Source: a virus (taxonomy: Duplodnaviria > Heunggongvirae > Uroviricota > Caudoviricetes). Taken from it: a stretch of 39,749 nt of DNA. The notes below the pieces were generated by a model. The model was not told the origin of the DNA. It worked only from the letters and a program-made list of their open reading frames with translations, and ran no database searches. Position numbers and translations under genes: made by a program. Positions within the stretch are counted from its first letter, which is position 1; the number at the start of each line of letters is the position of its first letter. The stretch lies in the IMG/VR virus record IMGVR_UViG_2541047827_000012, one strand, 5' to 3'. Of this stretch, positions 1-39,749 are shown piece after piece.

Positions 1-516
1 ATGAAATTTAAAAAATGTCTTCTGCCTGTGGCAACGTTAGCGTCATTCACTCTGGCAGGATGCCAGTCAAATGCTGATGATCATGCCGCCGATGTTTATC
101 AAACCGATCAACTGAATACCAAACAAGAAACTAAAACCGTTAATATTATTTCCATTCTTCCCGCAAAAGTTGCCGTAGACAACTCCCAAAATAAACGAAA
201 CGCACAAGCCTTCGGCGCGCTTATTGGTGCAGTCGCTGGCGGTGTTATTGGCCACAACGTCGGGTCTGGCAGCAATTCCGGAACGACGGCAGGTGCAGTT
301 GGCGGCGGAGCTGTTGGCGCGGCAGCGGGTTCTATGGTGAATGATAAAACCTTAGTGGAAGGTGTTTCTTTAACGTATAAGGAAGGCACCAAAGTGTATA
401 CCTCCACCCAGGTGGGTAAAGAGTGCCAGTTTACGACAGGTTTAGCCGTTGTTATTACCACGACGTATAACGAAACGCGTATTCAGCCAAATACGAAATG
501 TCCTGAAAAGAGCTAA
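1..516 (+). CDS. Lipoprotein with glycine-zipper domain (SlyB/Pcp-like), probably host
   Basis: ATG at 1; signal peptide ending in lipobox LAGC; Gly/Ala-rich GAVAGGVIGHNVGSG...GAVGGGAVGAAAG glycine-zipper stretch; stop 514-516. Confidence 0.6.
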   Translation: MKFKKCLLPVATLASFTLAGCQSNADDHAADVYQTDQLNTKQETKTVNIISILPAKVAVDNSQNKRNAQAFGALIGAVAGGVIGHNVGSGSNSGTTAGAVGGGAVGAAAGSMVNDKTLVEGVSLTYKEGTKVYTSTQVGKECQFTTGLAVVITTTYNETRIQPNTKCPEKS

Positions 517-531
517 TGATCAGGAGGAGTC

Positions 532-1071
532 ATGAAGAAAGTTTTTCTTTGCGCCATCTTAGCCTCCTTAAGCTATCCGGCTATCGCCTCATCATTGCAG
601 GATCAACTCTCTGCTGTCGCAGAAGCGGAACAGCAAGGTAAAAATGAAGAGCAAAGGCAGCATGACGAATGGATCGCGGAGCGCAACAGGGAAATCCAGC
701 AAGAGAAGCAACGTCGCGCAAACGCCCAGGCCGCCGCTAACAAAAGAGCGGCAACGGCAGCGGCAAATAAGAAAGCTCGTCAGGATAAACTGGATGCCGA
801 AGCCACTGCGGACAAAAAACGCGATCAAAGTTATGAAGATGAGCTACGCAGCTTAGAGATTCAGAAACAAAAACTGGCGCTGGCGAAAGAAGAAGCCCGC
901 GTTAAGCGCGAAAACGAATTTATCGATCAGGAACTGAAGCACAAAGCTGCGCAAACCGATGTGGTGCAATCTGAAGCTGACGCAAACAGGAATATGACTG
1001 AGGGCGGTCGCGATCTGATGAAAAGCGTGGGCAAAGCAGAAGAGAACAAATCGGACAGCTGGTTTAACTAA
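532..1071 (+). CDS. Secreted Lys/Glu/Ala/Gln-rich coiled-coil protein, function unknown, probably host
   Basis: Strong SD (caggaggag) before ATG 532; N-terminal Sec signal MKKVFLCAILASLSYPAIAS; low-complexity charged helical body. Confidence 0.5.
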   Translation: MKKVFLCAILASLSYPAIASSLQDQLSAVAEAEQQGKNEEQRQHDEWIAERNREIQQEKQRRANAQAAANKRAATAAANKKARQDKLDAEATADKKRDQSYEDELRSLEIQKQKLALAKEEARVKRENEFIDQELKHKAAQTDVVQSEADANRNMTEGGRDLMKSVGKAEENKSDSWFN

Positions 1072-1118
1072 GCGATGTCAGTAACTTCAAGCCTATGATT
1101 CGTGAGTATAATAAATAT

Positions 1119-1142
1119 CCTCCGGCATAGCCGGAGGTTTTT
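1119..1142 (+). terminator. Rho-independent terminator after the host gene
   Basis: 8-bp GC-rich stem CCTCCGGC/GCCGGAGG with 3-nt loop, followed by TTTTT. Confidence 0.6.
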
Positions 1143-1151
1143 CAAATGCGC

Positions 1152-1858
1152 CTATAAGGCTCTCTTACCAGCCGCGCCCTAACAGGCGCACACGATCTGA
1201 CATTTGCATCCAACTTCGTTACTTACGGCCCGTAAACGGGCTGCCCGGATAGGGAATCGATAACTGCTCTCCCATTTTATCCTCTTCAAGCTGGTGCTTT
1301 ATGTAATCCTGTATCTTCGCCGTGTTCTTACCCACTGTATCGACGTAGTACCCTCTGCACCAGAACTCCCTGTTCCTGTATTTGAATTTCAAATCACCAA
1401 ACTGCTCGTAAAGCATCAGACTGCTTTTCCCTTTCAGATATCCCATAAACCCGGATACGCTCATTTTAGGCGGGATCTCCACAAGCATATGGATATGATC
1501 TGCACAGCATTCAGCTTCCAGAATCCGTACGCTTTTCCACTCACACAGCTTTCTCAAAATACTGCCTATTGCTCTACGCTTCTCTCTGTAGAACACCTGT
1601 CTTCGGTATTTTGGCGCAAAAACTATGTGATATTTACAGTTCCATCGGGTGTGCGCTAAGCTCTTTTCGTTCCCCATTGGGACCCCCTTTTGATTTCTTG
1701 TTTGACACTTGCAGTTGCCAGACCGCAAGGTGTTTTAACAAATCAAAAGGGGTTTTAATAACTGGCTCAAAGCTGAAAGCTTTCCGGAACCCCCAGCCTA
1801 GCTGGGGGTTTTCTGTGCACAAAAAACCCTCTGTAGTAACAGAGGGTTTTGTTCATTC
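1152..1858 (-). mobile_element. IS200 insertion sequence (IS200/IS605 family), ends approximate
   Basis: Contains the IS200 TnpA gene; upstream of tnpA are the two hairpins expected at the IS200 left end (CCCCCAGC/GCTGGGGG at 1790-1808 and A-run/CCCTCTGT-agta-ACAGAGGG/T-run at 1821-1850). About 707 bp fits IS200; exact ends not determined. Confidence 0.7.
1219..1677 (-). CDS. tnpA: IS200 transposase TnpA (Y1 HUH transposase), 152 aa
   Basis: Translation MGNEKSLAHTRWNCKYHIVFAPKYRR...HIHMLVEIPPK...GYYVDTVGKNTAKIQDYIKHQLEEDKMGEQLSIPYPGSPFTGRK matches IS200 TnpA as I recall it; the HxH and catalytic Tyr regions are present; start chosen at the internal ATG (1677) with SD AGGGGG, not the track start at 1728. 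Confidence 0.9.
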   Translation of the reverse strand: MGNEKSLAHTRWNCKYHIVFAPKYRRQVFYREKRRAIGSILRKLCEWKSVRILEAECCADHIHMLVEIPPKMSVSGFMGYLKGKSSLMLYEQFGDLKFKYRNREFWCRGYYVDTVGKNTAKIQDYIKHQLEEDKMGEQLSIPYPGSPFTGRK

Positions 1859-1999
1859 ATAGTGCAGGGTCAAATCATTCCCACTCAATTATTTACGATA
1901 ACCATAACCAATTGAGTGATAACATTTTTCCAAATCTCAATTTTTATCGTACCGTTTTATATACCGTCACCGGAAATCAGTACCATGAAAAATGCCATG

Positions 2000-2482
2000 C
2001 TATCTGGTCAGGGTGTCGTACTGTTTTTCACAGACTCTTCCGGCTTCGGCTGCCCGGTCAGCATACTCTGCCAGTTGTCTGTTTCTCTCGAGAGATTTAC
2101 TGAGCACGTCGGCAAGCAAAACTCCGGTGTCTGCGGCTGACGTCCCAGCGCCGACAATGGCGTTATACTGCCTGAGCTGCTCACGGATGGCAACGAGCTG
2201 TTGCTGCAACCGGCCAGCGCGAGCGGCAGCATCAAGAGCATCATTGCGCGCCTGGTCGATCCTCTGCTGCGCTTCACGTTCATTGATCGCTTTCTCCTGT
2301 TCGTAGTGCTGACGAATTCTCTCATCTTCGGTTTTGCGGTCTTCTTTCGCCTGCGCATACCCGGCGTCGTACTGACGACTGCCGTGTACACTCCAGGCAA
2401 CAACTCCTGATATGACCAGAACAGCAAGCACCGCCATGATAATCAACTGTTTCCGGTATGCTTTTACGAATGCCCAGATCAT
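2000..2482 (-). CDS. Rz-like i-spanin (lysis)
   Basis: N-terminal TM segment then Ala/Gln/Arg-rich coiled coil; directly downstream of the endolysin and overlapping its stop; contains an embedded lipoprotein ORF in another frame. Confidence 0.6.
2008..2283 (-). CDS. Rz1-like o-spanin lipoprotein embedded in Rz (+1 frame)
   Basis: Frame inside Rz encodes [26 protein letters not shown] (signal plus lipobox LAGC) followed by a Pro/Ser-rich short tail; start could instead be the ATG at 2244. Confidence 0.5.
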   Translation of the reverse strand: MNVKRSRGSTRRAMMLLMLPLALAGCSNSSLPSVSSSGSITPLSALGRQPQTPEFCLPTCSVNLSRETDNWQSMLTGQPKPEESVKNSTTP

Positions 2483-3108
2483 ACCGCCAGCACCTTACTG
2501 GCATTGATGTATCGCGCGCGCCGGTCGTCGATGCCGTTCCGGCCACCATTGATAATCAGAGTTACACGTGCAATATCGCCGGTATACTTCATGCATCCTT
2601 TGCTGGCAAAGAACCACGCCGCGCTACGAGCCGCGTATTCGTCCTGCGCCAGCAGTTCAGGACTCTCCAGCAGGTCAACCTTAAGACCGTTTCCACAGTC
2701 ACGATAGTTATTCAAACCGGTAACCTGGATAAGCCCGCGCCCACGGTAGTTCCAGCCATCACCAGGGGCATTGTTCCCCATGCGTTTGCTGTACACCAGA
2801 TTGGCAATCGCTCTCTGGCGCTCAAGTGGCAATGGTGGTTCGCCTGCACGTCGCCCCAATGCGTTGGCCTGTCCCTGAGTGAGACGCCCAGCCCGAACAA
2901 AGTTAGCCAGTCCGCTGACGCTGTAGTTGAAATTCTCCTGCAACCGGGTGAAGCCTCCAGACTCATGCCCGACCTGAGCAATAAACATAGCCTGATCTTC
3001 TGGTTTGCTGATACCAAACTCTTTCATCGCAGAAGTTATATGCGAGAACCAGCGTGCGGCCAGTGCCTCGCTGATACCAGCAGCTCGCTGGAATTGTTTA
3101 ATCTCCAT
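2479..3108 (-). CDS. Endolysin, glycoside hydrolase family 19 (chitinase-like lysozyme)
   Basis: Motifs GHESGGF and [15 protein letters not shown] resemble GH19 catalytic/signature regions; sits between holin candidates and Rz. Confidence 0.75.
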
Positions 3109-3406
3109 GTTTAGACCTCGATACTTTGAAAATTTGAACGACGTTACCGCGCGTTTTAATAACCGCAGCTAGCATGACAGCGTTGATAATGACCTCAGAT
3201 AAATCCACAGCCATTGGCGTACGTAACCAGATTGCATAGGCGACACGAACAGGAATACTGGCCGCAGCAACAATCAGGAAATAAGCAAGCCATCCTCCCC
3301 ACCTTCGGTGTTGAGAGCCGTTACGCCGGAATGTGACAACGCGAATTGCTATGCCAGTGCAAATAACTGCATTGGTGATAAGCAAAAAAAACTCATGCGT
3401 TACCAT
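3098..3406 (-). CDS. Small membrane protein, putative holin or antiholin
   Basis: 102 aa with 2-3 hydrophobic helices, directly upstream of and overlapping the endolysin gene. Confidence 0.45.
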
Positions 3407-3806
3407 CGTCTTTTCTCCCCGGAATTAACTCGCGTGGATTATCGGAACGGTGATAGAGCCATATACCAATACGCACAGCGACAATTGCTGACACGAATGC
3501 GCCTGCAGAGAAAACAATCCCTTTTTCAAAAGAGTCCTGCGTGATGGTAGGGATCAGGCTGGCTATGCCGATAAGAATTGATGCTGCTGGTTTGTAAAAG
3601 AGAAGGCCGCAAAGAAAGCTGAGCATCGACAGGAGCACCCGGCGACGGATGGGGTACTCTACTGCAGAGGTAACAAAAATTACCGCTCCAGCCAAAGCAC
3701 CCAAAGCAACCTCAGGAGGAACTCCTGCTATCACCGCCGCCAGAGAACTCATGCTAAGCCACTGATTTAAAGTTTCACTGGTTAGTTGAGCTGACATGTT
3801 TTCCAC
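3393..3806 (-). CDS. Membrane protein, putative holin
   Basis: 137 aa with about 3 TM helices and a charged C-terminus; first gene of the lysis cassette. Confidence 0.5.
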   Translation of the reverse strand: MENMSAQLTSETLNQWLSMSSLAAVIAGVPPEVALGALAGAVIFVTSAVEYPIRRRVLLSMLSFLCGLLFYKPAASILIGIASLIPTITQDSFEKGIVFSAGAFVSAIVAVRIGIWLYHRSDNPRELIPGRKDDGNA

Positions 3807-3999
3807 CGTTTATATGCATAACAACCTCCTGAACAGTAAAGCATTACGCATAATAAACCATTTATGGTTTTTTGTTACTTTAACATCGTCAATTCCCTGT
3901 TTTTCATGCCGAGAATAAAGCTCACCTTTTACATGACTCTGAAGAAACAAACAGTGAAGAGCAGGTTGAATACCGCACCATTTAATGGCGCGGTAGCAG

Positions 4000-4296
4000 T
4001 CAAATAGAGAAATAAACACAAAAACAAAAAACAACAGGAACAGCAAAATCCAACAGACTTCCCACATCCCACACGCGTGGATCAAAACCTCCCCACCACG
4101 GCATGTTGATACGTTTCCCTTTCCCAAACTTTTCTATCCAGCGATATTCTGCCTGGGTGTGTTCACGCGCAATGAAGAACGTACAACCGGCTATCGCACC
4201 GTAAGCCCAGTTTCCGGTAAAAATACCAACCAGTACCTGAGCCACAAAAGCGCAAAGCGAGTGAAGAAATGGAGTGACATCAATGCTCTTAATCAT
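4000..4296 (-). CDS. Small membrane protein of unknown function, translationally coupled to the tailspike
   Basis: 98 aa with two hydrophobic segments; start overlaps the tailspike stop; AT-rich. Confidence 0.45.
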   Translation of the reverse strand: MIKSIDVTPFLHSLCAFVAQVLVGIFTGNWAYGAIAGCTFFIAREHTQAEYRWIEKFGKGKRINMPWWGGFDPRVWDVGSLLDFAVPVVFCFCVYFSI

Positions 4297-6482
4297 GAAA
4301 CTTCCCCATTGGTTGAAAATATGGCTCCTCCAACGCCAAGTGTATTTCGTGTTGTGCTCAACCTCAGAGGGCTGGAGTCAGAATTAGAATATCCTGTAGC
4401 AGAAATAAAAGATCCTCCACTAATAGTCAACTGCGGAACATCGGCTATATCTGAATAAGTTCTGTCAGCAACAGTATTATTTATAGCCACATATGATCCA
4501 AAAAAACTTCTTATTGTTTGGTTTTTAACTTTACTTCCTTCAATGGTTATCCTACTACCACAGTCGGCAATAAATCCTGAATCTGCATCCAGCGTTGCAT
4601 TCATAAAAGAAGCTTCAGATCTCTCTACATCAATCCATCTAATATCTTTTGTGGGATTTGCACCAAATACATGACAAATATTAGAGTTAAACCTTACACC
4701 ATCTTGGAGGTGCATTAATTTTTTTATATCTGTACCCCATAGCCTTGGAAAATTAACAGATGCTCCTGCATGGCAATCAAATCCCAGCTCAGCCCCTGAG
4801 ATATCTACAGCCTTTCCTGAAATAACAGCACCAGTGTCTGCATTAACGGCTGTTCCACAATTGCGCATATCATTACCAGCAACATCAACGCAACCCGCAC
4901 CATCAATACGCACACCAAGTGCACATCCATAAAAACCTTTTTCAATATTTGGTTCAAGGACTTTACCACTTGTTTCTGCATCACTTTCTTCAACGTCATG
5001 TCGTCTTGCATCAACATATGCTGTATGAATGCAGGTTAATCCACGATATGAGCAATGTATAGTTTTATGGTCGCGTATATTAACATTTGAACCATCTCTT
5101 ACATTCCATCCTATATAACAATAGCTTGCACTTGACCCCTGAAAATCTGCTTTAACATTATAAATACAATTAACTGACGCAACCGTACTCTCTGTGCACC
5201 GTTCAAACTTGCTTACAGGCATTGATGCCTTGACATTATTTACCAGTTGCAGGGAAGAGTATCTGCTATAAGAAAAATCACATACGTAATACCCTTCTGG
5301 CATATATGCAGCAACACTTTCCTCATCAGGAGCACATCCGGTATGATATGCACTAATTTTTGCACCAAAACTACCATGAATTCCAACGTAGAACTTTCGA
5401 GCACCTGAATACGGATAGAAATTAAGTTCAGCTTTTTGAGTTACAATAAATGCACAAACATCGCTATCATCTCTATTTTCTTCGATCTGAATAGCAAATA
5501 CAGGACTTTTTGCTGCATCGCAAATGTAAAATAAATACTTGTATTCGTAATACGTTCTAACGATTTTAGTAAACAAACGAGTGTCAGAGAAAACCACTGA
5601 GTCTTCTGATGTTATTTTAATCCAAGACAAATCAACACCTGAACTGAATTCAATTTGATAGTTGATAATATGCCCGGTCTTAATTCTTATTTCGCAGAAA
5701 GCATTACCACCATCCCACATAGGTCTCATTGACTGGGCTGCAATGATTGCATCTTTGAGTGTAGGGTAATCACCCCATTCGCCAACAGTAATAACAAAAG
5801 TATAATATGAGTTAAAAACAGCGGCATTTTTGCCTTTGGATATCAACTCCTTAATCATAAAAATATTATCTTCGTAATCACAAGGAGAAATTATATCCCT
5901 CATTTTGCTTTGAAATGTTCGTTGTCTTGCCCCGCTTCCTGACGGTATAAACCAACCAAAACCACCAACAACCCCGGCGATTGCAGCATCGACATAATTA
6001 CGCATTGAGCGATTATTTACAGCGTCCTGCTCAAATGATGGATCTGCAAGGTTAGAAATTTTGTTTTGCTTTGCATCGTAATATTTTGCAAGCAAAGATG
6101 GTTTCATCAATGCACGTCTGAACCACCCAAAACATCGCTGGATCAGCATCGTCAGGTAGTCAAATGCATCTTCATGAACTTCGGGGAAAAATTTTCCCTG
6201 ATTGCGAAGATCAGTCTCCTGCACCACATCAAGCACACGCTCTATCGTAATTCGCCAGCCAGCAGCAAGCGGCGACGGGAGAACCACTTCACCGCCACTA
6301 TAAGTGCCCGCTCCAGTTACCTTATAACCGGTATCCAGAACCAATTCTGTTACGTTCCCGTTCAGGTCAGACACCTGAACAACCAGGTCGGTTTTTTTGA
6401 AAATACGGAAGGTATACGGAAATGATGTCGTAACGCCGTTACCGGTGTATTCGTTGTGGTCAACTTCGGTTGAGACCGTCAT
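4293..6482 (-). CDS. Tailspike/tail fiber: conserved T7 gp17-like N-terminal domain plus divergent C-terminal receptor-binding domain
   Basis: 729 aa; N-terminus MTVSTEVDHNEYTGNGVTTSFPYTFRIFK...DTGYKVTG follows the tail-fiber N-terminal adaptor pattern; C-terminal 500 aa is AT-rich with Gly/Ser/Asn/Cys-rich repeats typical of beta-helix receptor-binding domains. Confidence 0.8.
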   Translation of the reverse strand: MTVSTEVDHNEYTGNGVTTSFPYTFRIFKKTDLVVQVSDLNGNVTELVLDTGYKVTGAGTYSGGEVVLPSPLAAGWRITIERVLDVVQETDLRNQGKFFPEVHEDAFDYLTMLIQRCFGWFRRALMKPSLLAKYYDAKQNKISNLADPSFEQDAVNNRSMRNYVDAAIAGVVGGFGWFIPSGSGARQRTFQSKMRDIISPCDYEDNIFMIKELISKGKNAAVFNSYYTFVITVGEWGDYPTLKDAIIAAQSMRPMWDGGNAFCEIRIKTGHIINYQIEFSSGVDLSWIKITSEDSVVFSDTRLFTKIVRTYYEYKYLFYICDAAKSPVFAIQIEENRDDSDVCAFIVTQKAELNFYPYSGARKFYVGIHGSFGAKISAYHTGCAPDEESVAAYMPEGYYVCDFSYSRYSSLQLVNNVKASMPVSKFERCTESTVASVNCIYNVKADFQGSSASYCYIGWNVRDGSNVNIRDHKTIHCSYRGLTCIHTAYVDARRHDVEESDAETSGKVLEPNIEKGFYGCALGVRIDGAGCVDVAGNDMRNCGTAVNADTGAVISGKAVDISGAELGFDCHAGASVNFPRLWGTDIKKLMHLQDGVRFNSNICHVFGANPTKDIRWIDVERSEASFMNATLDADSGFIADCGSRITIEGSKVKNQTIRSFFGSYVAINNTVADRTYSDIADVPQLTISGGSFISATGYSNSDSSPLRLSTTRNTLGVGGAIFSTNGEVS

Positions 6483-6586
6483 GTTAAATCTCCAGATAGT
6501 CGCAGCACCCGTTGCGCCGCATATCTGGTTATTCTATTACCTGTAAAACCACATATGGATAGAAAGACTGTAAATACGAATAGATA

Positions 6587-6601
6587 TTACCTTTCAGGTA
6601 A
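6587..6601. promoter_or_regulatory. Operator-like palindrome TTACCTTTCAGGTAA
   Basis: Perfect TTACC-N5-GGTAA inverted repeat about 40 bp upstream of the LexA box and antirepressor-paralog gene. Confidence 0.6.
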
Positions 6602-6638
6602 TTTGCAAAACGTGCTGGATAGCAAACAAATTATTTGA

Positions 6639-6658
6639 TACTGTATAAATATACAGTT
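6639..6658. promoter_or_regulatory. LexA (SOS) box
   Basis: TACTGTATAAATATACAGTT matches the CTGT-N8-ACAG LexA consensus; 20 bp upstream of ATG 6678 and overlaps a TATAAA -10-like element. Confidence 0.7.
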
Positions 6659-6677
6659 ATTGCATGGAGAAGATAAG

Positions 6678-6935
6678 ATGCAGCAGTATCACTATCCACT
6701 GGAAGACGGATTTACCGAAAGGATTCACACGCCGGGAGGCGTCAGGTCACTGGTGGAGGGATCGCACTTGATGAAATTACTCCGGGATCTCGATAAGGAT
6801 GGATTTAATGTCGATGGCCCACTTGCCGAACTGACTGCACTGATTAACTACGTCACCAGCTCACAGATGTCTATGCGGGATCTGCAAACACATCTCGACT
6901 ATTGTGCCGAACAATTACGAAAACAAACCAGATAA
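6678..6935 (+). CDS. Antirepressor C-terminal-domain paralog (lacks Bro-N domain), 85 aa
   Basis: SD GGAG before ATG 6678; sequence ...GVRSLVEGSHLMKLLRDLDKDGFNVDGPLAELTALINYV...RDLQTHLDY aligns at roughly 40-45 percent identity to the last 85 residues of the Bro-N protein at 7249..7935. Confidence 0.6.
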   Translation: MQQYHYPLEDGFTERIHTPGGVRSLVEGSHLMKLLRDLDKDGFNVDGPLAELTALINYVTSSQMSMRDLQTHLDYCAEQLRKQTR

Positions 6936-6966
6936 GGTTTGCAATTGCCAAGTGGAGTGCTTATAT

Positions 6967-6981
6967 TTACCTTTGCGGTAA
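6967..6981. promoter_or_regulatory. Operator-like palindrome TTACCTTTGCGGTAA
   Basis: Perfect TTACC-N5-GGTAA in the 312-bp non-coding stretch between the paralog and the antirepressor gene. Confidence 0.55.
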
Positions 6982-7248
6982 ATTTACATCGCACTCCTCT
7001 TGTGCCATAGTAATCGGGCACTGGCAAAATCCAGTGCCGGGATTGGCGTCCCGAGTTACTACAGAGGCACATATGCCGCATAAGCGGTTTTTTTTATGTG
7101 TAAAGCGCACCTATTCTATGGTGGGCTGTGTGGGGGCACCGAAAGGTGCGCCGGGTCCTTTGTAGCCGGTTACGCCAACCCTGCACAGTTCACCACCAAC
7201 CGATTGGCGTCGGTAGTGGTGATTAACCTAACTACAAAGGTGATCACT

Positions 7249-7935
7249 ATGACTGCTAACGTAACCCCATCTGTTTTTCATTTTGAATCAGAAGCAACCA
7301 TTCGAGCCATTGTTATTGATGGAAATCCTTGGTTTGTTGCCAAAGACGTTATTAAAGCTCTTCAACTGACAAACCCCACTATGTCAATAAAATCTCTTGA
7401 TGATGATGAAAGGGCTAAATTTAACTTAGGCCGTCAAGGCGAAACCAATATTATCAACGAGTCAGGCCTCTACACACTGATCCTCCGCTGCCGCGATGCA
7501 GTAACACCAGGCACTATCCCCTACCGCTTTCGCAAATGGGTTACAGGTGAGGTTCTTCCTCAGATCCGCCGCACCGGAAGTTACATTAAAAACTCGCTCC
7601 CGCAGGAAGAACGCATAAAGATGGTTGCCGACCAGGTTGCAAACGCCACAGCATCAGCAGTGATGCAGGCAATGAAGATAGAGAACAAAACCTACAGCGC
7701 CCCACTGAAGCCCGGCTACCGCAGCCTGATTCATTCGCCGTCTGGTGTTCTCGGCCTGACGGAGAACTCACTGCTGATGAATTTGCTGAACCAGTTACAG
7801 GAAGACGGGCATGACGTATCGGGCGCGGCGGCGGAGCTGACTACCATGTTCTGCTACATCGTCGGTGTGAGCAAATGCCTGCGTGATATCCAGACGCACG
7901 CGGAGTACATCAACGACAAGGCAGGGTTCTTCTGA
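7249..7935 (+). CDS. Antirepressor (Bro-N domain plus KilA-C-like C-terminal domain)
   Basis: SD AAAGGTGA before ATG 7249; Bro-N pattern FHFESEATIRAIVIDGNPWFVAKDVIKALQL...ESGLYTLILRCRDAVTPGTIPYRFRKWVTGEVLPQIRRTGSYI. Confidence 0.8.
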   Translation: MTANVTPSVFHFESEATIRAIVIDGNPWFVAKDVIKALQLTNPTMSIKSLDDDERAKFNLGRQGETNIINESGLYTLILRCRDAVTPGTIPYRFRKWVTGEVLPQIRRTGSYIKNSLPQEERIKMVADQVANATASAVMQAMKIENKTYSAPLKPGYRSLIHSPSGVLGLTENSLLMNLLNQLQEDGHDVSGAAAELTTMFCYIVGVSKCLRDIQTHAEYINDKAGFF

Positions 7936-8008
7936 CAGAACGGCGGCACAGGGATGTGCCTTTAAATAATTCTGTACAGATTGCAGACCGGGGGTGAATA
8001 GCGTACTA

Positions 8009-8023
8009 TTACCTTAAAGGTAA
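8009..8023. promoter_or_regulatory. Operator-like palindrome TTACCTTAAAGGTAA overlapping a putative promoter
   Basis: Perfect TTACC-N5-GGTAA; putative -35 TTGCAG (7981-7986) and -10 TACTAT (8004-8009) with 17-bp spacing put the site over the -10 and start of the 8050 operon. Confidence 0.55.
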
Positions 8024-8049
8024 ACCATGTGTTTACATGAGGAGGAGAT

Positions 8050-8259
8050 ATGGGATTTTGGTTCGCTCGTACAAAAACGAGGGATAATGCACCCAGCCCT
8101 CAGGCAAAAAATGCAGAAGTTCCGGCGTCAGCGCAGGTTAACAAGCGTGGTGGTGTGTATATCTCATCACAGCAAATTTCTGAGCTTCCTGAGGTTAAGG
8201 AGATGCGTCGTCTCGCTGCTGCAATCGTTAAACAGGATCTTGCCACTGTAAGGAAATAG
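8050..8259 (+). CDS. Hypothetical 69-aa protein, first gene of accessory operon
   Basis: Strong SD GAGGAGGAG 6 nt before ATG 8050; stop overlaps start of the next gene. Confidence 0.5.
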   Translation: MGFWFARTKTRDNAPSPQAKNAEVPASAQVNKRGGVYISSQQISELPEVKEMRRLAAAIVKQDLATVRK

Positions 8260-9125
8260 TGTTGTTAGCTCTTCTAATTATCCCCATTCTGGTTAGTGGT
8301 TATATTATGATAACCGCTAACCAGTATCATTATTTCCGTTTATACCGACATGAAGGCCAGCTTCTTTATATGAAAGTAGCTGCATTAGGTACATATTGCC
8401 TTGTTGCTTCGGTAATAATTGCCGCATTTATAAAATATAAATATCCTGATTTTCACCTAGTTCACGATATGGTGGAAACTTTTAATGTAACGTCAAAACC
8501 AGAAACAGATAGAATTTACATGTGGCTGCTTCTTCTCTCAGCCACATCCATTTGCTTCTCTTTGTGTTATGTGTCTGTTGTGTGGGTGAAAGATTTTCTT
8601 CTTGGTTGTTTTTATAAACGTGATATTTATGAGCAAAAAACAGAGGCAATGAAGGCCAGAGTACTGCGAAAAACTTACTCGCAAGGTTCTTTAGACTTAC
8701 TATTGCTTGATGCTATTGAATCGGATCCTAAACGACCAATGCTGATTACTTTATCATCAAACAAAGTGTATGTTGGAATAATAAATGGTTCTGGTGAACC
8801 AACGGAAAATCAGGGTCCGCATCAGCACATATCTTTTGTTCCTTTAATGTCAGGATACAGGAACAAAGACAACTTATCTGTCACATTCACTAATGCTTAT
8901 CCAGGAGAAATACAGGTCAAGCGGACTGCAGCAATAAGAGGAATTAGCAGAAAGAAAGTGCCAGGACTTGAGATCATGGTGTCTATTGACGAAATAAGTT
9001 ATATATCATGGTTTGATTTTGAAGTATATAAAGCAACAAATAACAAAGTAGAATCCAGGGGGCACGTTATTCGTGTTACCAAAAATGGAAGAAATATATA
9101 TCAAAGAAATAGCAAAAAAGAATAG
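8259..9125 (+). CDS. Membrane-anchored protein of unknown function (N-terminal TM helices plus 160-aa soluble domain)
   Basis: GTG start at 8259 overlapping upstream stop (SD AGGA 8251-8254); about 3 hydrophobic helices in the first 110 aa; markedly AT-rich versus flanking phage DNA; followed by a terminator. Confidence 0.6.
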   Translation: MLLALLIIPILVSGYIMITANQYHYFRLYRHEGQLLYMKVAALGTYCLVASVIIAAFIKYKYPDFHLVHDMVETFNVTSKPETDRIYMWLLLLSATSICFSLCYVSVVWVKDFLLGCFYKRDIYEQKTEAMKARVLRKTYSQGSLDLLLLDAIESDPKRPMLITLSSNKVYVGIINGSGEPTENQGPHQHISFVPLMSGYRNKDNLSVTFTNAYPGEIQVKRTAAIRGISRKKVPGLEIMVSIDEISYISWFDFEVYKATNNKVESRGHVIRVTKNGRNIYQRNSKKE

Positions 9126-9145
9126 CCCGCGCTGCGGGCTTTTTT
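9125..9145 (+). terminator. Rho-independent terminator after the membrane-protein operon
   Basis: GCCCGC-gct-GCGGGC hairpin followed by TTTTTT. Confidence 0.6.
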
Positions 9146-9217
9146 GTGGACGAAACAAAAGCCAGTGCTACACTCATTGACGCCACATTGAGGTGGCTTA
9201 TAGATGGAAATTTCACA

Positions 9218-9379
9218 ATGAAAAAAGCATTTGCTGCACTGTTCGTTTTGTTGTCTCTGGTAGCTTCAACTCAGGCCTTTGCCGGTCGTTGTCAGCACGA
9301 CAGCGATACTGCCGCTGACGGCTCCCGCTGCGGTGGGCGTTCTGCGGATTCCCGCCCGGGTGGCGGTGGCATTCGTTAA
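9218..9379 (+). CDS. Small secreted peptide (signal peptide plus about 31-aa Cys-containing mature part), hypothetical
   Basis: MKKAFAALFVLLSLVASTQAFA then GRCQHDSDTAADGSRCGG...; weak RBS; the track ORF from 9146 starts inside the upstream terminator so the internal ATG was chosen. Confidence 0.35.
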   Translation: MKKAFAALFVLLSLVASTQAFAGRCQHDSDTAADGSRCGGRSADSRPGGGGIR

Positions 9380-9401
9380 AAACAAGGCCGCGAAAGCGGC
9401 C
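9378..9401 (-). terminator. Rho-independent terminator for the minus-strand gene 9411..9707
   Basis: GGCCGC-gaaa-GCGGCC hairpin (9386-9401) followed on the minus strand by TGTTTTT. Confidence 0.55.
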
Positions 9402-9402
9402 T

Positions 9403-9414
9403 GTGACATGTCAC
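9403..9414. repeat. 12-bp palindrome GTGACATGTCAC (copy 1 of 3)
   Basis: Exact 12-mer shared with 26927-26938 and 29192-29203; overlaps the stop codon of 9411..9707 and abuts its terminator. Confidence 0.8.
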
Positions 9415-9707
9415 GTCCCTTTTCTGAATGATAGCCATTCGAAAAATGATGACATTCCACCGCAGACAATAGCAAAGATGATCCCACCAAAGAAGAGAAG
9501 GCCAGCCTGCCACCACTCCCACCGCCATACATCCACAGCGCCAACCATACCAACAATCGCTCCAACAAATGGAATATAGCTCACGATGAAAGCAATGGGG
9601 GCTGCAATTATCCAGTGCAATCCCCACCATGATTCAAGCCCAGCCATAATTGCTGCCAACTGAAAAAGACCAACGACGATATAAACAATGAATCCTATAG
9701 CTTGCAT
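9411..9707 (-). CDS. Small integral membrane protein (3 TM, Trp-rich), unknown function
   Basis: SD AGGTGA before ATG 9707; 98 aa, almost entirely hydrophobic helices. Confidence 0.55.
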   Translation of the reverse strand: MQAIGFIVYIVVGLFQLAAIMAGLESWWGLHWIIAAPIAFIVSYIPFVGAIVGMVGAVDVWRWEWWQAGLLFFGGIIFAIVCGGMSSFFEWLSFRKGT

Positions 9708-9719
9708 GTAGTCACCTAT

Positions 9720-9893
9720 TTACCCAGTAAAAATAAGAGGCCTCCCCTCAATAAGGCTTGCAACAAGAACTACTCCCTGCACAACAAAGATGAACCAGCA
9801 AATAGCTTGAGTCTGAGGGTTAAGAAAATATTTGTAGCGGTCAATAAATAACAATACACCAGAAATTATCACACTCAAAATAATTAAAAACAC
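9720..9893 (-). CDS. Putative 57-aa hydrophobic membrane peptide (GTG start), not in the supplied ORF track
   Basis: My own translation: GTG at 9893 preceded by SD AAGGAAG, encoding VFLIILSVIISGVLLFIDRYKYFLNPQTQAICWFIFVVQGVVLVASLIEGRPLIFTG; stop abuts the SD of the next gene; AT-rich. Confidence 0.35.
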   Translation of the reverse strand: MFLIILSVIISGVLLFIDRYKYFLNPQTQAICWFIFVVQGVVLVASLIEGRPLIFTG

Positions 9894-9902
9894 AACACTT
9901 CC

Positions 9903-12377
9903 TTATTGCGGAGTGACATCCTGAGGTCGCCACCAGTATGTCTGGTTAAACTCTTTCTTCGAACGTTGCTCCATTTTACGCAAATAGCCTGGTGAAAAAT
10001 ACTCCTGCATCTGGTTAAAGATCATGTGATCGAGAGCCGCCTTCAAGTACCAGAGATTCGCACCAGGCATCAAACCTTTCCCCAGCTTCACCAGATCACC
10101 ACCAGTCTGCTCACTCTTCCCTTCCACAGCATTTAACGGTATGCCCTGAGCAATCTTCACTACGTCATCAACTAGACCAGCTACCGGGCCAAGCATCGAC
10201 GCCAGCGCGCCGCTTCCGTACCTAGTGTGATCTGACAATAAAAAGTCACCGTAAAGGCCAAGACCACCACCTTTCAGTAGAGCACCAAGCCAGAATTTTG
10301 CGGCATCTTCTCCTGTCATCTCTCGAGGATTACGACCAGACGCAAGGTCGTTAAGTTGTTGCGACAAAGCGCCAAGAATGGTCGTACTGGCAATAAACGT
10401 CGCAATATATGCCGCACGCCCACCAGCAGACGGCATACCCATAGCGCGTGACCAGTGACGCATAACAACCGAGATAGGGAACGATTTAAACAGGAAAACA
10501 CTTCTCGTTAATTCACCTTTCCATGTTCCACGCTGAATACCAGAACCGGTTATCAGTTGCTCACGTGCTCCCGGTGTAATAACAGCCATATCAACTTCTT
10601 CAGTTACGGCACCGAGCAGTTTACGCATTGCCTCAAATTTCACGCGTTCAGGCTCACCAAGATGTTTAACTGCTGAATCAGGGATACGCATAATGCTTTC
10701 CGGTGTCAGCATCGTATTATTACCGTTCCCCCAGTCCTCCTGTTGCGCCAACTTCCATACGCTCCAGTCTGTGTCAGTAATCCCTTTGCTTTTCAGGATA
10801 CGAAAATCAGAGTCATCGAGGCGACGAAGGTCTGGTGTCCGTGACACTACTTCTCCCAGGCTTCCCATCATGGTTACGCCATAGGCGCGCTTGTGCGCAT
10901 CTGACCATGCTGTAAGCCCACTGGCACGCATTACCGCCGTTGCAGCCCAACGAGACACAGACGGCCCCATATTATCCATCGCCCAGCGGTTAACGCTGCC
11001 AAGTAGAGATTCCATCGCCAGACCAGCGCGGCGCGCCCGCGCAAGTTCTGTACGGTTCGTTGGGTCCATAGCTTCAAGCTGGTTGCGGAATAACTGGTTC
11101 ATTGGAAGGTTGGTAACCTTCGCAGACAGATACATGGTTCCAAGATCAGAGAACGATGACAGCAACGCGGATCCGAGTCTGCTGGCAACCAGCCAGTTGC
11201 GGATATTGTCAGACCATCGCGCGATGTGCGGATTCGCTACAGGCTGTGTCTTTCCGGAAATAAAGTTGTACAGATTCTCTGTGTTGTTCGCCAGCCGCTC
11301 GACTTTACCGGTTTTACTCGGGTTAGCTGTTGCCGTTTCTGCCTTCACCTGATCAAGAAGAGAGCGGAAAACATGATCGGGGTTTGGACCATATGTTTCC
11401 ACCAGTGCAATATCTTTACTGATACCTTCCAGGTGACCGACCATGATTTCCCATAGAGAGCGATCGCCATAAAGTTGCTGATATTGCAGATAGGAATCTG
11501 CATCTTTGAAATGTATCTGTCGTGATGCATTACCACGGTTAGCACGTGCGCCGGAAATTCGCATTCCGGTATCAGTAAGCTTATTCAGCCCACCAGTAGC
11601 GATCGTGTTATAAGCCTCTCCAAGAAATGCAGACAACTCGGCATCGTTCATCAGTTGTCCATCGGCTCGGGTATAATATTTGCGATCCAGCTTACCTATA
11701 ACATCGCTAACCCATTTATCTTTTGATACCGCCCCAACCTTTTCCATAGAATGATGTTGAGGGATCCCCCAGTTTTCGAGATAGCCAATGTCCCCACCAG
11801 CATCATTAAACCGGCGGCGCAGTAGCTCTGTCACTTCTCTCCACGCCTTAGCACCTTTTCTTGCTTTAGCATTGCCAGTATTTTGCCCCCGCATTTCATA
11901 TACCAGGTCACGTACGCCCGCTTCATCTTCAAACAGACCAAAAAAGCGAGGATCAACTGCTTCGAATGCCTCCTGCAATTGACTCAATGCATAATCACGG
12001 GTGGCTTTTGTTCTGGATTCAACAGAGAGGAAATTCGATTTACCGTCTGCATTAAAAGCAATAGTACGGTTAAGAGCGCCAAGTTTCCCATCAGCCCCTT
12101 GATAGCTATTGATAAATTTATCCAATCTCTGACGTGCGGCTATAGTGAGGGCCACACGACGTTTCTTTAATGCCGCTTCTCGCTGTAATTCTTCAGATGC
12201 CAATTGTGCTGCACGATACAGCCGCTCTGATTCGGAAAGTTGTCGCCACGACATCGGGTCATCACGAGCAATGGAGCGCATATTTCGATAAATGCGGTCT
12301 TCAATGTTCTGTATTTCTCGCGCCGTTAACGTGCGCTGCGCCGCCTGCTGGACCGCTTGTATACATTCCTGTCTCAT
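9903..12377 (-). CDS. Internal virion/ejection protein (824 aa), T7 gp16-like position
   Basis: Large protein at the distal end of the structural operon; no enzymatic motif recognised; assignment by position. Confidence 0.65.
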   Translation of the reverse strand: MRQECIQAVQQAAQRTLTAREIQNIEDRIYRNMRSIARDDPMSWRQLSESERLYRAAQLASEELQREAALKKRRVALTIAARQRLDKFINSYQGADGKLGALNRTIAFNADGKSNFLSVESRTKATRDYALSQLQEAFEAVDPRFFGLFEDEAGVRDLVYEMRGQNTGNAKARKGAKAWREVTELLRRRFNDAGGDIGYLENWGIPQHHSMEKVGAVSKDKWVSDVIGKLDRKYYTRADGQLMNDAELSAFLGEAYNTIATGGLNKLTDTGMRISGARANRGNASRQIHFKDADSYLQYQQLYGDRSLWEIMVGHLEGISKDIALVETYGPNPDHVFRSLLDQVKAETATANPSKTGKVERLANNTENLYNFISGKTQPVANPHIARWSDNIRNWLVASRLGSALLSSFSDLGTMYLSAKVTNLPMNQLFRNQLEAMDPTNRTELARARRAGLAMESLLGSVNRWAMDNMGPSVSRWAATAVMRASGLTAWSDAHKRAYGVTMMGSLGEVVSRTPDLRRLDDSDFRILKSKGITDTDWSVWKLAQQEDWGNGNNTMLTPESIMRIPDSAVKHLGEPERVKFEAMRKLLGAVTEEVDMAVITPGAREQLITGSGIQRGTWKGELTRSVFLFKSFPISVVMRHWSRAMGMPSAGGRAAYIATFIASTTILGALSQQLNDLASGRNPREMTGEDAAKFWLGALLKGGGLGLYGDFLLSDHTRYGSGALASMLGPVAGLVDDVVKIAQGIPLNAVEGKSEQTGGDLVKLGKGLMPGANLWYLKAALDHMIFNQMQEYFSPGYLRKMEQRSKKEFNQTYWWRPQDVTPQ

Positions 12378-12382
12378 TTAAT

Positions 12383-14185
12383 TTAACCTCTCAAGAAACA
12401 CGCCACAGCAACATCAAACAGGCTGGAATCCTGTATTGCCTGCTCACTTTCCCTGTTCGCTTCATCCAGTACTTCACGCGCACTGCGCGATTGTGGATTA
12501 CCATCATCATCCAGCACGGTGATTATCATGTCAGGTGATTCAAGCAGCGAGTCTTCAGCTATACGCAGATCAATATCTCCTGCCGGATCTGCCATCATTT
12601 TTTGTTCTGTCTGTTGCAATATCTTACCGGGCTCAAAAGGAGCTACTTCTTCTGGCGTCCTGACCTCTGCTGTTTTATAGAATGAAACAGCCTGAGCATT
12701 AAGTTCACTTTCTGCCTGCTGTCGTCGTGCCAGTTCTGCTCGAGCTTCAAAAAACTGACCTCCAGGCTCGTGCGGCGCCAACGCGTTACGAGAAAATTCC
12801 AGGCGTTCTTGTGCCTGCCGGATTCGTTGGTCAATATCGCGAAGTCTGGCCTGTTTATCTGATCGAGCACGAGATAAAGCCTTACCGCTACCGGTTGGCT
12901 CTTCTGCAAGAATTTGTGCGCGCTGTTCAGTGAGATTTTCAATAATTCGTTGGCTATTAGCGATTTCAGACTGGTAAACCTTTCTATCGCCACGCGACAA
13001 AAGCTGCGCGGCCTGTTCTTCAAGCAACCGATTTTCTATAGCGCGCGCCGTTACTCCATCATCTACAGATGACAGAGCCTCATTAACTGCCTGAGACAGC
13101 AGACTCTTGCGCCCAGGAATTTCACTGAAAGATGCAGACTCAACAATGCTGGCAACGTCTACAGGTCTCCCCTGGCTAACATCAGACATGGCTTTTCGCA
13201 GAGCCTGAATGTGCGAATTACGCGAAAGCACGTTGATCGGAACGCCGGGAGCAATATCAATTTCAGCATGATGAGCGGCATTCGCCGCCAGTGCAGCATC
13301 AATATCAACTGGTGAAAAATTTGGTGCGCTTGTAGACTCGCCGCGAGAGTTAATAAATCTGCCGACACCACCAAACGCCACCCCAAGAACAGCATCAATA
13401 GCAATTGCCTGTCGATCCAACACATCATACTGGTTAGCCATTTCGCTATAGCCACCATCACGAAGCGTTTTTGCAGTAAGCCCACGCTGTGCCATACCGA
13501 ACGCAATATTTGTACCTGCGGCATAGGCAATATCTGGCGTTGCACGTACTGCTGTTGCTGCGGCGCGTCGCACTGAACTTTCACCCGTCCGCGCAAGCTG
13601 AGCCGCCACACCTTCCGCCAGCGCACCACCAGCACGTAACCCGAGGCTCATAGGGATCAGTGTTCCGGCACCAGCAGTAATACCCTGCACTAATCCCGCT
13701 TCCTGCGCCGTCCTGAAATCAACACCCTGTGCTGTCAACCGTTCAAACTCAGAAAAACCCTGTAGAGAAGTTACCGCCGCAGCACCTCCGACCGGACCAC
13801 CGAGCGTTGTACCGACAACAGCCTGCCCGCCCATATCGAACAACCCATAAAGGACCTGCCCGGCGGTTCCGGTTGTCGCGGCATCAGGCGTCAGCCGCTT
13901 AACCTGCTGCTCTGCTAGTTTTCTCTGCTCAGCAATGTATGAAACTGAAGTGTCATTGAGCGAGGTGTTTTCGTTAACAAGCTGAGCAATCGGGGATACG
14001 ATTTTATCCATCCCTGCCCATAGCAACTGATCTGGCTTTGCCACCAGCCCGGAGTACAAACCAGACAATGCCGCTCCTACAGCATTGTCGAAAAAACCAA
14101 CATCGCTGTTAAAGCCAACTGGATTTGATGCTGCTTCGTCAAGCTGCTGATTCTGGTTTACTGGATTAAGGCCAAAGTAACTCAT
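12383..14185 (-). CDS. Internal virion/ejection protein (600 aa)
   Basis: Gly/Ala-rich N-terminal half, coiled-coil C-terminal half; in the tail-tube/internal-core block. Confidence 0.65.
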   Translation of the reverse strand: MSYFGLNPVNQNQQLDEAASNPVGFNSDVGFFDNAVGAALSGLYSGLVAKPDQLLWAGMDKIVSPIAQLVNENTSLNDTSVSYIAEQRKLAEQQVKRLTPDAATTGTAGQVLYGLFDMGGQAVVGTTLGGPVGGAAAVTSLQGFSEFERLTAQGVDFRTAQEAGLVQGITAGAGTLIPMSLGLRAGGALAEGVAAQLARTGESSVRRAAATAVRATPDIAYAAGTNIAFGMAQRGLTAKTLRDGGYSEMANQYDVLDRQAIAIDAVLGVAFGGVGRFINSRGESTSAPNFSPVDIDAALAANAAHHAEIDIAPGVPINVLSRNSHIQALRKAMSDVSQGRPVDVASIVESASFSEIPGRKSLLSQAVNEALSSVDDGVTARAIENRLLEEQAAQLLSRGDRKVYQSEIANSQRIIENLTEQRAQILAEEPTGSGKALSRARSDKQARLRDIDQRIRQAQERLEFSRNALAPHEPGGQFFEARAELARRQQAESELNAQAVSFYKTAEVRTPEEVAPFEPGKILQQTEQKMMADPAGDIDLRIAEDSLLESPDMIITVLDDDGNPQSRSAREVLDEANRESEQAIQDSSLFDVAVACFLRG

Positions 14186-16695
14186 TGCGGAATATCTCCG
14201 GAGAATCTCTGACGCTTCTGTGTCAGATCAAGAACAACGGGAGAACCATCATCTTTTAGCAGATAACCAGTACCAAGTTTCACCAGGTACTGACTATCGC
14301 CGTAACTTTGCAAACCATACTGACCAGGCGGTGTTTTTATCCCTGTGCCAACAACTTGTTCATTCCAAGCCTGATTAACCTGCTTATCGAATTGCTCTGC
14401 AGACATTCCCCACGGCAAAAGAACATTCCCCATTCCGTTATAGTCATGCACGCCACCTGTAGCTACGTTAACAGCCTGTTTCCAGATATCATTGTCAATT
14501 TCGCCTGATACCACGCCTTTTTTCGCCATCACACCAGCGTAATAGTCCTTTGCGATCTCGTATGCCATTGATGCCCCCTGAGCATCACCAGCAAATGCAT
14601 TCTTCACCATGTCAGAAAACTCAAGGCGAAGATCAGCATCTTTAGGCATCGGAATACCTTTCTCGTCATCAGTACCTTTACGAGCCGCCGCGCCAGCAAG
14701 AATTGTCTGCGCAGCGGTTTCTGGAGACACGGAAACATCCGGATTAAACCAGTTTTTTTCTGCCAAAATACCACCTGGCTTATCCATCAGTATCCCGGCA
14801 ACGGCAGCAGATGGAGCGTTGGCACTGATCTGCTGTAGTGCTGACATATACACCTGCCCACCACCAGTGCTCTGCCTGATGGTATCGAGATATGCTGCCT
14901 GTTGGGAAACGGGCGCATCACGAAAGAAAACACCGATCTGATTGGCCTCGTCTTTGGAAAAGAACGTCAGTGGAGTGCCATATGACTTAGCAAGGTCACT
15001 GACCTGAGCAGCACGCAAGGCAACGCTCTGTCCAAAGTTATCCTTATTGCTCATGTCGATAGGCTTTGCCTGTCCGGCGGCAAGAGAGAACTGTACAGGA
15101 TCAGCCTGTCGCTGCTTTATCACCTGACTTGCAGCCGACACAACGTTGTCATAAAGAGCGGCTCGTGCCGCATAACCCTCCCCTGTCTCACCAGTATCCG
15201 GGCGTAATTGCTCAACATATGCTGTAATGCTGCTTGTCGGCATGTTGCGGAAAGAGCCTATATACTGTCCGGCGATTTGCGTATTTCTGAACTCGGTATA
15301 TCGCAGGTTTCCTTCTCTTACTCCATAAGCTGCAATAAAATCAGCCTCACCAGGTGGGTTAGGAAATTCAACGCCACGCATATACGCAGCTGTCGCATCG
15401 CGAACCTGGCTGTCAATCATCGTTTTATATTCAGCCTGCTGCTGCCGACGCAGTTGATCCGCCTGTCGCATAAAACTTGCCTGCGCCTCAGGAGATGCCG
15501 CATCGAATGCTGCATTACCGGTATAGCGTTTGGTGTTGGTTGGAATTGTTGATAAACCAAGTGCTGCACTGACACCAGCAGTTAACTGCTGATCACTGTA
15601 TGGCTGGCTACCGTTCTCATGATGGATAATGGCTGCACAAAGCGCCTTCAGGGTATCAGGATTAGATGCATCGAGAGGCTCATCAGCAGAAACGCCAAGT
15701 TGTTCGCACACTGCTTTGATATACGACATAGTGTCATTTTTATCAGCAGGCGGTGCCCAGCGATTAATTATCTCGCTGACGGTATCAATACCCTGCCTCT
15801 GATACGACATCAGGTTCCGCCCTAATGCACGAATCCCGTGTTCAGGTGTTTCGAATTTAGCAAATCGACCATCATCACCGGTCTGGCCTACCCACGGATT
15901 AGTTTTGCTGTATTCGAGATTTCCTGGGTTATTGTTGCGTATGCCACGGGCACGCTCGGAAGAGTCACTATCTGCTACAGCACGGCGAGCTCCAGCAGCA
16001 GTATCACTTAACTCGCCATTACTTTGGATGAATGCGGTCGCATTGTTTGCCGACCACTGGGACAATGCGGCATCAGCAACCTTCTCTTTAAACTCGATTT
16101 TCTTGGCCTGGATTTGCTCGTCGCTCCAGCCATGCGCAATGCCGTAATCCTCAATTTGCTGGAAAGTTTGCTTATTAGCCAATACGTATGCGGCGTTGTC
16201 GCCATACAATGCTGCGGCATTTTTACCATTGTTCAGCAGCGTCGCCTGAAACTGGCCTTCTTCGTAGGCATTTATTTGCCCTATCTCGTGCCGCCCGGCC
16301 TGCGTAGTGAACTGAATGCGCTGCTGCTGCGCCTGCTGCATGAAAGCATTACGAGCCTGTTCATCCGGCAGCGACATAGCCAATTGTTCGACCTGAGCAT
16401 CAAACTGCTGCGTATACTCATGGCCTTTTCCAATAGCATTTTTCCCTTTCAGGTTAAGCAATCCTGTTTCAGGATTATTCAGCAAATCACTGCTTATCTG
16501 ACTGAGGTTAAGAGATGCCTCCTGAGCCAAGGCAATATTGGCACGCTGTTTTGCCTGCCCAAAAACATCAATTGCCTCTTCCCCTGCCAGAACAAAAGCA
16601 TCACCAATACCTGGCTGAGAAAACGTCTGCAAGCCTGCTGACTGAACTCCACGGCTCTCAACCTGACGTCCGGATACTGTTGGTACGACTGGCAT
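14182..16695 (-). CDS. Internal virion protein (about 837 aa) with conserved NNPGN-containing domain
   Basis: Start set at ATG 16695 (SD GGAGG; overlaps upstream stop as TAATG) rather than track start 16770; contains RNNNPGNLEY...FAKFETPEHG motif of unknown function. Confidence 0.65.
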   Translation of the reverse strand: MPVVPTVSGRQVESRGVQSAGLQTFSQPGIGDAFVLAGEEAIDVFGQAKQRANIALAQEASLNLSQISSDLLNNPETGLLNLKGKNAIGKGHEYTQQFDAQVEQLAMSLPDEQARNAFMQQAQQQRIQFTTQAGRHEIGQINAYEEGQFQATLLNNGKNAAALYGDNAAYVLANKQTFQQIEDYGIAHGWSDEQIQAKKIEFKEKVADAALSQWSANNATAFIQSNGELSDTAAGARRAVADSDSSERARGIRNNNPGNLEYSKTNPWVGQTGDDGRFAKFETPEHGIRALGRNLMSYQRQGIDTVSEIINRWAPPADKNDTMSYIKAVCEQLGVSADEPLDASNPDTLKALCAAIIHHENGSQPYSDQQLTAGVSAALGLSTIPTNTKRYTGNAAFDAASPEAQASFMRQADQLRRQQQAEYKTMIDSQVRDATAAYMRGVEFPNPPGEADFIAAYGVREGNLRYTEFRNTQIAGQYIGSFRNMPTSSITAYVEQLRPDTGETGEGYAARAALYDNVVSAASQVIKQRQADPVQFSLAAGQAKPIDMSNKDNFGQSVALRAAQVSDLAKSYGTPLTFFSKDEANQIGVFFRDAPVSQQAAYLDTIRQSTGGGQVYMSALQQISANAPSAAVAGILMDKPGGILAEKNWFNPDVSVSPETAAQTILAGAAARKGTDDEKGIPMPKDADLRLEFSDMVKNAFAGDAQGASMAYEIAKDYYAGVMAKKGVVSGEIDNDIWKQAVNVATGGVHDYNGMGNVLLPWGMSAEQFDKQVNQAWNEQVVGTGIKTPPGQYGLQSYGDSQYLVKLGTGYLLKDDGSPVVLDLTQKRQRFSGDIPQ

Positions 16696-17240
16696 TATAA
16701 TCCTCCGGGTAATCTGGTTCCTGCTGCTGCCCCGATTGGCGCAGGAGTGCTTTGAGTAAACGGACTCCACGTCCCACCAAACATCTGGTACGCACCGTAT
16801 GCCTTCAGAGGCGCAGTGAGCAATGTTGTTGCTGCTCCCACATTCCCCTGTTTACGGGCTGAACTGGCTTCTGCTTTATAGTTAGCAGCCTGCATCTGAT
16901 AACCGTAAGCCTCGCGTTGCGCATTATTCACCGTCGTCAGAGAATCAAGAGCGCCAAACTGAGCTGTGTCGCCAAATATATCCAGCGCGTTACCGGTAGA
17001 TAAATCGGCGCCGGTCGCCCCCATTGTCGCCGCCTGTGTACCAAGCCGCTGTCGGGTCTCTCTGCGCCGTTGCTCAGCTTCAGCGTTACCTCTGTTTATT
17101 GCATCATTTGCCTGAGCTGTGGCTATATCTGCGTTCGCTTCTGCAACCTTCGAGGCATACTTTCCCTGTTGGTACTGGGTGTATGCCTGAATGCCACTCA
17201 TGGCGAGCATTGCGCCACCAGCAATAACCGGATCGCACAT
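16695..17240 (-). CDS. Internal virion protein (181 aa), T7 gp14-like position
   Basis: Ala/Gln/Gly-rich small protein in the internal-core gene block; by position. Confidence 0.55.
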   Translation of the reverse strand: MCDPVIAGGAMLAMSGIQAYTQYQQGKYASKVAEANADIATAQANDAINRGNAEAEQRRRETRQRLGTQAATMGATGADLSTGNALDIFGDTAQFGALDSLTTVNNAQREAYGYQMQAANYKAEASSARKQGNVGAATTLLTAPLKAYGAYQMFGGTWSPFTQSTPAPIGAAAGTRLPGGL

Positions 17241-17704
17241 TATTTTCTCTCCATGTGAAATCTGTGGAAATTAAGACCAAGAGCACCATAAGGCGCGGCT
17301 TCTTCAAGCCTGAATCCAAGCCAGTGCAGCCATGCTTTGGCAACATGGTTTCGCTCGTCGACATAGTTTTCCAGGCGCGGATAAACTGCCAGCATCTGCT
17401 GCAATACAGGGCGGCAGTGGCGAAGAAATGTCTTCTGATATTTTTCGATACGGCTGGTTCCGACCAGCCAGGGCGTACCATTGCCACCGATCATTGACGC
17501 CGGAGATACGCCAAACATGGTTACCAGTTCTCCGTTCGCAAATCCTGACCAGGCCATAGTCGCAGTACGCAGACCAACACGCAGCGCATCTTCGGTAGTC
17601 ATCAGTGATACCGCATACAGTTCGTCAATATCAGCCTGACGAACATCCGGCAAAATCATCTGAAGATGCTCTTCGGTTGCGGGAATAATTTGAACATAGA
17701 TCAT
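17240..17704 (-). CDS. Virion-associated protein (154 aa), T7 gp13-like position
   Basis: Follows the tail tube B gene with a 1-nt overlap; by position. Confidence 0.5.
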   Translation of the reverse strand: MIYVQIIPATEEHLQMILPDVRQADIDELYAVSLMTTEDALRVGLRTATMAWSGFANGELVTMFGVSPASMIGGNGTPWLVGTSRIEKYQKTFLRHCRPVLQQMLAVYPRLENYVDERNHVAKAWLHWLGFRLEEAAPYGALGLNFHRFHMERK

Positions 17705-20175
17705 CAGAATCCCCCAACAGTAAGGCGAGGAATAACGGCAAGAACAGACAGCGGCAACGGATCAAGCTGACGGATTTTTACACGTCCGTTTTTGCCCCAG
17801 TTACTGTCCAGTTTCACTTCTACTTTTCCGGTAGCATCATCAACAGGATCATCGTAGAACTCGAATTCACGCTGTGGATATTCGTACCATTTACCGCCGG
17901 GCGTAGTCGCCCAGATGCCGCGACTGGCATTCACAACCAGAGTAACGGAGGGGATCACCTGTTTTTTGTCCAGCAGCGTTTCCTGTCCGTTAATGTTGAT
18001 ATCCAGTGTTTCGAATTCAGCAGTTATTGGCAGGCCGATGTGCACTACAGCCCCCGGAGATTCCAGCGTGACGGCACCTCTGGAAACCACTTTCTGTGGT
18101 TCCACGTTCGCATCAGAGAGAATGTTTACGGTCTGGCCTTCAAGATGAGACAGGCCTCCAAATGTCCGGCGCGCCATCTGCCAGTTCGTGGTGGCCACAT
18201 TCCTGAGGGATGGCGGGACGTTCCTGTTAGCACGAACCACTACAGCGGTATTGCTGGTTACAGAAATAATGTCGCAACGTAATTCTTTTGACACTTCATC
18301 GCCAGTACCAGGATCAGTTCCGGTATAAGGGAACTGTAGTTGCGCGCCGACATCACTACTGGTGAAGTACGCACCACCAGAAACACTGATTGTATATTCT
18401 GCACGGTAATCCCATTCACCAGAACCACCAGTGATGGTCATCGTTCTGTCAGACGTATTTCTTCCATCATAGCTAAGGCCAGAATCAACAAAGAAAGCAT
18501 CTTCATCGCTGGTAAATAAACGGCTGGACAGTCGCTCGATGTATCTCACTGTTTGCCCGTTAACGGTTCGGTTAATGACGAAATACACCGCATCTTCATT
18601 GCCTTCGCTGATACTGCATGTGCTTTCATATTTTCCGGTACTGGACTGTGGTGCCCATGCAAAAACCTGTTGATCACGCAAATAGGTCATCACCAGTAAT
18701 TTACCGTCATCACGAATGCAGAAGGCGCTGGAGTAAGGGACAATAGAGAAGCACCAGTCAACAATGCTGTGCTTCTGAAAAAGATGATTGGCAAGGATAG
18801 TAAGGTCGTTCCCCTGATAGCCGTCAACATCGAATGAGTAGGCCAGATCACGGACAACACTGCCTTTCTCCTGTACGAACAGAGCAATATTCGCCACGGC
18901 AATTGGTGGGACATTGCTCGAGCCATTTGATCCCTGAGAGCTGAATGCAAATGATGATGGGGTTAACACTTTGTTCTGGTCGCCGGTGATGACGTACTCA
19001 CCTCCGGAAGTCAGCGCCACCAGCGAACCAACATCAATCAGGTGGCGGATCTCATTAACCTGACGCCCGGCATAGGTGTAGATAATTCTGTCGTCATCCT
19101 GCGTAGGATTGCTTTTGCCAAAATCCTTATAATCCCCGGTACGGCTGGCCCAGATAGTCTGAGGGAACGCAGTCGATGCGGCGAAGTAAAGACGCTGTTG
19201 ATAATAAACAACAGTGCCAGGATAACCATTAACACTGTTCCAGGCATATTTAGCCCATTTATAGCTGGCATTATCCTCGCCAACTACCTGCGAAGGGATA
19301 TAGGAAATCACCTCAGCAGTTGCAGTAGTGCCATTTACAGCAGTTATACGGGCAATGCCAAAACCACTGTGCAGATACTCCCACTCAATGCCAGTATCAT
19401 CATCACCGGATCCGCCCCAGCCATCCCATGATGTGCCTTCTGTATGCGAAGGGCGCAAAGTGCCTGTTTTGCCTGCTGTAACGGCTCGATAGTAGTTACT
19501 GTCTGCACGGCGAATATCGCCAATCGACGTACTCTTACTGGTTTCCCATACCGGCACTGAATCCACTGCAGGCTGTTCCAGATAGAACAATTTGCCTACC
19601 TGCTCCGCGCCAAAAATAGAGGCGCTTGCCGTTAACGTAATTGTCCCGGTGCTGGCGCTGGCATAAACCGTCACTGACTCGTCAATATTGATATCTTCAA
19701 ATGGCCCGTTCTTCGTTACCACATCAACCAGTTGCCAGTTGTCATGAGCATATCGGCGCAACTCTTTCGGCGGGTATGCCGGGTGAACCAGCGTAAGCAC
19801 GTCGGCGCTTTGCGTGAATTTAATTCGGAACAGATCGGCTTCAGTATATGGCGTGGCAATTTCATAAATAACATTGCTGCTGTTCAGCACCAACGCACCA
19901 TCTTTGATAACGCGCATGTACTGGTGTCCGAACTCCAGAGCATAGGTCTGAACCGTCGAGAACTGGAACGGGATCAGGCGGCATTTCCGATTTGGGTATT
20001 TGGCGGCACCGACAAAACGCGTACCAGGTCGATTCTCAACGCCGCCATACTGCCGCACGATAAAGTTATCGCACTTGCGCAATGCCACCTGGTACTTCGC
20101 CATGTCGATACGACCGTACAACGACGGTCCAATCTCACCACCGGCAAAGCTGGGCTGGATCCAACTGATAGCCAT
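17704..20175 (-). CDS. Tail tubular protein B-like (T7 gp12-like nozzle), 823 aa
   Basis: Size, position after the gp11-like gene and N-terminus MAISWIQPSFAGGEIGPSLYGRID resembling the T7 gp12 N-terminal pattern. Confidence 0.7.
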   Translation of the reverse strand: MAISWIQPSFAGGEIGPSLYGRIDMAKYQVALRKCDNFIVRQYGGVENRPGTRFVGAAKYPNRKCRLIPFQFSTVQTYALEFGHQYMRVIKDGALVLNSSNVIYEIATPYTEADLFRIKFTQSADVLTLVHPAYPPKELRRYAHDNWQLVDVVTKNGPFEDINIDESVTVYASASTGTITLTASASIFGAEQVGKLFYLEQPAVDSVPVWETSKSTSIGDIRRADSNYYRAVTAGKTGTLRPSHTEGTSWDGWGGSGDDDTGIEWEYLHSGFGIARITAVNGTTATAEVISYIPSQVVGEDNASYKWAKYAWNSVNGYPGTVVYYQQRLYFAASTAFPQTIWASRTGDYKDFGKSNPTQDDDRIIYTYAGRQVNEIRHLIDVGSLVALTSGGEYVITGDQNKVLTPSSFAFSSQGSNGSSNVPPIAVANIALFVQEKGSVVRDLAYSFDVDGYQGNDLTILANHLFQKHSIVDWCFSIVPYSSAFCIRDDGKLLVMTYLRDQQVFAWAPQSSTGKYESTCSISEGNEDAVYFVINRTVNGQTVRYIERLSSRLFTSDEDAFFVDSGLSYDGRNTSDRTMTITGGSGEWDYRAEYTISVSGGAYFTSSDVGAQLQFPYTGTDPGTGDEVSKELRCDIISVTSNTAVVVRANRNVPPSLRNVATTNWQMARRTFGGLSHLEGQTVNILSDANVEPQKVVSRGAVTLESPGAVVHIGLPITAEFETLDININGQETLLDKKQVIPSVTLVVNASRGIWATTPGGKWYEYPQREFEFYDDPVDDATGKVEVKLDSNWGKNGRVKIRQLDPLPLSVLAVIPRLTVGGF

Positions 20176-20780
20176 CAGGACAACCTCGCAATGGTAAACT
20201 CGTCAACCGGTGGCTGTGGTTCCTGTGATTCATTCTGGCTATGCGAGCCAGCACTAAGAATCACGCGATTGTACATATTGAGGGCAAACGTACCGAGGTC
20301 TGCATTCCCAGTCAGCGCCATGTTAATGGCTGCCGCAAGACGCCAGGCCAACGCCTCCATAAAAATGGCATCAAACATGTTCACATCTGAAACGCGAGAT
20401 ACATACTTGAGCCATGCCTGCGGCTGGTCTGTGTAGATCAACTTTCCTGTTCCGTTGGTGTCTGCACCAACTTCGTACTGAACGCGCATTGCTGCTGTTG
20501 GATTGCGTACACCAGGAAGCATAATTTCAGTAATGCGCAGACAATCGGACGGGTACTGGTACGCATATTCCCAGTCAGGCGGTGGATTGCTCGTATCTGC
20601 AAGCGCCACGCGTTTGGTAGCAAAGTTCCAGTCAAAATCAGAAAGCACAGCATCACGGCAGGCCTCAAAGTGCAGCGAACATTCCCCCGCTTCCTTGCTG
20701 GCTTCCGTCAGGCTGTTAATACTGCGGCTATTGCCAATATTGGACAGCGCACGATTGCAGATCTCTACTACAGAGGCCAT
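20175..20780 (-). CDS. Tail tubular protein A-like (T7 gp11-like adaptor), 201 aa
   Basis: N-terminus VEICNRALSNIGNSRSINSLTE resembles the gp11 N-terminal motif; size and position fit. Confidence 0.65.
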   Translation of the reverse strand: MASVVEICNRALSNIGNSRSINSLTEASKEAGECSLHFEACRDAVLSDFDWNFATKRVALADTSNPPPDWEYAYQYPSDCLRITEIMLPGVRNPTAAMRVQYEVGADTNGTGKLIYTDQPQAWLKYVSRVSDVNMFDAIFMEALAWRLAAAINMALTGNADLGTFALNMYNRVILSAGSHSQNESQEPQPPVDEFTIARLS

Positions 20781-21109
20781 TACTCACCCCCATTGCCGTA
20801 CAGGGTTTCAGCCGCTGATTTTTCTACATCCCCGGAAACAGGAGCGATCGCCATATCAGTGATCTGCAGATCGGCGCTGCGATTAACACCATCGTCAGTT
20901 TCTCTGGCAGACAGGCCTCGAATAACAGCTTTTGCAGTTATCATCACTTCTGTTCCGACGCCCTGAGGTTGCGCCTTCAGCTTATTCAATGTGTCGTTAT
21001 TAAGAGTGATGCACAGCCCCCACGGGTATTCATCGCGAGTTCTGGTTTCTCCGCTCTCATCCTGGTAGCTGTCAGTGCCGGTTTTGAGGTTTACGAGTTC
21101 CATATACAC
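20780..21109 (-). CDS. Hypothetical head-tail joining or virion protein (109 aa)
   Basis: Tightly coupled between the capsid-proximal genes and the tail tube genes. Confidence 0.5.
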   Translation of the reverse strand: MYMELVNLKTGTDSYQDESGETRTRDEYPWGLCITLNNDTLNKLKAQPQGVGTEVMITAKAVIRGLSARETDDGVNRSADLQITDMAIAPVSGDVEKSAAETLYGNGGE

Positions 21110-21153
21110 TCCTGCAATAAAGGGGCCGAAGCCCCTTGTCGGATTCGCGAGGC

Positions 21154-21498
21154 TTACACGCCTAGTTCTTTACGCTTATCTGCGATCTTCTCGCGGAGCG
21201 TTTCGGCTTTAGCGTTATGGTGTGGCTTCTCGTTAAAGAGCAATTCGTACTCTTCACGGAGCTTATCCAGTTCACCATCATCTGACACATCGTTGATGAT
21301 TTTGGTGCTGGTTGCTGCCATTGACACCTTTCCTGCAACTTTTGCTTTTGCCTGTCTGGCTGCATCGTTAACAGGTTCCAGTGCGCTACCAGGCTCACCT
21401 TCGTATTCGATTTCTGCCCCCTCCGGCCACAGAGTGTTATGGATATGAGAGAGGCGCAGAACGCGGTATCTTGGTTTCTCACCTGACATCGATATCAC
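21154..21498 (-). CDS. Hypothetical virion protein (114 aa)
   Basis: ORF with start adjacent to upstream stop; followed by a GGGGC-ttcg-GCCCC hairpin at 21118-21135. Confidence 0.5.
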   Translation of the reverse strand: MISMSGEKPRYRVLRLSHIHNTLWPEGAEIEYEGEPGSALEPVNDAARQAKAKVAGKVSMAATSTKIINDVSDDGELDKLREEYELLFNEKPHHNAKAETLREKIADKRKELGV

Positions 21499-21499
21499 C

Positions 21500-21937
21500 T
21501 TAACCAGTTACTTTTGAGCGGATCGGATACGGCGTATTGGCATCAACATCAAGACTGATACCAGCAGTGAATTCGCCAGCCGTTAGTGGGCCAGTTGCGA
21601 CGGAGTAGTTAACACGCAGATATCGCTGAACACCGGCAGGCACCTTTGCAGAAACAACTCGTTTACCTGCTGTCAGGGCGGTCTTTGCCAGTGCGCCACT
21701 ATCATAAATAGTGGTCCATGAGCTGTTATTCTCACTCGTCTGCAACTGGATGTTTACAGTTGCATCACCGCTTGCCGCGGCGGCTGTGTTAACCAGCGCC
21801 CAAAACTCAAGCGGGTAACCCACGCCGATATCACGACGTTTTCCGTCAATTGGACCGAGATCGATTACGTCAGTAGAAGCCGCGGTATTCGTAACCGCCT
21901 GAGCTTCGGAGAACATCAACAGTTTGTCGGTGATCAT
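21500..21937 (-). CDS. Putative capsid decoration/accessory protein (145 aa)
   Basis: Immediately downstream of the major capsid gene; Thr/Ala/Ser/Val-rich, beta-rich-looking sequence. Confidence 0.45.
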   Translation of the reverse strand: MITDKLLMFSEAQAVTNTAASTDVIDLGPIDGKRRDIGVGYPLEFWALVNTAAAASGDATVNIQLQTSENNSSWTTIYDSGALAKTALTAGKRVVSAKVPAGVQRYLRVNYSVATGPLTAGEFTAGISLDVDANTPYPIRSKVTG

Positions 21938-21988
21938 CTTCTTTCTCCATTAGTGGGTCTGTTACGACCCACAGGTTAATAACAGGCG

Positions 21989-22981
21989 TTACACCACGCG
22001 GGCTTCTGTTTCCAGAAGCGCATCAGTTTCACGGATTGGTACACCACGGAATGAAGTCCACCACTCGCCTTCTGTCTCTTTTACGCTGATCGCCAGAGAT
22101 GTTTTCTCCAGAGATTGCAGATCAAGAGCCTGGCCTACAGTGCGGTTCATGTAGAACACCGGGCGACCCATGCCACGATTTGGAATGCGATGCAGTGCTT
22201 TAACCATCAACTTCGCAATATTTGCGGCAGAGGAAGGTTCTGAAAGATTGCTGACATCGATGTTTGCAATGCGAACAACATAACGCCAGTCACGCAGAGC
22301 AAGTCCGTTGTCCCATTTGTAATGGGTACGGTAGCCTTCGTACTTGCCGCCATTAGCATCTTCCAGTGTCACCTGGCCTTTATCTTCCATCTGAATGCCA
22401 GCCTTCTGCCCTTTCGGGAAGATGCCATGCACGGTGTTTTCGCCCCACACCACTAACCAGATTGAGGTGTTATCTGTACCCGTGCCACCAGCATCAATGA
22501 TGTTCTGAGCATTACCTGCAGACAGGCTGGAATAGCGGGAGGACAGTCCCATAAACTGCTGAGGGTTAACGCTGGAATCACCATAAAACAGCGTCTGCGC
22601 CATCTGCTGATTCATCGCTTCAATAAATGCGCGGTCTTCAGACAGGCGGAATTCGGCGGTATTGCCGTTCAGATCAGCCAGTGACTTATCGACTTCAGCA
22701 TAGGTTTCCAGCATGCCAACGGAATCGGTTACCTGCACTGTGGTTGATTTGCTTGGCTGTACGCCATAGTTCAGCAAACGCCAGGTAGCTGAAGGTAAAC
22801 CAGAACGAATGGTGGTTCGGTGTCCGGTAGGAAGGTTCCCTTCGACAAAAGGCATATCCTGAAGGATCGGGTTAGTTTGACCGAGAAGCTCGATAATCTT
22901 ATCGACTTTCCCGTTTGGATCGACGCGCTTACCCCAGTCAGCCAGCGTTAGCGCAGTTAAGCCTTTAACAGCCATTGTCAT
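21989..22981 (-). CDS. Major capsid protein (330 aa)
   Basis: Position after the scaffold gene, size typical of HK97-fold capsid proteins, hairpin after stop. Confidence 0.7.
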   Translation of the reverse strand: MTMAVKGLTALTLADWGKRVDPNGKVDKIIELLGQTNPILQDMPFVEGNLPTGHRTTIRSGLPSATWRLLNYGVQPSKSTTVQVTDSVGMLETYAEVDKSLADLNGNTAEFRLSEDRAFIEAMNQQMAQTLFYGDSSVNPQQFMGLSSRYSSLSAGNAQNIIDAGGTGTDNTSIWLVVWGENTVHGIFPKGQKAGIQMEDKGQVTLEDANGGKYEGYRTHYKWDNGLALRDWRYVVRIANIDVSNLSEPSSAANIAKLMVKALHRIPNRGMGRPVFYMNRTVGQALDLQSLEKTSLAISVKETEGEWWTSFRGVPIRETDALLETEARVV

Positions 22982-22989
22982 TTCCTCTC

Positions 22990-23691
22990 TTATTTGCCAT
23001 AGAGCACTTCGGCCGCACTACGCTGGCCTTCATTACCACCGGTGACCATGCCATCTTCAGACATCGCCTTTCCGATTTTCACGAACGTTTTGACCAGATC
23101 AGGGTGATTACCCAGCCCGGTGGTGTTCAGATATTCTTTGAGTTCAGGTGTCCCGAACTGGTCAAGCGCACGCTGTGCGGCGCTAAGGTTAGAAATCAAC
23201 TTGTCGCCACCGATTTCTTTGTCAGCTTTTACATCAGCAGCCCACTGCTCGGTTGTTTTCTGCCAGGCTTCTGCCTGGCGCTGCTGCACACCTGCCAGAA
23301 TCTTCGGATAAGCATCAACCAGCTTTTGCGCTTGCTCGTTGGTCAGGTTAAGTTCTCGCGCCACCGGCTCGAATTCCTTCAACGCTTCTGTATCCAGCTC
23401 TACGCCTTCGGCAGCCTGAAACTCGTACTTCTCAGGCGCACCCTCTGGTTTATCGCCGTCCTTTTTTTCATCCTGCTTATCGTTTTCAGGCTTTTTGTCA
23501 TCAGCAGGTTTATCGCCATCAGCAACAGGTTGTGGCTTATCACCTTCCGATTGTGATGGATCACCAACTGGAGCAGGGTTATCACCTGCAGGCGCTGACG
23601 GTTCTGACGCAGCCGGAGCTGCTCCACCATCGACTGGTTGCTCATTGCAAAGACGGCGATACAGCAAACGCTCAAATAAATTCATGATCAC
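22990..23691 (-). CDS. Scaffolding protein (233 aa)
   Basis: Acidic Pro/Asp/Glu/Lys-rich N-terminus and helical C-terminus; between portal and capsid. Confidence 0.6.
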   Translation of the reverse strand: MIMNLFERLLYRRLCNEQPVDGGAAPAASEPSAPAGDNPAPVGDPSQSEGDKPQPVADGDKPADDKKPENDKQDEKKDGDKPEGAPEKYEFQAAEGVELDTEALKEFEPVARELNLTNEQAQKLVDAYPKILAGVQQRQAEAWQKTTEQWAADVKADKEIGGDKLISNLSAAQRALDQFGTPELKEYLNTTGLGNHPDLVKTFVKIGKAMSEDGMVTGGNEGQRSAAEVLYGK

Positions 23692-23984
23692 TCCTGTTCA
23701 CTGGCCTCTTTGGCCATCTTCAAATACTGTTCAGGGCAATGCGCCATAACGCGCTGAAACAGTTCCAGCGCCAGATTGCGTTGCCCCTCATTAAATGCCA
23801 TTGCCATAGCGTCCATCGGTGAGATAGCGGAAAACACACGGCCTTTCTCCAGCACCGACCAGACAACGCGACGCCCCTGTTCACTGCTCATGACAAAGCG
23901 AATGTCATCAATTTCACGCTGTGCCATGTCACGTTGCTTACGGGCGCTTTCTTCTTTCAGTTGATCATCTTCGTAATCTGTCAT
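23688..23984 (-). CDS. Hypothetical head protein (98 aa)
   Basis: Overlaps portal stop and scaffold start by 4 nt each. Confidence 0.5.
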   Translation of the reverse strand: MTDYEDDQLKEESARKQRDMAQREIDDIRFVMSSEQGRRVVWSVLEKGRVFSAISPMDAMAMAFNEGQRNLALELFQRVMAHCPEQYLKMAKEASEQE

Positions 23985-25660
23985 TGTGATTGCCCACCCT
24001 GACCACTAACTGCATTCGCCATAGCTGACAAAACACTCGGATCCGAAGTTTTAGCTTCGCTTAGCGTCTTGGCGCCCTGTGCCGCCGCCATTCCCATCGC
24101 CATCATTTGTTGCTGCTGTTGCTGCTGTGCCCGTTGCTGGCGAGCCTGCTCAACCTGTTCCTGCGGAACAATGACGGTTGGAGACACTCCGGACATATCA
24201 GCGAATGCATCGATCGCCTGATCAACGTTGAGTTTGTCGAGAGCTTCTGGTTTCGCTTGCGCAAGTTGACCAATGAAGTTGACCGTAGACGCCAGACTGG
24301 ACAGGCCGATAGACTTCTGCGCCTGAGCCATGACGGAAATGTATTCGACCTTCAGGGGCATACCTTCCATCGCGTCAGGCGGTGGCGGCAGCATGTTTTT
24401 ACGCACCATCATCGAGAAAGCGCGGTCAATGAGAGGATTAAGACATTCGTCGTTCAGACGCTCCAGAACCGGCCCCAACATCAGAAGTTTTTCTTCTTTC
24501 ATTTCGATCACCGCTTCAACAGGCATCGAGCGGGTATTGATGTTCTGCAACATCATGAACAGATCGACAAAGTAGGCGCTGTTAATGATTTGACGAGTGT
24601 CCTGAATGTCTGCCACCAAATCTGCTGTACTGGGGTTAACCAGATAAGCAGGCCTGAAACCATCCTGACCAGTAATCTGATCGATATACGTGATGTCGCC
24701 AGGAAGAAGGGAGGCACGCTGATTCTTGAGGGAAGTCGGAGCAACCATCGGCGGATTGGTGGCTTTATCAATCAACTGCGACTTGCGCTTCTGGAGAAGC
24801 TGCAATGCCTTAACAGGTCCAAGCGCCAGCATACCCGGGCATGATGATCCATAAACATCTTCGCCGTTAACTTCCCAGCGCGGAGCCATAATTGGAAACT
24901 CATCGAATCCGGACTCACGCAACAACTTGTCGTTATCGCCACCAACCTCGTAATAAACCGATTTGAATGGCTTGTTCTTGCTATCCAGCTTCGATGTATC
25001 GCGGTCAATGTTCGGGTAAACCGAATGCATCACTTCAATCCACTTCTCGTAGGTTCCGCTTTCCCACATGCTTTTTACGGATTCGCTGACGTTATTTAGC
25101 CCGAACTCCTGAACAAGCTGACGAACAGTCATAGAGAACTTGCGAAAACAGGTGTCCACACTGCCACGAGGTGAGTTAGCCAGGTAGTAACTGCCTATCG
25201 GGAATGGCATTGTGCGAATGATGTCCTCATCATCCTCCAGTACCGCCATTGCACCGGTGCTGTATGTGCCGAGGCTTCCGTATAACTGCGGCAGCGACTG
25301 ATAGAGATTCGACTTATTGAACATATCGTTCATGCGGTTCTGCACCGCCTCAAGCCACAACTTAACAGGGCCATAATCCATCATTTCAGGATCTGGCGTA
25401 GCCAGGCGAAACCACGGACGCGCGGGGCTTGTGATGCCTGACATCATGCCGCTGGCGAGAGTGCGCGCCGCCATAGTCCCGGTCGAATCAATAATGCGTG
25501 TATTGCGTCGATCGTTACGGTTGACCTCAGAAGTCAGAAAGCGGGAACCACGCGGGTTGATGTAATCACTCAACTCGCGCCAGTGCGGCTCGAACGACTG
25601 ACGCTCGCTTTCAAGTTGTGCGAACTGTTTGTTCAATCGCTCTTTAGTTGTTTCCGCCAT
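23981..25660 (-). CDS. Portal (head-to-tail connector) protein, 559 aa
   Basis: Size, position downstream of terminase, Gln/Ala-rich C-terminal tail. Confidence 0.75.
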   Translation of the reverse strand: MAETTKERLNKQFAQLESERQSFEPHWRELSDYINPRGSRFLTSEVNRNDRRNTRIIDSTGTMAARTLASGMMSGITSPARPWFRLATPDPEMMDYGPVKLWLEAVQNRMNDMFNKSNLYQSLPQLYGSLGTYSTGAMAVLEDDEDIIRTMPFPIGSYYLANSPRGSVDTCFRKFSMTVRQLVQEFGLNNVSESVKSMWESGTYEKWIEVMHSVYPNIDRDTSKLDSKNKPFKSVYYEVGGDNDKLLRESGFDEFPIMAPRWEVNGEDVYGSSCPGMLALGPVKALQLLQKRKSQLIDKATNPPMVAPTSLKNQRASLLPGDITYIDQITGQDGFRPAYLVNPSTADLVADIQDTRQIINSAYFVDLFMMLQNINTRSMPVEAVIEMKEEKLLMLGPVLERLNDECLNPLIDRAFSMMVRKNMLPPPPDAMEGMPLKVEYISVMAQAQKSIGLSSLASTVNFIGQLAQAKPEALDKLNVDQAIDAFADMSGVSPTVIVPQEQVEQARQQRAQQQQQQQMMAMGMAAAQGAKTLSEAKTSDPSVLSAMANAVSGQGGQSQ

Positions 25661-25674
25661 TTCAATGACTCCGG

Positions 25675-25881
25675 TTACTGACCAAGCAGCGTTTTACCGC
25701 TGGTATTAGCGGTTGATGTGTCGCCCTGAGAACCGGTAAGCAGCGTAGAACTACGACCAGCAGCAGCGCGACGGCGACGTGTTTCTTCGTCGCGGGCATC
25801 AACAACGGCGGCATCCTGCTCCTGTGGTGCTGCCTGAACTTCTGGTGTTGCAGGCACTGATGGTGAGCTACCCATGCACAT
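25675..25881 (-). CDS. Small hypothetical protein upstream of portal (68 aa)
   Basis: ORF in frame with plausible start; low-complexity Ala/Gln/Arg-rich; the alternative frame 25662..25901 looks less protein-like. Confidence 0.3.
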   Translation of the reverse strand: MCMGSSPSVPATPEVQAAPQEQDAAVVDARDEETRRRRAAAGRSSTLLTGSQGDTSTANTSGKTLLGQ

Positions 25882-25971
25882 ATCAATGACTCCGTACGCA
25901 ATTAAATTATTACCAATTTAACCACATATGATTTATTTATCGTAGGTGGTTGACATTTAACGCATAAATTA

Positions 25972-25986
25972 TTACCTTTCAGGTAA
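25972..25986. promoter_or_regulatory. Operator-like palindrome TTACCTTTCAGGTAA at head-operon promoter
   Basis: Identical 15-mer to the site at 6587; lies upstream (minus direction) of the 25881/portal operon next to a TTGACA hexamer. Confidence 0.55.
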
Positions 25987-26308
25987 GTAAAGAGTTCATT
26001 CCGGTTATTAACCTGACTGGCTTGTCGTTAAATTGAACAGATGGGGTGAGCTTTTATTTTGAGCAGTACGGTGTATGGCACATGCGTCGATAGCGGTCTG
26101 GATACGTTTAAGGGGCACCCTCCCTTGCTCGAGCAAACGAACCAGGTAGCCGGAATGTGCAAGTCGAGCGGTTTTATTCCGCGCACGGGGATTCACCATC
26201 CCGGCGATTCGGTGTGACGCCTCGGAAGAGACGAGGGTACAACGATGAGAGCATTTATGGAGCCGCGACAAAGTGTGGCGCCTTAACAGGCTAAGTGCTC
26301 TCAGCGTT

Positions 26309-26385
26309 GTGGCATTAGCTCAGTTGGACAGAGCAACCGCCTTCTAAGCGGTTGGTCGCAGGTTCGAATCCTGCATGCCACGCCA
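26309..26385 (+). tRNA. tRNA-Arg (anticodon TCT, reads AGA)
   Basis: Cloverleaf folded by hand: acceptor GTGGCAT/ATGCCAC, D-arm GCTC-AGTTGGACA-GAGC, anticodon stem ACCGC/GCGGT with loop CTTCTAA, T-arm GCAGG-TTCGAAT-CCTGC, discriminator G plus CCA. Confidence 0.9.
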
Positions 26386-26547
26386 GAATCACGCCTAAGG
26401 ACCGTGATGCCAGAAGTTCCAGGTGCTTGGCGGTGATGGTTTCCTTTGAAGGACTATCACCGCCCTTTTTACAGCAGGACGCCATTGCGATGACTTCATG
26501 CTGTAAACCAGTACAGCCACGGAAGGCATAACTCATTGCTTCCAGTT

Positions 26548-26570
26548 CGCCCGGTTCGCCGGGCATTTTT
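26548..26570 (+). terminator. Rho-independent terminator between tRNA and gp49-like gene
   Basis: GCCCGG-ttcg-CCGGGC hairpin followed by ATTTTTTT. Confidence 0.5.
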
Positions 26571-26583
26571 TTAAGGTGAGATT

Positions 26584-26922
26584 ATGAACAACCAGCAAAT
26601 CGAAAAAGAAATCGTTGAGAAAGGCAAAACGGCACCGCGCGTTACGCCAGGCCATATCGAAAGCATTATTCTTGCGGAAACGTACTTCACTGCTGCTGAT
26701 GGGGCTATTGCAACTGGCGATGACTATCACGACAGTTTGGCTCTGCTGACATTTTGTGTATTGACTCTACAAAATGGCTTCACCGTCACCGGAGAGAGTG
26801 CCTGTGCAAGCCCTGAAAACTTTGACGCAGAAATTGGTCGGAAGATTGCCCGGCAGAATGCTGTAAACAAAATCTGGATGCTCGAAGGTTACTTGCTGAA
26901 GCAGAAGCTAAGCGAGCAATAA
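26584..26922 (+). CDS. Phage Gp49-like protein (112 aa), function unknown
   Basis: SD AAGGTGA before ATG 26584; resembles the small gp49/Sf6 gp66-like phage protein family by recollection. Confidence 0.55.
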   Translation: MNNQQIEKEIVEKGKTAPRVTPGHIESIILAETYFTAADGAIATGDDYHDSLALLTFCVLTLQNGFTVTGESACASPENFDAEIGRKIARQNAVNKIWMLEGYLLKQKLSEQ

Positions 26923-26926
26923 CACC

Positions 26927-26938
26927 GTGACATGTCAC
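26927..26938. repeat. 12-bp palindrome GTGACATGTCAC (copy 2 of 3)
   Basis: Exact 12-mer, 5 bp after the gp49-like stop and 4 bp before the terminator hairpin. Confidence 0.8.
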
Positions 26939-26942
26939 AAAC

Positions 26943-26970
26943 AGCCAGCCGATGAGCTGGCTTTGTTTTA
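26943..26970 (+). terminator. Rho-independent terminator of the tRNA/gp49 moron
   Basis: AGCCAGC-cgatga-GCTGGCT hairpin followed by TTGTTTTA. Confidence 0.6.
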
Positions 26971-27012
26971 TCCTCATCAGAGGATATCAACGACATTATC
27001 CCCACCAGCGGA

Positions 27013-28488
27013 TTAAGCATACGGGTCATAATCTGTGATGGCCTTGCCTTGCTGGTTCTGCTGCCCAGGAATTCGCAGACGCTTCGACACAGGGAAAGCA
27101 AACGTCAGCAGTAGCGCATCGCCTTTACCAGGAGAACGCCCAAGCCGCTCCTTGATATCTTCCTTCGGTTCGATAACGATTTTACCGTCCACTCGAACTT
27201 TGTACTCTGCCGCAGACAGGTCGTCCGCTGTTTCCTGGTCATCCAGCATGCCGCCCAGCCTCAGCCATGTCTTGCATGAATTGAACATCTCCCCACGCTT
27301 GTTAAGCATCTGCGGGTCAGTAGACGCGCCACCGAACGGAACAAGTTGCCATGTACGACCCCAGCCATCACCGATTGACTTCAGACCAGTTCCGTAACCG
27401 AAGTCGATGAACACTGCGTCAGCCTGGTACTGGTCTTCAAAGTCAGCGATACGCTTCGCCATAATCAGATCGTCGGTAGTCTTGTTGCCAGTCCACAGCA
27501 CCTTACTGTGTAGCCCCTGCCGTAGGTATATCACCGCGTCATCAACGCCTGAATATGCCGGGTCAACACCGATTATCACCGGAGCATGCGCCACCTGCGC
27601 AGCGGTTACCACCCGTTTCATTGCCTCATCAGTAAGACCGGTAGGGATAAACTGCAATTCAGATGCATCAGGGAATATGCCGCGCACACGGATTTTAACG
27701 AAGTCGCTGTCTTCCCCGTAGTCATCAACCCATTTCTGCAACTGCTGTTTGTTAGTGCCTTCCACCGTCCGGCTGTCAATCTGCGCAGTTTTCCAGCGGT
27801 GTTTATATTTGCGGAAACATTCGCGGAAACGCCCGGTGTTACGTGTAGGGTTTCCGAACGCCACCCAGATAATCTCAGTGTCTTCGTCCGTAAGCGCACC
27901 CTCAGCAACTTCCCACACCAGATCCGCAATGTTCGACGCTTCATCGAATACCACGATGATGCGTTTGCGCTCGTTGTGTAGTCCGGCGAATGCCTCAGTG
28001 TTGTGCTCAGACCAGGGGATTGCGTCAGCTCGCCACCGCTTGTCGTGCCCAGGATCATTGCTGTACATCGCGGTAGCGGTACAGGTAAACCAGTCTTTCG
28101 TGATAGCAAGGTTCGACCACTTGATAATTTCCGGCCAGGTCTTCGTTCGTAGCTGGTTGTCGGTGTTGGCGGTCACCACGACCTTACAATCCTCGCAAGT
28201 GGACATGCCCCAGTTGATCAGCATTGAGATGAATGCGGATTTACCAATACCGTGACCAGAAGCGCGTGCCAGCATAAGCGGCTGATAGCGCGTCTCTGGA
28301 TTCTGCAGGTGATCACGTATCTCTCGGAACGCATCAGCCTGCCACTGACGTGGGCCGGTAGCATGTGCCAGTTCAGTCCCCTCTTCCCCCCACGGGAACG
28401 CATAGAGGGCATAGCCAAGCGGATCGTGAGTGAACCCTGCAATATCATCGATCAACTGCTCTTCAGGAGATAACGCTGTATCTGTCAC
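27013..28488 (-). CDS. Terminase large subunit
   Basis: P-loop ARASGHGIGKS and acidic nuclease-domain motifs; 491 aa; ATGA overlap with TerS stop. Confidence 0.9.
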   Translation of the reverse strand: MTDTALSPEEQLIDDIAGFTHDPLGYALYAFPWGEEGTELAHATGPRQWQADAFREIRDHLQNPETRYQPLMLARASGHGIGKSAFISMLINWGMSTCEDCKVVVTANTDNQLRTKTWPEIIKWSNLAITKDWFTCTATAMYSNDPGHDKRWRADAIPWSEHNTEAFAGLHNERKRIIVVFDEASNIADLVWEVAEGALTDEDTEIIWVAFGNPTRNTGRFRECFRKYKHRWKTAQIDSRTVEGTNKQQLQKWVDDYGEDSDFVKIRVRGIFPDASELQFIPTGLTDEAMKRVVTAAQVAHAPVIIGVDPAYSGVDDAVIYLRQGLHSKVLWTGNKTTDDLIMAKRIADFEDQYQADAVFIDFGYGTGLKSIGDGWGRTWQLVPFGGASTDPQMLNKRGEMFNSCKTWLRLGGMLDDQETADDLSAAEYKVRVDGKIVIEPKEDIKERLGRSPGKGDALLLTFAFPVSKRLRIPGQQNQQGKAITDYDPYA

Positions 28489-29081
28489 TGATTACCATCC
28501 TGACGTTCTTTGAGTCGCTTCCTGGCTGCTGCTATGCGATCAGCAATTGTCACATTCACATTAACATCCAGACGTTCTTTGAACGCGTTGACATCAACAT
28601 GCTTACCAATCAGCTCAAGGTTCTTCACCTTGTCAGGCCATTTAATTTTTTTGAGGATTGTCTCTATCGAATCCTCGTTCATGTTCATGATGGTCGATGA
28701 CAGATCAAAGCCACTAAGCGTAGTGCGCCAGATTTTCGGCCACTCACGGATTGGTTTAAGGCTCCCATCGTCGTTGAGGATGTCGATCACGTCCATCTGG
28801 TCGATCTCCACCAGGCGCATGAGAACGTAATCAGCACTGACGCGCATTCGTTTGTTGCGCTCCTCCATCAACTCGGCAATCCGTTTTTGAATGCGTTCAT
28901 CGCGCATCATGACACTGGCTTTAACTGCCGCTGTATTTGGGGAGAATCCTGCGTTAATCGCTGCCTGAGTCTGGTTTTCAGGCGTTTTGATGTATGACTG
29001 GCAATAAGCCTCCTGCATTGCTGTTAGTGGCTTAAATTGCGTTGATTTGCGTTTATAGGTTTTAGGTTCAGCAGGCATCAT
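28485..29081 (-). CDS. Terminase small subunit
   Basis: Start set at internal ATG 29081 because the track N-terminal extension runs through upstream direct repeats; typical TerS size and position. Confidence 0.65.
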   Translation of the reverse strand: MMPAEPKTYKRKSTQFKPLTAMQEAYCQSYIKTPENQTQAAINAGFSPNTAAVKASVMMRDERIQKRIAELMEERNKRMRVSADYVLMRLVEIDQMDVIDILNDDGSLKPIREWPKIWRTTLSGFDLSSTIMNMNEDSIETILKKIKWPDKVKNLELIGKHVDVNAFKERLDVNVNVTIADRIAAARKRLKERQDGNQ

Positions 29082-29088
29082 AACCACC

Positions 29089-29120
29089 GTGGTAATAGTT
29101 ACCGTTGTGGTAATAGTACC
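29089..29120. repeat. Direct repeat GTGGTAATAGT(T)ACC x2 upstream of TerS
   Basis: Two copies at 29089-29103 and 29107-29120; each contains GGTAA-N3-(T)TACC, the operator half-sites in inverted order. Confidence 0.6.
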
Positions 29121-29122
29121 AT

Positions 29123-29150
29123 GCAAAATAAAGCCGCCATAGTTGGCGGC
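29123..29150 (-). terminator. Rho-independent terminator upstream of the TerS/late operon
   Basis: GCCGCC-aactat-GGCGGC hairpin followed on the minus strand by TTTATTTTGC; 42 nt before the TerS start. Confidence 0.55.
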
Positions 29151-29191
29151 AGTATTCAAAACCCATCAAATTCATCATGCATAATCTACTC

Positions 29192-29203
29192 GTGACATGT
29201 CAC
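29192..29203. repeat. 12-bp palindrome GTGACATGTCAC (copy 3 of 3)
   Basis: Exact 12-mer overlapping the stop codon of 29200..29541, about 40 nt upstream (minus direction) of the terminator at 29123-29150. Confidence 0.8.
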
Positions 29204-29541
29204 ACTATTAATTTCGTTTCATGCCAGCCTTTAGTCACCCAGCATTGCGAGTCACCATTGCACGGGCATGAATTAACTGGAACTCTCTCGCCGCACTTAC
29301 CGCAACGTTTTCTGCTGATCGATTTTATACGCCCGCGCACGCGTGCATCATCCTGGCGGATCAGTAACGCTATATACTCACCAAATTCGTAAGGTGCACG
29401 CCCGGGGCGACGCGTGGCACAGTTACGCTCCAGCATTTCAATTTCCTGAGCATCAAGCACAATCTCCAGCTTACGCACACCAGATGCAGCTTGTCTGGCT
29501 CTCTGAGCGGCTTTGCGCTCTGCTGCTGATTTAGCCATCAA
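29200..29541 (-). CDS. Small Arg-rich protein with C-terminal Cys cluster (putative zinc-finger regulator)
   Basis: 113 aa; C-terminus CGKCGERVPVNSCPCNGDSQC (C-x2-C...C-x-C); last gene before the late-operon terminator. Confidence 0.5.
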   Translation of the reverse strand: MMAKSAAERKAAQRARQAASGVRKLEIVLDAQEIEMLERNCATRRPGRAPYEFGEYIALLIRQDDARVRGRIKSISRKRCGKCGERVPVNSCPCNGDSQCWVTKGWHETKLIV

Positions 29542-29818
29542 TATTCACCTTTATCGCGAACACCTTTACCGGTTTATCACCGAAGTGCGGATGTGTGATT
29601 GTCTTGATTTCATACCCTTCATACGGGACGTCAATTCTTCGACTGAAGTCGTCGCGCTTCGGATATCCCTTTGTGATAATCAGGAGGTCATACTCCCTGA
29701 ACATAATTCGCTTATTCCAGTAGTCATTACACAGGCGATACTCCTCGGTTTTCTCTCCGCGCTTCATCGCGTCAAAGTATTCGCCATTAACGGCCAACTG
29801 TAGATCAGCCACCTGCAA
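29531..29818 (-). CDS. ASCH/DUF3850-like small phage protein
   Basis: Pattern VNGEYFDAMKRGEKTEEYRL...YDLLIITKGYP resembles the DUF3850/ASCH fold family by recollection. Confidence 0.45.
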   Translation of the reverse strand: MQVADLQLAVNGEYFDAMKRGEKTEEYRLCNDYWNKRIMFREYDLLIITKGYPKRDDFSRRIDVPYEGYEIKTITHPHFGDKPVKVFAIKVNIDG

Positions 29819-30332
29819 CCTCCTCCCGTCCTACTGGCGGAAGCATATAAAACCAGTGGGTCGCGTCTCTGCAAACTGTCTTAAAGAGCGAGGCGGGCAC
29901 GAAGCGGTAGCGCATATCTTCATGGTTGGTAGGTGTGAACGCGCACACGCGCTTTTCGCTAGACGGATCCGGCATTTCTTCGAAGCGGGAGATCCAACTA
30001 TCCGGAGTTACCGGAGAGTTGCCATTTATATCGAAGTTTGGCTCTGCGTCCTGAACCAGGAGGATGTAACCATTCTTGGCAGTATCAAGTTCTAACGCCT
30101 CGGTGACGGTACCGAAATAGCGATTACCTAAATCCGCATCACAAGTGCTTACATCAATGGAAACCTCCATGCCTTCGATTAATTCTGGCAAGTTGTAAGT
30201 TTGGCTTACAGGTTCTGCTCCCAGTGATGCCAGTGCAATTCGTGCCAGTTCCATTTGTTCGCCACGAGTAAGCCCGTTTTCAAGCGGATTTTTAATGAAT
30301 AATTCGATACGTTCTTTGGTAATAGTGGTCAT
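29805..30332 (-). CDS. Hypothetical phage protein (175 aa)
   Basis: SD AAGGTGA before ATG 30332. Confidence 0.55.
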   Translation of the reverse strand: MTTITKERIELFIKNPLENGLTRGEQMELARIALASLGAEPVSQTYNLPELIEGMEVSIDVSTCDADLGNRYFGTVTEALELDTAKNGYILLVQDAEPNFDINGNSPVTPDSWISRFEEMPDPSSEKRVCAFTPTNHEDMRYRFVPASLFKTVCRDATHWFYMLPPVGREEVAGG

Positions 30333-30334
30333 AG

Positions 30335-30526
30335 CTATTTCACCTTAATCTCAACATTTCGCAGCTTTAGCTCTACTGGCAGGTCTGACTTTCCTGTTAA
30401 TGCTAATGCGAGATTTTCTGGGGTAATGAGAGCAGTTATTGCTTTCCCCATTGCCAGACGAATAATTATTCGTATTTCGCGATCGTCACATGCTCCTGGT
30501 CGAACGATTGATATTTGTCCGTCCAT
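30335..30526 (-). CDS. Hypothetical small protein (63 aa)
   Basis: Start set at ATG 30526 (SD AAGGAG; 1-nt gap to upstream stop) rather than track start 30577. Confidence 0.4.
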   Translation of the reverse strand: MDGQISIVRPGACDDREIRIIIRLAMGKAITALITPENLALALTGKSDLPVELKLRNVEIKVK

Positions 30527-30527
30527 C

Positions 30528-31181
30528 TCACTCTCCTTTGATGCGAATGCCAGCGGCGCGGATTGCAGCGATGACATCAGAAACTTTGTATGCCATTACC
30601 GTTTGGTAATCATCGTGAAAATCTGTTCGATGAAGCATGCTGCTACGTTCCGGGAGCAGTATTTCCCGCTCCTCCAGTTCTGCTATGCGCTTACTTCCAT
30701 CCGCGATTACTCCCTCGTAATATTCACGCTGCTCGTTGAGTCTTGATTTTGCTGCTTCAAGCTCAACGCGCAGCTTCCCTACCGTTAGCGCAATTTCCTC
30801 GTTCTCCTGGTCGCGGGATTTGATGTATTGCTGGTTCCTTTCCCGTTCATCCAGTAGTGCCAAAGCAACCTTTGGATTAAAGGCAGCAATAAATTCAGCG
30901 TTGTTTTTCAGAACGTGTTGCGCAATCGCCTGACTACTTAGTCGGACCTCATAACCACGTGCGCCACGGTTGATAACCTTGATTTCGTCCATAGCGCCAG
31001 ACTTCAGCCCCGCATTCTCCGCCGCCAGCGCATTAGCACGCGCCAGTTGCACTTCCAGTTGCGTTGCCAAATCGCTGATCAGCTTTGCCACACTGCGCAT
31101 ATCAACGGCACCACATTCTGCTTTCAGTTCCGAAGCCATCTCATGCCCGGCGGCAACTAACCCTTTGATATTACTTTCCAT
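30528..31181 (-). CDS. Hypothetical coiled-coil protein (217 aa)
   Basis: Long predicted coiled-coil segments; early/nin-like region. Confidence 0.5.
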   Translation of the reverse strand: MESNIKGLVAAGHEMASELKAECGAVDMRSVAKLISDLATQLEVQLARANALAAENAGLKSGAMDEIKVINRGARGYEVRLSSQAIAQHVLKNNAEFIAAFNPKVALALLDERERNQQYIKSRDQENEEIALTVGKLRVELEAAKSRLNEQREYYEGVIADGSKRIAELEEREILLPERSSMLHRTDFHDDYQTVMAYKVSDVIAAIRAAGIRIKGE

Positions 31182-31242
31182 CTTTACCCTCGCTTATCCA
31201 CATAACTTATTGATTACATTGATAACTAAAAAGATCGTCGAT

Positions 31243-31587
31243 TCAGAACTCTTCGATGTTCCAGCCACCACCTGCTTTCTTTGGTTTAACCGTTACCCCG
31301 ATGATTCGGAACGGATACTGATCTGCGGCGACTTTGGTTTTCACCCTGGCGTCGTCGGTCCAGAAACCTTTCACTTCGTGCAGTTCCATCTCGCCGGTGA
31401 CGAGCATCACAGCGAAATCGGGCGTATAGAACGTGTTGTCAGCTAACCGCAGCTTGATACCCTCGAATCGATACCAGGCGATTTCCCCTGCACGTTTACG
31501 CTGCTCAAGGTGCTGGCAATACGCAGATTCTGTTTTGTTCATCTGGCCTGTTTTGAGTCGACCAAGAGCCTGTATCTGTTTTCTCAT
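31243..31587 (-). CDS. Putative PD-(D/E)XK-fold nuclease (114 aa)
   Basis: Motif YTPDFAVMLVTGEMELHEVKG resembles the D...E-x-K nuclease core; SD GAGG lies within the palindromic site at 31591-31605. Confidence 0.45.
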   Translation of the reverse strand: MRKQIQALGRLKTGQMNKTESAYCQHLEQRKRAGEIAWYRFEGIKLRLADNTFYTPDFAVMLVTGEMELHEVKGFWTDDARVKTKVAADQYPFRIIGVTVKPKKAGGGWNIEEF

Positions 31588-31590
31588 GAT

Positions 31591-31605
31591 TTACCTCTGA
31601 GGTAA
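31591..31605. promoter_or_regulatory. Operator-like palindrome TTACCTCTGAGGTAA
   Basis: Perfect TTACC-N5-GGTAA, 4 bp upstream of the nuclease start codon and overlapping its RBS. Confidence 0.55.
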
Positions 31606-31652
31606 TTAAAAACCACATAAGACACTAAATCAATAGAATTTAGAATATTTTG

Positions 31653-31667
31653 TTACCCAATAGGTAA
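31653..31667. promoter_or_regulatory. Operator-like palindrome TTACCCAATAGGTAA
   Basis: Perfect TTACC-N5-GGTAA in the 117-bp gap between the P-like and nuclease genes. Confidence 0.55.
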
Positions 31668-31704
31668 CTATCGAGGCGTAAAAAAATGCGCTATCGCGCT
31701 GGTA

Positions 31705-32505
31705 TTACTTGATAAATCCTGCCGCCTTTCCCCGCCTGTATTCCTCCATCAGCCACTGCGCCGGTGTTATTCCCCCAAGGGTGGCGGCGTTAGGCATGCA
31801 CCCGAAACTTCGCCCTGGCGGGTGGTAAACGTCTCTCCCTGTGTCCGGAGGTGTACTCATGGGTTCTGGCTTTGCCTGTATGCTGATCACCGGATCGGGT
31901 ATCTGCTGTCCGGAAGCCACCTTTTTCGCCCAATCATCGAGCAGCCTGCGCGCGTGTTTCTCAACCTCAATCTCGCTAAGCTGGCGCTGATACATTGCAC
32001 GGCGGGTATCACATACGACCCAGTACATAACCGGATGTCGCCACGGGAATCTTTCGGGACCGCCAGGATATAAACTTTTTTCCTTGCTGTACCGGTGAAA
32101 CTCCGCCATCACATCGTCAATGGTGACGCCAAGAACCATCTTGCTGTCTTTGCACCACTTGATGAATTGCCCTGGCGACGGCCAGAACGGAGATTCACTG
32201 GCGCGGGCGTGGCGCATACCAGCAGAAACCTGTTCACGGGTTCGGATCCCCCCTTCGGCAAACGCAGCAATCCACTGCTGTTTTGCAGCAACTTCCTGCT
32301 CTGGCGTCTTCAGGTTGGTTACCACTGCCGCCGGAAACAGTTGTTTCAGCTGTTTAAAAAGGGCATCAACAAGCCTCTCTGCTGACATGTTCACCACATT
32401 GTCATTGTTGACGTATTGATGCTCATAACCTGACATGCGAGAAAGGGCTTCTCCGTCACGGTTTTGTATCGCGGTAAAAACGTTGTTCACAAGAAATCCT
32501 CCCAT
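31705..32505 (-). CDS. Replication protein P-like (DnaB helicase loader)
   Basis: Central region ...QQWIAAFAEGGIRTREQVSAGMRHARASESPFWPSPGQFIKWCKD... closely parallels lambda P as I recall it. Confidence 0.75.
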   Translation of the reverse strand: MGGFLVNNVFTAIQNRDGEALSRMSGYEHQYVNNDNVVNMSAERLVDALFKQLKQLFPAAVVTNLKTPEQEVAAKQQWIAAFAEGGIRTREQVSAGMRHARASESPFWPSPGQFIKWCKDSKMVLGVTIDDVMAEFHRYSKEKSLYPGGPERFPWRHPVMYWVVCDTRRAMYQRQLSEIEVEKHARRLLDDWAKKVASGQQIPDPVISIQAKPEPMSTPPDTGRDVYHPPGRSFGCMPNAATLGGITPAQWLMEEYRRGKAAGFIK

Positions 32506-33278
32506 GCTTCAGGGCTGTTCCAGTGCGGAACGTTGTTATCAGGTAATGTTGATTGCTTCTGTCTGCTAATCTGCAGCCGCCTTGCCAGCTTCTGCTCCCA
32601 CTGTGCCTGATGGTATGCCTTACCCTCAGCCATCCAGTAAATTCTGAACTCTGCAAGTTCCTGTGCCGTTGGCAGACTGTCCAGGTAGATCCCCTGCAAT
32701 GAGCTTTTCCGAAGAAAGTCATCTGATGGCTGCCATTGTTCATGCATGACAAATTTGCCTAATTGCCCTGGCCCACCAGGAGGAACAAAGTTATTCATCA
32801 CGGCGTTGTTTGCGCCGGGGTCATGAGGCACAGAATCCCCGCTTTTTGTCCTGCTCTCCCTCTCTTGGTTAAATGACTGGTTATATGACTGGTTCTGGAT
32901 CCCGTTTTTGGGATCATTCAACATCCCGTTTTTGGGTATATTCCCTTTTTCGGTAACATTACCGTTTTCGGGTTCATTGCCCCCCTCTCGGTTGCCTTTA
33001 ATGTTCCCGTTTTTGGTTATATTAAGAGAGAAAACCCGCACTCTTTTTGTCGCTCCCTTTCTCTCCCCGGTATCTGAAATAAGCCCCATTTTCATGAGCG
33101 ATATAAGTCCGGCCTGCACGGTTTTTTTATTCAGGCAAGTGTCTTTAACGAGGCGTTCTATGCTGGGGTAGCAGAGGTTATATTCATCGGCTCTGTCAGC
33201 CATCGAGAGCAGTATGAGCTTTAATGACGAGCTACCTGGATCTGTCTCCCAGGCCCAATCTGTTGCATGTCTGCTCAT
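32487..33278 (-). CDS. Replication initiator (lambda O-like / DnaD-like HTH), contains the origin
   Basis: N-terminal HTH-like segment, low-complexity Asn/Gly/Lys linker encoded by iteron DNA, conserved C-terminal domain; overlaps P-like gene start. Confidence 0.65.
   Translation of the reverse strand: MSRHATDWAWETDPGSSSLKLILLSMADRADEYNLCYPSIERLVKDTCLNKKTVQAGLISLMKMGLISDTGERKGATKRVRVFSLNITKNGNIKGNREGGNEPENGNVTEKGNIPKNGMLNDPKNGIQNQSYNQSFNQERESRTKSGDSVPHDPGANNAVMNNFVPPGGPGQLGKFVMHEQWQPSDDFLRKSSLQGIYLDSLPTAQELAEFRIYWMAEGKAYHQAQWEQKLARRLQISRQKQSTLPDNNVPHWNSPEAWEDFL
32866..33020. repeat. Putative replication origin: five iteron-like repeats (CCCGTTTTTGG) plus tandem ATGACTGGTT repeats
   Basis: Iteron cores at 32901-32911, 32925-32935, 32943-32953 (CCCTTTTTCGG), 32961-32971 (ACCGTTTTCGG), 33006-33016; tandem ATGACTGGTT at 32873-32882 and 32885-32894; all inside the O-like linker region as in lambda ori. 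Confidence 0.6.
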
Positions 33279-33293
33279 GATTAATCTCCGCTA

Positions 33294-33494
33294 TCAGCTT
33301 GAATGTTGTGGGGAGGAATTAATCATGATCTGCTTAATCTCTGCCCTGATACGACGGTTTGATTCCATGGTGCACTCAACACAGTGTCCGTTGTAAACCC
33401 AGCGTTCACTGTCATGTCCGTGCTTACATGTTTTTCCGGTGTAGTAGCGTTTAAGTCCGCGCTTTGCGGCATCAATACGTGTAATGATTTCCAT
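33294..33494 (-). CDS. Small Cys/His-containing protein (66 aa), hypothetical
   Basis: Start set at ATG 33494 (SD-like AGGG); motif C-K-H-G-H...C-V-E-C; the two upstream in-frame ATGs lack RBS. Confidence 0.4.
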   Translation of the reverse strand: MEIITRIDAAKRGLKRYYTGKTCKHGHDSERWVYNGHCVECTMESNRRIRAEIKQIMINSSPQHSS

Positions 33495-33574
33495 GGTAAG
33501 CCCTGTTATTAGTATTGGGATTACGGTCATTTTGTGCTGACACAAAAAAAATATCAACCAGATTTGGTTTTTTA

Positions 33575-33589
33575 TTACCTTTGAGGTAC
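33575..33589. promoter_or_regulatory. Operator-like site TTACCTTTGAGGTAC (one mismatch)
   Basis: TTACC-N5-GGTAc between the Cro-like terminator and the next early gene. Confidence 0.4.
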
Positions 33590-33593
33590 GAAT

Positions 33594-33622
33594 AGATATG
33601 AAAAGACCGCCGGGTGGCGGTC
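33594..33622 (-). terminator. Rho-independent terminator after the Cro-like gene (tR1-like position)
   Basis: GACCGCC-ggg? hairpin (GACCGCC/GGCGGTC at 33605-33622) followed on the minus strand by TTTTCAT. Confidence 0.5.
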
Positions 33623-33644
33623 TACAGAGGGTTGTAGCTGGATA

Positions 33645-33875
33645 TCATGAGTAGAAGAAGTATGCCAGTTCTGCTTTTGAGCGCAGCCATTGTCTTGTTT
33701 TACAGGCTTTAAAAAGCCCATTCATCAATACTTTACCTGGCATTTTGCGCTTACCTGTTAAGTGAGTCTGGATATAGTGACTCGTCGTTCCGGCTTCCTG
33801 TGCGAAGGCTTCACGCTCATCCGGAGTAAGTGCAAGCCAGTGCTTTTTGAAATCGAAATGTCCGTTATCGCTCAT
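33645..33875 (-). CDS. Cro-like HTH regulator (YdaS/Cro family)
   Basis: 76 aa; ...EREAFAQEAGTTSHYIQTHLTGKRKMPGK... parallels the lambda Cro HTH; divergent from the repressor gene across a three-operator region. Confidence 0.6.
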   Translation of the reverse strand: MSDNGHFDFKKHWLALTPDEREAFAQEAGTTSHYIQTHLTGKRKMPGKVLMNGLFKACKTRQWLRSKAELAYFFYS

Positions 33876-33911
33876 AGCTATTGCCTGATATTTATTTCAG
33901 ATAATAAATAT

Positions 33912-33974
33912 TCACCCATAAGGTAACAAAAATCAAGGATAGTTACCTATGAGGTGCATTTACCTGTTGGGTAA
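33912..33974. promoter_or_regulatory. Three clustered operator sites between the Cro-like and repressor genes (OR-like)
   Basis: 33912-33926 tCACC-N5-GGTAA, 33943-33957 TTACC-N5-GGTgc, 33960-33974 TTACC-N5-GGTAA; centre spacings 31 and 17 bp. Confidence 0.6.
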
Positions 33975-34029
33975 TATTGCTTTAAATTGAATCATCTACT
34001 GATTCATATATGAGGCGATTTTCCAGAAA

Positions 34030-34614
34030 ATGAAAAGTATCCAGGACGTCCGCAGGCAAAATCTCAACGACTTGATCGACCGTGAATTCAATGGTGTTCA
34101 GACGCGGATGGCAGAAAAACTTGGAACTCAGGCAAATCTGGTAAACCGCTGGGCTCTTGGCAAGAAGGTTATCGGCGACCAGGTTGCACGAAAAATTGAA
34201 GCTGCCGCCAATAAACCCCGTAACTGGCTTGATATTGATCGCTCGCTTTCTCAGGAGGGTTTTCAGCCTGTCGGCCCGAGCGATATAGGTCAGCTGGCGG
34301 CTCACAACCTGGAACGCTGGATGAGCGAAAGCCGCGACCTTTCAACGCAGGGAAAACTACACCGCGCATCCGGCGTCGCCCAGGTGACAATCAGCCGCCT
34401 GTTAAACAATGAGGTCAGCGTTTCCATTTCCACCCTGGAGAATGTTGCATCCGCATTCGGGCGTCACGGCTATGAATTACTGATTCACCCGCACGACCCT
34501 GCGACCATCAACTATGATCGCTCGCGCTACGCATTGTTACCCGAAACCGAGAAAGCAAAGATCGAAAGTTACATTGAATTTGTCATCAACCAGAACGAAA
34601 AAAACAAACAATAA
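34030..34614 (+). CDS. Prophage repressor, double-HTH, no S24 peptidase domain (CI-like position)
   Basis: 194 aa with two HTH-like segments; no Ala-Gly cleavage site or Ser/Lys peptidase motifs seen; flanked by operator clusters; followed by a terminator. Confidence 0.65.
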   Translation: MKSIQDVRRQNLNDLIDREFNGVQTRMAEKLGTQANLVNRWALGKKVIGDQVARKIEAAANKPRNWLDIDRSLSQEGFQPVGPSDIGQLAAHNLERWMSESRDLSTQGKLHRASGVAQVTISRLLNNEVSVSISTLENVASAFGRHGYELLIHPHDPATINYDRSRYALLPETEKAKIESYIEFVINQNEKNKQ

Positions 34615-34636
34615 AATCATATTTTTCAGTAAGTAA

Positions 34637-34658
34637 GCCGCCAGAAGGCGGCTTTTTT
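34637..34658 (+). terminator. Rho-independent terminator after the repressor gene
   Basis: GCCGCC-agaa-GGCGGC hairpin followed by TTTTTT. Confidence 0.7.
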
Positions 34659-34671
34659 ATTGCCTATTCGA

Positions 34672-34686
34672 TTACCTAATGGGTAA
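34672..34686. promoter_or_regulatory. Operator-like palindrome TTACCTAATGGGTAA (OL-like, distal)
   Basis: Perfect TTACC-N5-GGTAA upstream of the TTGACA hexamer at 34706-34711. Confidence 0.55.
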
Positions 34687-34733
34687 TTTTTTTAACTCAT
34701 ATCTATTGACATCAAACCAGATACGCATAATTA

Positions 34734-34748
34734 TTACCTCAACGGTAA
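34734..34748. promoter_or_regulatory. Operator-like palindrome TTACCTCAACGGTAA overlapping the early rightward promoter (OL-like, proximal)
   Basis: Perfect TTACC-N5-GGTAA just downstream of TTGACA-N17 and followed by a GGTAAC half-site within the RBS of the first early ORF. Confidence 0.55.
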
Positions 34749-34767
34749 CAGACCGAGGTAACAAGTT

Positions 34768-34920
34768 ATGCAGTGGAAAATCATCAACGGTTGGTACTGC
34801 GTTACTGCATGCGGATTCATGAGCTGGAAGTTCCGCACCTTACAGGAAGGCATTAAGTGGGCTTTCGTCAGCAAAGAAGCTCGCGATGTGGCAAACGATA
34901 ACGAGATATGGGAGGGCTGA
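34768..34920 (+). CDS. Small early ORF (50 aa), hypothetical; not in the supplied ORF track
   Basis: My own translation MQWKIINGWYCVTACGFMSWKFRTLQEGIKWAFVSKEARDVANDNEIWEG; SD GAGGT 7 nt upstream; stop 2 nt before the next start. Confidence 0.4.
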   Translation: MQWKIINGWYCVTACGFMSWKFRTLQEGIKWAFVSKEARDVANDNEIWEG

Positions 34921-34922
34921 TA

Positions 34923-35222
34923 ATGAACGTTAATCAGCAGAAAAATCTTCAAAAAATCATGCTGGCATTCGACAAGGACTACCGCCTGTCAGAACAGCTA
35001 TATGACCGACAAGTTGAACTGATTGAGAGTATCCGGCTTCATCAACTGACCTCAACTTTCGACGTTGTAACAGGCAAAGGCGTTCGTCAGGAAGTGCTGG
35101 AGGCTGCTAAAGACAGCCCTGAGTTCGAAGAACTGATGGATGCCTACCGGCGCGAGGCAATGGCAATTATCGCCCGCTGGGATCTGGCGGATCAGCTTGA
35201 TGGACAGAGGGACGCGGCATGA
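34923..35222 (+). CDS. Hypothetical early protein (99 aa)
   Basis: Start set at ATG 34923 with SD GGAGG; ATGA overlap with the exonuclease gene. Confidence 0.5.
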   Translation: MNVNQQKNLQKIMLAFDKDYRLSEQLYDRQVELIESIRLHQLTSTFDVVTGKGVRQEVLEAAKDSPEFEELMDAYRREAMAIIARWDLADQLDGQRDAA

Positions 35223-36040
35223 ATCCGGGAATTTATTTCGATATCAGCAACGAAGACTACCACGCCGGTGACGGCGTGAGTAAGTCGCAACTGGACATGG
35301 TTGCCAAGAATCCGGCGCTTCTTAAATGGGTTCAGGCAGCACCAGAAGACGAAGAGAAAAAGTCTGCACTGGATATGGGAACCGCATTGCACTGTCTGCT
35401 TCTGGAGCCTGGAGAGTTCGACAAACGCTTCATTGTTTCACCGAAATTCGATCGTCGGACGAAACAAGGTAAAGCTGACGAAGAGGCATTTCTTCGTGAT
35501 GTGGCGGATATGGGGATTACGGTACTTGATGCCGAGCAGTGGCGGAAACTGGAGTTGATGCGTGATAGCGCAATGGCTCATCCGGCGGCACGCTGGATGC
35601 TGGAAGCACCTGGTTACTGCGAAGCATCAATGTACTGGAACGATGAAGAGACGGGTGAGTTGTGCCGAATTCGTCCAGACAAATGGCTAAACGAGCACAA
35701 CGTGATCGTCGACGTGAAAAAGGTTGCAGATATGGACCGTTTTGCACGCCACATCGAGGAATTCCGCTACCACGTGCAGGACGCAATGTACCGCGAAGGC
35801 GCAATGAGGGTTACTGGTCAGCCACATGGTTTTTTCTTTCTTGCCGTGAGCGAAAGCATTGATTGTGGTCGGTATCCGGTACGCGTGTTCGGGCTGGATG
35901 CGCCAGATGTCGATGCCGGGCACGCTCTGTTCCGCCGGGATCTGAATACCTATCACGAATGCCGCATCAACGATGAATGGGGCGGCGTGGAAATTATTAA
36001 ACGCCCTGAGTGGGCACGCAAACAGGATATGTACGTATGA
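35219..36040 (+). CDS. RecE-like exonuclease (exodeoxyribonuclease VIII-like PD-(D/E)XK nuclease)
   Basis: 273 aa; directly upstream of and overlapping RecT; acidic/Lys catalytic-looking core (...VIVDVKKV...). Confidence 0.65.
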   Translation: MNPGIYFDISNEDYHAGDGVSKSQLDMVAKNPALLKWVQAAPEDEEKKSALDMGTALHCLLLEPGEFDKRFIVSPKFDRRTKQGKADEEAFLRDVADMGITVLDAEQWRKLELMRDSAMAHPAARWMLEAPGYCEASMYWNDEETGELCRIRPDKWLNEHNVIVDVKKVADMDRFARHIEEFRYHVQDAMYREGAMRVTGQPHGFFFLAVSESIDCGRYPVRVFGLDAPDVDAGHALFRRDLNTYHECRINDEWGGVEIIKRPEWARKQDMYV

Positions 36041-36954
36041 GCAACGAAATTGCAATCACCAATGATGTGTTGGCTATTCGGGGAATCGATGAAGTTACAT
36101 GGAGCGCTCTGAAAAACAGTATTTACCCTGGGGCAAAAGATGAATCGGTAATGATGGCAGTCGATTACTGCCGGGCGCGTCAACTCGATCCTCTTCTTAA
36201 GCCGGTACACCTGGTACCAATGAGTGTTAAAGACTCGAAGAGTGGAAAGAATGAATGGCGCGACGTGGTCATGCCTGGCATTGGACTTTATCGCATTCAG
36301 GCCTACCGTTCCGGCGATTACGCAGGCGCTAATGAACCTGAGTTCGGTCCAGATGTAACACAAACGCTTTCAGGCGTGGAGGTTACCTTCCCTCAGTGGT
36401 GTAAGTACACCGTCAGCAAGCGAATGGCAAGCGGGGAAATCGTAGAGTTTAGCGCCAAAGAATACTGGATTGAGAACTATGCAACTGGGGGGCGTGACAC
36501 ATCGGCACCAAATGCCATGTGGAAAAAGCGCCCTTATGCGCAGTTGGCAAAATGCGCAGAGGCACAGGCATTACGTAAAGCATGGCCGGAGATTGGTCAA
36601 CAAGCCACAGCTGAGGAAATGGAAGGTAAATATATCGACTCACCTGACATTATTGAACGTGACGTAACTCCAAGAAGTCAGGCAAAGCACGGCACAGCAT
36701 CCAGCATGAACAGTCTGATCAACGCTAAAACAGTGAAAAAGCCTGATGAGCAAACGCGTAAAGCGGATAGCCGTGATCCAGAAGAAATGCTGATGGCCTT
36801 TACCAGCGCAGCGATGAATTACAGCACTGTCTCCGAACTGGATAAGGCTTACAAATACATTGCACAAAAACTTTCAGATGATGACGAACTGCTGGCAAAA
36901 GCCACCGACGTTTACAGCGTTCGTCGGGAAGAATTAAACGAAACATCTATGTAA
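36037..36954 (+). CDS. recT: RecT-family single-strand annealing protein
   Basis: Start set at ATG 36037 (ATGA overlap with the exonuclease stop); conserved RecT-like central region; paired with the RecE-like nuclease. Confidence 0.75.
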   Translation: MSNEIAITNDVLAIRGIDEVTWSALKNSIYPGAKDESVMMAVDYCRARQLDPLLKPVHLVPMSVKDSKSGKNEWRDVVMPGIGLYRIQAYRSGDYAGANEPEFGPDVTQTLSGVEVTFPQWCKYTVSKRMASGEIVEFSAKEYWIENYATGGRDTSAPNAMWKKRPYAQLAKCAEAQALRKAWPEIGQQATAEEMEGKYIDSPDIIERDVTPRSQAKHGTASSMNSLINAKTVKKPDEQTRKADSRDPEEMLMAFTSAAMNYSTVSELDKAYKYIAQKLSDDDELLAKATDVYSVRREELNETSM

Positions 36955-37003
36955 CCACCACCGCGGCGCCACGCGCGCCGCACTGCAACCAAGAGAGGTA
37001 TTT

Positions 37004-37252
37004 ATGAAAGGTGCATTAGGTAAGAAGGAACTCCTGGCGGTGGTGCCACTGTCATGGAGCACTATCGACCGTATGGAGCGCGCAGGGGAATTTCCTAAAC
37101 GCTGGTATATCACCGATAAACGCTGCGCATGGAACCGTGATGAAGTTGAGCGTTGGCTTGATGAACGTCAGGCAGCAAGCCCGGCAGAGTTCCAGGGTAA
37201 AAAGCCTCCTGTTCAGCAACGTGTATATCGTCCCGTGAGCAACGCTGCATGA
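37004..37252 (+). CDS. AlpA/Xis-like HTH protein (putative excisionase or regulator)
   Basis: 82 aa; ...LAVVPLSWSTIDRMERAGEFPKRWYITDKRCAWNRDEVERWLDE... fits the AlpA-family winged-helix pattern usually associated with P4-type integrases. Confidence 0.65.
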   Translation: MKGALGKKELLAVVPLSWSTIDRMERAGEFPKRWYITDKRCAWNRDEVERWLDERQAASPAEFQGKKPPVQQRVYRPVSNAA

Positions 37253-37412
37253 GTGCGCTGCTAAGGCACTGGAGCAAATGGTCAGGATGGTACTTATTCC
37301 TGGCCTCTGTTTCAGCATGGCTTTATCTGCTGGCATTAATTTTCAGAGAGGGTTGGATTAAGTGAGAAAGTTAAGCCGACTTGAAAAATATCACATGAAT
37401 AAGGTTTCAATG

Positions 37413-37661
37413 CGCAGTCCGTCAAAGATTGTCGCCGTTACTCCTGCGGCGATAGAGATCGAAAAACGCGCGATTGAAAGAGAGAAAAAAGGGCAATTCC
37501 GCATTGCCGCTCACCTTTGGCTTCAGTGTATGGATGTTGCTTCTGGTGATGTTGAACGTGCAAGGATCGCGGTTCGCAGGGACCAATGTATCACAAAAGG
37601 TAACGGCCTTCGCCGTGGCGACTATAGCGGCATAGGATGTTGTGGGGTGGTTTATGACTAA
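37413..37661 (+). CDS. Hypothetical protein (about 82 aa)
   Basis: Start set at ATG 37413 (SD AAGG); the frame is open back to 37362 (GTG) and 37395 (ATG), both without RBS. Confidence 0.4.
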   Translation, partial: RSPSKIVAVTPAAIEIEKRAIEREKKGQFRIAAHLWLQCMDVASGDVERARIAVRRDQCITKGNGLRRGDYSGIGCCGVVYD

Positions 37662-38304
37662 GAAATACACACTAATCTATGCAGATCCACCCTGGGTATA
37701 CCGGGACAAAGCCGCAGATGGTAATCGCGGTGCCGGTTTTAAATATCCGGTTATGAGTGTGCTGGATATCTGCCGCCTTCCTGTATGGGATTTGGCCGAT
37801 GAAAACTGTCTGTTGGCCATGTGGTGGGTGCCAACACAACCACTCGAAGCACTAAAAGTTGTTGAAGCCTGGGGATTCCGTCTGATGACGATGAAGGGCT
37901 TCACGTGGATAAAATGTGGTAGTCGACAACCAGATAAACTGGTTATGGGTATGGGACACATGACTCGCGCCAATAGTGAAGATTGCCTGTTTGCGGTAAA
38001 GGGAAAACTACCTCCGCGCATTAATGCAGGGATCGTTCAGTCATTTACCGCACCGCGGCTTGAGCACTCAAGAAAACCAGATGTCGTTCGTGAAAAACTT
38101 GTGCAATTGTTAGGCGATGTTTCTCGCATTGAACTGTTCGCCCGCCAGTCGTCTCATGGCTTCGATGTTTGGGGTAATCAGTGTGAAGACCCGGCAGTGC
38201 AACTACACCCTGGATACGCGTTGGATATTGCCAGATTAACAAATGCATTCAGCAATGCTCCGCTGTCACCAACAGACAACCAGGGGCGGGAGCGTGCAGC
38301 ATGA
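37654..38304 (+). CDS. MT-A70 family DNA N6-adenine methyltransferase (orphan)
   Basis: Catalytic DPPW motif in MTKKYTLIYADPPWVY; start set at ATG 37654; no adjacent restriction endonuclease. Confidence 0.8.
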   Translation: MTKKYTLIYADPPWVYRDKAADGNRGAGFKYPVMSVLDICRLPVWDLADENCLLAMWWVPTQPLEALKVVEAWGFRLMTMKGFTWIKCGSRQPDKLVMGMGHMTRANSEDCLFAVKGKLPPRINAGIVQSFTAPRLEHSRKPDVVREKLVQLLGDVSRIELFARQSSHGFDVWGNQCEDPAVQLHPGYALDIARLTNAFSNAPLSPTDNQGRERAA

Positions 38305-38495
38305 ACCGGGCATCACCAGCAGATTTAAGGAAATGCCTTGAAACTGCAAACATGCTTGCACACAGCGGGATCAGGTTTGTTCCAATTCCCGCTGTCACCG
38401 ATGCTGAATTTGCAATGCTGTCAGCAATATTCGCAGACAAAATTGAATCACTGGCAGCAGAAGCCGAGATGGAAGAAAATCAGCAGAACTATTAA
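38301..38495 (+). CDS. Hypothetical small acidic protein (64 aa)
   Basis: ATGA overlap with the methyltransferase stop. Confidence 0.45.
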   Translation: MNRASPADLRKCLETANMLAHSGIRFVPIPAVTDAEFAMLSAIFADKIESLAAEAEMEENQQNY

Positions 38496-38498
38496 ACG

Positions 38499-39749
38499 TT
38501 ATTCCCCCGCCATCCACTTCTCAAACTTCGACGGGGAGAACGGAATCAGATCCGTATGCTCCCCGTTAATCCAGGAATCAATCATATCGGCCCACTGCTG
38601 CAACATGTAGGCGCGCTGTCTGGCGTATTCCGCTTTGTTATATACGGCGCGCACACCTTTCTGCTCATGTGCCAGAGCCTTTTCAATCCAGTCTGAAGGA
38701 TAACCAGCCTCATGCAACAACGTACTGGCTGTACGGCGCATATCGTGTACGGTGAAGTCCTGAATATGCTCACCATCTTCATTTATTATTTTCACCGTTC
38801 TGTCGATCAGAGAGTTCAGCGCGGCATTAGATAATGGCTTCCGGAAATTGTAACGACCAGGAACCAGATATTCACTTCCACCAGCGCACATCTGCAACCC
38901 GACCAATATATCCTGTGCCTGTTTAGGCAGGTAAATAACGTGCGCCCGGCTTCCCTTCATGCGGTCTGAAGGAATTGTCCATGTCCATTTTTTAAAATCT
39001 ATTTCATCCCACGTTGCATTGGTGAATTCGCCTTTACGAACCATAGTGATAAGCACCAGCTTTAAAGCCATTTTCATAGTGCCCATAGCACCAATGGCAT
39101 CCAGCGTGCGGAAGAACAGGCCAATTTCTTCTGGTGTCAGTGTTCGCTCTCGTGGTTTAAATATGGCGATAGACGAAGGTTTAATGTCAGCCGCAGGATT
39201 AAACAAACCATGACCACGGTCATTGGCGTGACGGTATACGCTGCTGATGATCTCCCTGGCCTGTACTGCTGTTGCCCGACCACCGCGTTCGACAATCCGG
39301 TCACACAAATCACGAACCATCGATGTGGTAATTTCAGCCATCATTTTGTTGCCAAGAACCGGAAGTATGTCACGGTCGATCACCGCCTGCTTCATTGCGC
39401 GGGTACTGTCAGCCAAGATGACGTGTTTCATATAACTGTCGGTATGTACCGCAAACGTCTCGGCACCACGAATCTTTTTGATACCGTCACGTTTAGCCGC
39501 AGCCGGCGACTGGCCTGCTTTAAGCAGCTTCTTTGCAGCAATCAGTTCTTCTCGCGCTTCTGCCAGGCTGATACCGTCACGCCCATACTGCCCGATTACC
39601 AATGTTTCGCGGCGACCGTTGATACGGTAGTCATAGCGAAACGAGACCGTGCCTGACGTAAGCACAGCTACATACAGCCCGTCACGATCGGAGACCTTGT
39701 ACAGTTTGTCCTGCGGCTTGAGGTTTTTTAATTTTGTATCGGTAAGCAC
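38499..39749 (-). CDS. int: Tyrosine integrase, P4-like; N-terminus at or just beyond the window edge
   Basis: N-terminal LTDTKLKNLKP arm-binding motif; C-terminal catalytic residues (HDMRRT...AHE...VRAVYNKAEY); the ORF is open to the last base, so the first codon(s) may lie outside. Confidence 0.85.
   Translation of the reverse strand: MLTDTKLKNLKPQDKLYKVSDRDGLYVAVLTSGTVSFRYDYRINGRRETLVIGQYGRDGISLAEAREELIAAKKLLKAGQSPAAAKRDGIKKIRGAETFAVHTDSYMKHVILADSTRAMKQAVIDRDILPVLGNKMMAEITTSMVRDLCDRIVERGGRATAVQAREIISSVYRHANDRGHGLFNPAADIKPSSIAIFKPRERTLTPEEIGLFFRTLDAIGAMGTMKMALKLVLITMVRKGEFTNATWDEIDFKKWTWTIPSDRMKGSRAHVIYLPKQAQDILVGLQMCAGGSEYLVPGRYNFRKPLSNAALNSLIDRTVKIINEDGEHIQDFTVHDMRRTASTLLHEAGYPSDWIEKALAHEQKGVRAVYNKAEYARQRAYMLQQWADMIDSWINGEHTDLIPFSPSKFEKWMAGE

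Follow-up and report, generated by a model that had tools for sequence, protein, structure and literature searches.

A probable RNA control region of the isrK and C4 families upstream of the antirepressor gene of an epsilon15/phiV10-like phage

INTRODUCTION

What occupies the 312-bp spacer directly upstream of ant, a predicted antirepressor gene in the phage sequence IMGVR_UViG_2541047827_000012, and does it control that gene? The stretch of DNA analyzed (39,749 nucleotides, referred to as the window) belongs to an epsilon15/phiV10-like phage (Uetakevirus), which is temperate and has Escherichia coli as its host. RNA control of antirepressors is known from other phages. In the P1/P7 c4 and Gifsy-1 isrK systems, an RNA that is processed out of the ant leader or made in one transcript with it pairs via two short loops with sequences farther downstream. 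In P22, the sar RNA is read from the strand opposite ant and spans the ribosome-binding site of that gene. An initial annotation of the spacer had listed an operator copy, a hairpin, a second hairpin followed by T8, and a GNRA-tetraloop hairpin, and had suggested a regulatory RNA or attenuator by comparison with P22. Here, we find that the module is of the P1 immI and Gifsy-1 IsrK type and not an antisense RNA of the P22 sar type. The spacer very probably serves the antirepressor operon as its RNA control region, with a layout like that of P1/P7 immI and the Gifsy-1 isrK locus.

RESULTS

Two curated RNA families match the spacer

The plus strand of the spacer matched two curated Rfam families, isrK and C4 antisense RNA (Table 1). 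The isrK match scored 74.2 bits (GA 50) over model positions 1-77 of 77, and the C4 match scored 79.5 bits (GA 45; E = 4e-14) over model positions 1-87 of 87. The folding z-score of the 245-nt transcript was -4.68, a value equaled by none of 200 shuffles. With Rfam E-values of ~1e-14 and this z-score, the structure of the spacer is not due to chance. A third family, c4-a1b1 (RF03163), matched the 5′ half of isrK with 44.3 bits, just under its GA of 46.7, and scored 39 to 50.6 bits in relatives; the window has the functional hallmarks of this motif, with a1 located in the hairpin 2 loop and b1 following directly on its 3′ side. Other than C4, isrK, and a1b1, Rfam returned nothing at E < 0.1 on either strand. 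In the isrK family, a read-through transcript extends into a downstream antirepressor gene, and the short RNA pairs beyond its own terminator; Hfq binding is a further trait. The complementarities that such pairing would use here, a1:a′ and b1:b′, are present and covary.

Table 1. Features of the spacer and of ant, with positions in the window
Feature	Position	Strand	Evidence or remark
Candidate upstream promoter	6939-6967	+	TTGCAA, 17 nt, TATATT; consensus scan, 9/12 matches
Operator palindrome TTACCTTTGCGGTAA	6967-6981	.	Putative site for phage immunity repressor or Cro
Candidate IsrK promoter	6983-7011	+	Scan: -35 TTTACA 6983-6988, 17-nt spacer, -10 CATAGT 7006-7011
IsrK RNA, a1/b1-bearing leader	7018-7095	+	RF01394, match 7018-7094
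IsrK hairpin 1, GGCACTGG/CCAGTGCC	about 7017-7038	+	Sequence and RF01394
IsrK hairpin 2	7038-7053	+	a1 in loop
a1 site UUGGCGU	7043-7049	+	IsrK hairpin 2 loop; exact 7-nt complement of a′
b1 site CUACAGAGG	7059-7067	+	IsrK linker, 7 nt before terminator stem
Intrinsic terminator GCCGC-AUAA-GCGGU	7075-7088; U8 (T8) 7088-7095	+	Terminator scan, independent of Rfam
C4 antisense RNA	7114-7200	+	RF01695
C4 outer stem P1, 17 bp	7119-7135 with 7179-7195	+	RF01695
C4 helix P2, GNRA hairpin GCACC-GAAA-GGUGC	7136-7149	+	RF01695
C4 hairpin P3 (7150-7170)	7150-7154/7166-7170	+	RF01695
b′ recognition loop CCUUUGUAG	7157-7165	+	In C4 P3 loop
a′ segment ACGCCAA	7172-7178	+	Single-stranded, 3′ of P3
a2 target UUGGCGU	7204-7210	+	Exact 7-nt complement of a′
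Conserved box GUGGUGAU, consensus GGUGGYGA	7216-7223	+	GGUGG invariant in 11 loci
b2 target CUACAAAGG	7232-7240	+	Overlaps ant Shine-Dalgarno; exact 9-nt complement of b′
ant Shine-Dalgarno AAGGUGA	7237-7243	+	Overlapped by b2
ant, Bro-N domain antirepressor, 228 aa	7249-7935	+	Pfam Bro-N, 5e-20

The four features of the initial annotation are all present, within about 1 nt. IsrK hairpin 2, the C4 outer stem, C4 P3, and the complementary target boxes are additional parts. By homology to the annotated c4 of P1, the mature C4 is predicted to span 7120-7197 (78 nt). Members of the C4 family yield a mature RNA of ~77 nt that is released from the leader by RNase P and blocks translation.

The pairing of both RNAs is maintained among relatives. 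All 27 C4 pairs were 100% paired in 16 phages, with double changes in 13 of them; none of 500 shuffles reached this result, and slid controls were 35-50% paired. The 17 pairs of IsrK were 94.5% paired across 15 phages, with double changes in 7. In the window, the Bro-N antirepressor gene is co-oriented with C4 and begins 49 nt past it. The order isrK then C4, on the strand of the downstream ant, Bro-N, or Rha gene, was found in 17 of the 17 related phage loci fetched, and Gifsy-1 likewise carries isrK then C4. The initial annotation had named a lack of spacer conservation among the findings that would count against a regulatory role; the spacer is instead conserved and covarying across many phages, which does not refute the regulatory reading.

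An immunity operator adjoins the likely IsrK promoter

The window has 16 copies of the operator motif TTACCnnnnnGGTAA (searched as TTACCTN3AGGTAA, with ≤2 mismatches allowed) compared with 0.89 expected, and 0 of 100 shuffles reached 16. Three of these copies lie between divergent genes, 33645-33875 on the minus strand and an HTH_3 repressor candidate at 34030-34614 on the plus strand. Judged by its sequence, the motif in the spacer is the operator motif of this immunity region. Its half-sites are kept in five relatives, and its center is variable.

The operator adjoins the likely promoter of IsrK, which has a TG-extended -10 element and a predicted start at G7018. The -35 and -10 hexamers of this candidate are essentially invariant in six relatives. 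Gifsy-1 has the same -10-to-+1 geometry, and its published mutant numbering sets +1 at the first position of the Rfam model (PMC4825925). The 13-nt 5′ flank of the c4-a1b1 model overlaps the predicted -10 element here and would not be transcribed from the proximal promoter. Farther upstream, the -10 element and start region of a second candidate promoter overlap the operator. Its -10 element is roughly kept in relatives, which weakly suggests that it may be a promoter. The gene directly upstream of the spacer is LexA-controlled.

Coding and opposite-strand readings of the spacer

The statement that the spacer contains no convincing ORF holds, as spacer ORFs vary in length and frame among relatives. 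One coding reading is an N-terminally extended Ant that starts at ATG 7096; ORF 7096-7935 reads into ant in the same frame with no intervening stop. However, this ATG directly follows U8 and lacks a Shine-Dalgarno sequence, and the equivalent ORF ends after 4-37 codons in five close relatives. The other is a short leader peptide, modeled on Gifsy-1 orf45 or P1 icd, that is translationally coupled to ant. Gifsy-1 orf45 begins at an AUG that is conserved in the 5′ end of C4 and corresponds to AUG 7118 here, but the ORF from this AUG has 15 codons in the window and 8 to 227 elsewhere. Small CDSs are annotated over the region in some public records; against these, substitutions track base-pairing rather than codons, and both b′ and b2 tolerate indels of a single base. 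With neither frame nor length of the spacer ORFs conserved, we rejected protein coding as extremely unlikely. Pfam gave no significant match for the small ORFs 6678-6935, 8050-8259, and 8259-9125.

The spacers of phiV10, TL-2011b, Tyrion, and RefSeq E. coli records are blank or lie under spurious small CDSs. One such CDS is labeled “ash family protein.”

On a P22 sar-like reading, ant would be repressed by a small RNA that is made from the minus strand and runs over the ant start. The position of the spacer would fit, as this short-tailed temperate phage has its antirepressor gene directly downstream of it. The P22 immI region (sar, arc, mnt, ant) is likewise a podovirus secondary immunity region with a small RNA at the antirepressor. 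All of the conserved covarying structure, however, is on the plus strand, in C4 and isrK. No sigma-70-like promoter was found on the minus strand in a scan of 6400-8300, and the sar family of Rfam had no match at E ≤ 10 on either strand. We therefore rejected this reading, which we regard as exceedingly improbable. The general idea of a regulatory RNA or attenuator ahead of ant is borne out by isrK, C4, and the terminator, whereas the P22 sar model that accompanied it is not, both RNAs being encoded on the ant strand.

Recognition boxes covary across phages

The a1 and b1 sites of IsrK amount to a second copy of the C4 targets, placed just 5′ of the U8 terminator. In the window, the 9-nt match of b′ with b2 was equaled in length in only 5 of 5,000 flank shuffles. 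The b1:b′ duplex has 9 bp, including one G·U, and an energy of -13.0 kcal/mol; its exact match is only 5 nt, a length that is frequent by chance.

We compared the boxes in 19 loci, comprising the window and 18 other phage loci, P1 included. The a′/a1/a2 and b′/b1/b2 sets vary together over 15 distinct a′/b′ combinations. Exact 7-nt complements of a′, of which there are six variants, were present both upstream (a1) and downstream (a2) in 19 of 19 loci; cognate matches were always 7 nt, and non-cognate matches reached at most 6 nt. The complement of b′ over the ribosome-binding site (b2) measured 6-10 nt, with 16% of non-cognate pairs reaching the cognate minimum. In the IsrK linker, the longest exact complement of b′ (b1) was 4-9 nt, and 4-5 nt in four loci including the window. 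Exact-match scoring of b′ and b1 did not separate cognate from non-cognate pairs in these 19 loci, a test that is undiscriminating because b1 often has G·U pairs or shorter matches.

Individual changes run through all three boxes. In phiV10, ZX5, and TL-2011b, one base is missing in b′, b1, and b2 alike. In Tyrion and a Klebsiella phage, a′ has changed from CG to GA, and a1 and a2 have changed to match. In all loci checked, b2 sits 9-20 nt upstream of the start codon of the downstream gene. We propose that immunity specificity is set by the a′/b′ sequences and varies from one related phage to another. Differences in these boxes should make the window, phiV10, and Tyrion types hetero-immune at this locus of secondary immunity.

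Possible alternative pairing in the ant leader

The product of ant is 82% identical to ORF4 of ZX5, overexpression of which reduced lysogeny (PMC9782041). A small hairpin in the ant leader (7200-7213; stem CCGA/UCGG) displays a2 in its loop, and in Tyrion and the Klebsiella phage the stem shows a compensatory change to CUGA/UCAG. The 5′ part of b2 lies within the loop of a leader hairpin. This hairpin is supported in the window and close relatives but not firmly over all loci, and RNAalifold gave a weak consensus for the leader (-2.3 kcal/mol, 7 pairs).

Folding indicated that the leader hairpin hides the Shine-Dalgarno sequence even without C4. This agrees with a reading in which the terminator constitutively insulates ant from the upstream LexA-controlled gene and the remaining elements are degenerate remnants of an inactive c4 module. 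We consider inactivity very improbable, as every recognition box is intact and cognate and the locus is conserved, occurring at ≥80% coverage in at least 391 complete E. coli genomes. Furthermore, the boxes have co-evolved as triplets in close relatives, which requires ongoing selection on pairing.

The leader also contains the conserved GGUGGYGA box. Against the 3′ strand of C4 (UCACCAC) the box can form 7-9 of 9 possible pairs, and against the segment before the AUG (the spacer between the ant Shine-Dalgarno and AUG) its duplex energies range from -4 to -12 kcal/mol. Where the box has changed from U to C, both pairing partners show a matching change. We infer from these complementarities that the box may pair alternatively with the C4 3′ strand or the ant Shine-Dalgarno-AUG spacer. 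When C4 was co-folded with either the ant leader or IsrK in RNAcofold, there was no net stabilization, a result that is uninformative rather than negative because loop-loop (pseudoknotted) pairing is outside its model.

Comparison with P1/P7, Gifsy-1, and c4-a1b1

The P1 record annotates a1, b1, c4, a2, and b2 in the same order as in the window. The P1/P7 immI region (c4, icd, ant1/ant2; Citron & Schuster 1990; RF01695) shares with the window an operator, promoter(s), the five elements, and an antirepressor on one strand; a three-helix C4 with b′ in the P3 loop and a′ single-stranded 3′ of b′; a b2 over a Shine-Dalgarno sequence; and a specificity set by a′/b′. In P1, the leader ORF icd lies between b2 and ant, and repression of icd stops ant transcription by Rho-dependent polarity. 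In contrast, the window has no icd and no ORF between C4 and ant, and b2 is on the ant Shine-Dalgarno itself. The antirepressor proteins also differ, that of the window being of the Bro-N type. Moreover, in the window a strong terminator separates a1/b1 from C4, giving a predicted discrete IsrK RNA, and a GGUGGYGA box is present that P1 lacks.

The isrK-orf45-anrP locus of Gifsy-1 resembles the window in having an IsrK with a1/b1 and a terminator, a C4 homolog (STnc1160, 69 bits), a2, a GGUGGUGA box, and b2, which lies on the Shine-Dalgarno sequence of the antirepressor gene. The compensatory mutants G28A/C162U and G31A/C159U have been published for Gifsy-1 (Hershko-Shalev et al. 2016, PMC4825925). 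Both of these experimentally proven pairs, G28-C162 and G31-C159, map exactly onto a1:a′. Supplying IsrK in trans increased the translation of anrP 139-fold, and the 45-codon orf45, which starts inside C4 and ends on the anrP start codon, was reported to be translationally coupled (PMC4825925). In the window, by contrast, the orf45 equivalent runs for 15 codons and ends within the b′ loop, 84 nt before ant. AnrP and the Ant of the window are unrelated in sequence, and the contexts differ: Gifsy-1 is lambdoid with the locus beside antQ, whereas the locus of the window, a Uetakevirus, is beside the tailspike. The c4-a1b1 motif (Weinberg et al. 2010, PMC2864571) has, as here, two hairpins, a1 in the second loop and b1 3′ of it, and sits upstream of a C4 RNA.

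DISCUSSION

By analogy with P1 and Gifsy-1, IsrK and C4 most likely act together to keep the downstream antirepressor gene untranslated. The transcripts, the processing, the translational repression, and the decoy role of IsrK in the following scheme are modeled on these two systems. Transcription would begin at about G7018, from the promoter adjoining the immunity-repressor operator. Most transcripts would end at the U8 terminator and yield an IsrK RNA of ~78 nt, and read-through transcripts would include C4 and the ant leader. C4 would fold into a tRNA-like three-helix RNA, probably once RNase P has processed its 5′ end, as happens in P1, and its b′ and a′ would pair with b2 and a2 of the ant leader. 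We propose that ant would stay untranslated, and the prophage repressor active, because of the overlap between b2 and the Shine-Dalgarno sequence. IsrK, carrying a1 and b1, most likely competes for C4, such that the IsrK:C4 ratio would set the amount of Ant. The idea that a1/b1 act as a decoy dates from Citron & Schuster 1990, according to the supplement of PMC2864571. Since icd and orf45 are both absent here, the P1 and Gifsy-1 mechanisms are not simply transferable.

Phage P4 offers a different use of similar parts. Its CI RNA, like C4, is a processed tRNA-like RNA from the leader that it controls, with complementary boxes up- and downstream (seqA/seqC). In P4, CI makes transcription terminate prematurely, and an antirepressor plays no part. 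Applied to the window, C4 would bind nascent a1/b1 and promote termination at the IsrK terminator, making the module mainly a self-limiting transcriptional attenuator with IsrK as a by-product instead of a decoy. The end of b1 lies just 7 nt from the terminator stem, and the remaining anatomy is compatible with attenuation, which does not exclude translational repression by C4. The IsrK paper points out the similarity to P4 SeqA/CI and considers such a role for STnc1160, and Gifsy-1 IsrK in trans raised transcription 8-fold in addition to translation (PMC4825925). However, constitutive co-expression of STnc1160 in Gifsy-1 made IsrK-mediated growth arrest stronger, not weaker (PMC4825925), and we established no conserved antiterminator for C4 to break. 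Because b2 is directly on the Shine-Dalgarno sequence in every locus, translational control is indicated as the primary output, and we consider it unlikely that the module is mainly an attenuator.

More tentatively, isrK-type modules may be three-state RNA switches and not plain antisense repressors, a possibility that we favor less than its negation. If so, the folding of C4 in cis would decide, via the GGUGGYGA box, whether the ant start is hidden, and the switch would be flipped by IsrK, acting as a terminated decoy with a1/b1. The mechanisms of P1 c4 and Gifsy-1 IsrK would then be unified, orf45 coupling would be a peculiarity of Gifsy-1, and read-through from the upstream LexA-controlled gene would provide a link to SOS.

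The module in the spacer is an ordinary, unannotated copy of a system that has already been described. Its practical value is therefore one of annotation, and it opens no new biological question. Its recognition identifies the published mutational data on Gifsy-1 IsrK as a1:a′ pairs of a c4 system and would explain the silence of the Uetakevirus Bro-N antirepressor in lysogens.

IsrK and C4 antisense RNA in the spacer

When the whole window was searched against Rfam, the phage RNA families isrK and C4 antisense RNA gave full-length matches, both above the curated gathering score (GA), in the 312-bp spacer (6936-7248) between the antirepressor paralogue gene and ant. A permissive scan placed the c4-a1b1 target motif slightly below its GA and returned no further credible Rfam match on either strand of the spacer. 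The 245 nt from 7018 to 7262 folded better than their own shuffles (z = -4.68), none of 200 of which folded equally well.

The initial annotation had described an operator copy and three hairpins in a spacer with no convincing ORF, and had proposed a regulatory RNA on the model of the P22 antisense RNA. All of these elements are present; the terminator scan agrees on the hairpin followed by T8, and the ORFs in the spacer are short or unconserved. The three hairpins are, in order, IsrK hairpin 1, the IsrK terminator, and C4 helix P2, while a second IsrK hairpin, the 17-bp C4 outer stem, and C4 hairpin P3 had been overlooked. The regulatory RNA idea holds; the P22 sar analogue was rejected. Two RNA families that have been curated and studied by experiment are present here as an unannotated copy, and an element of this kind is already known. 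In public records, the spacer is empty, has a terminator as its sole annotation, or is overlaid with small CDSs.

Features of the antirepressor locus and related sites (positions in the window)
Feature	Position	Strand	Sequence	Remark
LexA (SOS) box	6639-6658		TACTGTATAAATATACAGTT	near consensus
Antirepressor paralogue ORF	6678-6935			85 aa
Weaker upstream promoter candidate	6939-6967			overlaps operator
Palindrome (candidate operator)	6967-6981		TTACCTTTGCGGTAA	
Promoter-like site (candidate)	6983-7011	+	TTTACA, 17 nt, TG-extended CATAGT	promoter scan
c4-a1b1 motif (RF03163)	7005-7057			44.3 bits; GA 46.7
IsrK hairpin 1	7017-7038		GGCACTGG/CCAGTGCC	
isrK (RF01394)	7018-7094	+		74.2 bits; GA 50
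a1	7043-7049		UUGGCGU	loop of IsrK hairpin 2
b1	7059-7067		CUACAGAGG	7 nt 5′ of terminator stem; 9 bp with b′, one G.U among them
IsrK terminator	7075-7095		GCCGC-AUAA-GCGGU, T8	
C4 (RF01695)	7114-7200	+		79.5 bits; GA 45
C4 helix P2	7136-7149		GCACC-GAAA-GGUGC	GNRA hairpin
b′	7157-7165		CCUUUGUAG	loop of C4 hairpin P3
a′	7172-7178		ACGCCAA	single-stranded, 3′ of C4 P3
a2	7204-7210		UUGGCGU	exact complement of a′; loop of small CCGA/UCGG hairpin
GGUGGYGA box	7216-7223		GUGGUGAU	
Leader hairpin	7218-7229/7238-7248			predicted fold
b2	7232-7240		CUACAAAGG	exact complement of b′; overlaps ant SD AAGGUGA (7237-7243)
ant start codon	7249		ATG	
Candidate immunity repressor gene	34030-34614	+		194 aa; HTH_3 domain
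Further TTACCnnnnnGGTAA copies	6587-6601, 8009-8023, 25972-25986, 31591-31667, 33575-33974, 34672-34748			

Recognition boxes and their covariation

The C4 recognition segments a′ and b′ have complementary sites in IsrK (a1, b1) and in the ant leader (a2, b2), with predicted duplex energies of -10 to -13 kcal/mol. Among 5,000 shuffles of the flank, a 9-nt b′/b2 match arose 5 times; for the 7-nt a′ matches, the counts were 28 and 69 of 5,000.

We then fetched 17 spacer-like loci from Uetakeviruses, Stx and other lambdoid phages, APSE-2, and one Yersinia, one Klebsiella, and one Actinobacillus phage. Every locus carries isrK and, ~20-25 nt on, C4, co-oriented with a downstream ant, Bro-N, or Rha gene; both RNAs have been reported beside a Bro-N gene in APSE phages (PMC7313666). 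C4 keeps all 27 of its pairs (100% paired) across 16 sequences, and at 13 of them both sides have changed; no shuffle (0/500) matched this, and slid controls were 35-50% paired. IsrK retains 94.5% of its pairs, with double changes in seven. Separately, the Stx2a phage locus Stx2_EH0505 has a match to sRNA-Xcc1 (RF02221; 75.7 bits) 3′ of ant, at 1543-1626.

Adding the window and P1 to the fetched set gave 19 loci in which box covariation was counted. An exact 7-nt complement of a′ lies both upstream and downstream in all 19, and a 6-10-nt complement of b′ lies over the ribosome-binding site in all 19. Within the IsrK linker, the longest exact complement of b′ spans 4-9 nt and does not exceed 4-5 nt in four loci including the window. 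The 19 loci hold 15 distinct a′/b′ combinations, and non-cognate a′ matches reach at most 6 nt, never the cognate 7. In phiV10, ZX5, and TL-2011b, one G is missing from b′ and the matching base is missing from b1 and b2. In Tyrion and the Klebsiella phage, a′ is AGACCAA rather than ACGCCAA, a1 and a2 are both UUGGUCU rather than UUGGCGU, and the a2-presenting stem is CUGA/UCAG rather than CCGA/UCGG. Such triplet changes in close relatives require selection on the RNA-RNA pairings, and the boxes therefore define an immunity specificity.

All isrK-type loci also have a GGUGGYGA box shortly 3′ of a2. It has two alternative potential pairing partners, the C4 outer stem (3′ strand; 7-9 of 9 positions) and the ant SD-AUG spacer (-4 to -12 kcal/mol); a U-to-C variant in other phages is compensated on both partners. 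In the window, the leader hairpin is predicted to conceal the ant SD even without C4. Together, these pairings and the hairpin tentatively suggest an alternative-structure switch, comparable to "structure A/B" of the Gifsy-1 paper, in which the box may form an ON/OFF alternative structure.

Promoter and operator

The candidate promoter is almost invariant in six relatives and would start transcripts at about G7018, where the isrK model begins; Gifsy-1 has the same -10-to-+1 geometry. The palindrome lies two bases 5′ of its -35 hexamer. Its motif, TTACCnnnnnGGTAA, is strongly overrepresented in the window (16 sites versus 0.89 expected). The antirepressor module is flanked by two of them, and another three sit in the intergenic region of the divergent pair 33645-33875 (-) and 34030-34614 (+), the second of which encodes the HTH_3 protein. 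Because of these intergenic copies, the palindrome is most likely an operator of the immunity repressor or Cro. Centered near -44, it could either repress or activate the proximal promoter; P1 likewise has a C1 operator at its tandem c4 promoters. For the candidate repressor, Pfam returned HTH_3 but no self-cleaving peptidase domain, which would fit induction via antirepressors rather than repressor cleavage.

Genomic setting

The window belongs to an E. coli podovirus of the epsilon15/phiV10 type (Uetakevirus). Its region 6500-8300 is 93-97% identical to Phi05_1387 B, TL-2011b, ZX5, phiV10, and O157 typing phages and 79% identical to Enterobacter phage Tyrion. The locus occurs in 998 of 5,426 complete E. 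coli genomes, with at least 80% coverage in 391 of these. The product of ant (7249-7935) has a Bro-N domain and is 82% identical to ZX5 ORF4, overexpression of which reduced lysogeny in a published experiment (PMC9782041).

The product of the ORF 5′ of the spacer is paralogous to the C-terminal domain of Ant (41% identity, E = 2e-16). The LexA box just 5′ of it is kept in phiV10, ZX5, and Tyrion, and the ORF is likely an SOS-induced small antirepressor. As no plus-strand terminator was found between this ORF and IsrK, SOS transcripts may continue into isrK-c4-ant. In TL-2011b (locus 1937-2850), an insertion of ~0.9 kb separates the small LexA-controlled ORF from the operator and isrK; the antirepressor units are therefore two modules that can be separated. 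Elsewhere, the phage genome carries a full-length Rfam match to the Hfq-binding sRNA STnc490 at 1687-1810 (-) (146 bits, GA 56) and a tRNA-Arg gene (anticodon TCT) at 26309-26385 (+).

Comparison with Gifsy-1 and P1

The Salmonella prophage Gifsy-1 has the same layout on the minus strand, with IsrK at 34316-34240 and a C4 homologue at 34214-34131 (-; 69 bits), followed by a2, the same GGUGGUGA box, and b2 on the anrP SD. By its sequence, the stable RNA STnc1160 of the orf45 region (PMC4825925) is a genuine homologue of C4 antisense RNA. Counting from the first base of IsrK agrees with the published positions (two orf45 AUGs at 107 and 119) and places G28 and G31 within a1 (U26-U32) and C159 and C162 within a′ (A158-A164). 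The compensatory mutant pairs G28A/C162U and G31A/C159U (PMC4825925) are therefore a1:a′ pairs.

The P1 genome record has the same annotated order (a1, b1, C4, a2, b2); in P1, too, the P3 loop contains b′, and b2 covers a ribosome-binding site. Unlike in the window, the icd leader ORF separates b2 from ant in P1, and Gifsy-1 has a 45-codon ORF from an AUG conserved in the C4 5′ end to the anrP start codon. From that AUG (7118), the window ORF has 15 codons, with its stop falling within the b′ loop; lengths vary from 8 to 227 codons among the loci. The ATG at 7096, directly 3′ of the IsrK U8, opens a stop-free 279-aa frame (7096-7935) through C4 and in frame with ant. No SD precedes this ATG, and in five relatives the equivalent ORF ends after 4-37 codons; the window ORF from 7096, unique to the window, is probably accidental. 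The window thus has the features of the RNA families and lacks the coupling features of P1 icd and Gifsy-1 orf45. With no leader ORF, the target is therefore the ant ribosome-binding site itself.

Proposed mechanism

Our model builds on what was observed of the module: its RNA families and their structures, the complementary and covarying boxes, the position of the target, and the operator. Transcription of the operon would begin at ~7018, and the majority of transcripts would stop at U8 to yield IsrK. Read-through would yield C4 and the ant leader, with mature C4 presumably processed to 7120-7197, as predicted by homology to the annotated 77-nt P1 RNA. C4 would bind a2 and b2 and block the ant SD, repressing translation so that no antirepressor is made. 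IsrK a1/b1 would compete for a′/b′, tuning or relieving repression, a decoy idea credited for P1 to Citron and Schuster (1990) in the supplement of PMC2864571. In Gifsy-1, anrP translation rose 139-fold and transcription 8-fold when IsrK was provided in trans (PMC4825925), the effect expected of a C4 decoy. That paper compared the locus to satellite phage P4, not to P1 c4. In a P4-like mechanism, C4 would pair with a1/b1 on the nascent leader and increase termination at U8, which may coexist with decoy-tuned translational repression.

Only three points are mildly new: the window has no leader ORF, the Gifsy-1 mutants map onto a1:a′, and the box with alternative pairings is conserved. Window Ant and Gifsy-1 AnrP are unrelated in sequence, and the RNA module is therefore a cassette used with different antirepressor genes.

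Follow-up and report, generated by a model that had tools for sequence, protein, structure and literature searches.

The 53-codon ORF at positions 9218–9379 of the window (the whole 39,749-nt stretch of DNA that was analysed) is a real, translated gene under strong purifying selection, and it is a classic moron carried on a mobile cassette. The explanation that fits best overall, and that we consider likely, is a translated moron-cassette gene whose product is an exported two-Cys periplasmic peptide. The gene as such is already known, being catalogued as PHROG 14503 and named in RefSeq and UniProt; the new elements are the evidence of selection, the cassette boundaries, corrected expression signals and the single-copy membership of the peptide in a large uncurated Cys-loop family. 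A literature search found no paper on expression, export or function of the peptide.

The 53-codon gene and its conservation

The window is a complete genome of a phiV10-like Uetakevirus, with 97–98% identity over most of its length to HEMP4, phiv142-3 and phiV10. The gene and its predicted product are laid out as follows (↓ marks the predicted cleavage point):

9218..9379, + strand: CDS, 53 aa plus stop (sequence read, ORF list, PHROG 14503 match)
9218..9283, + strand: predicted signal peptide, residues 1–22, cleavage at AFA↓G (sequence features, family conservation)
9284..9376, + strand: predicted mature peptide, 31 aa (conserved columns, AF2)
9290..9364, + strand: Cys25-to-Gly49 core of the Cys-loop module, which comprises residues 23–49 (alignment columns)

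Both the sequence and the ORF list place the ATG start at 9218 and the TAA stop at 9377–9379. Translation of the full ORF gives MKKAFAALFVLLSLVASTQAFAGRCQHDSDTAADGSRCGGRSADSRPGGGGIR, or, divided at the predicted cleavage point, MKKAFAALFVLLSLVASTQAFA↓GRCQHDSDTAADGSRCGGRSADSRPGGGGIR. The original prediction had described a Sec signal peptide with an AxA cleavage site, followed by a two-Cys peptide of roughly 31 residues rich in Gly, Asp and Arg. The sequence agrees: MKK forms the n-region and is followed by a hydrophobic core, AFA↓G and a tail of 31 residues. The 31 residues after AFA include eight Gly, five Arg, four Asp, four Ser, three Ala and two Cys, with a computed mass of 3060 Da and a pI of 8.1.

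The PHROG 14503 HMM aligns end to end with the product (E = 2.3e-40, residues 1–53 versus profile positions 1–53 of 53). Annotations of phiv142-3 (as Orf11) and of TL-2011b (as gp43, ‘putative transmembrane anchored protein’) include an identical protein, and the identical peptide is encoded on at least 1000 contigs. The gene, and with it the cassette described below, is present in 422 of 5426 complete E. coli genomes (~8%), and many genomes of Klebsiella, Salmonella and plant pathogens carry the cassette too. Orthologues were found in Klebsiella, Citrobacter, Cronobacter, Franconibacter, Salmonella, Pectobacterium, Dickeya, Rahnella, Pantoea, Buttiauxella and Tolumonas.

When the orthologues are aligned, the signal peptide is seen to drift, but there is hardly any change in the mature part, G-[NR]-CQHDSDTAADGSRCGGRSADSRPGG, among Escherichia, Klebsiella, Cronobacter, Salmonella, Pectobacterium and Dickeya. 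Comparison of the 25-codon core with 16 orthologues gave pS of 0.55–1.0 and pN of 0–0.32 (no more than 0.17 for the 13 enterobacterial-type orthologues). Differences between orthologues fell 289, 216 and 1282 times at codon positions 1, 2 and 3, respectively, and the Buttiauxella sequence differs from that of the window by 17 synonymous and no nonsynonymous changes. A mature part that stays fixed while the signal peptide drifts, with pN/pS far below 1, requires translation. The earlier concern that the ORF ‘may not be expressed’ is not supported by this ratio, nor by a mature peptide kept nearly invariant from Escherichia to Pectobacterium; we infer that expression takes place from the prophage. 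Moreover, a 27-residue core that is almost unchanged at saturated synonymous divergence must have a specific role.

The excess of third-position substitutions excludes a chance ORF, an RNA element and an overlapping antisense ORF; thus, the reading as a chance ORF or an untranslated non-coding element (RNA or terminator region), which the weak SD, the short ORF and the hairpin on each flank would favour, has a negligible probability and is effectively refuted by the substitution pattern, amino acids being kept at saturated synonymous divergence and a scan of positions 9000–9500 against Rfam returning only sub-threshold matches, on the upstream terminator.

Several other frames were considered and rejected. 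A 77-aa version with a GTG start (the length of phrog_3117) has an extension that overlaps the upstream terminator and is unconserved in Citrobacter and Klebsiella. For an antisense 100-aa ORF at 9266–9568 the codon-position pattern matches the + frame instead. Nor is a short uORF that runs up to the ATGA start conserved in orthologues.

The mobile cassette and its surroundings

We mapped the edges of homology in a sample of 80 IMG/VR contigs encoding the identical peptide. Homology to the window starts at 9115–9140 in 72 of the 80 contigs and ends at 9404–9415 in 58. The shared block is usually only ~9117–9415 (~300 bp), bounded by two terminator hairpins, and beyond it the identical peptide gene is flanked by unrelated DNA of at least 10 kinds upstream and at least 10 kinds downstream. 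Outside the ORF, the cassette has the following features:

9124..9146, + strand: intrinsic terminator of the upstream 288-aa gene, left cassette edge; stem AGCCCGCGCTGCGGGCT followed by a T-run
9147..9152, + strand: weak −35-like hexamer TGGACG, 4/6 match, 16 nt upstream of the −10 (read from the sequence, prediction only)
9166..9174, + strand: predicted extended −10, TGcTACACT (TGnTACACT), conserved in orthologues
9182..9197, + strand: 5′ stem-loop GCCAC-ATTGAG-GTGGC, at or near the predicted transcript start (MFE structure, orthologues)
9206..9208, + strand: SD-like GGA (sequence read; orthologues have GG(A/T) 8–12 nt before ATG)
9385..9402, no strand assigned: terminator hairpin AGGCCGCGAAAGCGGCCT, common to the convergent late operon, with its T-run on the minus strand
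9403..9414, no strand assigned: perfect palindrome GTGACATGTCAC, right cassette edge, where homology ends

The order of the ~300-bp cassette would be terminator, weak promoter, 5′ stem-loop, ORF and terminator. It occupies an accessory slot of the genome, immediately beyond the point where the ejection/pilot-protein operon has its 3′ end. The upstream terminator is strong (stem at 9124–9140 plus the T-run). The hairpin at 9385–9402 is kept after the stop codon in nearly all orthologues; it has a + strand T-run in loci L005, L006, L013 and L016, and the T-run of the window acts for the convergent late operon.

The gene upstream of the cassette changes from phage to phage: it encodes a 288-aa membrane protein in the window, the YafO toxin in TL-2011b and a DUF2335 protein in Klebsiella phage BUCT711, and small ORFs take this place in phiv142-3. 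In other Enterobacterales prophages the cassette lies between the Rz spanin gene and terS (the position of bor in lambda), after antiterminator Q, beside a CI-like repressor, or beside an internal virion protein or Ant. In the phiV10 genome (positions 3000–3060 compared with 7936–9415 of the window), the gene is absent; its last ~20 nt (ggcggaggcggcattcgttaa), the hairpin and the palindrome are kept, fused just after the stop codon of the Bro-N gene. This remnant indicates that the phiV10 lineage lost ~1.4 kb comprising a 69-aa ORF, the 288-aa ORF and most of the peptide gene.

The peptide gene is thus shown to be a classic moron on a mobile cassette: some close relatives have it and others lack it, it occupies varied genomic contexts, and hairpins stand on both flanks, with a promoter of its own that is predicted only. 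This bears out the original view of a genuine small gene for a Sec-type exported two-Cys peptide, forming its own unit after the accessory genes. Classic envelope-protein morons, in the sense of the moron concept of Hendrix and colleagues, include lambda Bor and Lom, HK97 gp15, Cor and T5 Llp. Like them, the peptide gene is a self-contained unit between phage modules, in its case with predicted promoter and terminators, present in some relatives and absent from others, with a product predicted to be exported to the envelope; in L005 and L006 the cassette even occupies the post-Rz slot, as bor does. Unlike them, it has no sequence similarity to these genes, would encode a soluble 3-kDa peptide rather than a lipoprotein or membrane protein, and has many family members outside phages.

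The original prediction placed a possible promoter at TTGACG-N17-ATAGAT. Both hexamers are present (TTGACG at 9177–9182, 17 nt, ATAGAT at 9200–9205) but unconserved in orthologues; with ATAGAT matching TATAAT at two of six positions and a leader of only ~6 nt, this promoter is not supported. The RBS was fairly called weak, the only SD-like element being the GGA, 9 nt before ATG. Further upstream, TACACT at 9169–9174 follows just after a TG at 9166–9167. Of 14 genus-level orthologues, 11 have TAC..T in register with the window, and the alignment column of its A does not vary. Hexamers similar to TGGACG (TGGATG/TGGGCG) occur in the Klebsiella and Buttiauxella orthologues. Together, the predicted −10 and −35 score 8/12 plus the TG, at consensus level and below what a strict promoter scanner reports.

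Most orthologues have a hairpin at −34 to −42, with at least nine different stem sequences at the same position (for example GCCGC/GCGGC, GCCGTC/GATGGC, TTGCC/GGCAA and TGGCTATC/GATAGCCA). Such variety at one place across genera indicates compensatory changes; single-sequence z-scores are modest, from −0.3 to −2.3 (window 9182–9197 together with L003, L005–L017 and L160). The conserved layout consists of TAC..T, 6–8 nt, the stem-loop, a CTACACA-like motif and GG(A/T) 8–12 nt before ATG. The stem-loop is probably a 5′-terminal mRNA structure, and we read the arrangement as a candidate weak constitutive promoter whose transcript would begin with this stem-loop. Stem-loops at the 5′ end typically stabilise mRNA, as in the ompA 5′ UTR. 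A different MFE hairpin, partly covering the AUG in the window, was rejected as AU-rich and not seen in orthologues.

Several elements around the cassette deserve mention. The 12-bp palindrome GTGACATGTCAC occurs exactly at 9403–9414, 26927–26938 and 29192–29203 (0.1 copies expected from shuffles), these three copies being intergenic or placed where a gene ends; a copy with one mismatch, at 23921–23932, is inside a listed 98-aa ORF (23688–23984). The copy at 9403 travels with the cassette into TL-2011b and into Klebsiella, Kluyvera and Buttiauxella prophages. A regulator may bind the palindrome, or recombination may have joined sequences there. The upstream 288-aa protein (8259–9125, + strand) has N-terminal membrane helices, matches phrog_3630 (E = 6e-114) and has no Pfam, NCBIfam or PADLOC match; its gene is another accessory gene, swapped for YafO toxin or a DUF2335 protein in related phages. 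Two small membrane proteins are encoded between the cassette and the 824-aa pilot gene (9411–9707 and 9720–9893, both − strand). One of them, of 98 aa, belongs to phrog_3075 and has a weak holin-family match (E = 0.027); the other has 57 aa. The pair is found in some Uetakeviruses and is absent or shortened in others (the phiV10 version has 46 aa), and both proteins are missing from many of the peptide gene loci. For six proteins of the region, PADLOC gave no matches to known anti-phage defence systems.

Among 199 deduplicated loci, the pilot gene is the only neighbour that recurs across many loci and peptide variants. A convergent epsilon15-type pilot/ejection gene lies within 1.5 kb downstream in 85 of the 167 loci with enough downstream DNA, and this synteny persists at 25–32% pilot identity (Pantoea, Buttiauxella, Alcaligenes phage Piluca and a contig of 68% GC). 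Ejection proteins of podophages act in the periplasm. Superinfection exclusion, in which the periplasmic peptide would bind pilot/ejection proteins of incoming epsilon15-like phages and block DNA entry, gains from this adjacency, divergent pilots included, and from the periplasm being the compartment where ejection proteins act. We nevertheless regard it as unlikely: the peptide hardly changes where the pilot proteins differ greatly, the pilot gene adjoins only 9 of 78 distinct peptide cores, and the same peptide occurs in lambdoid and other prophages. Furthermore, its module occurs in cellular multi-domain proteins and in genomes without nearby phage genes, and the slot past the pilot gene is simply an accessory hot spot of these phages.

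Apart from the pilot gene, clustering of the neighbours in loci from genomes, viruses and metagenomes gave no conserved partner, and outside Enterobacterales there is none at all. A RiPP precursor would be expected to adjoin genes for modifying enzymes or a transporter; no conserved enzyme neighbour was found in the 199 deduplicated loci, and a Sec signal is atypical for RiPPs; likewise, no conserved adjacent immunity gene, as expected for a toxin or bacteriocin, was found. Genes of the Rap1a family (T6SS amidase immunity) directly adjoin the peptide gene in Rahnella, Devosia and Kaistia (L007, 6185–6586, − strand; L021, 6210–6539, − strand; L033, 6507–6842, + strand). Two small periplasmic proteins are thus paired repeatedly, though such pairs are rare overall.

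Probable export of the peptide

The predicted signal peptide is made up of the MKK n-region, a 13-residue hydrophobic core and the AxA site, giving the basic n-region, hydrophobic h-region and small residues at −3 and −1 that characterize Sec/SPase I substrates. These features extend to the family. Among 89 small family members, 77 have Ala or Ser at −1 (three before the first Cys), 85 have a small residue (A, S, V, G or T) at −3, and 80 have Gly at +1, the segment before being strongly hydrophobic; the AxA↓G site, two residues ahead of the first Cys, is kept in ~85 of the 89. In addition, the predicted SPase I site coincides with the N-terminal boundary of the conserved module (‘G-N-C’). From these sequence features we infer Sec export with cleavage after AFA. 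A lipobox [LVI][ASTVI][GAS]C with Cys at +1 is absent: the sequence reads F-A-G-R-C, with Cys three residues past the Ala, and in orthologues the residue before the first Cys is Arg or Asn. Some cyanobacterial relatives carry a separate lipobox.

The steps of the mechanism that we favour would be as follows. In the lysogen, the gene would be transcribed from its own weak promoter; Sec would export the product, and cleavage after AFA by signal peptidase I would release a hydrophilic 31-residue peptide of 3 kDa into the periplasm, where oxidation by DsbA would close a 12-residue loop. A disulphide between Cys25 and Cys38 spanning this loop is most likely. In some cellular architectures the module follows a hydrophobic segment and may be placed in the cytoplasm, which would argue against an obligatory disulphide.

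The peptide could instead be an N-anchored inner-membrane micro-protein, whose uncleaved hydrophobic segment would hold the Cys tail on the periplasmic face, as in MgrB. The names in GenBank/RefSeq and PHROG say so: PHROG 14503/phrog_3117, ‘transmembrane anchored protein’ (TL-2011b gp43, YP_007001994.1, UniProt A0A0A1A7U0), is the same family, and PHROG 14503 (‘membrane associated protein’) is assigned to the category ‘moron, auxiliary metabolic gene and host takeover’. In size and layout, MgrB-type regulators are also similar, MgrB sharing with the peptide a length of ~50 aa, a hydrophobic segment at the N-terminus and a pair of Cys facing the periplasm. The helix of MgrB stays in place as an anchor, and MgrB is encoded by a chromosomal PhoP-regulated gene; the peptide has no similarity to it and does have an AxA cleavage site. 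With a hydrophobic core of only ~13 residues and a canonical AxA↓G placed, family-wide, exactly two residues before the module, such that ‘G-N-C’ is the predicted mature N-terminus, we find a permanent anchor rather improbable. The PHROG, NCBI and UniProt labels are automatic and their name implies an anchor, whereas the sequence indicates a cleaved signal peptide; the label ‘transmembrane anchored protein’ most likely arose from a signal peptide misread as a membrane helix. By analogy with MgrB, a regulatory role via binding of an envelope protein would be plausible. Weak matches of the peptide to HxsA3 and MarB (E ~0.1) were rejected, as they reflect the signal peptide only.

The Cys-loop family and candidate roles

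The released part of the peptide would consist of a single copy of a module, G-N-C-x4-D-x-A-x-DGSRCG-x-R-[SA]-A-x2-RPGG, that defines a large family, extending far outside phages and not recognised in the original prediction. A profile search yielded 367 clusters at 50% identity and 839 at 90% identity, with the family core G-[NP]-C-x4-[DQ]-x-A-x-D-G-S-R-C-G-x-R-[SA]-A-x2-R-P-G-G, usually followed by one or four residues and a stop. Near-invariant columns correspond to G23, C25, D30, A32, D34, G35, S36, R37, C38, G39, R41 and R46–G49 of the peptide. Relatives turned up, when representative genomes were scanned, in Mesorhizobium, Rhizobium, Agrobacterium, Bradyrhizobium, Devosia, Methylobacterium and several cyanobacteria, as well as in Vibrio, Bacteriovorax and a Polyangiaceae MAG (Myxococcota). 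Other phages have the module too: Alcaligenes phage Piluca (‘putative secreted protein’), an Acinetobacter phage, and Anabaena phage Elbi, where it forms the C-terminus of a 159-aa secreted protein. In larger architectures it is C-terminal after linkers or hydrophobic segments, occurs in tandem copies, makes up the sole extracytoplasmic part of single-pass membrane proteins or stands at the N-terminus of secreted proteins of ~170 aa.

Homology extends to a 4-Cys variant, GNCPCPYN-x-A-x-NGSRCGGRSAYSRPGG-x-SPLCY (38 columns, hhalign probability 98.2%, E = 3e-14), which is found fused to SH3_3 and PG_binding_1 domains. The domain of these SH3/PG-binding proteins has the DGSRCG-R-SA-RPGG core in common with the peptide and differs in two extra Cys, flanking helices and larger multi-domain contexts. 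As a domain of ~70 aa it is widespread, with a helix, GNCPCPYN..NGSRCGGRSAYSRPGG..PLCY and a second helix, sometimes in tandem (P0115–P0203, e.g. P0200, P0177 and P0120). The 2-Cys and 4-Cys modules together account for at least 839 protein clusters in Proteobacteria, Cyanobacteria, Myxococcota and Bdellovibrionota.

Neither form has a match in Pfam, NCBIfam or the PDB, PDB profile searches with the 2-Cys and 4-Cys alignments gave no true match, and database names for the family are only ‘transmembrane anchored protein’ and ‘hypothetical protein’. An AF2 model from 19 sequences was poor in the mature part; with 46 sequences pLDDT reached 72 overall, 83 for residues 31–40 and ~70–83 in the mature part, giving a compact core of moderate confidence, in which a beta-bridge joins residues 31 and 37 and helical turns are short. 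A Foldseek search of the PDB with the AF2 model returned zero matches.

The few fusions to PG-binding and SH3 domains and the Rap1a and LprI neighbours point weakly to the cell wall or its hydrolases; this link is based on a few fusions of 4-Cys relatives and three Rap1a neighbours. Along these lines, the peptide might be a periplasmic inhibitor or immunity-like factor against peptidoglycan hydrolases (lysozymes, T6SS amidases, phage lysins), a role in keeping with the adjacency of Rap1a in Rahnella, Devosia and Kaistia, with LprI (lysozyme-inhibitor) domains seen twice among neighbours and with the fused relatives. It is improbable all the same, since such associations amount to 3–4 of ~100 diverse loci, similarity to the Ivy, PliC, MliC, Rap and Tsi families is lacking and the His of CQHD is unconserved outside Enterobacterales.

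A small metal- or Ca2+-binding peptide would be suggested by the likeness of D-x-A-x-D-G-S-R-C-G to the DxDxDGxxCE loop of Excalibur (PF05901): by eye, the two extracytoplasmic sequences line up in register over a Cys-bounded D-x-x-x-D-G-x-x-C loop, the peptide contains Asp, His and Cys, and one 4-Cys relative has an Excalibur-like segment, also by eye. The likeness does not extend to an HMM match (no Pfam Excalibur match at E ≤ 1). In the peptide the loop reads D-T-A-A-D-G-S-R-C-G, so that Ala and Gly stand at the two key ligand positions; the positions that are key to Ca ligation lack conservation, and acidic residues turn to Asn in the 4-Cys relatives. We hold metal binding to be very improbable.

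Returning to the exported moron peptide, the role that we favour, though at less than even odds, is that the peptide binds a highly conserved component of the host envelope, either peptidoglycan or an enzyme acting on it, so that the envelope of the lysogen would be altered beneficially, for example by protection against incoming phage or against cell-wall-degrading attack. We do not think that the peptide recognises a phage protein. Its invariance while phage backbones, pilot included, diverge, together with the presence of the module in cellular envelope proteins, makes a host target likelier than a phage protein. The broadest reading, to which we give somewhat less than an even chance, is that an ancient extracytoplasmic Cys-loop domain, hitherto undescribed and with a universally conserved envelope target, has been captured repeatedly by temperate phages as a moron that would reprogramme or protect the host envelope, the peptide being the smallest form in which this domain stands alone.

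No concept is overturned here, as morons for exported proteins are well known; the significance would rise if the module were shown to target a universal envelope component. The peptide is a tractable prophage-borne micro-protein, being of 3 kDa and synthesisable, with a possible effect on the lysogen envelope. The large uncurated domain family, which is without a Pfam or NCBIfam model or a PDB structure, deserves both.

A second small secreted family, with the motif GY-x-K/R-x-(N/D)GTYV-x-x-Y-x-R, adjoins the peptide gene in six loci with five distinct cores (L245, 2548–2874, − strand, and five other metagenome loci). In protein P0078 the GTYV motif is fused to two copies of the module.

Follow-up and report, generated by a model that had tools for sequence, protein, structure and literature searches.

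The window analysed here, a stretch of 39,749 nucleotides from a temperate podophage of the phiV10/epsilon15-like type, raises the question of why one short palindrome recurs at three gene ends, what recognises it and what it does there.

Three palindromes between stop codons and terminators

Scanning of the window confirmed three identical copies of the 12-bp palindrome GTGACATGTCAC, as given in a preliminary description of this DNA, and located a fourth near-copy with one mismatch at 23921. That description noted one flanking base on each side shared by two of the copies; the sharing goes further, the identity common to all three being 14 nt (CGTGACATGTCACA) when copy 1 is taken on the minus strand. 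The fuller consensus of the site is Y-GTGAC-AT-GTCAC-R and its motif form is GTGAC-N2-GTCAC. The copies and the features around them are as follows.

9403-9414, no strand: palindrome copy 1, covering the TGA (9411-9413) of the last small membrane-protein gene of the virion operon
26927-26938, no strand: palindrome copy 2, 4 nt past the TAA of a plus-strand cargo gene
29192-29203, no strand: palindrome copy 3, covering the TGA (29200-29202) of the PHROG 536 gene
9411-9707, minus strand: variable cargo gene for a hydrophobic membrane protein of 98 aa (PHROG 3075), stopping inside copy 1
26584-26922, plus strand: cargo gene of Pfam PF13876 (N4 gp49 / Sf6 gp66 family), antisense to the late genes
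29200-29541, minus strand: candidate binder of 112-113 aa, PHROG 536 (epsilon15 gp49 / N15 gp46 family), last gene of the early-right operon
9375-9402, minus strand: intrinsic terminator AGGCCGCTTTCGCGGCCT followed by TGTTTTT, hairpin 9402-9385, 0 nt after copy 1 (scan and fold)
26943-26972, plus strand: intrinsic terminator AGCCAGCCGATGAGCTGGCT followed by TTGTTTT, hairpin 26943-26962, 4 nt after copy 2 (scan and fold)
29123-29150, minus strand: intrinsic terminator GCCGCCAACTATGGCGGC followed by TTTATTTT, hairpin 29150-29133, 41 nt after copy 3 (scan and fold)
29080-29114, no strand: two repressor-operator-like sites, ATAACC-N5-GGTAAT and GTTACC-N5-GGTAAT, between the terminator and the small terminase gene

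Every copy in the window is placed between a stop codon and an intrinsic terminator (3/3). The earlier statement that the copies lie upstream of terminators was borne out by an independent scan for hairpins and T-runs, which gave the distances listed, and all three adjoining elements are G+C-rich hairpins followed by a U-run. The palindrome itself is not an intrinsic terminator, as its stem is of 4 bp (-1.2 kcal/mol) and a U-run is absent. The plus-strand terminator is located where the cargo unit meets the convergent gene for the terminase large subunit (stop at 27013), and the terminator after copy 3 parts the early operon from the packaging genes. Two copies overlap stop codons, as had been described: the ORFs 9411-9707(-) and 29200-29541(-) stop inside them, in both cases with the TGA at palindrome positions 2-4. 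The stop of ORF 26584-26922(+) is 4 nt ahead of copy 2.

A promoter-like match at copy 3 (9/12, with GTGACA as the -35) lacks conservation among relatives, whether of the epsilon15 type or not, and a convincing conserved promoter overlaps none of the copies in the window. The two sites at 29080-29114 are a separate dispersed site family outside the palindrome system. The epsilon15 record annotates the motif ATTACC-N5-GGTAAT as repressor binding sites; an epsilon15-like prophage repressor operator was rejected as an identity for the palindrome because the motif differs and none of the ~13 such sites in the window (including 29080 and 29098) coincides with a copy.

The preliminary description regarded three chance copies as essentially impossible, which is too strong on the window alone. 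Although the expected count of one given 12-mer in the window is 0.0024, some 12-mer was present three times in 22% of the windows simulated under a Markov-1 model. The comparative evidence is decisive rather than the window statistics, since the same positions are occupied in epsilon15 and phiV10 and the motif is enriched ~60-fold around the genes of one family. Together with the palindromic 14-mer identity and the different sequences of the three hairpins, this effectively refutes an origin by chance or as a mere side effect of terminator duplication, and the palindrome is almost certainly a real, selected element.

Conservation in phiV10, epsilon15 and close relatives

In epsilon15, although it is only ~76% identical and its flanks have diverged, each of the three equivalent places carries the exact 12-mer. 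In phiV10, two equivalent copies are exact and one copy with a single mismatch spans the ends of the record. The palindrome that was to be looked for in related phages is thus found at the corresponding positions.

Copy 1 equivalents: phiV10 19493; epsilon15 19517
Copy 2 equivalents: phiV10 2262; epsilon15 2142
Copy 3 equivalent: epsilon15 39612

Of 80 close relatives, 75 keep copy 3. Each of the three copies is a mosaic junction in relatives, with 7 distinct flanks in 11 loci for copy 1, 10 in 68 for copy 2 and 6 in 99 for copy 3. The cargo position at copy 1 is occupied by at least 7 different sequences and at least 10 different gene ends precede copy 2, all with stops 4-5 nt 5' of the palindrome. 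Across 69 distinct composites of site, hairpin and T-run, drawn from many independent cargo contexts, the site precedes the hairpin by 0-5 nt; the adjoining hairpins drift and the 12-mer remains unchanged.

The motif follows one gene family

Of 11 window genes tested, only the PHROG 536 gene was present in 55/55 loci, whereas the others were found in 12 or fewer. We surveyed 48 loci from different bacterial species (917 kb), picked through the PHROG 536 protein alone. At least one copy of GTGAC-N2-GTCAC was found in 45 of these loci, and the total of 67 copies in 917 kb compares with a mean of 1.04 for all motifs made of a 5-mer, N2 and its reverse complement, and with 13 for the runner-up. 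Every other spacing from N0 to N8 gave 0-1 copies. In 25 loci a copy lies between -1 and +27 nt from the stop of the PHROG 536 gene itself. Three loci are without a site within 20 kb of the gene, and an Aeromonas homologue is accompanied only by the variant site GTGACCGGACAC, in two copies. The link between gene family and motif is very strong and specific.

The motif is found in phage or prophage sequences of Escherichia, Salmonella, Pectobacterium, Xenorhabdus, Proteus and Vibrio. Three copies each are carried by the myovirus ZF40, the linear-plasmid siphoviruses N15 and phiKO2, and Vibrio K233, which are structurally unrelated phages; in ZF40, N15 and phiKO2 one copy overlaps or follows the stop of the homologue, and overlap of a copy with its own stop codon is likewise seen for a distant homologue on contig L259. 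Many sites in ZF40, N15 and the Proteus and Xenorhabdus prophages are intragenic. The exact 12-mer is kept within the coding sequences of diverged homologues (CII-like PHROG 163, PHROG 2479 and N15-type repA), which argues for selection at the DNA level. Neither the 12-mer nor the protein-plus-site pair was found described in the literature searched.

A candidate binding protein

The AlphaFold model of the PHROG 536 protein, a confident one (pLDDT 94), has a ribbon-helix-helix (RHH) fold and a Cys4 zinc knuckle. The predicted order begins with a basic N-terminal helix (AERKAAQRARQ), in which R8 and R13 are near-invariant, and continues through the ribbon-helix-helix and the zinc knuckle to a C-terminal helix. 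The beta-ribbon is less conserved. The top-ranking structural matches of the model include MatP-matS, and no homology to N or Q families was found. As judged from the model, the fold is of a DNA-binding type. Given the co-occurrence of the motif with the gene and the predicted ribbon-helix-helix/zinc-knuckle fold, the palindrome is probably the operator of the PHROG 536 protein. From the co-occurrence and the symmetry of the site, we infer that a dimer binds it. A binding site for a dimeric protein was one of the roles raised in the preliminary description; it is the best supported of the three offered there and now has a candidate binder, the protein encoded at 29200-29541(-).

Recognition as DNA or RNA

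The site could instead be read in the nascent transcript, where GUGACAUGUCAC would form a 4-bp stem with a CNNG tetraloop recognised by the PHROG 536 protein. Such a nut-like or 3'-UTR element would suppress or enhance the adjoining terminator, or control translation of the next gene. The order of gene, site, hairpin and U-run at a spacing of 0-5 nt is in keeping with this, as are the Q/N-like placement of the PHROG 536 gene, which closes the early operon directly ahead of the late genes, the basic, lambda N-like arginine-rich N-terminus, and the Shine-Dalgarno of the next gene directly 3' of the site in N15, phiKO2, L017, L020, L049 and K233. However, the 12-mer alone as RNA is marginal (z ~0, no better than shuffles), the half-sites never co-vary across loci, so that the stem has no compensatory change in any lineage, and the flanking Y and R occur at frequencies expected of independent rather than paired positions. 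Centres that are not symmetric are found in either orientation with respect to transcription, as in copies at the 3' end of the PHROG 536 gene itself (AG in L210, CT in L236), and the repA copy in N15 and L253 is oriented opposite to the other two copies. A dimer on duplex DNA, unlike an RNA site, would need the strict two-fold symmetry that is seen and that extends to the Y/R flanks, and the predicted fold is of the duplex-DNA-binding type. Recognition thus looks like that of DNA rather than of a hairpin, and an RNA-level element is improbable. For the RNA processing or termination control proposed earlier, the position 5' of terminators stands in this phage group and several other contexts, but this is no general rule, many copies in other phages being intragenic without a terminator near, and the RNA fold is weak.

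Comparison with known systems

The palindrome most resembles matS, the site of the Ter macrodomain organiser MatP of E. coli, in having GTGAC/GTCAC half-sites, a protein of RHH fold (predicted for PHROG 536), and few dispersed copies in coding and non-coding DNA (PMC3116907, PMC3603311). matS itself is a 13-bp sequence, GTGAC[AG]N[TC]GTCAC, with a 3-bp spacer, and prophages avoid it altogether (PMC3603311). The palindrome is not matS, as its spacer is of 2 bp in all copies, with 67 N2 and 0 N3 copies around the 48 PHROG 536 genes; an N3 copy is absent from the window, phiV10, epsilon15, ZF40 and N15. The matS sites are bound by MatP and cluster in the chromosomal Ter macrodomain, whereas the palindrome is in phage DNA. 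MatP has a four-helix bundle and a coiled coil where the PHROG 536 protein has a Cys4 zinc knuckle, sequence homology between the two was not found, and the PHROG 536 protein is phage-encoded with one site tied to its own stop codon. The SlmA site is also a 12-bp palindrome, GTGAGTACTCAC (PMC3116907), but only the outer GTGA/TCAC agree, the inner four bases being CATG here and GTAC there.

Ribbon-helix-helix (Arc/MetJ/CopG) proteins have a beta-alpha-alpha fold, two of which pair into a two-stranded sheet, and their dimers recognise symmetric or repeated DNA sites in a sequence-specific way. A small, predicted and presumably dimeric RHH fold, a short symmetric target and genes on mobile elements are shared with the RHH repressors (P22 Arc and Mnt, CopG, omega, and the antitoxins MazE, ParD and TacA). 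Their operators overlap promoters, usually their own, whereas the palindrome copies are at gene 3' ends or intragenic, and the extra zinc knuckle is outside those families. With lambda N/nut and Q/QBE, the system shares a gene at the end of the early operon ahead of the late genes, a site preceding terminators and a basic N-terminus; lambda Q, moreover, holds a zinc-binding motif and binds DNA. In the nut site, a boxB RNA hairpin accompanied by boxA lies past the early promoters and is bound by the arginine-rich N protein. No boxA/boxB-like structure, covariation or conserved promoter and pause is seen around the palindrome, and copies 1 and 2 show no QBE-type layout, in which a binding element within a constitutive promoter is followed by a short leader and a terminator. 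The weak hairpin, the absence of stem covariation, the positions at operon ends rather than near early promoters and the lack of an N-family match led us to reject a nut site.

Dispersed protein-binding palindromes are a known feature of N15 and phiKO2 through their SopB centromere sites, CGACC-N2-GGTCG, of which four copies were recovered by the same counting. We take these to be the putative plasmid partitioning sites annotated in the phiKO2 record, without a comparison of coordinates. Their sequence and protein (ParB/SopB) are different, and the GTGAC motif also occurs in integrating phages without a partition system. Integron attC sites share with the present element an imperfect or perfect palindrome right after or over the stop of highly variable cargo genes, but they are of 57-141 bp with R''/L''/L'/R' boxes whereas the palindrome is of 12-14 bp, is also present inside conserved genes and goes with a DNA-binding protein instead of a recombinase. 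An attC identity was rejected as there is no integron integrase; integrase-like genes of relatives are limited to a P4-type phage integrase.

Possible role at transcription-unit boundaries

The best explanation overall, to which we give a probability of about 0.55, is that the palindrome is the operator of the PHROG 536 protein acting at transcription-unit boundaries. A dimer would sit on the palindrome with its basic N-terminal helices (R8, R13) reading the invariant GTGAC half-sites and the beta-ribbon over the variable central dinucleotide. Copy 3 lies at the end of the early-right operon ahead of the packaging genes, copy 2 at the end of a tRNA/cargo unit running antisense toward the terminase gene, and copy 1 where the virion operon ends against convergent accessory genes. 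The bound protein would act on RNA polymerase to gate or reinforce termination and read-through, as a roadblock, an insulator or a terminator-proximal modulator. This effect on transcription and the division of labour between helix and ribbon are deduced, and boundary or termination control as the job of the protein is put forward only tentatively. Where a terminator-like hairpin lies within 25 nt, 22 of 28 sites are on its 5' side, a bias that represents only about six independent contexts. A hairpin was found within 45 nt of 53% of sites and of 32% of random positions by a permissive detector, and terminator adjacency is not a family-wide rule. A roadblock directly ahead of an already good terminator looks redundant, and in L218-L220 a site and terminator separate the scaffold gene from the capsid gene within a single late operon, a place at which blocking would be harmful. 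ZF40 and N15 carry separate Q-like antiterminators beside PHROG 536, so the protein is not the general late switch.

Other readings account for parts of these data. In a MatP/matS-like architectural role, which we consider unlikely, the RHH protein would bind the dispersed sites and bridge, loop or mark the phage DNA with no direct effect on transcription, for module insulation, DNA organisation for replication or packaging, or displacement of SMC-type complexes; the sites would lie between stop and terminator only because, in a compact genome, non-coding DNA of this kind is where they do least harm. Somewhat less probable is a recombination linker, in which the 12-14-mer and terminator form a boundary where morons or modules are swapped with no dedicated binder. 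It would serve as a homologous or illegitimate joint, persisting through repeated use, in a phage that encodes RecE/RecT-type functions. The mosaic junctions at all three copies, the unrelated cargo genes that stop just 5' of copy 2 or use the TGA of the site, and the recognisable modules that the copies delimit speak for it. Yet the motif accompanies a single small gene family in podo-, myo- and siphoviruses alike (45 of 48 species), copies sit at fixed codons within the CII-like, PHROG 2479 and repA genes, the 12-mer stays while adjoining hairpins drift, and 12 bases are very short for RecT-type recombination. Of the moron-junction boundary suggested earlier, the mosaicism thus stands, but any conserved island at operon ends would look alike.

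A site for a host protein (MatP, SlmA or CRP) borrowed by the phage is very improbable. The CRP consensus is TGTGA-N6-TCACA, and tGTGA-N4-TCACa of the palindrome resembles its half-sites with a spacer of 4 instead of 6. The outer GTGA....TCAC is common to SlmA and the half-sites are common to matS (PMC3116907), against which stand the inner four bases for SlmA and, for MatP, the N2 spacer and the avoidance of matS by prophages (PMC3603311). The motif also follows the phage gene and not the host taxon, across six genera from Escherichia to Vibrio.

The protein-plus-site pair recurs in many unrelated temperate phages. There is a small chance that PHROG 536 and its sites are a phage-borne MatP/matS-like DNA-organising system, or a new DNA-tethered RNA polymerase factor at terminators. 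A DNA-tethered factor would have its site just behind the hairpin-coding DNA, with the centre, in rough geometry, ~35-40 bp upstream of the release point. A DNA-organising system, its half-sites one base closer than in matS, would occur widely among temperate phages of Enterobacterales and Vibrio; it might loop or insulate genome modules, or clear phage DNA of host SMC-type complexes (MukBEF, or SMC-based defences).

Copies of the palindrome in the window

An exact scan for GTGACATGTCAC, the 12-bp palindrome of the form GTGAC-N2-GTCAC, gave 9403, 26927 and 29192 as its sole positions in the window, in agreement with the three identical copies of the preliminary description. One flanking base on each side had been described as common to two of the copies; flanks are indeed shared, but the identity is wider, and a 14-mer CGTGACATGTCACA is present in all three when copy 1 is read on the minus strand. 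The hairpin and U-run described after each copy were recovered by an independent scan, with distances counted in the direction of the gene ending at that copy.

Palindrome copies and adjoining terminator-like features
9403-9414, palindrome copy 1
9402-9385, minus strand, terminator-like hairpin and T-run, 0 nt downstream of copy 1
26927-26938, palindrome copy 2
26943-26962, plus strand, terminator-like hairpin and T-run, 4 nt downstream of copy 2
29192-29203, palindrome copy 3
29150-29133, minus strand, terminator-like hairpin and T-run, 41 nt downstream of copy 3

Two genes, ORF 9411-9707(-) and ORF 29200-29541(-), have stop codons that overlap a copy, as had been reported, their TGA being palindrome positions 2-4, while ORF 26584-26922(+) stops 4 nt ahead of copy 2. 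The earlier statement that chance is essentially impossible could not be upheld from the window alone, as some 12-mer is present three times in 22% of Markov-1 simulated windows; a palindromic triple reaching 14 nt is much rarer than any 12-mer triple. A copy with one mismatch, GTGCCATGTCAC, lies at 23921-23932 within ORF 23688-23984(-). phiV10 has a one-mismatch copy GTGACATGGCAC at 5306, apparently at the matching position, and epsilon15 has no counterpart, so this copy may be a weak fourth site or a coincidence.

The RNA of 29110-29215(-), which spans copy 3 and the terminator, has an unusually stable predicted fold (-30.5 kcal/mol, z = -3.6); in this fold GAGUAGAUUAUGCAUG, just after the palindrome, pairs with GCAUGGUACUAUUAC, just after the terminator, enclosing the terminator hairpin.

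Conservation in close relatives

Megablast with window 8000-30000 as the query retrieved phiV10-like podophages that align over ~90% of it at 98% identity (phiv142-3, HEMP4, ZX5, O157 typing phages 9 and 10, and phiV10), and epsilon15 at ~76%. Comparison with the annotated phiV10 and epsilon15 records places the late genes of the window on the minus strand and the end of the early-right operon at 29200.

Late genes according to the phiV10 and epsilon15 records
~28485-29075, minus strand, small terminase
27013-28488, minus strand, large terminase
down to 9903, minus strand, portal and virion proteins

The 224-aa small-terminase ORF 28485-29159(-) (41-715 in the retrieved locus L001), as annotated in phiV10, would have a TTG start inside the terminator hairpin, and the true start is likely the ATG ATG CCT at about 29076, as in epsilon15. 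A tRNA-Arg (anticodon TCT) at 26309-26385(+) is encoded on the other strand than the late genes and precedes the accessory (cargo) gene ending at copy 2; ORF 26315-26566(-), the phiV10 p04 equivalent, may be spurious because this tRNA overlaps it.

A search for the 12-mer in related prophages, as the preliminary description had proposed, found it at the same three positions in epsilon15: behind gp49, in the interval separating the terminase large subunit from the reversed gp50, and behind gp18. The epsilon15 flanks, hairpin sequences included, are unlike those of the window. phiV10 has two exact copies, with a third, carrying one mismatch, across the ends of its linear record. Among 80 close relatives fetched via the protein of ORF 29200-29541(-), a PHROG 536 family member, 75 keep the gene-end copy.

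Scanning IMG/VR with the 14-mer gave at least 120 loci, about half of them related to the window by blastn and the rest without similarity. Several of the latter seem to be unrelated or chance occurrences; iteron-like arrays of GTGAC and a VTCH motif in a tail fibre are examples. In the related loci the palindrome and adjoining hairpin are kept and the gene-side flank is wholly different from phage to phage. Clustering gave seven distinct flanks in 11 loci for copy 1, 10 in 68 for copy 2 and 6 in 99 for copy 3, and therefore all three copies are mosaic junctions.

Association of the motif with the PHROG 536 gene

PHROG 536 is described solely as 'transcriptional regulator' and the family is otherwise annotated as 'hypothetical'. 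It spans podo-, myo- and siphoviruses as well as linear-plasmid prophages, among them epsilon15, phiV10, N15, phiKO2 and ZF40. Even among IMG/VR loci without nucleotide similarity to the window, the palindrome is seen at the C-terminal codons of a PHROG 536 homologue. The comparison was extended to phages having only this protein in common with the window. Pectobacterium myovirus ZF40 (homologue 67% identical) carries three exact copies, two of them within genes (gp08 and the CII-like gp12) and one 3 nt past the homologue gp22. N15 (35% identity) has three copies with a TG/CA centre, of which one precedes the antirepressor operon, one is within repA and one covers the gene 46 stop; phiKO2 has three at the same places. 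The three copies of Vibrio phage K233 (31% identity) have AC or GC as their centre, and one of them lies 19 nt upstream of the small terminase start codon; a P2-like Yersinia phage has one copy. When all 5-mer-N2-reverse-complement motifs are ranked by count, GTGAC comes first or nearly so in each of these phages.

As an unbiased test, the protein profile was run against a single genome from each bacterial species, which yielded 48 loci of ~20 kb, including Citrobacter, Pantoea, Serratia, Pectobacterium, Xenorhabdus, Proteus and Providencia. GTGAC-N2-GTCAC is present in 45 of the 48, and in 25 a copy lies -1 to +27 nt from the homologue's stop, whose TGA usually forms site positions 2-4. The motif has 67 copies in the 917 kb, against a mean of 1.04 over 1024 analogous motifs and 13 for the next best; other spacers, from N0 to N8, occur 0 or 1 time. 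The centre is AT in 56 of the 67 copies, with a Y flank on its left side and an R flank on its right, at frequencies fitting independence and not base pairing. Of 11 window genes tested, the PHROG 536 gene alone is present in 55 of 55 loci, the others in 12 at most. Even a distant homologue (profile E = 3e-9) on a contig of 42% G+C, L259, has the motif over its own stop and a second copy 4.4 kb away. The palindrome belongs with the PHROG 536 protein.

At L259 6273 the first four bases of the site, GTGA, hold both the TGA that ends the PHROG 536 gene and the GTG at which the following gene is called to start, an overlap typical of translational coupling. Aeromonas phage 85AhydR10PP (L255), whose homologue is 32% identical, lacks the canonical site and has GTGACCGGACAC twice, at 230 and 2882, one copy being 25 nt upstream of the homologue start; this may be a lineage-specific half-site variant. 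Tandem sites 27-28 bp apart are present at the gene end in some prophages (L232, 10336/10364; L233, 10336/10363), and in the P2-like Yersinia phage (L205, around 11708) an exact site lies amid degenerate GTGACA-like sequences upstream of a gene. Both arrangements are more operator-like than that of the window.

The PHROG 536 protein

The family comprises ~209 clusters at 50% identity, nearly all stand-alone proteins of 105-135 aa. Searches of Pfam, NCBIfam and PDB sequences with the window protein gave no match, and BFVD returned nothing beyond a fragment of the family itself. An AF2 model from a 26-sequence alignment was poor (pLDDT 62, Foldseek matches meaningless) and was replaced by one from 71 diverse homologues (pLDDT 94.2). 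In the predicted structure a basic helix (5-18) and an extended segment precede helices 30-42 and 52-74, which are followed by a Cys4 knuckle (C79, C82, C91, C99) and a C-terminal helix. The cysteines are nearly invariant, as are R8, R13, E54 and L59. As the half-sites are invariant and the centre variable, the conserved N-terminal helices would read the GTGAC half-sites, with the ribbon lying over the dyad. Homology to MatP, the E. coli Ter macrodomain protein, was rejected (hhalign probability 0.1%).

Comparison with known systems

The MatP site matS is GTGAC[AG]N[TC]GTCAC (PMC3116907, PMC3603311) and the SlmA site is GTGAGTACTCAC (PMC3116907). The sole difference between host matS and the phage motif is the spacer, 3 bp in the former and 2 bp in the latter. 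Prophages avoid true matS (PMC3603311), and none is present in the 48-locus set. Ribbon-helix-helix (RHH) proteins with palindromic operators offer a likeness, in that a candidate RHH protein is paired with a palindrome; however, the phage sites are unusually dispersed, lie near 3' ends and terminators or inside genes, and have a matS-like half-site.

A full-text search of 8 million non-subscription papers gave no match for the 12-mer and found five centre variants only in unrelated papers; papers on epsilon15/phiV10, ZX5 and telomere phages do not contain the palindrome. Nor is it annotated in the GenBank records of epsilon15, phiV10, ZF40, N15 and phiKO2, although those of epsilon15 and phiV10 do annotate terminators and repressor sites. 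Within these papers and records the protein-site pairing appears undescribed.

Location of the sites across phages

Contexts of the site in different phages
(a) PHROG 536 gene, at its 3' end
(b) coding sequence of CII-like genes (PHROG 163), ~75 nt ahead of their stop and invariably read in the frame x-D-M-S-x
(c) following the large terminase gene, where a reversed cargo gene adjoins
(d) space separating the scaffold gene from the capsid gene, with a terminator immediately 3' of the site
(e) coding sequence of early-left genes of PHROG 2479, ZF40 gp08 among them
(f) following a PHROG 427 gene (161 aa), tentatively taken to be head-decoration-like
(g) N15-type repA, where the site keeps a constant codon position
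(h) beginning of a Q-like gene (codons 2-5), the contig having in addition a PHROG 536 gene with its own site

The exact 12-mer is kept at fixed codons of diverged proteins, which speaks for selection at the DNA level. No studied phage was found when the CII-like and Q-like coding contexts were compared with phage records by BLAST. Where a terminator adjoins, the site lies 0-5 nt 5' of the hairpin in 69 distinct composites, and among the 28 sites that have a hairpin no more than 25 nt away, 22 lie 5' of it. These 5'-side cases reduce to about six independent contexts, and the enrichment in the terminator survey is only suggestive because the detector is permissive, 32% of random positions scoring.

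In many relatives (L207, L214, L022, L114, L226, L231-L235, L246 and L248) a TTGACG promoter overlapped by a LexA box (TACTGT-N8-ACAGTA) lies 30-110 nt after the gene-end site and drives a small gene, and in N15 and phiKO2 one GTGAC site closely precedes the antirepressor operon. The sites may be recurrently associated with SOS-controlled antirepressor modules. A PF13876 (N4 gp49 / Sf6 gp66) cargo gene adjoins the palindrome in two arrangements, with the site at its 3' end in the window (26584-26938), whereas in an Enterobacter prophage (L216, 15591-16020) the site precedes the gene start by 25 nt.

Other dispersed repeats

A second dispersed family, ATTACC-N5-GGTAAT, has 15 matches with at most two mismatches in the window, against 1.2 expected.

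ATTACC-N5-GGTAAT sites, 17 bp each
6586, 6966, 8008, 25971, 29080, 29098
31590, 31652, 33574, 33959, 34671, 34733

In epsilon15 this motif is annotated as the binding site of the prophage repressor. Its presence ahead of the small terminase gene and of other late-gene blocks suggests that the repressor directly controls several late promoters. Iteron-like direct repeats CCAAAAACGGGA, three exact with additional degenerate copies, occupy 32860-33060(-) inside the replication-initiator ORF 32487-33278(-) and are probably the phage origin. GATAA-N2-TTATC is present three times (12111, 20059, 22892; 0.03 expected), always inside virion genes, and three times also in phiV10. As a positive control, the same palindrome count recovered CGACC-N2-GGTCG four times each in N15 and phiKO2; these probably correspond to the dispersed partition (SopB) sites annotated in the phiKO2 record.

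Possible function of the palindrome

The palindrome is real and selected as a DNA sequence, and its most economical reading is as the predicted operator of the PHROG 536 protein. We favour an action on transcription at unit boundaries, because each window copy has a stop codon ahead of it and a terminator behind it, unrelated contexts show the same succession of gene, site and hairpin, and the PHROG 536 gene closes the early operon, just ahead of the packaging genes. Against this, a roadblock ahead of a good terminator seems redundant, the site-terminator composite lies inside a late operon in some phages, and many copies are intragenic. The main rival is an architectural role for the palindrome and its protein like that of MatP and matS, of which the phage motif is a version with a 2-bp spacer. 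The preliminary description had also proposed an RNA processing or termination-control element; action as RNA is disfavoured because the hairpin is weak, covariation is absent and the centre orientations are mixed. Its further suggestion of a recombination boundary at moron junctions fits the three mosaic junctions, but a recombination linker leaves both the gene linkage and the intragenic copies unexplained.

Other candidates for the site were rejected. As a -35 element or late-promoter operator it gives weak 9-of-12 matches at copies 1 and 3 only, not conserved in relatives, and the promoter idea therefore fails as a general explanation. A pac site or terminase recognition was dismissed with the N15, phiKO2 and ZF40 sites lying far from the terminase genes, an operator of the prophage repressor with that repressor's motif being different, and an attenuator, in which the 12-mer would pair with terminator arms, with no complementarity visible by eye in the sequences and folds of the three copies.

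An uncharacterised protein family is now paired with a precise 12-14-bp DNA motif, which opens an unexplored level of regulation or DNA organisation in temperate phages to immediate testing. The 2-bp spacer, set against the 3 bp of matS and the avoidance of matS by prophages, raises the question of whether this is an orthogonal phage version of MatP/matS. The sites sit at the exact places of moron exchange and so bear on the structure of phage mosaicism, and motif and gene together form a compact signature for annotating such boundaries in prophages.

Follow-up and report, generated by a model that had tools for sequence, protein, structure and literature searches.

The gap behind the last internal virion protein gene of an epsilon15/phiV10-like (Uetakevirus) temperate podophage of E. 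coli carries two small genes, ORF1 and ORF2. These are very probably genuine membrane-protein cassettes that are independent of each other, dispensable, and located at a recombination hot spot. This hot spot, referred to here as the slot, would span the interval from the stop codon of the last internal virion gene to a conserved palindrome and terminator, and we tentatively suggest that the most likely function of the two products, argued mainly by analogy, is superinfection exclusion at the inner membrane. The statement taken as a whole, with independent cassettes at a hot spot and an exclusion function, falls in our judgement a little short of an even chance. The analysis is based on a stretch of 39,749 nucleotides (IMG/VR record IMGVR_UViG_2541047827_000012), which we refer to as the window.

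Two coding genes at the end of the ejection-protein operon

Both genes are found on the minus strand directly 3' of the gene for an 824-aa T7-gp16-like internal virion protein (Table 1), which agrees with the first-pass annotation where two small ORFs had been placed at the distal end of the ejection-protein operon. The 824-aa protein corresponds to PHROG 684 (E=0 in a profile search), shares 94-99% identity with the SPN1S and PAS61 homologs and has phiV10p20 as the positional equivalent of its gene, and we type it as a member of the epsilon15 gp17 / phiV10 p20 class and a homolog of T7 gp16 (IVP-D); epsilon15 gp17 has been placed in the IVP-D family (PMC4819975). ORF1 starts 9 nt past the TAA of this gene and ORF2 starts 12 nt past the ORF1 stop, with the gene order running from the gp17-like gene through ORF1/ORF2 to Bro-N/Ant and the tailspike. 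The exact ORF1 and ORF2 cassette is present in ~4% of complete E. coli genomes.

Table 1. Features of the slot and its borders, with positions in the window.
Feature	Position	Strand	Description	Support
824-aa internal virion/ejection protein gene	9903..12377	-	Last large operon gene; left border of slot	
Spacer between 824-aa gene and ORF1	9894..9902	-	9 nt, with Shine-Dalgarno (SD) GGAAG for ORF1; sequence TAAGGAAGTGTTGTG	
ORF1	9720..9893	-	57 aa, GTG start, predicted two-TM hairpin; slot position 1	Intact in relatives, dN/dS
Spacer between ORF1 and ORF2	9708..9719	-	12 nt, with SD AGGTGA; left edge of ORF2 cassette	
ORF2	9411..9707	-	98 aa, ATG start, Trp-rich, three predicted TM; slot position 2	PHROG 3075
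Palindrome	9403..9414	.	GTGACATGTCAC, perfect, 12 bp; right border of slot	Conserved in relatives
Intrinsic terminator	9375..9402	-	AGGCCGC-TTTC-GCGGCCT then TGTTTTTAAC	Fold, z-score

The ORF1 product (MFLIILSVIISGVLLFIDRYKYFLNPQTQAICWFIFVVQGVVLVASLIEGRPLIFTG) has two hydrophobic segments according to hydropathy and may insert as an N-out/C-out hairpin. The proposal that this GTG-initiated frame is a real gene is borne out by a reading frame intact in ~48 related E. coli loci and by a dN/dS of 0.20-0.27 against the Klebsiella-group alleles, which have 70-79% identity and a TTG start with a strong SD (GGGGAGGGGAGC-TTG at spacer position 9894..9902). ORF1 homologs form eight clusters, and ORF1 is related to the 54-aa protein that L074 and ZX5 carry in slot position 1 (hhalign 92.8%). 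No similarity was detected between ORF1 and phiV10p21, epsilon15 gp18 or epsilon15 gp22, and Pfam and NCBIfam scans of ORF1 and ORF2 returned no match above threshold.

ORF2 is also under constraint (dN/dS 0.02-0.04), and its description as a Trp-rich protein with three TM segments held when checked by hydropathy and AF2, with tryptophan at 8/98 residues (8.2%), three hydrophobic segments, and modelled helices at residues 2-28, 32-42 plus 46-59 (with a kink at Y44/P46) and 65-97 (pLDDT 90.9). This model would fit a three-helix bundle, inserted N-out/C-in and with interfacial loops rich in Trp, and, together with the hydropathy of both proteins, suggests that the ORF1 and ORF2 products are cytoplasmic-membrane proteins. 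Residues 1-98 of ORF2 cover the whole of the PHROG 3075 profile (1-98/98; E=1.6e-54, 183.7 bits), and homologs of ~98 aa make up 52 clusters within a wider membrane-domain family of 749 representative clusters (E<=1e-3) that also has members outside phages. The family is characterised by the motif GxxQxxA...Y(I/T)PxxGxIxGxxGA...WxWxWxQAxLLFF; the domain has no entry in Pfam, NCBIfam, PADLOC or PDB, fold searches with ORF2 in BFVD and PDB gave no significant match, and we found nothing published on the gene. Among longer homologs (n=33) a Pfam scan identified only DUF805, RDD and MORN as fusion partners, which give no clue to function, and non-phage homologs are located after umuDC in Buttiauxella and, in Microvirga, beside DUF6804 in the vicinity of aconitase/GntR or MutS.

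It is scarcely credible that the two frames arose by chance in a 3' region without coding function. ORF1 might invite such a reading, being short, GTG-initiated and frequently missing from annotation (e.g. from RefSeq NZ_CP033884 and most phage records), but both genes have a dN/dS far below 1, frames and start positions are kept across the 70-79% identical alleles, SD motifs are present, a 1-nt indel among relatives is confined to the spacer, and there is no Rfam match; for ORF2 this explanation is already refuted. Both are protein-coding genes under purifying selection. The AT-richness attributed to the pair applies to ORF1, where the GC content of 36.2% against 49% for the window sets it apart from its neighbours, and not to ORF2, where 46.5% is a marginal difference.

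Slot contents, borders and transcription

We surveyed the slot in the 80 closest relatives, in which the C-terminus of the upstream protein is 96-100% identical, and found four different contents behind what is effectively the same gene: ORF1 with ORF2 (39/80), a 46/48-aa TM hairpin alone (29/80), a frameshifted small ORF with a 126-aa lipoprotein (8/80), and the lipoprotein alone (1/80), with the remaining three being one empty slot and two contigs ending before the slot. The two genes also assort independently in other backgrounds. In Salmonella and Enterobacter prophages the gene after ORF1 encodes a 2-TM protein of 92 aa, and the position before ORF2 can be taken elsewhere by genes for a 54-aa hairpin, a 2-TM protein of 103 aa or secreted proteins, or be empty. 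The conserved ORF2 unit starts only ~14 nt 5' of the ATG, where ATAGGTGAC(T/C)ACATG is kept behind four different preceding genes, and ORF2 can be 94-100% identical beside an upstream protein of only 24-27% identity. Both genes have moved horizontally, each independently of the other, and the functional coupled pair proposed earlier is not borne out.

Both genes are dispensable for phage growth, as ORF2 is absent from the viable phages phiV10, PAS61, SPN1S and epsilon15, and eight contigs as well as the isolated phage ZX5 have a frameshift in the slot-1 ORF. All of the alternative cargo found encodes envelope proteins, namely small TM hairpins, the lipoprotein and secreted proteins. Independent assortment, the four slot contents and the viable phages lacking ORF2 lead us to regard the slot as a hot spot for promoter-less envelope-protein cassettes that would be read with the late operon, ORF1 and ORF2 being two such accessory cassettes.

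These observations also bear on whether the products are partners of the ejection machinery which help the T7-gp16-like protein to assemble at the cytoplasmic membrane, chaperone it or receive it there, or are minor virion components, a possibility close to the virion membrane-interacting role put forward in the first-pass annotation and one we consider improbable. A small TM ORF does follow the gp17-like gene in nearly all Uetakeviruses, epsilon15 gp18 overlaps the gp17 stop, and 54-61% identical ORF2 homologs are found directly after IVP-D-like genes in Cronobacter (with a 1-nt gap) and Salmonella T7-like prophages. However, the same upstream protein tolerates unrelated slot contents, some slots have only a lipoprotein or secreted protein, and the frameshifted slot-1 gene of ZX5 belongs to a viable phage. 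ORF2 is furthermore found at the end of a lambda-like siphovirus prophage near DinI and a host Peptidase_M1 (pepN-like) gene, adjoining an integrase in another copy, and in non-phage chromosomes. Mass spectrometry is not known to have detected gp18 in epsilon15 virions.

The right border of the slot is as had been described, with a terminator hairpin (9385-9402) and the palindrome GTGACATGTCAC at 9403-9414 after the two genes. The hairpin is followed by TGTTTTT and has a fold of -17.2 kcal/mol (z = -2.0); the terminator closes the late/ejection operon and is common to a convergent gene (9218..9379). The palindrome includes the ORF2 TGA stop and is strictly conserved and occupies the same position in phiV10, epsilon15, SPN1S, PAS61, ZX5 and Cronobacter prophages. 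We note that the window has three copies of this palindrome, with the others lying where the late operon begins and beside a second accessory insertion.

No sigma-70 promoter was found above background upstream of or inside ORF1, where the best score was no better than in 92% of same-sized genome windows, and an extended -10 candidate (TGTGATAAT) is not conserved. An Rfam scan of 9100-10100 returned sub-threshold noise only, and a terminator-like hairpin in the 3' end of ORF1 (9734-9750) considered as an ORF2 insulator was rejected (z = +0.89, not conserved). The tight 9/12-nt spacing, the SD of each gene, the lack of a promoter above background and the single terminator after ORF2 all suggest that ORF1 and ORF2 would form the end of the late-operon transcript. 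The close spacing is also compatible with the translational coupling claimed for them, but as the genes do not overlap and the 1-nt spacer indel is tolerated, coupling is possible and no more.

Candidate functions of ORF1 and ORF2

We prefer superinfection exclusion as an explanation because of the analogy with the P22 sieA locus and the envelope-targeted nature of every alternative cassette. Each product would act alone at the cytoplasmic membrane to alter an envelope step of phage infection, and the effect would be to block DNA entry by superinfecting phages in the manner of P22 SieA, T4 Imm and HK97 gp15; ORF2 may be a host-derived membrane domain recruited for this. HK97 gp15 and T4 Imm block DNA entry. 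Protection of a lysogen requires synthesis in lysogens, and the absence of a detectable promoter and the location of both genes on the late-operon strand count against exclusion. Neither ORF1 and ORF2 nor two neighbouring accessory genes matched any PADLOC-DB profile at E<=1.

Near-identical ORF2 proteins beside very different ejection proteins, and distant homologs in chromosomes, mean that a general membrane or physiological role fits equally well. Under such a lysogenic conversion or host physiology explanation, ORF2 would have been captured from bacteria as a membrane protein that benefits the lysogen (e.g. in ion, stress or envelope homeostasis), and ORF1 would be a separate small modulator of a host membrane enzyme; we consider this rather unlikely. 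The ORF2 domain family is large, many of its members are non-phage or fused to other domains, ORF2 is extremely conserved whatever the phage type and is free-standing at prophage ends, and epsilon15 gp22, a small 2-TM protein, is annotated as an O-antigen alpha-polymerase inhibitor. On the other hand, the window has no detectable promoter for lysogenic expression, ORF1 lacks similarity to gp22, and a serotype-specific role is unlikely as ORF2 spans genera with different O antigens. A study of the near-identical prophage phiv142-3 lists serum-induced genes only, and orf12 (the equivalent of ORF2) is missing from that list, a point against both this explanation and exclusion.

The suggestion that ORF1 and ORF2 are a holin-like pair, or more generally that they set lysis timing as a holin/antiholin-like pair or an extra late-expressed holin, is very improbable. 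ORF2 does resemble class I holins in having ~100 aa, three TM segments predicted to lie N-out/C-in, and a C-terminus that is short and basic, its expression is apparently late, and there is a weak match to Phage_holin_5_2 (PF16079, E=0.027). This match, however, scores 15.2 bits against a gathering threshold of 29.2 bits and is shown by only 4/29 family members, and the fold searches provided no support. The phage type has a complete lysis cassette elsewhere (a 3-TM protein, DUF754 holin, endolysin and spanins; phiV10 p27-p30a equivalents), no endolysin adjoins ORF2 in any of the contexts examined, ORF1 and ORF2 each occur without the other, and the non-phage homologs and domain fusions are also at odds with such a role.

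A more ambitious version of the exclusion explanation, which we consider quite unlikely, is that the gap between the IVP-D-like gene and GTGACATGTCAC is a dedicated exchange site that shuffles promoter-less envelope genes among unrelated podophages, with the palindrome acting as a recombination or regulatory signal that organises the exchanges. ORF2 would then be the first member of a new inner-membrane exclusion family, which blocks either ejectosomes of the T7-gp16 type or a conserved membrane factor of the host on which these depend.

If the cassettes do exclude superinfecting phages, the slot would be a compact and easily mined source of inner-membrane exclusion factors, with relevance to phage-therapy host range in E. 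coli, Klebsiella, Salmonella and Cronobacter. They would also give a genetic route into the passage of T7-gp16-like ejection proteins through the cytoplasmic membrane, and ORF2 would offer a first way into the function of a large family of bacterial membrane proteins that has no name. Should the genes do nothing measurable, the result would be a well-documented accessory hot spot.

Comparison with known systems

P22 SieA is a 3-TM inner-membrane protein whose gene is located between the last ejection gene and ant/tailspike, and sieA is carried by 22/66 P22-like phages where the protein blocks the ejection-protein conduit (PMC10883804). Like SieA, ORF2 is a predicted three-TM protein encoded by an accessory gene of a temperate podophage, between the last ejection gene and the antirepressor/tailspike genes. 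The proteins show no homology (BLASTP E=20; hhalign probability of 0.2% for the family alignment) and differ in length, with ORF2 having 98 aa and SieA 162-164 aa. SieA also has a conserved cytoplasmic motif near the C-terminus, FxRYPxEAxxFNK (PMC10883804), whereas ORF2 ends in ...SSFFEWLSFRKGT and the motif is absent from the ORF2 family alignment. Furthermore, sieA has a promoter of its own and runs on the opposite strand, while ORF1 and ORF2 are on the late-operon strand with no promoter found. Position is the only respect in which the ORF1/ORF2 slot resembles the P22 sieA locus.

Class I holins share the size, three TM segments and basic C-terminus of ORF2, but ORF2 is not beside an endolysin. 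The resemblance to classical morons in the lambda/HK97 sense (e.g. HK97 gp15) and to T4 Imm includes a small, predicted inner-membrane product, presence or absence between near-identical phages, a terminator after the genes, and a deviant base composition, although the last applies to ORF1 only. Unlike classical morons, neither gene has a detected promoter of its own, and they would instead be SD and ORF units dependent on upstream transcription.

The positional equivalents of ORF1 are phiV10 p21 (PHROG 7892) and epsilon15 gp18 (PHROG 29212), which are 46-64-aa TM hairpins. ORF1 has no detectable similarity to these in sequence and belongs instead with the 54-aa ZX5/L074 type, but p21 and gp18 are likewise found right after the IVP-D-like gene and right before the same palindrome and terminator.

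ORF1 and ORF2 and their genomic setting

The window approximates an entire temperate podophage genome of the genus Uetakevirus (epsilon15/phiV10-like), and its ORF1/ORF2 region shares 99.3–99.6% identity with Escherichia phages HEMP4 and phiv142-3. The large gp17-like gene preceding ORF1 is the counterpart of phiV10 p20 and epsilon15 gp17, and because the latter has been assigned to the T7 gp16 (IVP-D) internal virion/ejection family (Hardies et al., PMC4819975), the first-pass annotation was fair in placing the two ORFs at the distal end of an ejection-protein operon; its description was largely accurate apart from the reading of the ORFs as a coupled pair.

Features of the window surrounding ORF1 and ORF2, and copies of the palindrome
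Feature	Position	Strand	Characteristics
Tailspike gene	4293..6482		
Bro-N/Ant antirepressor gene	7096..7935		
288-aa protein gene	8259-9125	+	AT-rich (36-39% GC); N-terminal TM segments; PHROG 3630
Terminator of 288-aa gene	9124-9140		
Convergent 53-aa gene	9218-9379	+	Signal peptide MKKAFAALFVLLSLVASTQAFAGRCQHDSDTAADGSRCGGRSADSRPGGGGIR; PHROG 14503, WP_000708858.1
Palindrome copy	9403-9414		End of slot and late operon; holds ORF2 TGA
ORF2 cassette end	9403-9416		GGGACGTGACATGTCAC
ORF2	9411..9707	-	98 aa; ATG start 12 nt past ORF1 stop; Shine-Dalgarno AGGTGA
ORF2 cassette start	9705-9719		ATAGGTGACTACATG
ORF1-ORF2 spacer	9708-9719		
ORF1	9720..9893	-	57 aa; GTG start 9 nt past upstream TAA; Shine-Dalgarno GGAAG
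gp17-like gene	9903..12377	-	824 aa; PHROG 684 'virion structural protein'; upstream of ORF1
Palindrome copy, 1 mismatch	23921-23932		
Palindrome copy	26927-26938		After stop of plus-strand accessory gene between terminase and portal; terminator next
Palindrome copy	29192-29203		Between 113-aa regulator (PHROG 536) and small terminase genes; holds regulator TGA

Comparison with homologs shows that ORF1 and ORF2 are both real genes. ORF2 matches PHROG 3075 from end to end (E = 1.6e-54) and has homologs in 52 clusters of ~98 aa in the Enterobacterales, with identities down to ~45% and 13 invariant columns; the ORF1 family consists of eight clusters from E. coli, Citrobacter, Salmonella, Enterobacter and Klebsiella. 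Against Klebsiella-phage alleles, dN/dS was 0.02–0.04 for ORF2 and 0.20–0.27 for ORF1, and the latter is intact in all of ~48 E. coli-type loci, where it starts with GTG (TTG in two) and the only indel lies in the ORF1–ORF2 spacer (1 nt); in the Klebsiella group the start is TTG with a strong Shine-Dalgarno sequence. An Rfam search of the region returned no match. ORF1 is often omitted from annotations, including those of RefSeq genomes, and because a 1-nt spacer insertion in phiv142-3 and several contigs opens an out-of-frame upstream extension of ORF2, the GenBank 'Orf12' of phiv142-3 (118 aa; comparison locus L001, 6235–6591) is an artificially extended ORF2 overlapping the unannotated ORF1.

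In the ORF1 product, DRYKY lies between two hydrophobic segments, whereas that of ORF2 has three, with a short basic C-terminus and Trp at 8 of its 98 residues. An AlphaFold2 model of ORF2 built from a 29-sequence alignment was confident (pLDDT 90.9), with helices at residues 2–28, 32–42 plus 46–59, and 65–97. Hydropathy and this model lead us to predict that both are cytoplasmic-membrane proteins, in keeping with their original description as small hydrophobic membrane proteins, and by the positive-inside rule ORF1 would form an N-out/C-out hairpin and ORF2 would be N-out/C-in with the Trp-rich loop VDVWRWEWWQ at the periplasmic interface. They had also been called AT-rich, which holds for ORF1 (36% GC versus 49% for the window) but not for ORF2 (46.5%).

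ORF1 and ORF2 are mobile cassettes in a fixed slot

The TGA stop of ORF2 falls within the perfect 12-bp palindrome GTGACATGTCAC, and past this, on the minus strand, is a GC-rich hairpin with a T-run (-17.2 kcal/mol, z = -2.0), bearing out the terminator and palindrome noted earlier. Searches ahead of ORF1 and ORF2 found no promoter above background and the sole extended -10 candidate was not conserved; we infer that transcription of the late operon runs on through both genes as its final part. A terminator-like hairpin within the end of ORF1 was discarded because its fold was no more stable than that of shuffled sequence (z = +0.89) and it was not conserved in Klebsiella, Salmonella or Enterobacter alleles. 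The ORF2 terminator is common to the convergent 53-aa gene, and in prophages of other types, TL-2011b among them, this gene accompanies the palindrome and terminator.

The slot is bordered on the left by the gp17-like stop codon and on the right by the palindrome and terminator, and while both borders are conserved, the DNA in between is replaced among relatives. In phiV10, PAS61 and SPN1S it holds a single unrelated 46-aa two-TM ORF (PHROG 7892). Epsilon15 carries gp18 (64 aa, two TM segments), which overlaps the gp17 stop at its start and ends with a TGA inside the same palindrome, and ZX5 carries a small two-TM ORF followed by the gene for a 126-aa lipoprotein (PHROG 3716, with an LVGC lipobox). 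In a census of 80 IMG/VR contigs having gp17-like C-termini 96–100% identical to that of the window, we found ORF1 and ORF2 in 39, the 46/48-aa ORF alone in 29, the ZX5 arrangement in eight (with the small ORF frameshifted in every case), the lipoprotein alone in one and an empty slot in one, with two contigs ending ahead of the slot. The frameshift splitting the small ORF is identical in ZX5 (L009, 1568–2198) and the eight IMG/VR loci (among L109–L188), and in the lipoprotein-only contig the lipoprotein gene lies directly 3' of the gp17-like gene. The full ORF1–ORF2 cassette is present in 205 of 5426 complete E. coli genomes (~4%); ~250 further E. coli genomes match just the 36-nt palindrome/terminator end of the query. 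Every alternative slot cargo found is envelope-targeted.

The coupling proposed in the first-pass annotation proved wrong, as each ORF occurs with other partners. In Salmonella and Enterobacter prophages, the gene after ORF1 (alleles of 74–77% identity) encodes a different two-TM protein of 92 aa, and ORF2 is preceded at other comparison loci by a 54-aa hairpin protein (L074), a 103-aa two-TM protein (L059) or secreted proteins that carry a signal peptide (L082, L061/L049 and L092), or by no small gene at all in Cronobacter (1-nt gap) and a Salmonella T7-like prophage (35-nt gap). The DNA conserved with ORF2 runs from ~14 nt ahead of its ATG to the palindrome, which argues for a cassette that is probably a Shine-Dalgarno-plus-ORF unit without a promoter of its own. 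ORF2 alleles 94–100% identical sit beside gp17-like proteins that are just 24–27% identical, showing that ORF2 has moved horizontally between podophage lineages. ORF1 and ORF2 are dispensable, mobile and independent: two distinct accessory cassettes for membrane proteins, located in a hot spot at the late operon's 3' end. GTGAC brackets the ORF2 cassette at both sides and is possibly a microhomology for cassette insertion, although 5 bp is too short for significance.

The palindrome has exactly three copies in the window, and stop codons lie inside it in three cases (ORF2, epsilon15 gp18 and the 113-aa regulator). phiV10 has copies at equivalent places, with its GenBank record linearised mid-copy, and the slot-end copy is invariant in epsilon15, SPN1S, ZX5 and even Cronobacter prophages with a 24% identical gp17-like protein, while the adjoining terminator stems differ among relatives. 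It is possibly a site for protein binding, a boundary at which cassettes are exchanged, or a second, small hairpin making the terminator bidirectional. The 288-aa gene located between the antirepressor and the slot, whose product matched nothing in Pfam or PADLOC, may represent further defence or accessory cargo, since relatives carry toxin–antitoxin genes (YafO, HicA/DUF1902) at this position.

The wider ORF2 family

An exhaustive profile search for the ORF2 family retrieved 749 representative clusters at E ≤ 1e-3 (320 at E ≤ 1e-10), and the settings of individual homologs show that ORF2 has no fixed association with ejection proteins. In a Yersinia podophage, an opposite-strand gene intervenes between a 59% identical homolog and the large virion proteins. 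A 70% identical homolog stands alone where a lambda-like siphovirus prophage ends, flanked by tail-fibre genes on one side and DinI plus a host Peptidase_M1 (pepN-like) gene on the other, and a 52% identical homolog adjoins an integrase; a role as an ejection or virion helper is improbable. Homologs in Microvirga, Buttiauxella, Desulfovibrio and others are surrounded by ordinary chromosomal genes (aconitase/GntR, MutS/ComM, UmuDC and a DnaJ-domain protein), and certain homologs carry a fused DUF805, RDD or MORN domain. ORF2 therefore belongs to a broad family of bacterial membrane domains, as yet without a name, that enterobacterial phages have picked up. It is already catalogued (PHROG 3075) but uncharacterised, and the finding here is one of phage accessory membrane proteins. 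A DUF6804 partner is often found alongside the homolog in Alphaproteobacteria, and in L094, L095 and L097 (Microvirga and other Alphaproteobacteria, ~5280–5650) a small DUF6804 membrane protein follows on the same strand, suggesting that outside phages the two genes form a conserved membrane module.

Candidate functions and comparison with P22 SieA

Pfam, NCBIfam and PADLOC scans gave nothing above threshold, the only holin-like signal (15.2 bits against a 29.2-bit cut-off) occurred in four of 29 family members, and a lysis role is very improbable. Structure searches with the ORF2 model yielded no significant match in either PDB or BFVD, and a PDB sequence search found no relative. ORF1 is related to the 54-aa first-position type of ZX5/L074 (hhalign 92.8%), and showed no relationship to phiV10 p21, epsilon15 gp18 or the epsilon15 alpha-polymerase inhibitor gp22. 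The prophage phiv142-3, near-identical to the window phage, has been studied by qRT-PCR, and the supplementary table of that work (serum-induced genes only) does not include orf12 (= ORF2).

The best conceptual analogue is P22 SieA, a three-TM inner-membrane protein present in 22 of 66 P22-like phages, which prevents DNA delivery; mutations in the ejection proteins gp16 and gp20 allow escape from it (PMC10883804). ORF2 has no similarity to SieA and lacks its conserved cytoplasmic motif, and P22 sieA has a promoter of its own and is encoded on the opposite strand. sieA lies between the last ejection gene (16) and ant/tailspike (PMC10883804), and the window has the same order of ejection gene, small membrane proteins, Bro-N/Ant and tailspike. 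By this analogy, we tentatively rank exclusion, in which the entry of phage DNA would be hindered at the inner membrane, as the foremost of the possible functions, ahead of a rather unlikely role in host physiology or lysogenic conversion.

Follow-up and report, generated by a model that had tools for sequence, protein, structure and literature searches.

Phages carry several kinds of conserved RNA that accompany early transcripts or tRNA genes. The C4 RNA of P1/P7 and the CI RNA of P4 are immunity RNAs, that is, phage regulatory RNAs cut by RNase P from a longer early transcript. Species 1 and 2 of the T4 tRNA cluster are structured non-tRNA RNAs co-transcribed with tRNAs and presumably freed by the tRNA-processing enzymes, and GOLLD and ROOL are complex conserved prophage RNAs of unknown function that often lie beside tRNA genes. 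Two further systems, the put RNAs of HK022 (putL and putR, ~70 nt and two stems) and lambda nut/N, invite comparison by their position in early transcripts.

The RNA described here occupies 26068-26308 of a 39,749-nt stretch of prophage DNA (IMG/VR record IMGVR_UViG_2541047827_000012, taken at its full length as 'the window' below). With put it shares the arrangement of a non-coding RNA transcribed first from a repressor-controlled early promoter, predicted in our case, with terminators downstream and no dedicated phage protein nearby; in the lambdoid carriers examined it sits just after PL, as putL does. Unlike put, it is often fused to a tRNA, occurs also in P1 and in podoviruses, is present in single copy, and has an antitermination activity that is only hypothesised; an nhmmer search of HK022 24000-38000 with the RNA family profile gave no match. 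With lambda nut/N it shares the early-left leader position and a superficially boxA/boxB-like appearance, one common variant having a small GC hairpin (GCGCAGGCUGAUGCGC) after the helix P6 (listed below) and the 3' strand of P6 often reading UGCUCU. This string, however, varies with compensatory changes as a helix strand; it is therefore part of P6 and not a conserved single-stranded Nus-factor site, and the boxA reading was rejected. Moreover, an N gene is annotated in none of the four carriers examined (cdtI, PhiR40_1, mEp390 and Stx2a_1447).

As with C4 (RF01695), the module is common to P1 and this prophage, which also holds a true C4 RNA at 7114-7200 (Rfam); the Rfam C4 model, however, has no match at the RNA locus, and the present RNA is three times larger. 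Its recurrence in phages with unrelated flanks argues against a phage-specific antisense target. The T4 species, to which no homology is expected, are ~120-140 nt long and restricted to T4-like phages, whereas the present RNA belongs to temperate phages and is mostly free of an adjacent tRNA (83/132 loci). GOLLD and ROOL are 2-3 times larger and are found mainly in Firmicutes and environmental phages, as opposed to Enterobacterales for the present RNA, which has no Rfam match to them.

A plus-strand unit between TerL and the portal operon

The first-pass annotation of this DNA had placed a tRNA-Arg and a gp49-like gene on the strand opposite to the structural genes, and every gene flanking the plus-strand unit is indeed on the minus strand. 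The features of the unit and its flanks are as follows.

23981-25660, minus strand: portal gene
25675-25881, minus strand: 68-aa ORF
25917-25930, minus strand: candidate leftward (portal-operon) promoter element, CATATGTGGTTAAAT, TG-n-TTAAAT, extended -10-like, of inferred function
25951-25979, plus strand: inferred sigma70-type promoter (-35 TTGACA at 25951-25956, 17-nt spacer, -10 TACCTT at 25974-25979)
25972-25986: repressor operator TTACCTTTCAGGTAA, an exact TTACC-N5-GGTAA copy
25990-26055, plus strand: long 5' hairpin domain, specific to the epsilon15-like lineage
26068-26308, plus strand: conserved structured RNA core, ~240 nt, six helices and a pseudoknot
26309-26385, plus strand: tRNA-Arg, anticodon UCU (reads AGA), with encoded CCA (ARAGORN, Rfam)
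26386-26470, plus strand: spacer with the conserved ACGCCUAAGG motif, then T1
26429-26464, plus strand: terminator T1, 14-15 bp stem followed by CUUUUU
26465-26572, plus strand: second structured leader, hairpins 26468-26507 and 26521-26543, then T2
26549-26564, plus strand: terminator T2, 6 GC pairs followed by U7
26584-26922, plus strand: cargo gene, Gp49 family (PF13876), 112 aa
26943-26962, folding on both strands: terminator T3, between the convergent cargo gene and TerL
27013-28488, minus strand: TerL

Both genes named in the annotation were confirmed. ARAGORN calls a tRNA-Arg on the plus strand at 26309-26385 with anticodon tct at position 35, and the Rfam tRNA model RF00005 matches at 73.3 bits (gathering score 29, E=2.4e-14); an acceptor stem GUGGCAU/AUGCCAC, a G discriminator and an encoded 3' end (...CACG-CCA) can be read in the sequence. 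The cargo ORF matches Pfam PF13876 (Phage_gp49_66) over residues 20-109 at 116.6 bits, above the curated cut-off of 27 (E=7.2e-34), and its homologue is named 'Gp49 family protein' in RefSeq. Both are routine features that phiV10-type records already annotate. The idea that the tRNA serves AGA codons holds in part: AGA usage in the window is 7.2 per 1000 codons, compared to about 2 per 1000 in E. coli, but among the genes for capsid, portal and terminase (21500-29087) not one AGA codon occurs.

The annotation had further taken the tRNA and the gp49-like gene for a moron whose insertion split the terminase-portal operon, and here the relatives speak otherwise. Among 77 loci fetched by TerL alone (TerL at least 99% identical) the plus-strand slot is present in 77/77; it is found also in phiV10, epsilon15, SPN1S, Tyrion, a Klebsiella relative, TL-2011b and phiv142-3, and in none of the TerL-retrieved loci or genus members examined does TerL adjoin the portal operon. 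What varies is the cargo: several Gp49 variants, unrelated proteins or none, with more than six alternatives among the 77 loci. An ORF scan found no cargo ORF of at least 40 aa in 12 of them, and at least four hold, as phiv142-3 does, a minimal 820-bp slot with the RNA and the tRNA only. Read from the sequences of these relatives, the plus-strand slot is ancestral and fixed in the genus, and no recent insertion. The moron label is apt for the cargo gene, which is variable and swappable among close relatives, but not for the RNA (77/77) and the tRNA (76/77), which are constant, nor for the promoter. The sole candidate promoter of the unit has an operator over its -10, where a moron would have one independent of repression, and a repressor-controlled unit therefore would fit poorly with the usual picture of independent moron expression in the lysogen.

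The operator copy at 25972, noted in the annotation, belongs to a set of exact TTACC-N5-GGTAA sites that number 10 in the window and are dispersed through the prophage, compared to a chance expectation of ~0.04 (window length / 4^10); allowing up to two mismatches raises the number to 38, where shuffles give 11.3 +/- 3.7. GenBank labels the epsilon15 homologue of this site 'repressor, lysogeny' and places an IHF site beside it. This operator had been assigned to the promoter of the portal operon; it overlaps instead the -10/+1 of the candidate plus-strand promoter, and therefore would most directly repress the RNA-tRNA-gp49 unit rather than the portal promoter. The promoter block is nearly invariant across the genus in the alignment, its predicted transcription start lies near 25986-25988, and it was missed by a simple scanner because its -10 matches the consensus at 3/6 positions only. 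A similar layout is seen at the operator at 34734, which has TTGACA directly upstream on the plus strand. The suggestion of a separate promoter for the portal operon remains plausible, since plus-strand terminators lie between TerL and the portal and the operon plausibly needs a promoter of its own. The block at 25917-25930, invariant across the genus, is a candidate; the window has the motif AACCACATAWG at exactly three places (6547, 25920 and 31611), all of them 40-52 bp from an operator.

The two plus-strand terminators of the annotation stand as terminators, but their count does not, three terminator-like hairpins being found (T1, T2 and T3). The phiV10 record gives the counterpart of T3 as a rho-independent terminator of the TerL strand. 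The second leader, 26465-26572, has a folding z of -3.0 and is kept in all Uetakevirus relatives, including epsilon15 and Tyrion. The ribosome-binding site of the cargo gene lies directly 3' of the T2 U-tract, and neither reading of the sequence nor a promoter scan found a promoter between T1/T2 and the cargo gene. At the other end of the unit, the consensus fold of the 5' hairpin (25990-26055) over four lineages has 18 pairs, two with compensatory changes; this hairpin is absent from SPN1S, and the epsilon15 GenBank record labels it 'RNaseIII, mRNA processing' on the opposite strand.

A covarying RNA fold and its genomic contexts

The ~320 bp upstream of the tRNA had been set aside as non-coding DNA that could not be assigned. 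The stretch 25990-26308 folds with z = -2.7, holds no convincing ORF, and encodes a conserved folded RNA with the following elements, all on the plus strand.

26069-76 with 26082-89: P1
26098-101 with 26142-45: P2, interior variable
26145-63: near-invariant junction GGUAGCCGGAAUGUGCAAG
around 26168-82: P3, a variable hairpin
26188-92 with 26198-202: P4
26194-97 with 26211-14: pseudoknot
26220-24 with 26232-36: P5, loop GAAGAGA
26238-55 with 26294-26311: P6, insert variable; the final pairs extend over nt 1-3 of the tRNA

In an alignment of 110 distinct sequences, with homologues found by nhmmer and pairs scored by pair counting, 93.6% of cells are paired, compared to 26-39% with slid partners; compensatory changes occur at 17/34 pairs, and the observed values were reached by 0/500 shuffles. 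For P6 the paired share is 94%, and 7 of its positions show compensatory changes. G-U and U-G pairs are frequent (one P1 pair is U-G in 108/110 sequences), and read from the minus strand they would turn into C-A or A-C mismatches, so the RNA is on the plus strand. The 19-nt junction is nearly invariant from E. coli to Erwinia, and it stays so when loci are retrieved by another motif, about 6/120 having one substitution. A scan of 25600-27100 with Rfam 15 (4227 models, E<=10) returned the tRNA as the sole match, and 25985-26312 scanned alone gave one meaningless 8.6-bit match; at the gathering cut-offs, a scan of the whole window likewise found nothing but the tRNA at this locus. A small ORF at the 3' end of P6 (GUGAAUG...) was considered and rejected; its translations run from 3 to 58 aa, conserved over at most 7 residues, and the conserved part is the RNA hairpin. 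Showing covariation beyond the controls, a defined strand and independent contexts, 26068-26308 qualifies as a new structured-RNA family.

The RNA is found in 1840/5426 complete E. coli genomes, annotated in none of them, and is confined to Enterobacterales; some records place hypothetical proteins over the locus. Its carriers are the Uetakevirus phages, lambdoid phages (cdtI, Stx2c/Stx2a types, mEp390) and the P1/P7/D6/SJ46/RCS47 group, and the flanks are unrelated across these contexts, a comparison of neighbours finding no protein gene common to all three. Besides the tRNA-free loci mentioned above, a tRNA-Arg is fused to the 3' end of P6 in 32/132 loci, and a tRNA-Ile(CAU) ends ~19 nt before the RNA core in 17/132; the adjoining tRNAs are always co-oriented with the RNA. 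The RNA itself is always promoter-proximal or within an operon, always co-oriented with the downstream genes, and in 62/132 loci it follows directly after a cI-type repressor gene in the same orientation. In cdtI, the cI terminator is followed by a strong PL-like promoter (11/12 consensus) and then by the RNA, and the early-left genes all lie beyond it; in those annotated lambdoid carriers that were examined, the RNA is exactly at the nutL/N (putL) position. The lambdoid module likewise conserves, ~135 nt beyond P6, the ACGCCUAAGG motif and a hairpin resembling T1 with UUUUUACA behind it; in the window, T1 lies ~120-135 nt after P6. A strong intrinsic terminator stands between the RNA and the first gene in 98/128 distinct loci. 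Of 174 loci that span the immunity region, 173 have a single copy, the remaining one has a tandem pair, and none carries another in the PR operon.

The P1 copy belongs to the ban operon, which is under C1 control and also includes tRNAs and a dicF-like region; the RNA there is ~2.3 kb away from Pban and precedes ban with only a weak terminator-like hairpin between. The operator in the window, the PL-like promoter of cdtI and the C1 operators of Pban, all read as sequence elements, together indicate early, repressor-controlled expression in three contexts. Epsilon15 has lost P2-P6 and the tRNA, in a deletion that also took the 5' arm of T1, and is viable; the RNA is therefore dispensable at least in the laboratory. 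CPS-53 of E. coli K-12 has the same yfdP-yfdQ-yfdR early-left genes without the RNA, and so there is no K-12 annotation to borrow. A search of the accessible literature with literal conserved sequences and keywords found no publication that describes the RNA; a preprint on the Pas sRNA proved unrelated to it.

Possible roles of the RNA

Building on these sequence elements, the fold, its strand, its distribution and its contexts, we propose that 25951-26962 is a fixed, repressor-controlled early RNA unit of phiV10/epsilon15-like phages rather than an inserted moron, and we incline, tentatively, to the view that its RNA is a discrete, stable early RNA, freed by the tRNA-processing enzymes and acting in trans. 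In such a scenario, the plus-strand promoter would fire once the repressor leaves the operator at 25972, and the transcript would carry, in this order, the lineage-specific hairpin, the ~240-nt pseudoknotted RNA, tRNA-Arg(UCU) and T1. A fraction of transcripts would perhaps pass the second leader and T2 into the swappable cargo gene, here of the Gp49 family, to end at T3. An RNase P cut 5' of G26309 would free the tRNA and set the 3' end of the RNA; in P1, 3' processing of tRNA-Ile(CAU) would set the 5' end of the RNA, ~19 nt downstream of that tRNA. The tRNA-Arg(UCU) might add AGA decoding for the AGA-rich tail, accessory and early genes, while the near-invariant junction and the loops might contact, in trans, some conserved component of the host in the opening minutes of the lytic cycle. 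We count in favour of such a trans-acting RNA the covarying fold with its plus-strand G-U pairs, the near-invariant junction, the early, repressor-controlled expression indicated in three contexts, the movement of the module among unrelated phages, the abutment to tRNAs in two independent ways, the grouping with RNA genes in P1, the strong terminator of its own and the retention of the unit where there is no cargo gene. Against it, the promoter-proximal or operon position and the co-orientation would point more to a leader acting in cis than to an independent RNA gene, the lambdoid carriers examined hold the RNA in the place of nutL/N without an annotated N gene, and epsilon15 is viable after its loss. 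Furthermore, cargo genes that stand behind two strong terminators without an evident promoter of their own call for some read-through mechanism.

These last considerations are taken up by the foremost rival explanation, which we regard as possible, though somewhat doubtful: the RNA might be a cis-acting, protein-independent processive antiterminator of the put kind, which folds on the nascent transcript, binds RNA polymerase and lets it pass T1/T2 or the terminator after PL. Its place after a cI-type gene in many loci and, in cdtI, between the PL-like promoter and the early-left genes would suit such an activity, as would the lack of an annotated N gene in the four carriers, the strong terminator ahead of the first gene in most distinct loci and, in the window, the ribosome-binding site of the Gp49-family gene just behind the T2 U-tract with no promoter between; the epsilon15 deletion, which removed the RNA core and the 5' arm of T1 together, is consistent with it as well. 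Since put activity is independent of tethering of the RNA to polymerase (PMC9378689), the RNA could tolerate being separated from the terminators by a tRNA and a cut by RNase P. However, the RNA has no sequence similarity to the HK022 put regions by nhmmer, is far larger and more complex than put (~240 nt and six helices against ~70 nt and two stems), and occurs once per phage with no copy in the PR operon, where HK022 has putL and putR. A polymerase insensitive to terminators would, in Uetakeviruses, also pass T3 and transcribe the terminase genes in antisense; in P1, the RNA is ~2.3 kb from Pban and just a weak hairpin stands before ban; and the unit is kept in relatives without a cargo gene. 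If the explanation were nevertheless correct, and we hold this with equal reserve, the RNA would be the founder of a second, structurally unrelated class of RNA-only antiterminators, replacing N/nut in N-lacking lambdoids and recruited by P1 and the epsilon15/phiV10-like phages.

A riboswitch-like role we consider improbable: the RNA would serve the early leader as a sensor, in which a host metabolite or a tRNA ligand sets the passage of the terminator and so feeds a lysis-lysogeny or timing decision. The compact pseudoknotted fold, the near-invariant junction nucleotides and the 5' leader position upstream of a terminator would be in keeping with a sensor, but the terminator is ~135 nt off and a whole tRNA can intervene, no alternative aptamer-terminator pairing is evident where a riboswitch would set a helix of the terminator or ribosome-binding site in direct competition with an aptamer helix, the P1 copy is operon-internal without a strong terminator before ban, and there is no match to the Rfam riboswitch classes. 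That the unit is a tRNA-plus-gp49 moron inserted between terminase and portal, with the 320 bp as a spacer of incidental hairpins, is very unlikely: its inverted, terminator-flanked layout and its variable, sometimes absent cargo gene would fit, but the slot and the RNA occur in all and the tRNA in all but one of the TerL-anchored relatives, the slot recurs in every genus member examined, the 320 bp are under RNA-level selection and common to unrelated phages, and the promoter carries a repressor operator. Hardly credible, lastly, is a structure acting on the minus strand in the RNase III processing or the stability of a late mRNA that reads through from terminase to portal, as the epsilon15 feature on the complementary strand and a leaky T3 that lets late transcription cross the region might suggest, given that many pairs become mismatches on that strand and that the module is co-oriented with tRNAs, cI, PL or ban in phages without a late operon nearby.

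Implications for early gene expression in temperate phages

Irrespective of which of these explanations is correct, the RNA is strongly conserved and exchanged among three unrelated groups of temperate phages, including P1 and toxin-converting lambdoids, and it is apparently uncatalogued, having no name in the Rfam scans, the record annotations examined or the literature searched. Transcribed from the predicted promoter, it would be controlled directly by the repressor and made just as lytic transcription begins. If the antiterminator explanation is true, it would explain how the early-left operon is expressed in lambdoid phages without N, with N/nut replaced in N-lacking prophages that include Stx2c- and Cdt-converting phages, and it would concern early gene control in prophages of about one third of E. 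coli genomes. Whatever its partner, the role of the RNA is probably a general function in early infection.

The structured RNA and its relatives

The window is an E. coli prophage of the phiV10/epsilon15-like kind (Uetakevirus); over the 1.5 kb around the locus considered here, identity to phiV10, vB_EcoP_ZX5 and many E. coli chromosomes is 95-98%.

Features of the terminase-portal region
29159-27013, minus: TerS-TerL, structural genes
26943-26962, plus: T3, terminator-like hairpin
26584-26922, plus: Gp49-family ORF
26549-26564, plus: T2, terminator-like hairpin
26429-26464, plus: T1, terminator-like hairpin
26309-26385, plus: tRNA-Arg(UCU)
26068-26308, plus: structured RNA
25881 leftwards, minus: 68-aa ORF, portal, protease and capsid, structural genes

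The first-pass annotation left about 320 bp upstream of the tRNA unassigned; the hairpins it saw there are real, but the stretch carries a structured RNA family that is widespread, well supported and apparently undescribed. In the Uetakevirus alignment, near-identical blocks alternate with hairpins that vary in length and carry compensatory substitutions. Sensitive BLAST with the stretch alone matched 92 phage records from unrelated groups, with homologues in lambdoid phages (cdtI, Stx2c and Stx2a converting phages, 2H10, mEp390), in P1, P7, D6, SJ46 and RCS47, and in Klebsiella and Enterobacter phages. More than 150 loci were gathered through the invariant 19-mer GGTAGCCGGAATGTGCAAG, and the helix P1 motif served as a second, independent anchor against ascertainment bias; by the latter, the 19-mer carries a single substitution in only about 6 of 120 loci.

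The fold tested on an alignment of 110 distinct sequences comprised P1, P2/P2a, P4, a P4-loop pseudoknot, P5 and a P1-loop/junction contact. In the proposed structure 93.6% of cells are paired, 17 of 34 pairs have changed on both sides and the covariation score is 0.295, compared with 26-39%, 6-10 of 34 and about 0.05 for slid partners; none of 500 shuffles equalled the observed values. In 25 sequences, for instance, the pseudoknot pair 26194-26214 is A-U instead of C-G. The sixth helix, P6 (26238-55 with 26294-26311), is long and closes around a variable insert of 4-280 nt; across 25 distinct strand pairs its positions are 94% paired, and seven of them show compensatory changes. We place the RNA on the plus strand because G-U pairs are abundant, in agreement with its co-orientation with neighbouring tRNAs, cI/PL and ban in other phages.

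An Rfam 15 search of the isolated segment gave no family match even at E<=10, the literature searched, literal sequences included, does not describe the RNA, and RefSeq has no annotation at it in any genome among the matches listed, while 1840 of the 5426 complete genomes of E. coli contain it. Every GTDB representative in which the 19-mer occurs belongs to the Enterobacterales, save two doubtful MAG contigs labelled Oscillospiraceae and Bacillota (L144 and L156, exact 19-mer), which probably reflect mis-binning of enterobacterial phage DNA and not a wider host range. In the classic laboratory phage epsilon15 a deletion (L013 ~2049-2110) took P2-P6, the tRNA and the 5' arm of T1; the 13-bp repeat TTCCCTTGATGCT lies at both corresponding end-points in SPN1S (L004, P2 loop and T1 loop), which points to a putative repeat-mediated deletion between its copies.

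The slot between TerL and the portal operon

The tRNA-Arg(UCU), on which ARAGORN and Rfam concur (Rfam score 73.3 bits, threshold 29), and the gp49-like gene, a Pfam Phage_gp49_66 protein (E=7e-34), are as first annotated: real, already known and ordinary. The terminators are likewise on the plus strand, but number three rather than two. The proposal that these elements are a moron insertion splitting the terminase-portal operon is largely wrong, as the same plus-strand slot is present in every genus member compared (phiV10, epsilon15, SPN1S, Tyrion, a Klebsiella relative, TL-2011b and phiv142-3). Among 80 viral contigs fetched by TerL alone as an unbiased sample, all 77 that could be scored have the slot with the structured RNA, and 76 have the tRNA. 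Slot length (820-1982 bp) varies solely because the cargo gene, the gene after T2, differs. This position holds Gp49 variants that are conserved at both ends but hypervariable in between, an unrelated protein (113, 115, 139-140 or 246 aa, the last coiled-coil/membrane-like), or nothing (L177-L256, TerL at least 99% identical); no cargo ORF of at least 40 aa was found in 12 of the 77 slots (homologous to window 26573-26940). With RNA and tRNA constant and cargo variable, the cargo is a hot-spot accessory gene, whereas RNA and tRNA belong to the fixed genome plan; the cargo slot looks like an arms-race hot spot for defence or anti-defence.

Hypothetical proteins called antisense to the tRNA/T1 or over the structured RNA (PhiV10p04, a RefSeq WP_ entry, Tyrion gp54, mEp390 gp36; window 26315-26566, minus strand; L001 3716-3967; L006 3188-3349; L175 3511-3753) are probably spurious. 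UGCUGUAAA, 30 nt beyond T1, is able to base-pair with the T1 U-tract and 3' flank (UUUACAGCA), which would form the first hairpin of the conserved second leader (window 26468-26507).

The rare-codon rationale given for the tRNA holds in part. AGA is frequent window-wide (7.2 per 1000 codons over all ORFs; about 2 per 1000 in E. coli), but its count is 0 in the capsid, portal and terminase genes (21500-29087). It is concentrated in a 729-aa gene (4293-6482; 13 AGA and 5 AGG), the tail and injection genes (9903-20175; 21 AGA) and some early genes, so that the phage tRNA would serve accessory, tail and early genes and not those of the head. A megablast of the region also matched 64 Synechococcus phage records, presumably among the 103 in the 80-90% identity band and presumably through their tRNA-Arg genes (window 26309-26385); this would be an unexpectedly close tRNA resemblance between phages so different.

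Operators and promoters

The operator reported at 25972, TTACCTTTCAGGTAA, is indeed present, as one of ten exact TTACC-N5-GGTAA palindromes across the prophage.

Operator sites
Exact: 6587, 6967, 8009, 25972, 29099, 31591, 31653, 33960, 34672, 34734
Near-copies: 29081, 33575, 33912

Such numbers, far above chance, indicate a real, dispersed operator family, reminiscent of P1's scattered C1 operators; the site homologous to 25972 is annotated as a repressor site in the epsilon15 GenBank record, and two sites (29081, 29099) fall within the annotated 5' end of the TerS ORF. The 25972 copy overlaps the -10/+1 of a predicted plus-strand promoter, TTGACA(25951)-17-TACCTT, and at 34734, too, a plus-strand TTGACA stands immediately upstream of the operator copy. 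The 25972 operator therefore most directly controls the plus-strand unit and not, as had been supposed, the portal promoter, and expression would be expected upon derepression rather than in the lysogen. A candidate leftward promoter element, the extended -10-like TGgTTAAAT at ~25917-25925, lies inside an invariant block. Its core motif AACCACATAWG has exactly three copies (6547-6557, 25920-25930, 31611-31621), each 40-52 bp from an operator, and may either contribute to leftward promoters or serve as a site for an activator or IHF.

Genomic contexts and possible function

Across 132 loci surveyed for context, the RNA immediately follows a co-oriented cI-type repressor gene in 62, occupies the Uetakevirus slot in 41, and has a P1-like setting in 17, ~19 nt after tRNA-Ile(CAU) and before ban, within the C1-controlled ban operon. 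In cdtI the order is cI terminator, strong PL-like promoter (11/12 consensus), structured RNA, then all early-left genes. A tRNA-Arg(UCU) is joined exactly to the P6 3' end, with GUG in common, in 32 loci; no tRNA was found nearby in 83. A strong hairpin with U-tract follows, typically ~135 nt past P6, in 98 of 128 distinct loci, and this terminator and the ACGCCUNAG motif are conserved across Uetakevirus and lambdoid versions. Over 174 loci the RNA is single-copy apart from one tandem pair (viral contig L032, 3989-4153 and 4781-4958, same strand, ~800 nt apart). Elsewhere in the window, Rfam matched STnc490 (1687-1810, minus, 146 bits), isrK (7018-7094, plus, 74 bits) and C4 antisense RNA (7114-7200, plus, 79.5 bits); isrK adjoining C4 resembles the P1/P7-type immI (c4-icd-ant) immunity module, so the prophage and P1 have two RNA modules in common.

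We slightly favour, tentatively, a discrete early RNA acting in trans on a conserved host component, because tRNAs adjoin its ends in two independent arrangements, the module has its own terminator, the RNA clusters with other RNA genes in P1, and it is kept in relatives without a cargo gene. Perhaps tRNA-processing enzymes would excise it from the early transcript, and the excised RNA would then act upon its host partner. A put-like, RNA-only processive antiterminator also fits and is somewhat less likely. It would suit the nutL/putL-like position in lambdoid phages without an annotated N gene (none is annotated in the four annotated lambdoid carriers inspected), the terminators standing between the RNA and early genes, and cargo genes behind two terminators without a promoter of their own; put needs no tethering (PMC9378689), so that severing of the antiterminator RNA by RNase P is no longer an objection. 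However, a terminator-proof polymerase would pass T3 into antisense terminase. The RNA is no member of the put family itself, from which it differs in size, architecture, sequence and copy number. A riboswitch of the classical sort, an RNase III element on the minus strand and incidental spacer each seem unlikely. The function of the structured RNA is now open to direct testing.

Follow-up and report, generated by a model that had tools for sequence, protein, structure and literature searches.

The region upstream of the small terminase gene terS is most likely, judging by its sequence, a junction of two modules, in which the early operon is closed by an intrinsic terminator and a packaging promoter gated by the prophage repressor follows. 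For epsilon15/phiV10-like phages in general, we think it probable, with some reserve, that this terminator is followed by a repressor-gated extended -10 promoter for terS-terL and that an antiterminator is not needed.

The DNA analysed (39,749 nucleotides, hereafter the window) shares its gene order with epsilon15 and phiV10, and its late genes are encoded by the minus strand. On sequence comparison, the region is 94-99% identical to the Uetakevirus phages phiV10, PAS61, O157 typing phages 9 and 10, TL-2011b and ZX5, and the window is judged to be an epsilon15/phiV10-like (Uetakevirus) temperate phage genome. A sequence-only reading had reported a palindrome, a terminator and two repeats on its minus strand, and all were found where they had been placed. 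The features considered here are the following (L numbers in the text are our handles for compared sequences).

29538..29200, minus strand: 112-aa gene, final gene of the early-right operon (PHROG 536)
29192..29203: 12-bp palindrome, copy 1, at the end of the 112-aa gene, whose TGA stop it overlaps
29151..29191, minus strand: spacer of ~42 nt, apparent remnant of a 70-aa ORF (alignment with L011)
29124..29150, minus strand: intrinsic terminator, end of the early-right operon (fold; annotated as rho-independent in epsilon15)
29113..29121, minus strand: candidate extended -10 TGgTACTAT (PterS) for the terS-terL unit (conservation and operator register)
29120..29089, minus strand: direct repeats, followed by the Shine-Dalgarno GGTGG, terS and terL
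29098..29114, minus strand: putative operator O1, ATTACCACAACGGTAAC (motif scan; the epsilon15 equivalent is annotated)
29080..29096, minus strand: putative operator O2, ATTACCACGGTGGTTAT (motif scan)
29088..29084, minus strand: Shine-Dalgarno GGTGG, within O2
28485..29078, minus strand: terS (small terminase subunit), starting MPAEPK (Terminase_2 match, E 1e-29)
27013..28488, minus strand: terL, downstream of terS
26927..26938: palindrome copy 2, between terL (end 27013) and a convergent gene (end 26922)
9403..9414: palindrome copy 3, overlapping the stop of the 98-aa gene that closes the structural operon
34030..34614, plus strand: prophage repressor gene, SPC32H Rep homologue (PDB 5D50 match, E 4e-42)

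The start of TerS bears on how this region is read. A longer ORF of 224 aa begins at a TTG at 29159, just upstream of the terminator stem, and runs through the terminator and the repeats; it is annotated as TerS in phiV10 (41..715) and PAS61 (12387..13061). However, the start is most likely the ATG at 29078 (MPAEPK...), because the upstream extension (29081..29159) contains in-frame stops in the Scandinavium prophage L095, so that it is not conserved as coding, and because TerS in the epsilon15 annotation begins at the ATG giving MPAEPK. This would correct the start annotated in phiV10 and PAS61.

Terminator, putative operators and a candidate promoter upstream of terS

The terminator is built from the stem GCCGCC-AACT-ATGGCGGC (29150..29133), followed by TTTATTTTG as far as 29124. 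It has a 7-bp stem with 6 G-C pairs, a 4-nt loop and TTTATTTT after the stem, and its RNA folds at -16.4 kcal/mol (z = -2.6). The G+C-rich hairpin and the U-run (29150..29124) are those of an intrinsic terminator, and the element is kept in epsilon15, where it is annotated as rho-independent after gp49. The stem, the U-run, the energy and the conservation in epsilon15 thus corroborate the strong terminator that had been called at 29150-29123. Rfam gave a single match, to rseX, which at 27.8 bits was below the 50-bit threshold.

Between the palindrome and the terminator, ~25 of the 80 close relatives have a 70-aa ORF (MPKIRYDLEDM...), which is preceded by a Shine-Dalgarno sequence and ends just ahead of the terminator (10357..10566 in L011); a Pfam search with it gave no match. 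When aligned with L011, the window spacer retains only the first few and the last 27 bases of this ORF, ~186 nt being lost. On this alignment, the spacer (29151..29191) is a deletion scar with no conserved promoter. A promoter match across the palindrome and the spacer, GTGACA-18-CATGAT, was rejected as accidental because the spacer reads as such a scar; the match spans the 186-nt deletion junction and is absent in relatives.

The direct repeats GTGGTAATAGT are located at 29089-29099 and 29107-29117, spaced 18 bp apart, and the repeat 15-mer has 4 matches with up to 3 mismatches, against 0.64 expected. They had been described as carrying operator half-sites in inverted order. They do carry repressor half-sites, but there is no separate inverted-order element; read in the other register, they become two canonical tandem operators. 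On the minus strand, these are O1 (ATTACC-N5-GGTAAC) and O2 (ATTACC-N5-GGTTAT), whose centres are 18 bp apart and which each differ by one mismatch from the 17-bp inverted repeat ATTACC-N5-GGTAAT. By motif, the two repeats are therefore better read as tandem 17-bp prophage-repressor operators of the epsilon15 gp38 / SPC32H Rep type. O1 overlaps the -10 element described below and the predicted transcription start, and O2 spans the Shine-Dalgarno GGTGG and the first ATG, part of the O2 match being the Shine-Dalgarno itself. O2 is also weaker and less conserved than O1, with 2 mismatches in epsilon15 and an indel that breaks it in L095.

A scan of the whole window for ATTACC-N5(4)-GGTAAT (spacer of 5 or 4 nt, at most one mismatch) gave 10 sites, against 0.17 in shuffled sequences:

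33959: operator site flanking the repressor gene
34671: operator site flanking the repressor gene
34733: operator site flanking the repressor gene and overlapped by PL
31590: operator site upstream of the DUF1064 gene
30595..30610: perfect operator-like site ATTACCGTTTGGTAAT with a 4-nt spacer, inside the 3' end of an Ead/Ea22-like gene and just upstream of an 80-aa gene
29098-29114 and 29080-29096: operator sites upstream of terS
25971: operator site upstream of the portal unit
8008: operator site
6586: operator site upstream of the 729-aa gene

Three of these sites flank the repressor gene 34030..34614, whose product is a clear homologue of SPC32H Rep. SPC32H Rep binds DNA as a tetramer (PMC9638917), which fits paired operators 18 bp apart. 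Since other transcription units also have upstream operators, the repressor appears from these sites to control a dispersed set of units, beyond OL and OR.

The likeness to SPC32H extends to a LexA box placed before a small gene at the antirepressor position. This box, CTGTATATTTATACAG, is perfect; it lies at 6641..6656, beside the operator at 6586, and precedes a 91-aa plus-strand ORF (6660..6935) at the position of epsilon15 gp19 and of the SPC32H antirepressor. The Rep/Ant switch of SPC32H was reportedly described by Kim and Ryu in 2013 and by Kim et al. in 2016.

The closest precedent is epsilon15 (AY150271.2), in which the gp49 homologue, the terminator, an ATTACC-N5-GGTAAT site and terS follow in the same order; the two phages also agree in their operator half-sites, in the stem of the terminator and in having the palindrome at the stop of gp49. 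The GenBank record lists seven protein_bind "repressor" sites with the sequence ATTACC-N5-GGTAAT, at places equivalent to those of the window motif; the one at 12-27, which follows the gp49 terminator and precedes terS, is equivalent to O1. The annotation upstream of terS is said to be that of Kropinski et al. 2007. The repressors of the two phages are 42% identical, and their half-sites are nevertheless the same. Unlike our reading of the window, the record has only one repressor site before terS, no promoter and nothing at the palindrome, and epsilon15 has 23 nt where the window has the ~42-nt ORF remnant. The control region of terS is thus nothing new in kind, an operator site and the terminator being already annotated in epsilon15.

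Directly after the terminator lies TGgTACTAT (29121..29113), in which TGn immediately precedes a conserved TAnnnT hexamer, as in an extended -10 element. In the 35 sequence variants found in 80 related contigs, and also in epsilon15, PAT1, L094 and L095, the TG and the TA(C/T)TAT are unchanged, and only G, A or T stands between them. A free n between a fixed TG and TAYTAT is the pattern of an extended -10, not of a repressor half-site, and the leftmost half-site supposed in the sequence-only reading is this TGn. Two other promoters share its arrangement: PL (TTGACA-17-AATTAT, a 10/12 match), which overlaps the operator at 34733, and the nin-region promoter before the DUF1064 gene (TTGATT-17-TTTAAT). 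In both, as in the TACTAT of PterS, the -10 hexamer ends on the two bases with which the operator begins (the AT of ATTACC), and this register is the same in the window and in the epsilon15 counterparts. The conserved TGnTAYTAT and the shared register lead us to read 29121..29080 as a putative repressor-gated terS-terL promoter. Its -35 region is poor (TATGGC), so that the promoter call depends entirely on the TG motif. This -10 register was not found at the operators that precede the portal unit and the 729-aa gene; the late units may differ in how they work.

A second recurrent motif, CATATGTGGTT, was observed in the window at 25920..25930, 6547..6557 and 31611..31621 (minus strand) and in L087 at 2988, 24751 and 35953. 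In the portal and 729-aa-gene units, it follows a repressor operator by ~40-45 nt, and the nin-region promoters have it between their -35 and -10, immediately ahead of the operator; terS has no copy.

From the motifs, their statistics and conservation and the promoter/operator register, we infer where transcription starts, that the promoter is active and that the repressor binds. In the mechanism that we favour, transcription of the early-right operon would stop at the intrinsic terminator (29150..29124), which would insulate the terS-terL promoter from the early operon. Right after it, the -35-independent extended -10 promoter TGgTACTAT (29121..29113) would drive terS-terL. In the lysogen, repressor on O1 (at the -10 and the predicted start) and on O2 (at the ribosome-binding site) would silence the packaging genes; when the repressor is inactivated, PterS would fire unaided, and therefore no antiterminator would be needed. 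The palindrome upstream of the terminator would lie outside this repressor switch and belong to the preceding gene. One point against the model is that direct repressor control offers no obvious early/late delay.

The proposal of a control region before terS is thereby supported by the terminator, the operators and the candidate promoter. It had been put as antitermination or a regulated promoter: a regulated promoter fits the candidate -10 and the operators, but antitermination would not be needed, and that part of the earlier reading is probably wrong.

The same operators could also be roadblocks, like the stoperators of mycobacteriophage L5, with partial read-through of the terminator stopped by repressor in the lysogen and no promoter at 29113..29121. 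P1 C1 operators and L5 gp71 stoperators are cases in which one repressor has many genome-spread sites, including sites before late genes; the L5 stoperators are asymmetric and orientation-dependent and act on elongation. The repressor sites of the window are likewise many, dispersed and also present before late genes, both operators come after the terminator and before the start codon, and the poor -35 region would agree with the lack of a promoter. However, the window sites are symmetric 17-mers, without orientation, that stand at unit starts and overlap -10 elements. Moreover, TGnTAYTAT is conserved with its n left free, its register equals that of PL, and the terminator is a strong one, with its 7-bp stem, 6 G-C pairs and U-run. 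Roadblocks of this kind seem unlikely.

The 112-aa protein and its palindrome

The ORF at 29541..29200 gives 113 aa from a TTG. Because its homologues have 112 aa, the start is placed by this comparison at the ATG at 29538; the Arg-rich protein with a Cys cluster noticed earlier is thus present, with its length corrected to 112 aa, and the Cys residues are at 79, 82, 91, 93 and 99. The protein matches PHROG 536, "transcriptional regulator". Searches of Pfam and NCBIfam assigned it to no family, and neither a PDB sequence search nor PADLOC gave a match. In an exhaustive search, its family formed ~209 clusters at 50% identity, nearly all of them stand-alone proteins of ~110 aa.

An AF2 model from a 70-sequence alignment, which replaced a shallow-alignment model (pLDDT 62, with meaningless Foldseek matches), predicts a basic N-terminal helix, a putative ribbon-helix-helix (RHH) core and a C-terminal cysteine knuckle. 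The structural neighbours of this model are RHH proteins, the best being MatP bound to matS, with a weak score; a BFVD fold search returned only a fragment of the same family. On this model, the protein is predicted to bind DNA.

Copy 1 of the palindrome, GTGACATGTCAC (29203..29192), is a perfect 12-bp palindrome whose second to fourth bases form the TGA stop codon of the 112-aa gene. Three exact copies occur in the window (9403, 26927 and 29192), against ~0.002 expected, by our own arithmetic, for a 12-mer in 39.7 kb. Copy 2 adjoins a bidirectional terminator, its convergent neighbour being a 112-aa gene of the N4 gp49 / Sf6 gp66 family, and its position is also occupied in epsilon15 (2142), in phiV10 (2262) and in about 50 of 80 relatives. 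Copy 3 is directly followed by a terminator and has the same position in epsilon15 (19517), phiV10 (19493) and PAT1 (3438). Both epsilon15 and PAT1 have copies at the window's three positions (gp49 stop, after terL and structural operon end), the PAT1 copy after terL reading GTGACAGGTCAC, and phiV10 has two exact copies and a degenerate one. The terminator stems beside the palindromes differ among epsilon15, phiV10, PAT1 and the window. Two of the window's three copies sit between convergent genes.

Two observations concern the surroundings of these copies. Between terL and the portal gene, the plus strand carries a tRNA-Arg(TCT) (26309..26385) and the N4 gp49 / Sf6 gp66-family gene (26584..26922), and palindrome copy 2 with its bidirectional terminator stands at the end of this pair; the pair is on the strand opposite to terL and the portal gene and looks like a moron. 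A one-mismatch palindrome, GTGCCATGTCAC, is located at 23921..23932, inside a 98-aa gene after the portal gene, and is also found in phiV10 (L088, 5306).

Scanning one genome per species gave 25 loci that code for a relative of the 112-aa protein. GTGAC-NN-GTCAC was present at the 3' end of the gene in 17 of them, where its second to fourth bases are usually the TGA stop, and elsewhere in the locus in 5 more. The two arms do not vary, unlike the two bases in the centre: GTGACTGGTCAC lies on the stop codon in N15 and phiKO2, and GTGACAGGTCAC in a Vibrio cyclitrophicus phage and a metagenomic relative (~35% identical). N15 has three copies, and so has the Pectobacterium myovirus ZF40, one of them at the gene end. 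Overlap of the palindrome with the stop codon of this gene thus extends over Enterobacterales, Vibrio and N15-type phages. In CUS-3, in which the gene is absent, no copy of the palindrome was found; this is one negative control only. No clear covariation was seen between the central dinucleotide and beta-strand residues.

The DNA downstream of the gene and palindrome is unrelated among the loci and includes LexA-box promoters, various terminators and terS. Because the palindrome stays with the gene whatever lies downstream, it belongs, on this comparison of loci, to the 112-aa gene and is not a TerS-specific switch. From the same comparison, we infer that it is the cognate DNA site of the 112-aa protein.

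Of 43 distinct contexts of the palindrome, 22 have a terminator within 80 nt, as have 33 of 400 positions taken at random (8%); the spacing is not fixed, and gene ends are anyway enriched for terminators. The distance varies from 0 to ~235 nt, with the whole 70-aa ORF in between in about 25 of 80 close relatives.

In the prophages L091 (4348..4400), L092 and L097, the -35 of a LexA-box promoter was observed within 2-7 nt after the gene-end palindrome, so that the cassette of gene and palindrome abuts an SOS-regulated gene. In N15 (L116), gene 33 and the terminator annotated ahead of the antirepressor operon (genes 32-30) have the copy at 28550..28561 between them, presumably close to the promoter of that operon.

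Two other readings of the palindrome were rejected. It is not the N15 SopB centromere, the N15 IR sites being GTGCGACCnnGGTCGCAC, and on inspection it is not an RNA hairpin, as its stem has at most 4 bp and the flanks give no extension. A literature search for the 12-mer and for phrog_536 found no match, and the ZX5 and epsilon15 packaging papers contain nothing on this region.

Late regulation and packaging: rival readings

The 112-aa protein had also been put forward as a late regulator, which would bind the palindrome and either allow Q-like read-through of the terminator into terS or activate a late promoter. Its gene is the last early gene, directly ahead of terS, and the protein is predicted from its model to bind DNA. 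The order of small gene, DNA site and terminator just before the late genes resembles the Q-qut/pR'-tR' module of lambda, and the frequent presence of an intrinsic terminator near the palindrome (22/43 contexts versus 33/400 random positions, within 80 nt) points the same way. Nor was a Q homologue found: as the sequence-only reading had noted, the early-right ORFs have no Q-family match, and none is listed in the epsilon15 and phiV10 records.

Several features nevertheless speak against it. The 112-aa protein itself had no Q-family match in Pfam or NCBIfam and is modelled as an RHH protein, and its family coexists with Q-like proteins in N15 and ZF40, where the gene is mid-operon and far from the late genes. 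Gene and palindrome remain together whether LexA-box promoters, ninB or N15 gene 47 follow. The geometry also differs from a Q-type site within a promoter: in our reading of the locus sequences, no conserved -10 follows the palindrome at a fixed distance, and the distance to the terminator is variable (0 to ~235 nt), with a whole gene in between in ~25/80 relatives. At the other two copies, between convergent genes, read-through would give antisense RNA, and a candidate promoter already stands downstream of the terminator. We consider this role quite unlikely, although a role of the protein at operon ends, in termination, insulation or bridging, is possible.

It is highly improbable that the repeats are a pac site bound by TerS. 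Their position immediately ahead of terS would suit such a site, which would also explain why the phiV10 record opens inside the palindrome and that of epsilon15 just past the terminator. However, the window has ten copies of this 17-bp motif, some of them on either side of the repressor gene. Moreover, the two records begin at a gene stop and at the end of a terminator, which looks like a choice of the annotators and not like mapped DNA ends.

Likeness to MatP and matS

The E. coli matS site is GTGACRNYGTCAC (PMC6907758), and its 5-bp arms, GTGAC and GTCAC, are identical to those of the phage palindrome (PMC6907758). The MatP-matS system is also found in the same bacterial clade as the hosts (Enterobacterales, Vibrio and Aeromonas) and has several dispersed sites per genome. 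In contrast, the phage site has 12 bp with a 2-nt spacer, and matS has 13 bp with a 3-nt spacer; no site within one mismatch of the 13-bp GTGACRNYGTCAC was found in the window. The proteins differ as well, since the phage protein is without the four-helix bundle and coiled coil of MatP and has a cysteine knuckle instead. The MatP domains PF06303 (four-helix bundle) and PF17414 (RHH/coiled coil) gave no Pfam match up to E = 5, and hhalign of the 112-aa protein with a single MatP sequence was not significant (probability 0.3). The link to MatP is a lead and does not imply family membership.

Since the palindrome has the arms of the host matS, and no structural neighbour is nearer than MatP-matS, we regard it as conceivable, if doubtful, that the 112-aa RHH/cysteine-knuckle protein and GTGAC-NN-GTCAC, with a stop codon inside the site and at least two further sites at fixed operon ends, make up an undescribed phage module that may be a counterpart of MatP/matS and not a terS transcription factor. 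If true, the module might serve to organise the phage genome or to bridge it, or to insulate transcription units, or it might disturb the MatP-dependent organisation of the host terminus and cell division. The function of the family has so far been given only as "transcriptional regulator"; a DNA site can now be predicted for it, embedded in its own stop codon, and what deserves further work is this cassette of gene and palindrome, with arms like those of matS. As for the packaging genes, in epsilon15-like phages the prophage repressor probably gates them directly, behind an insulating terminator, which would make a Q-like late switch unnecessary.
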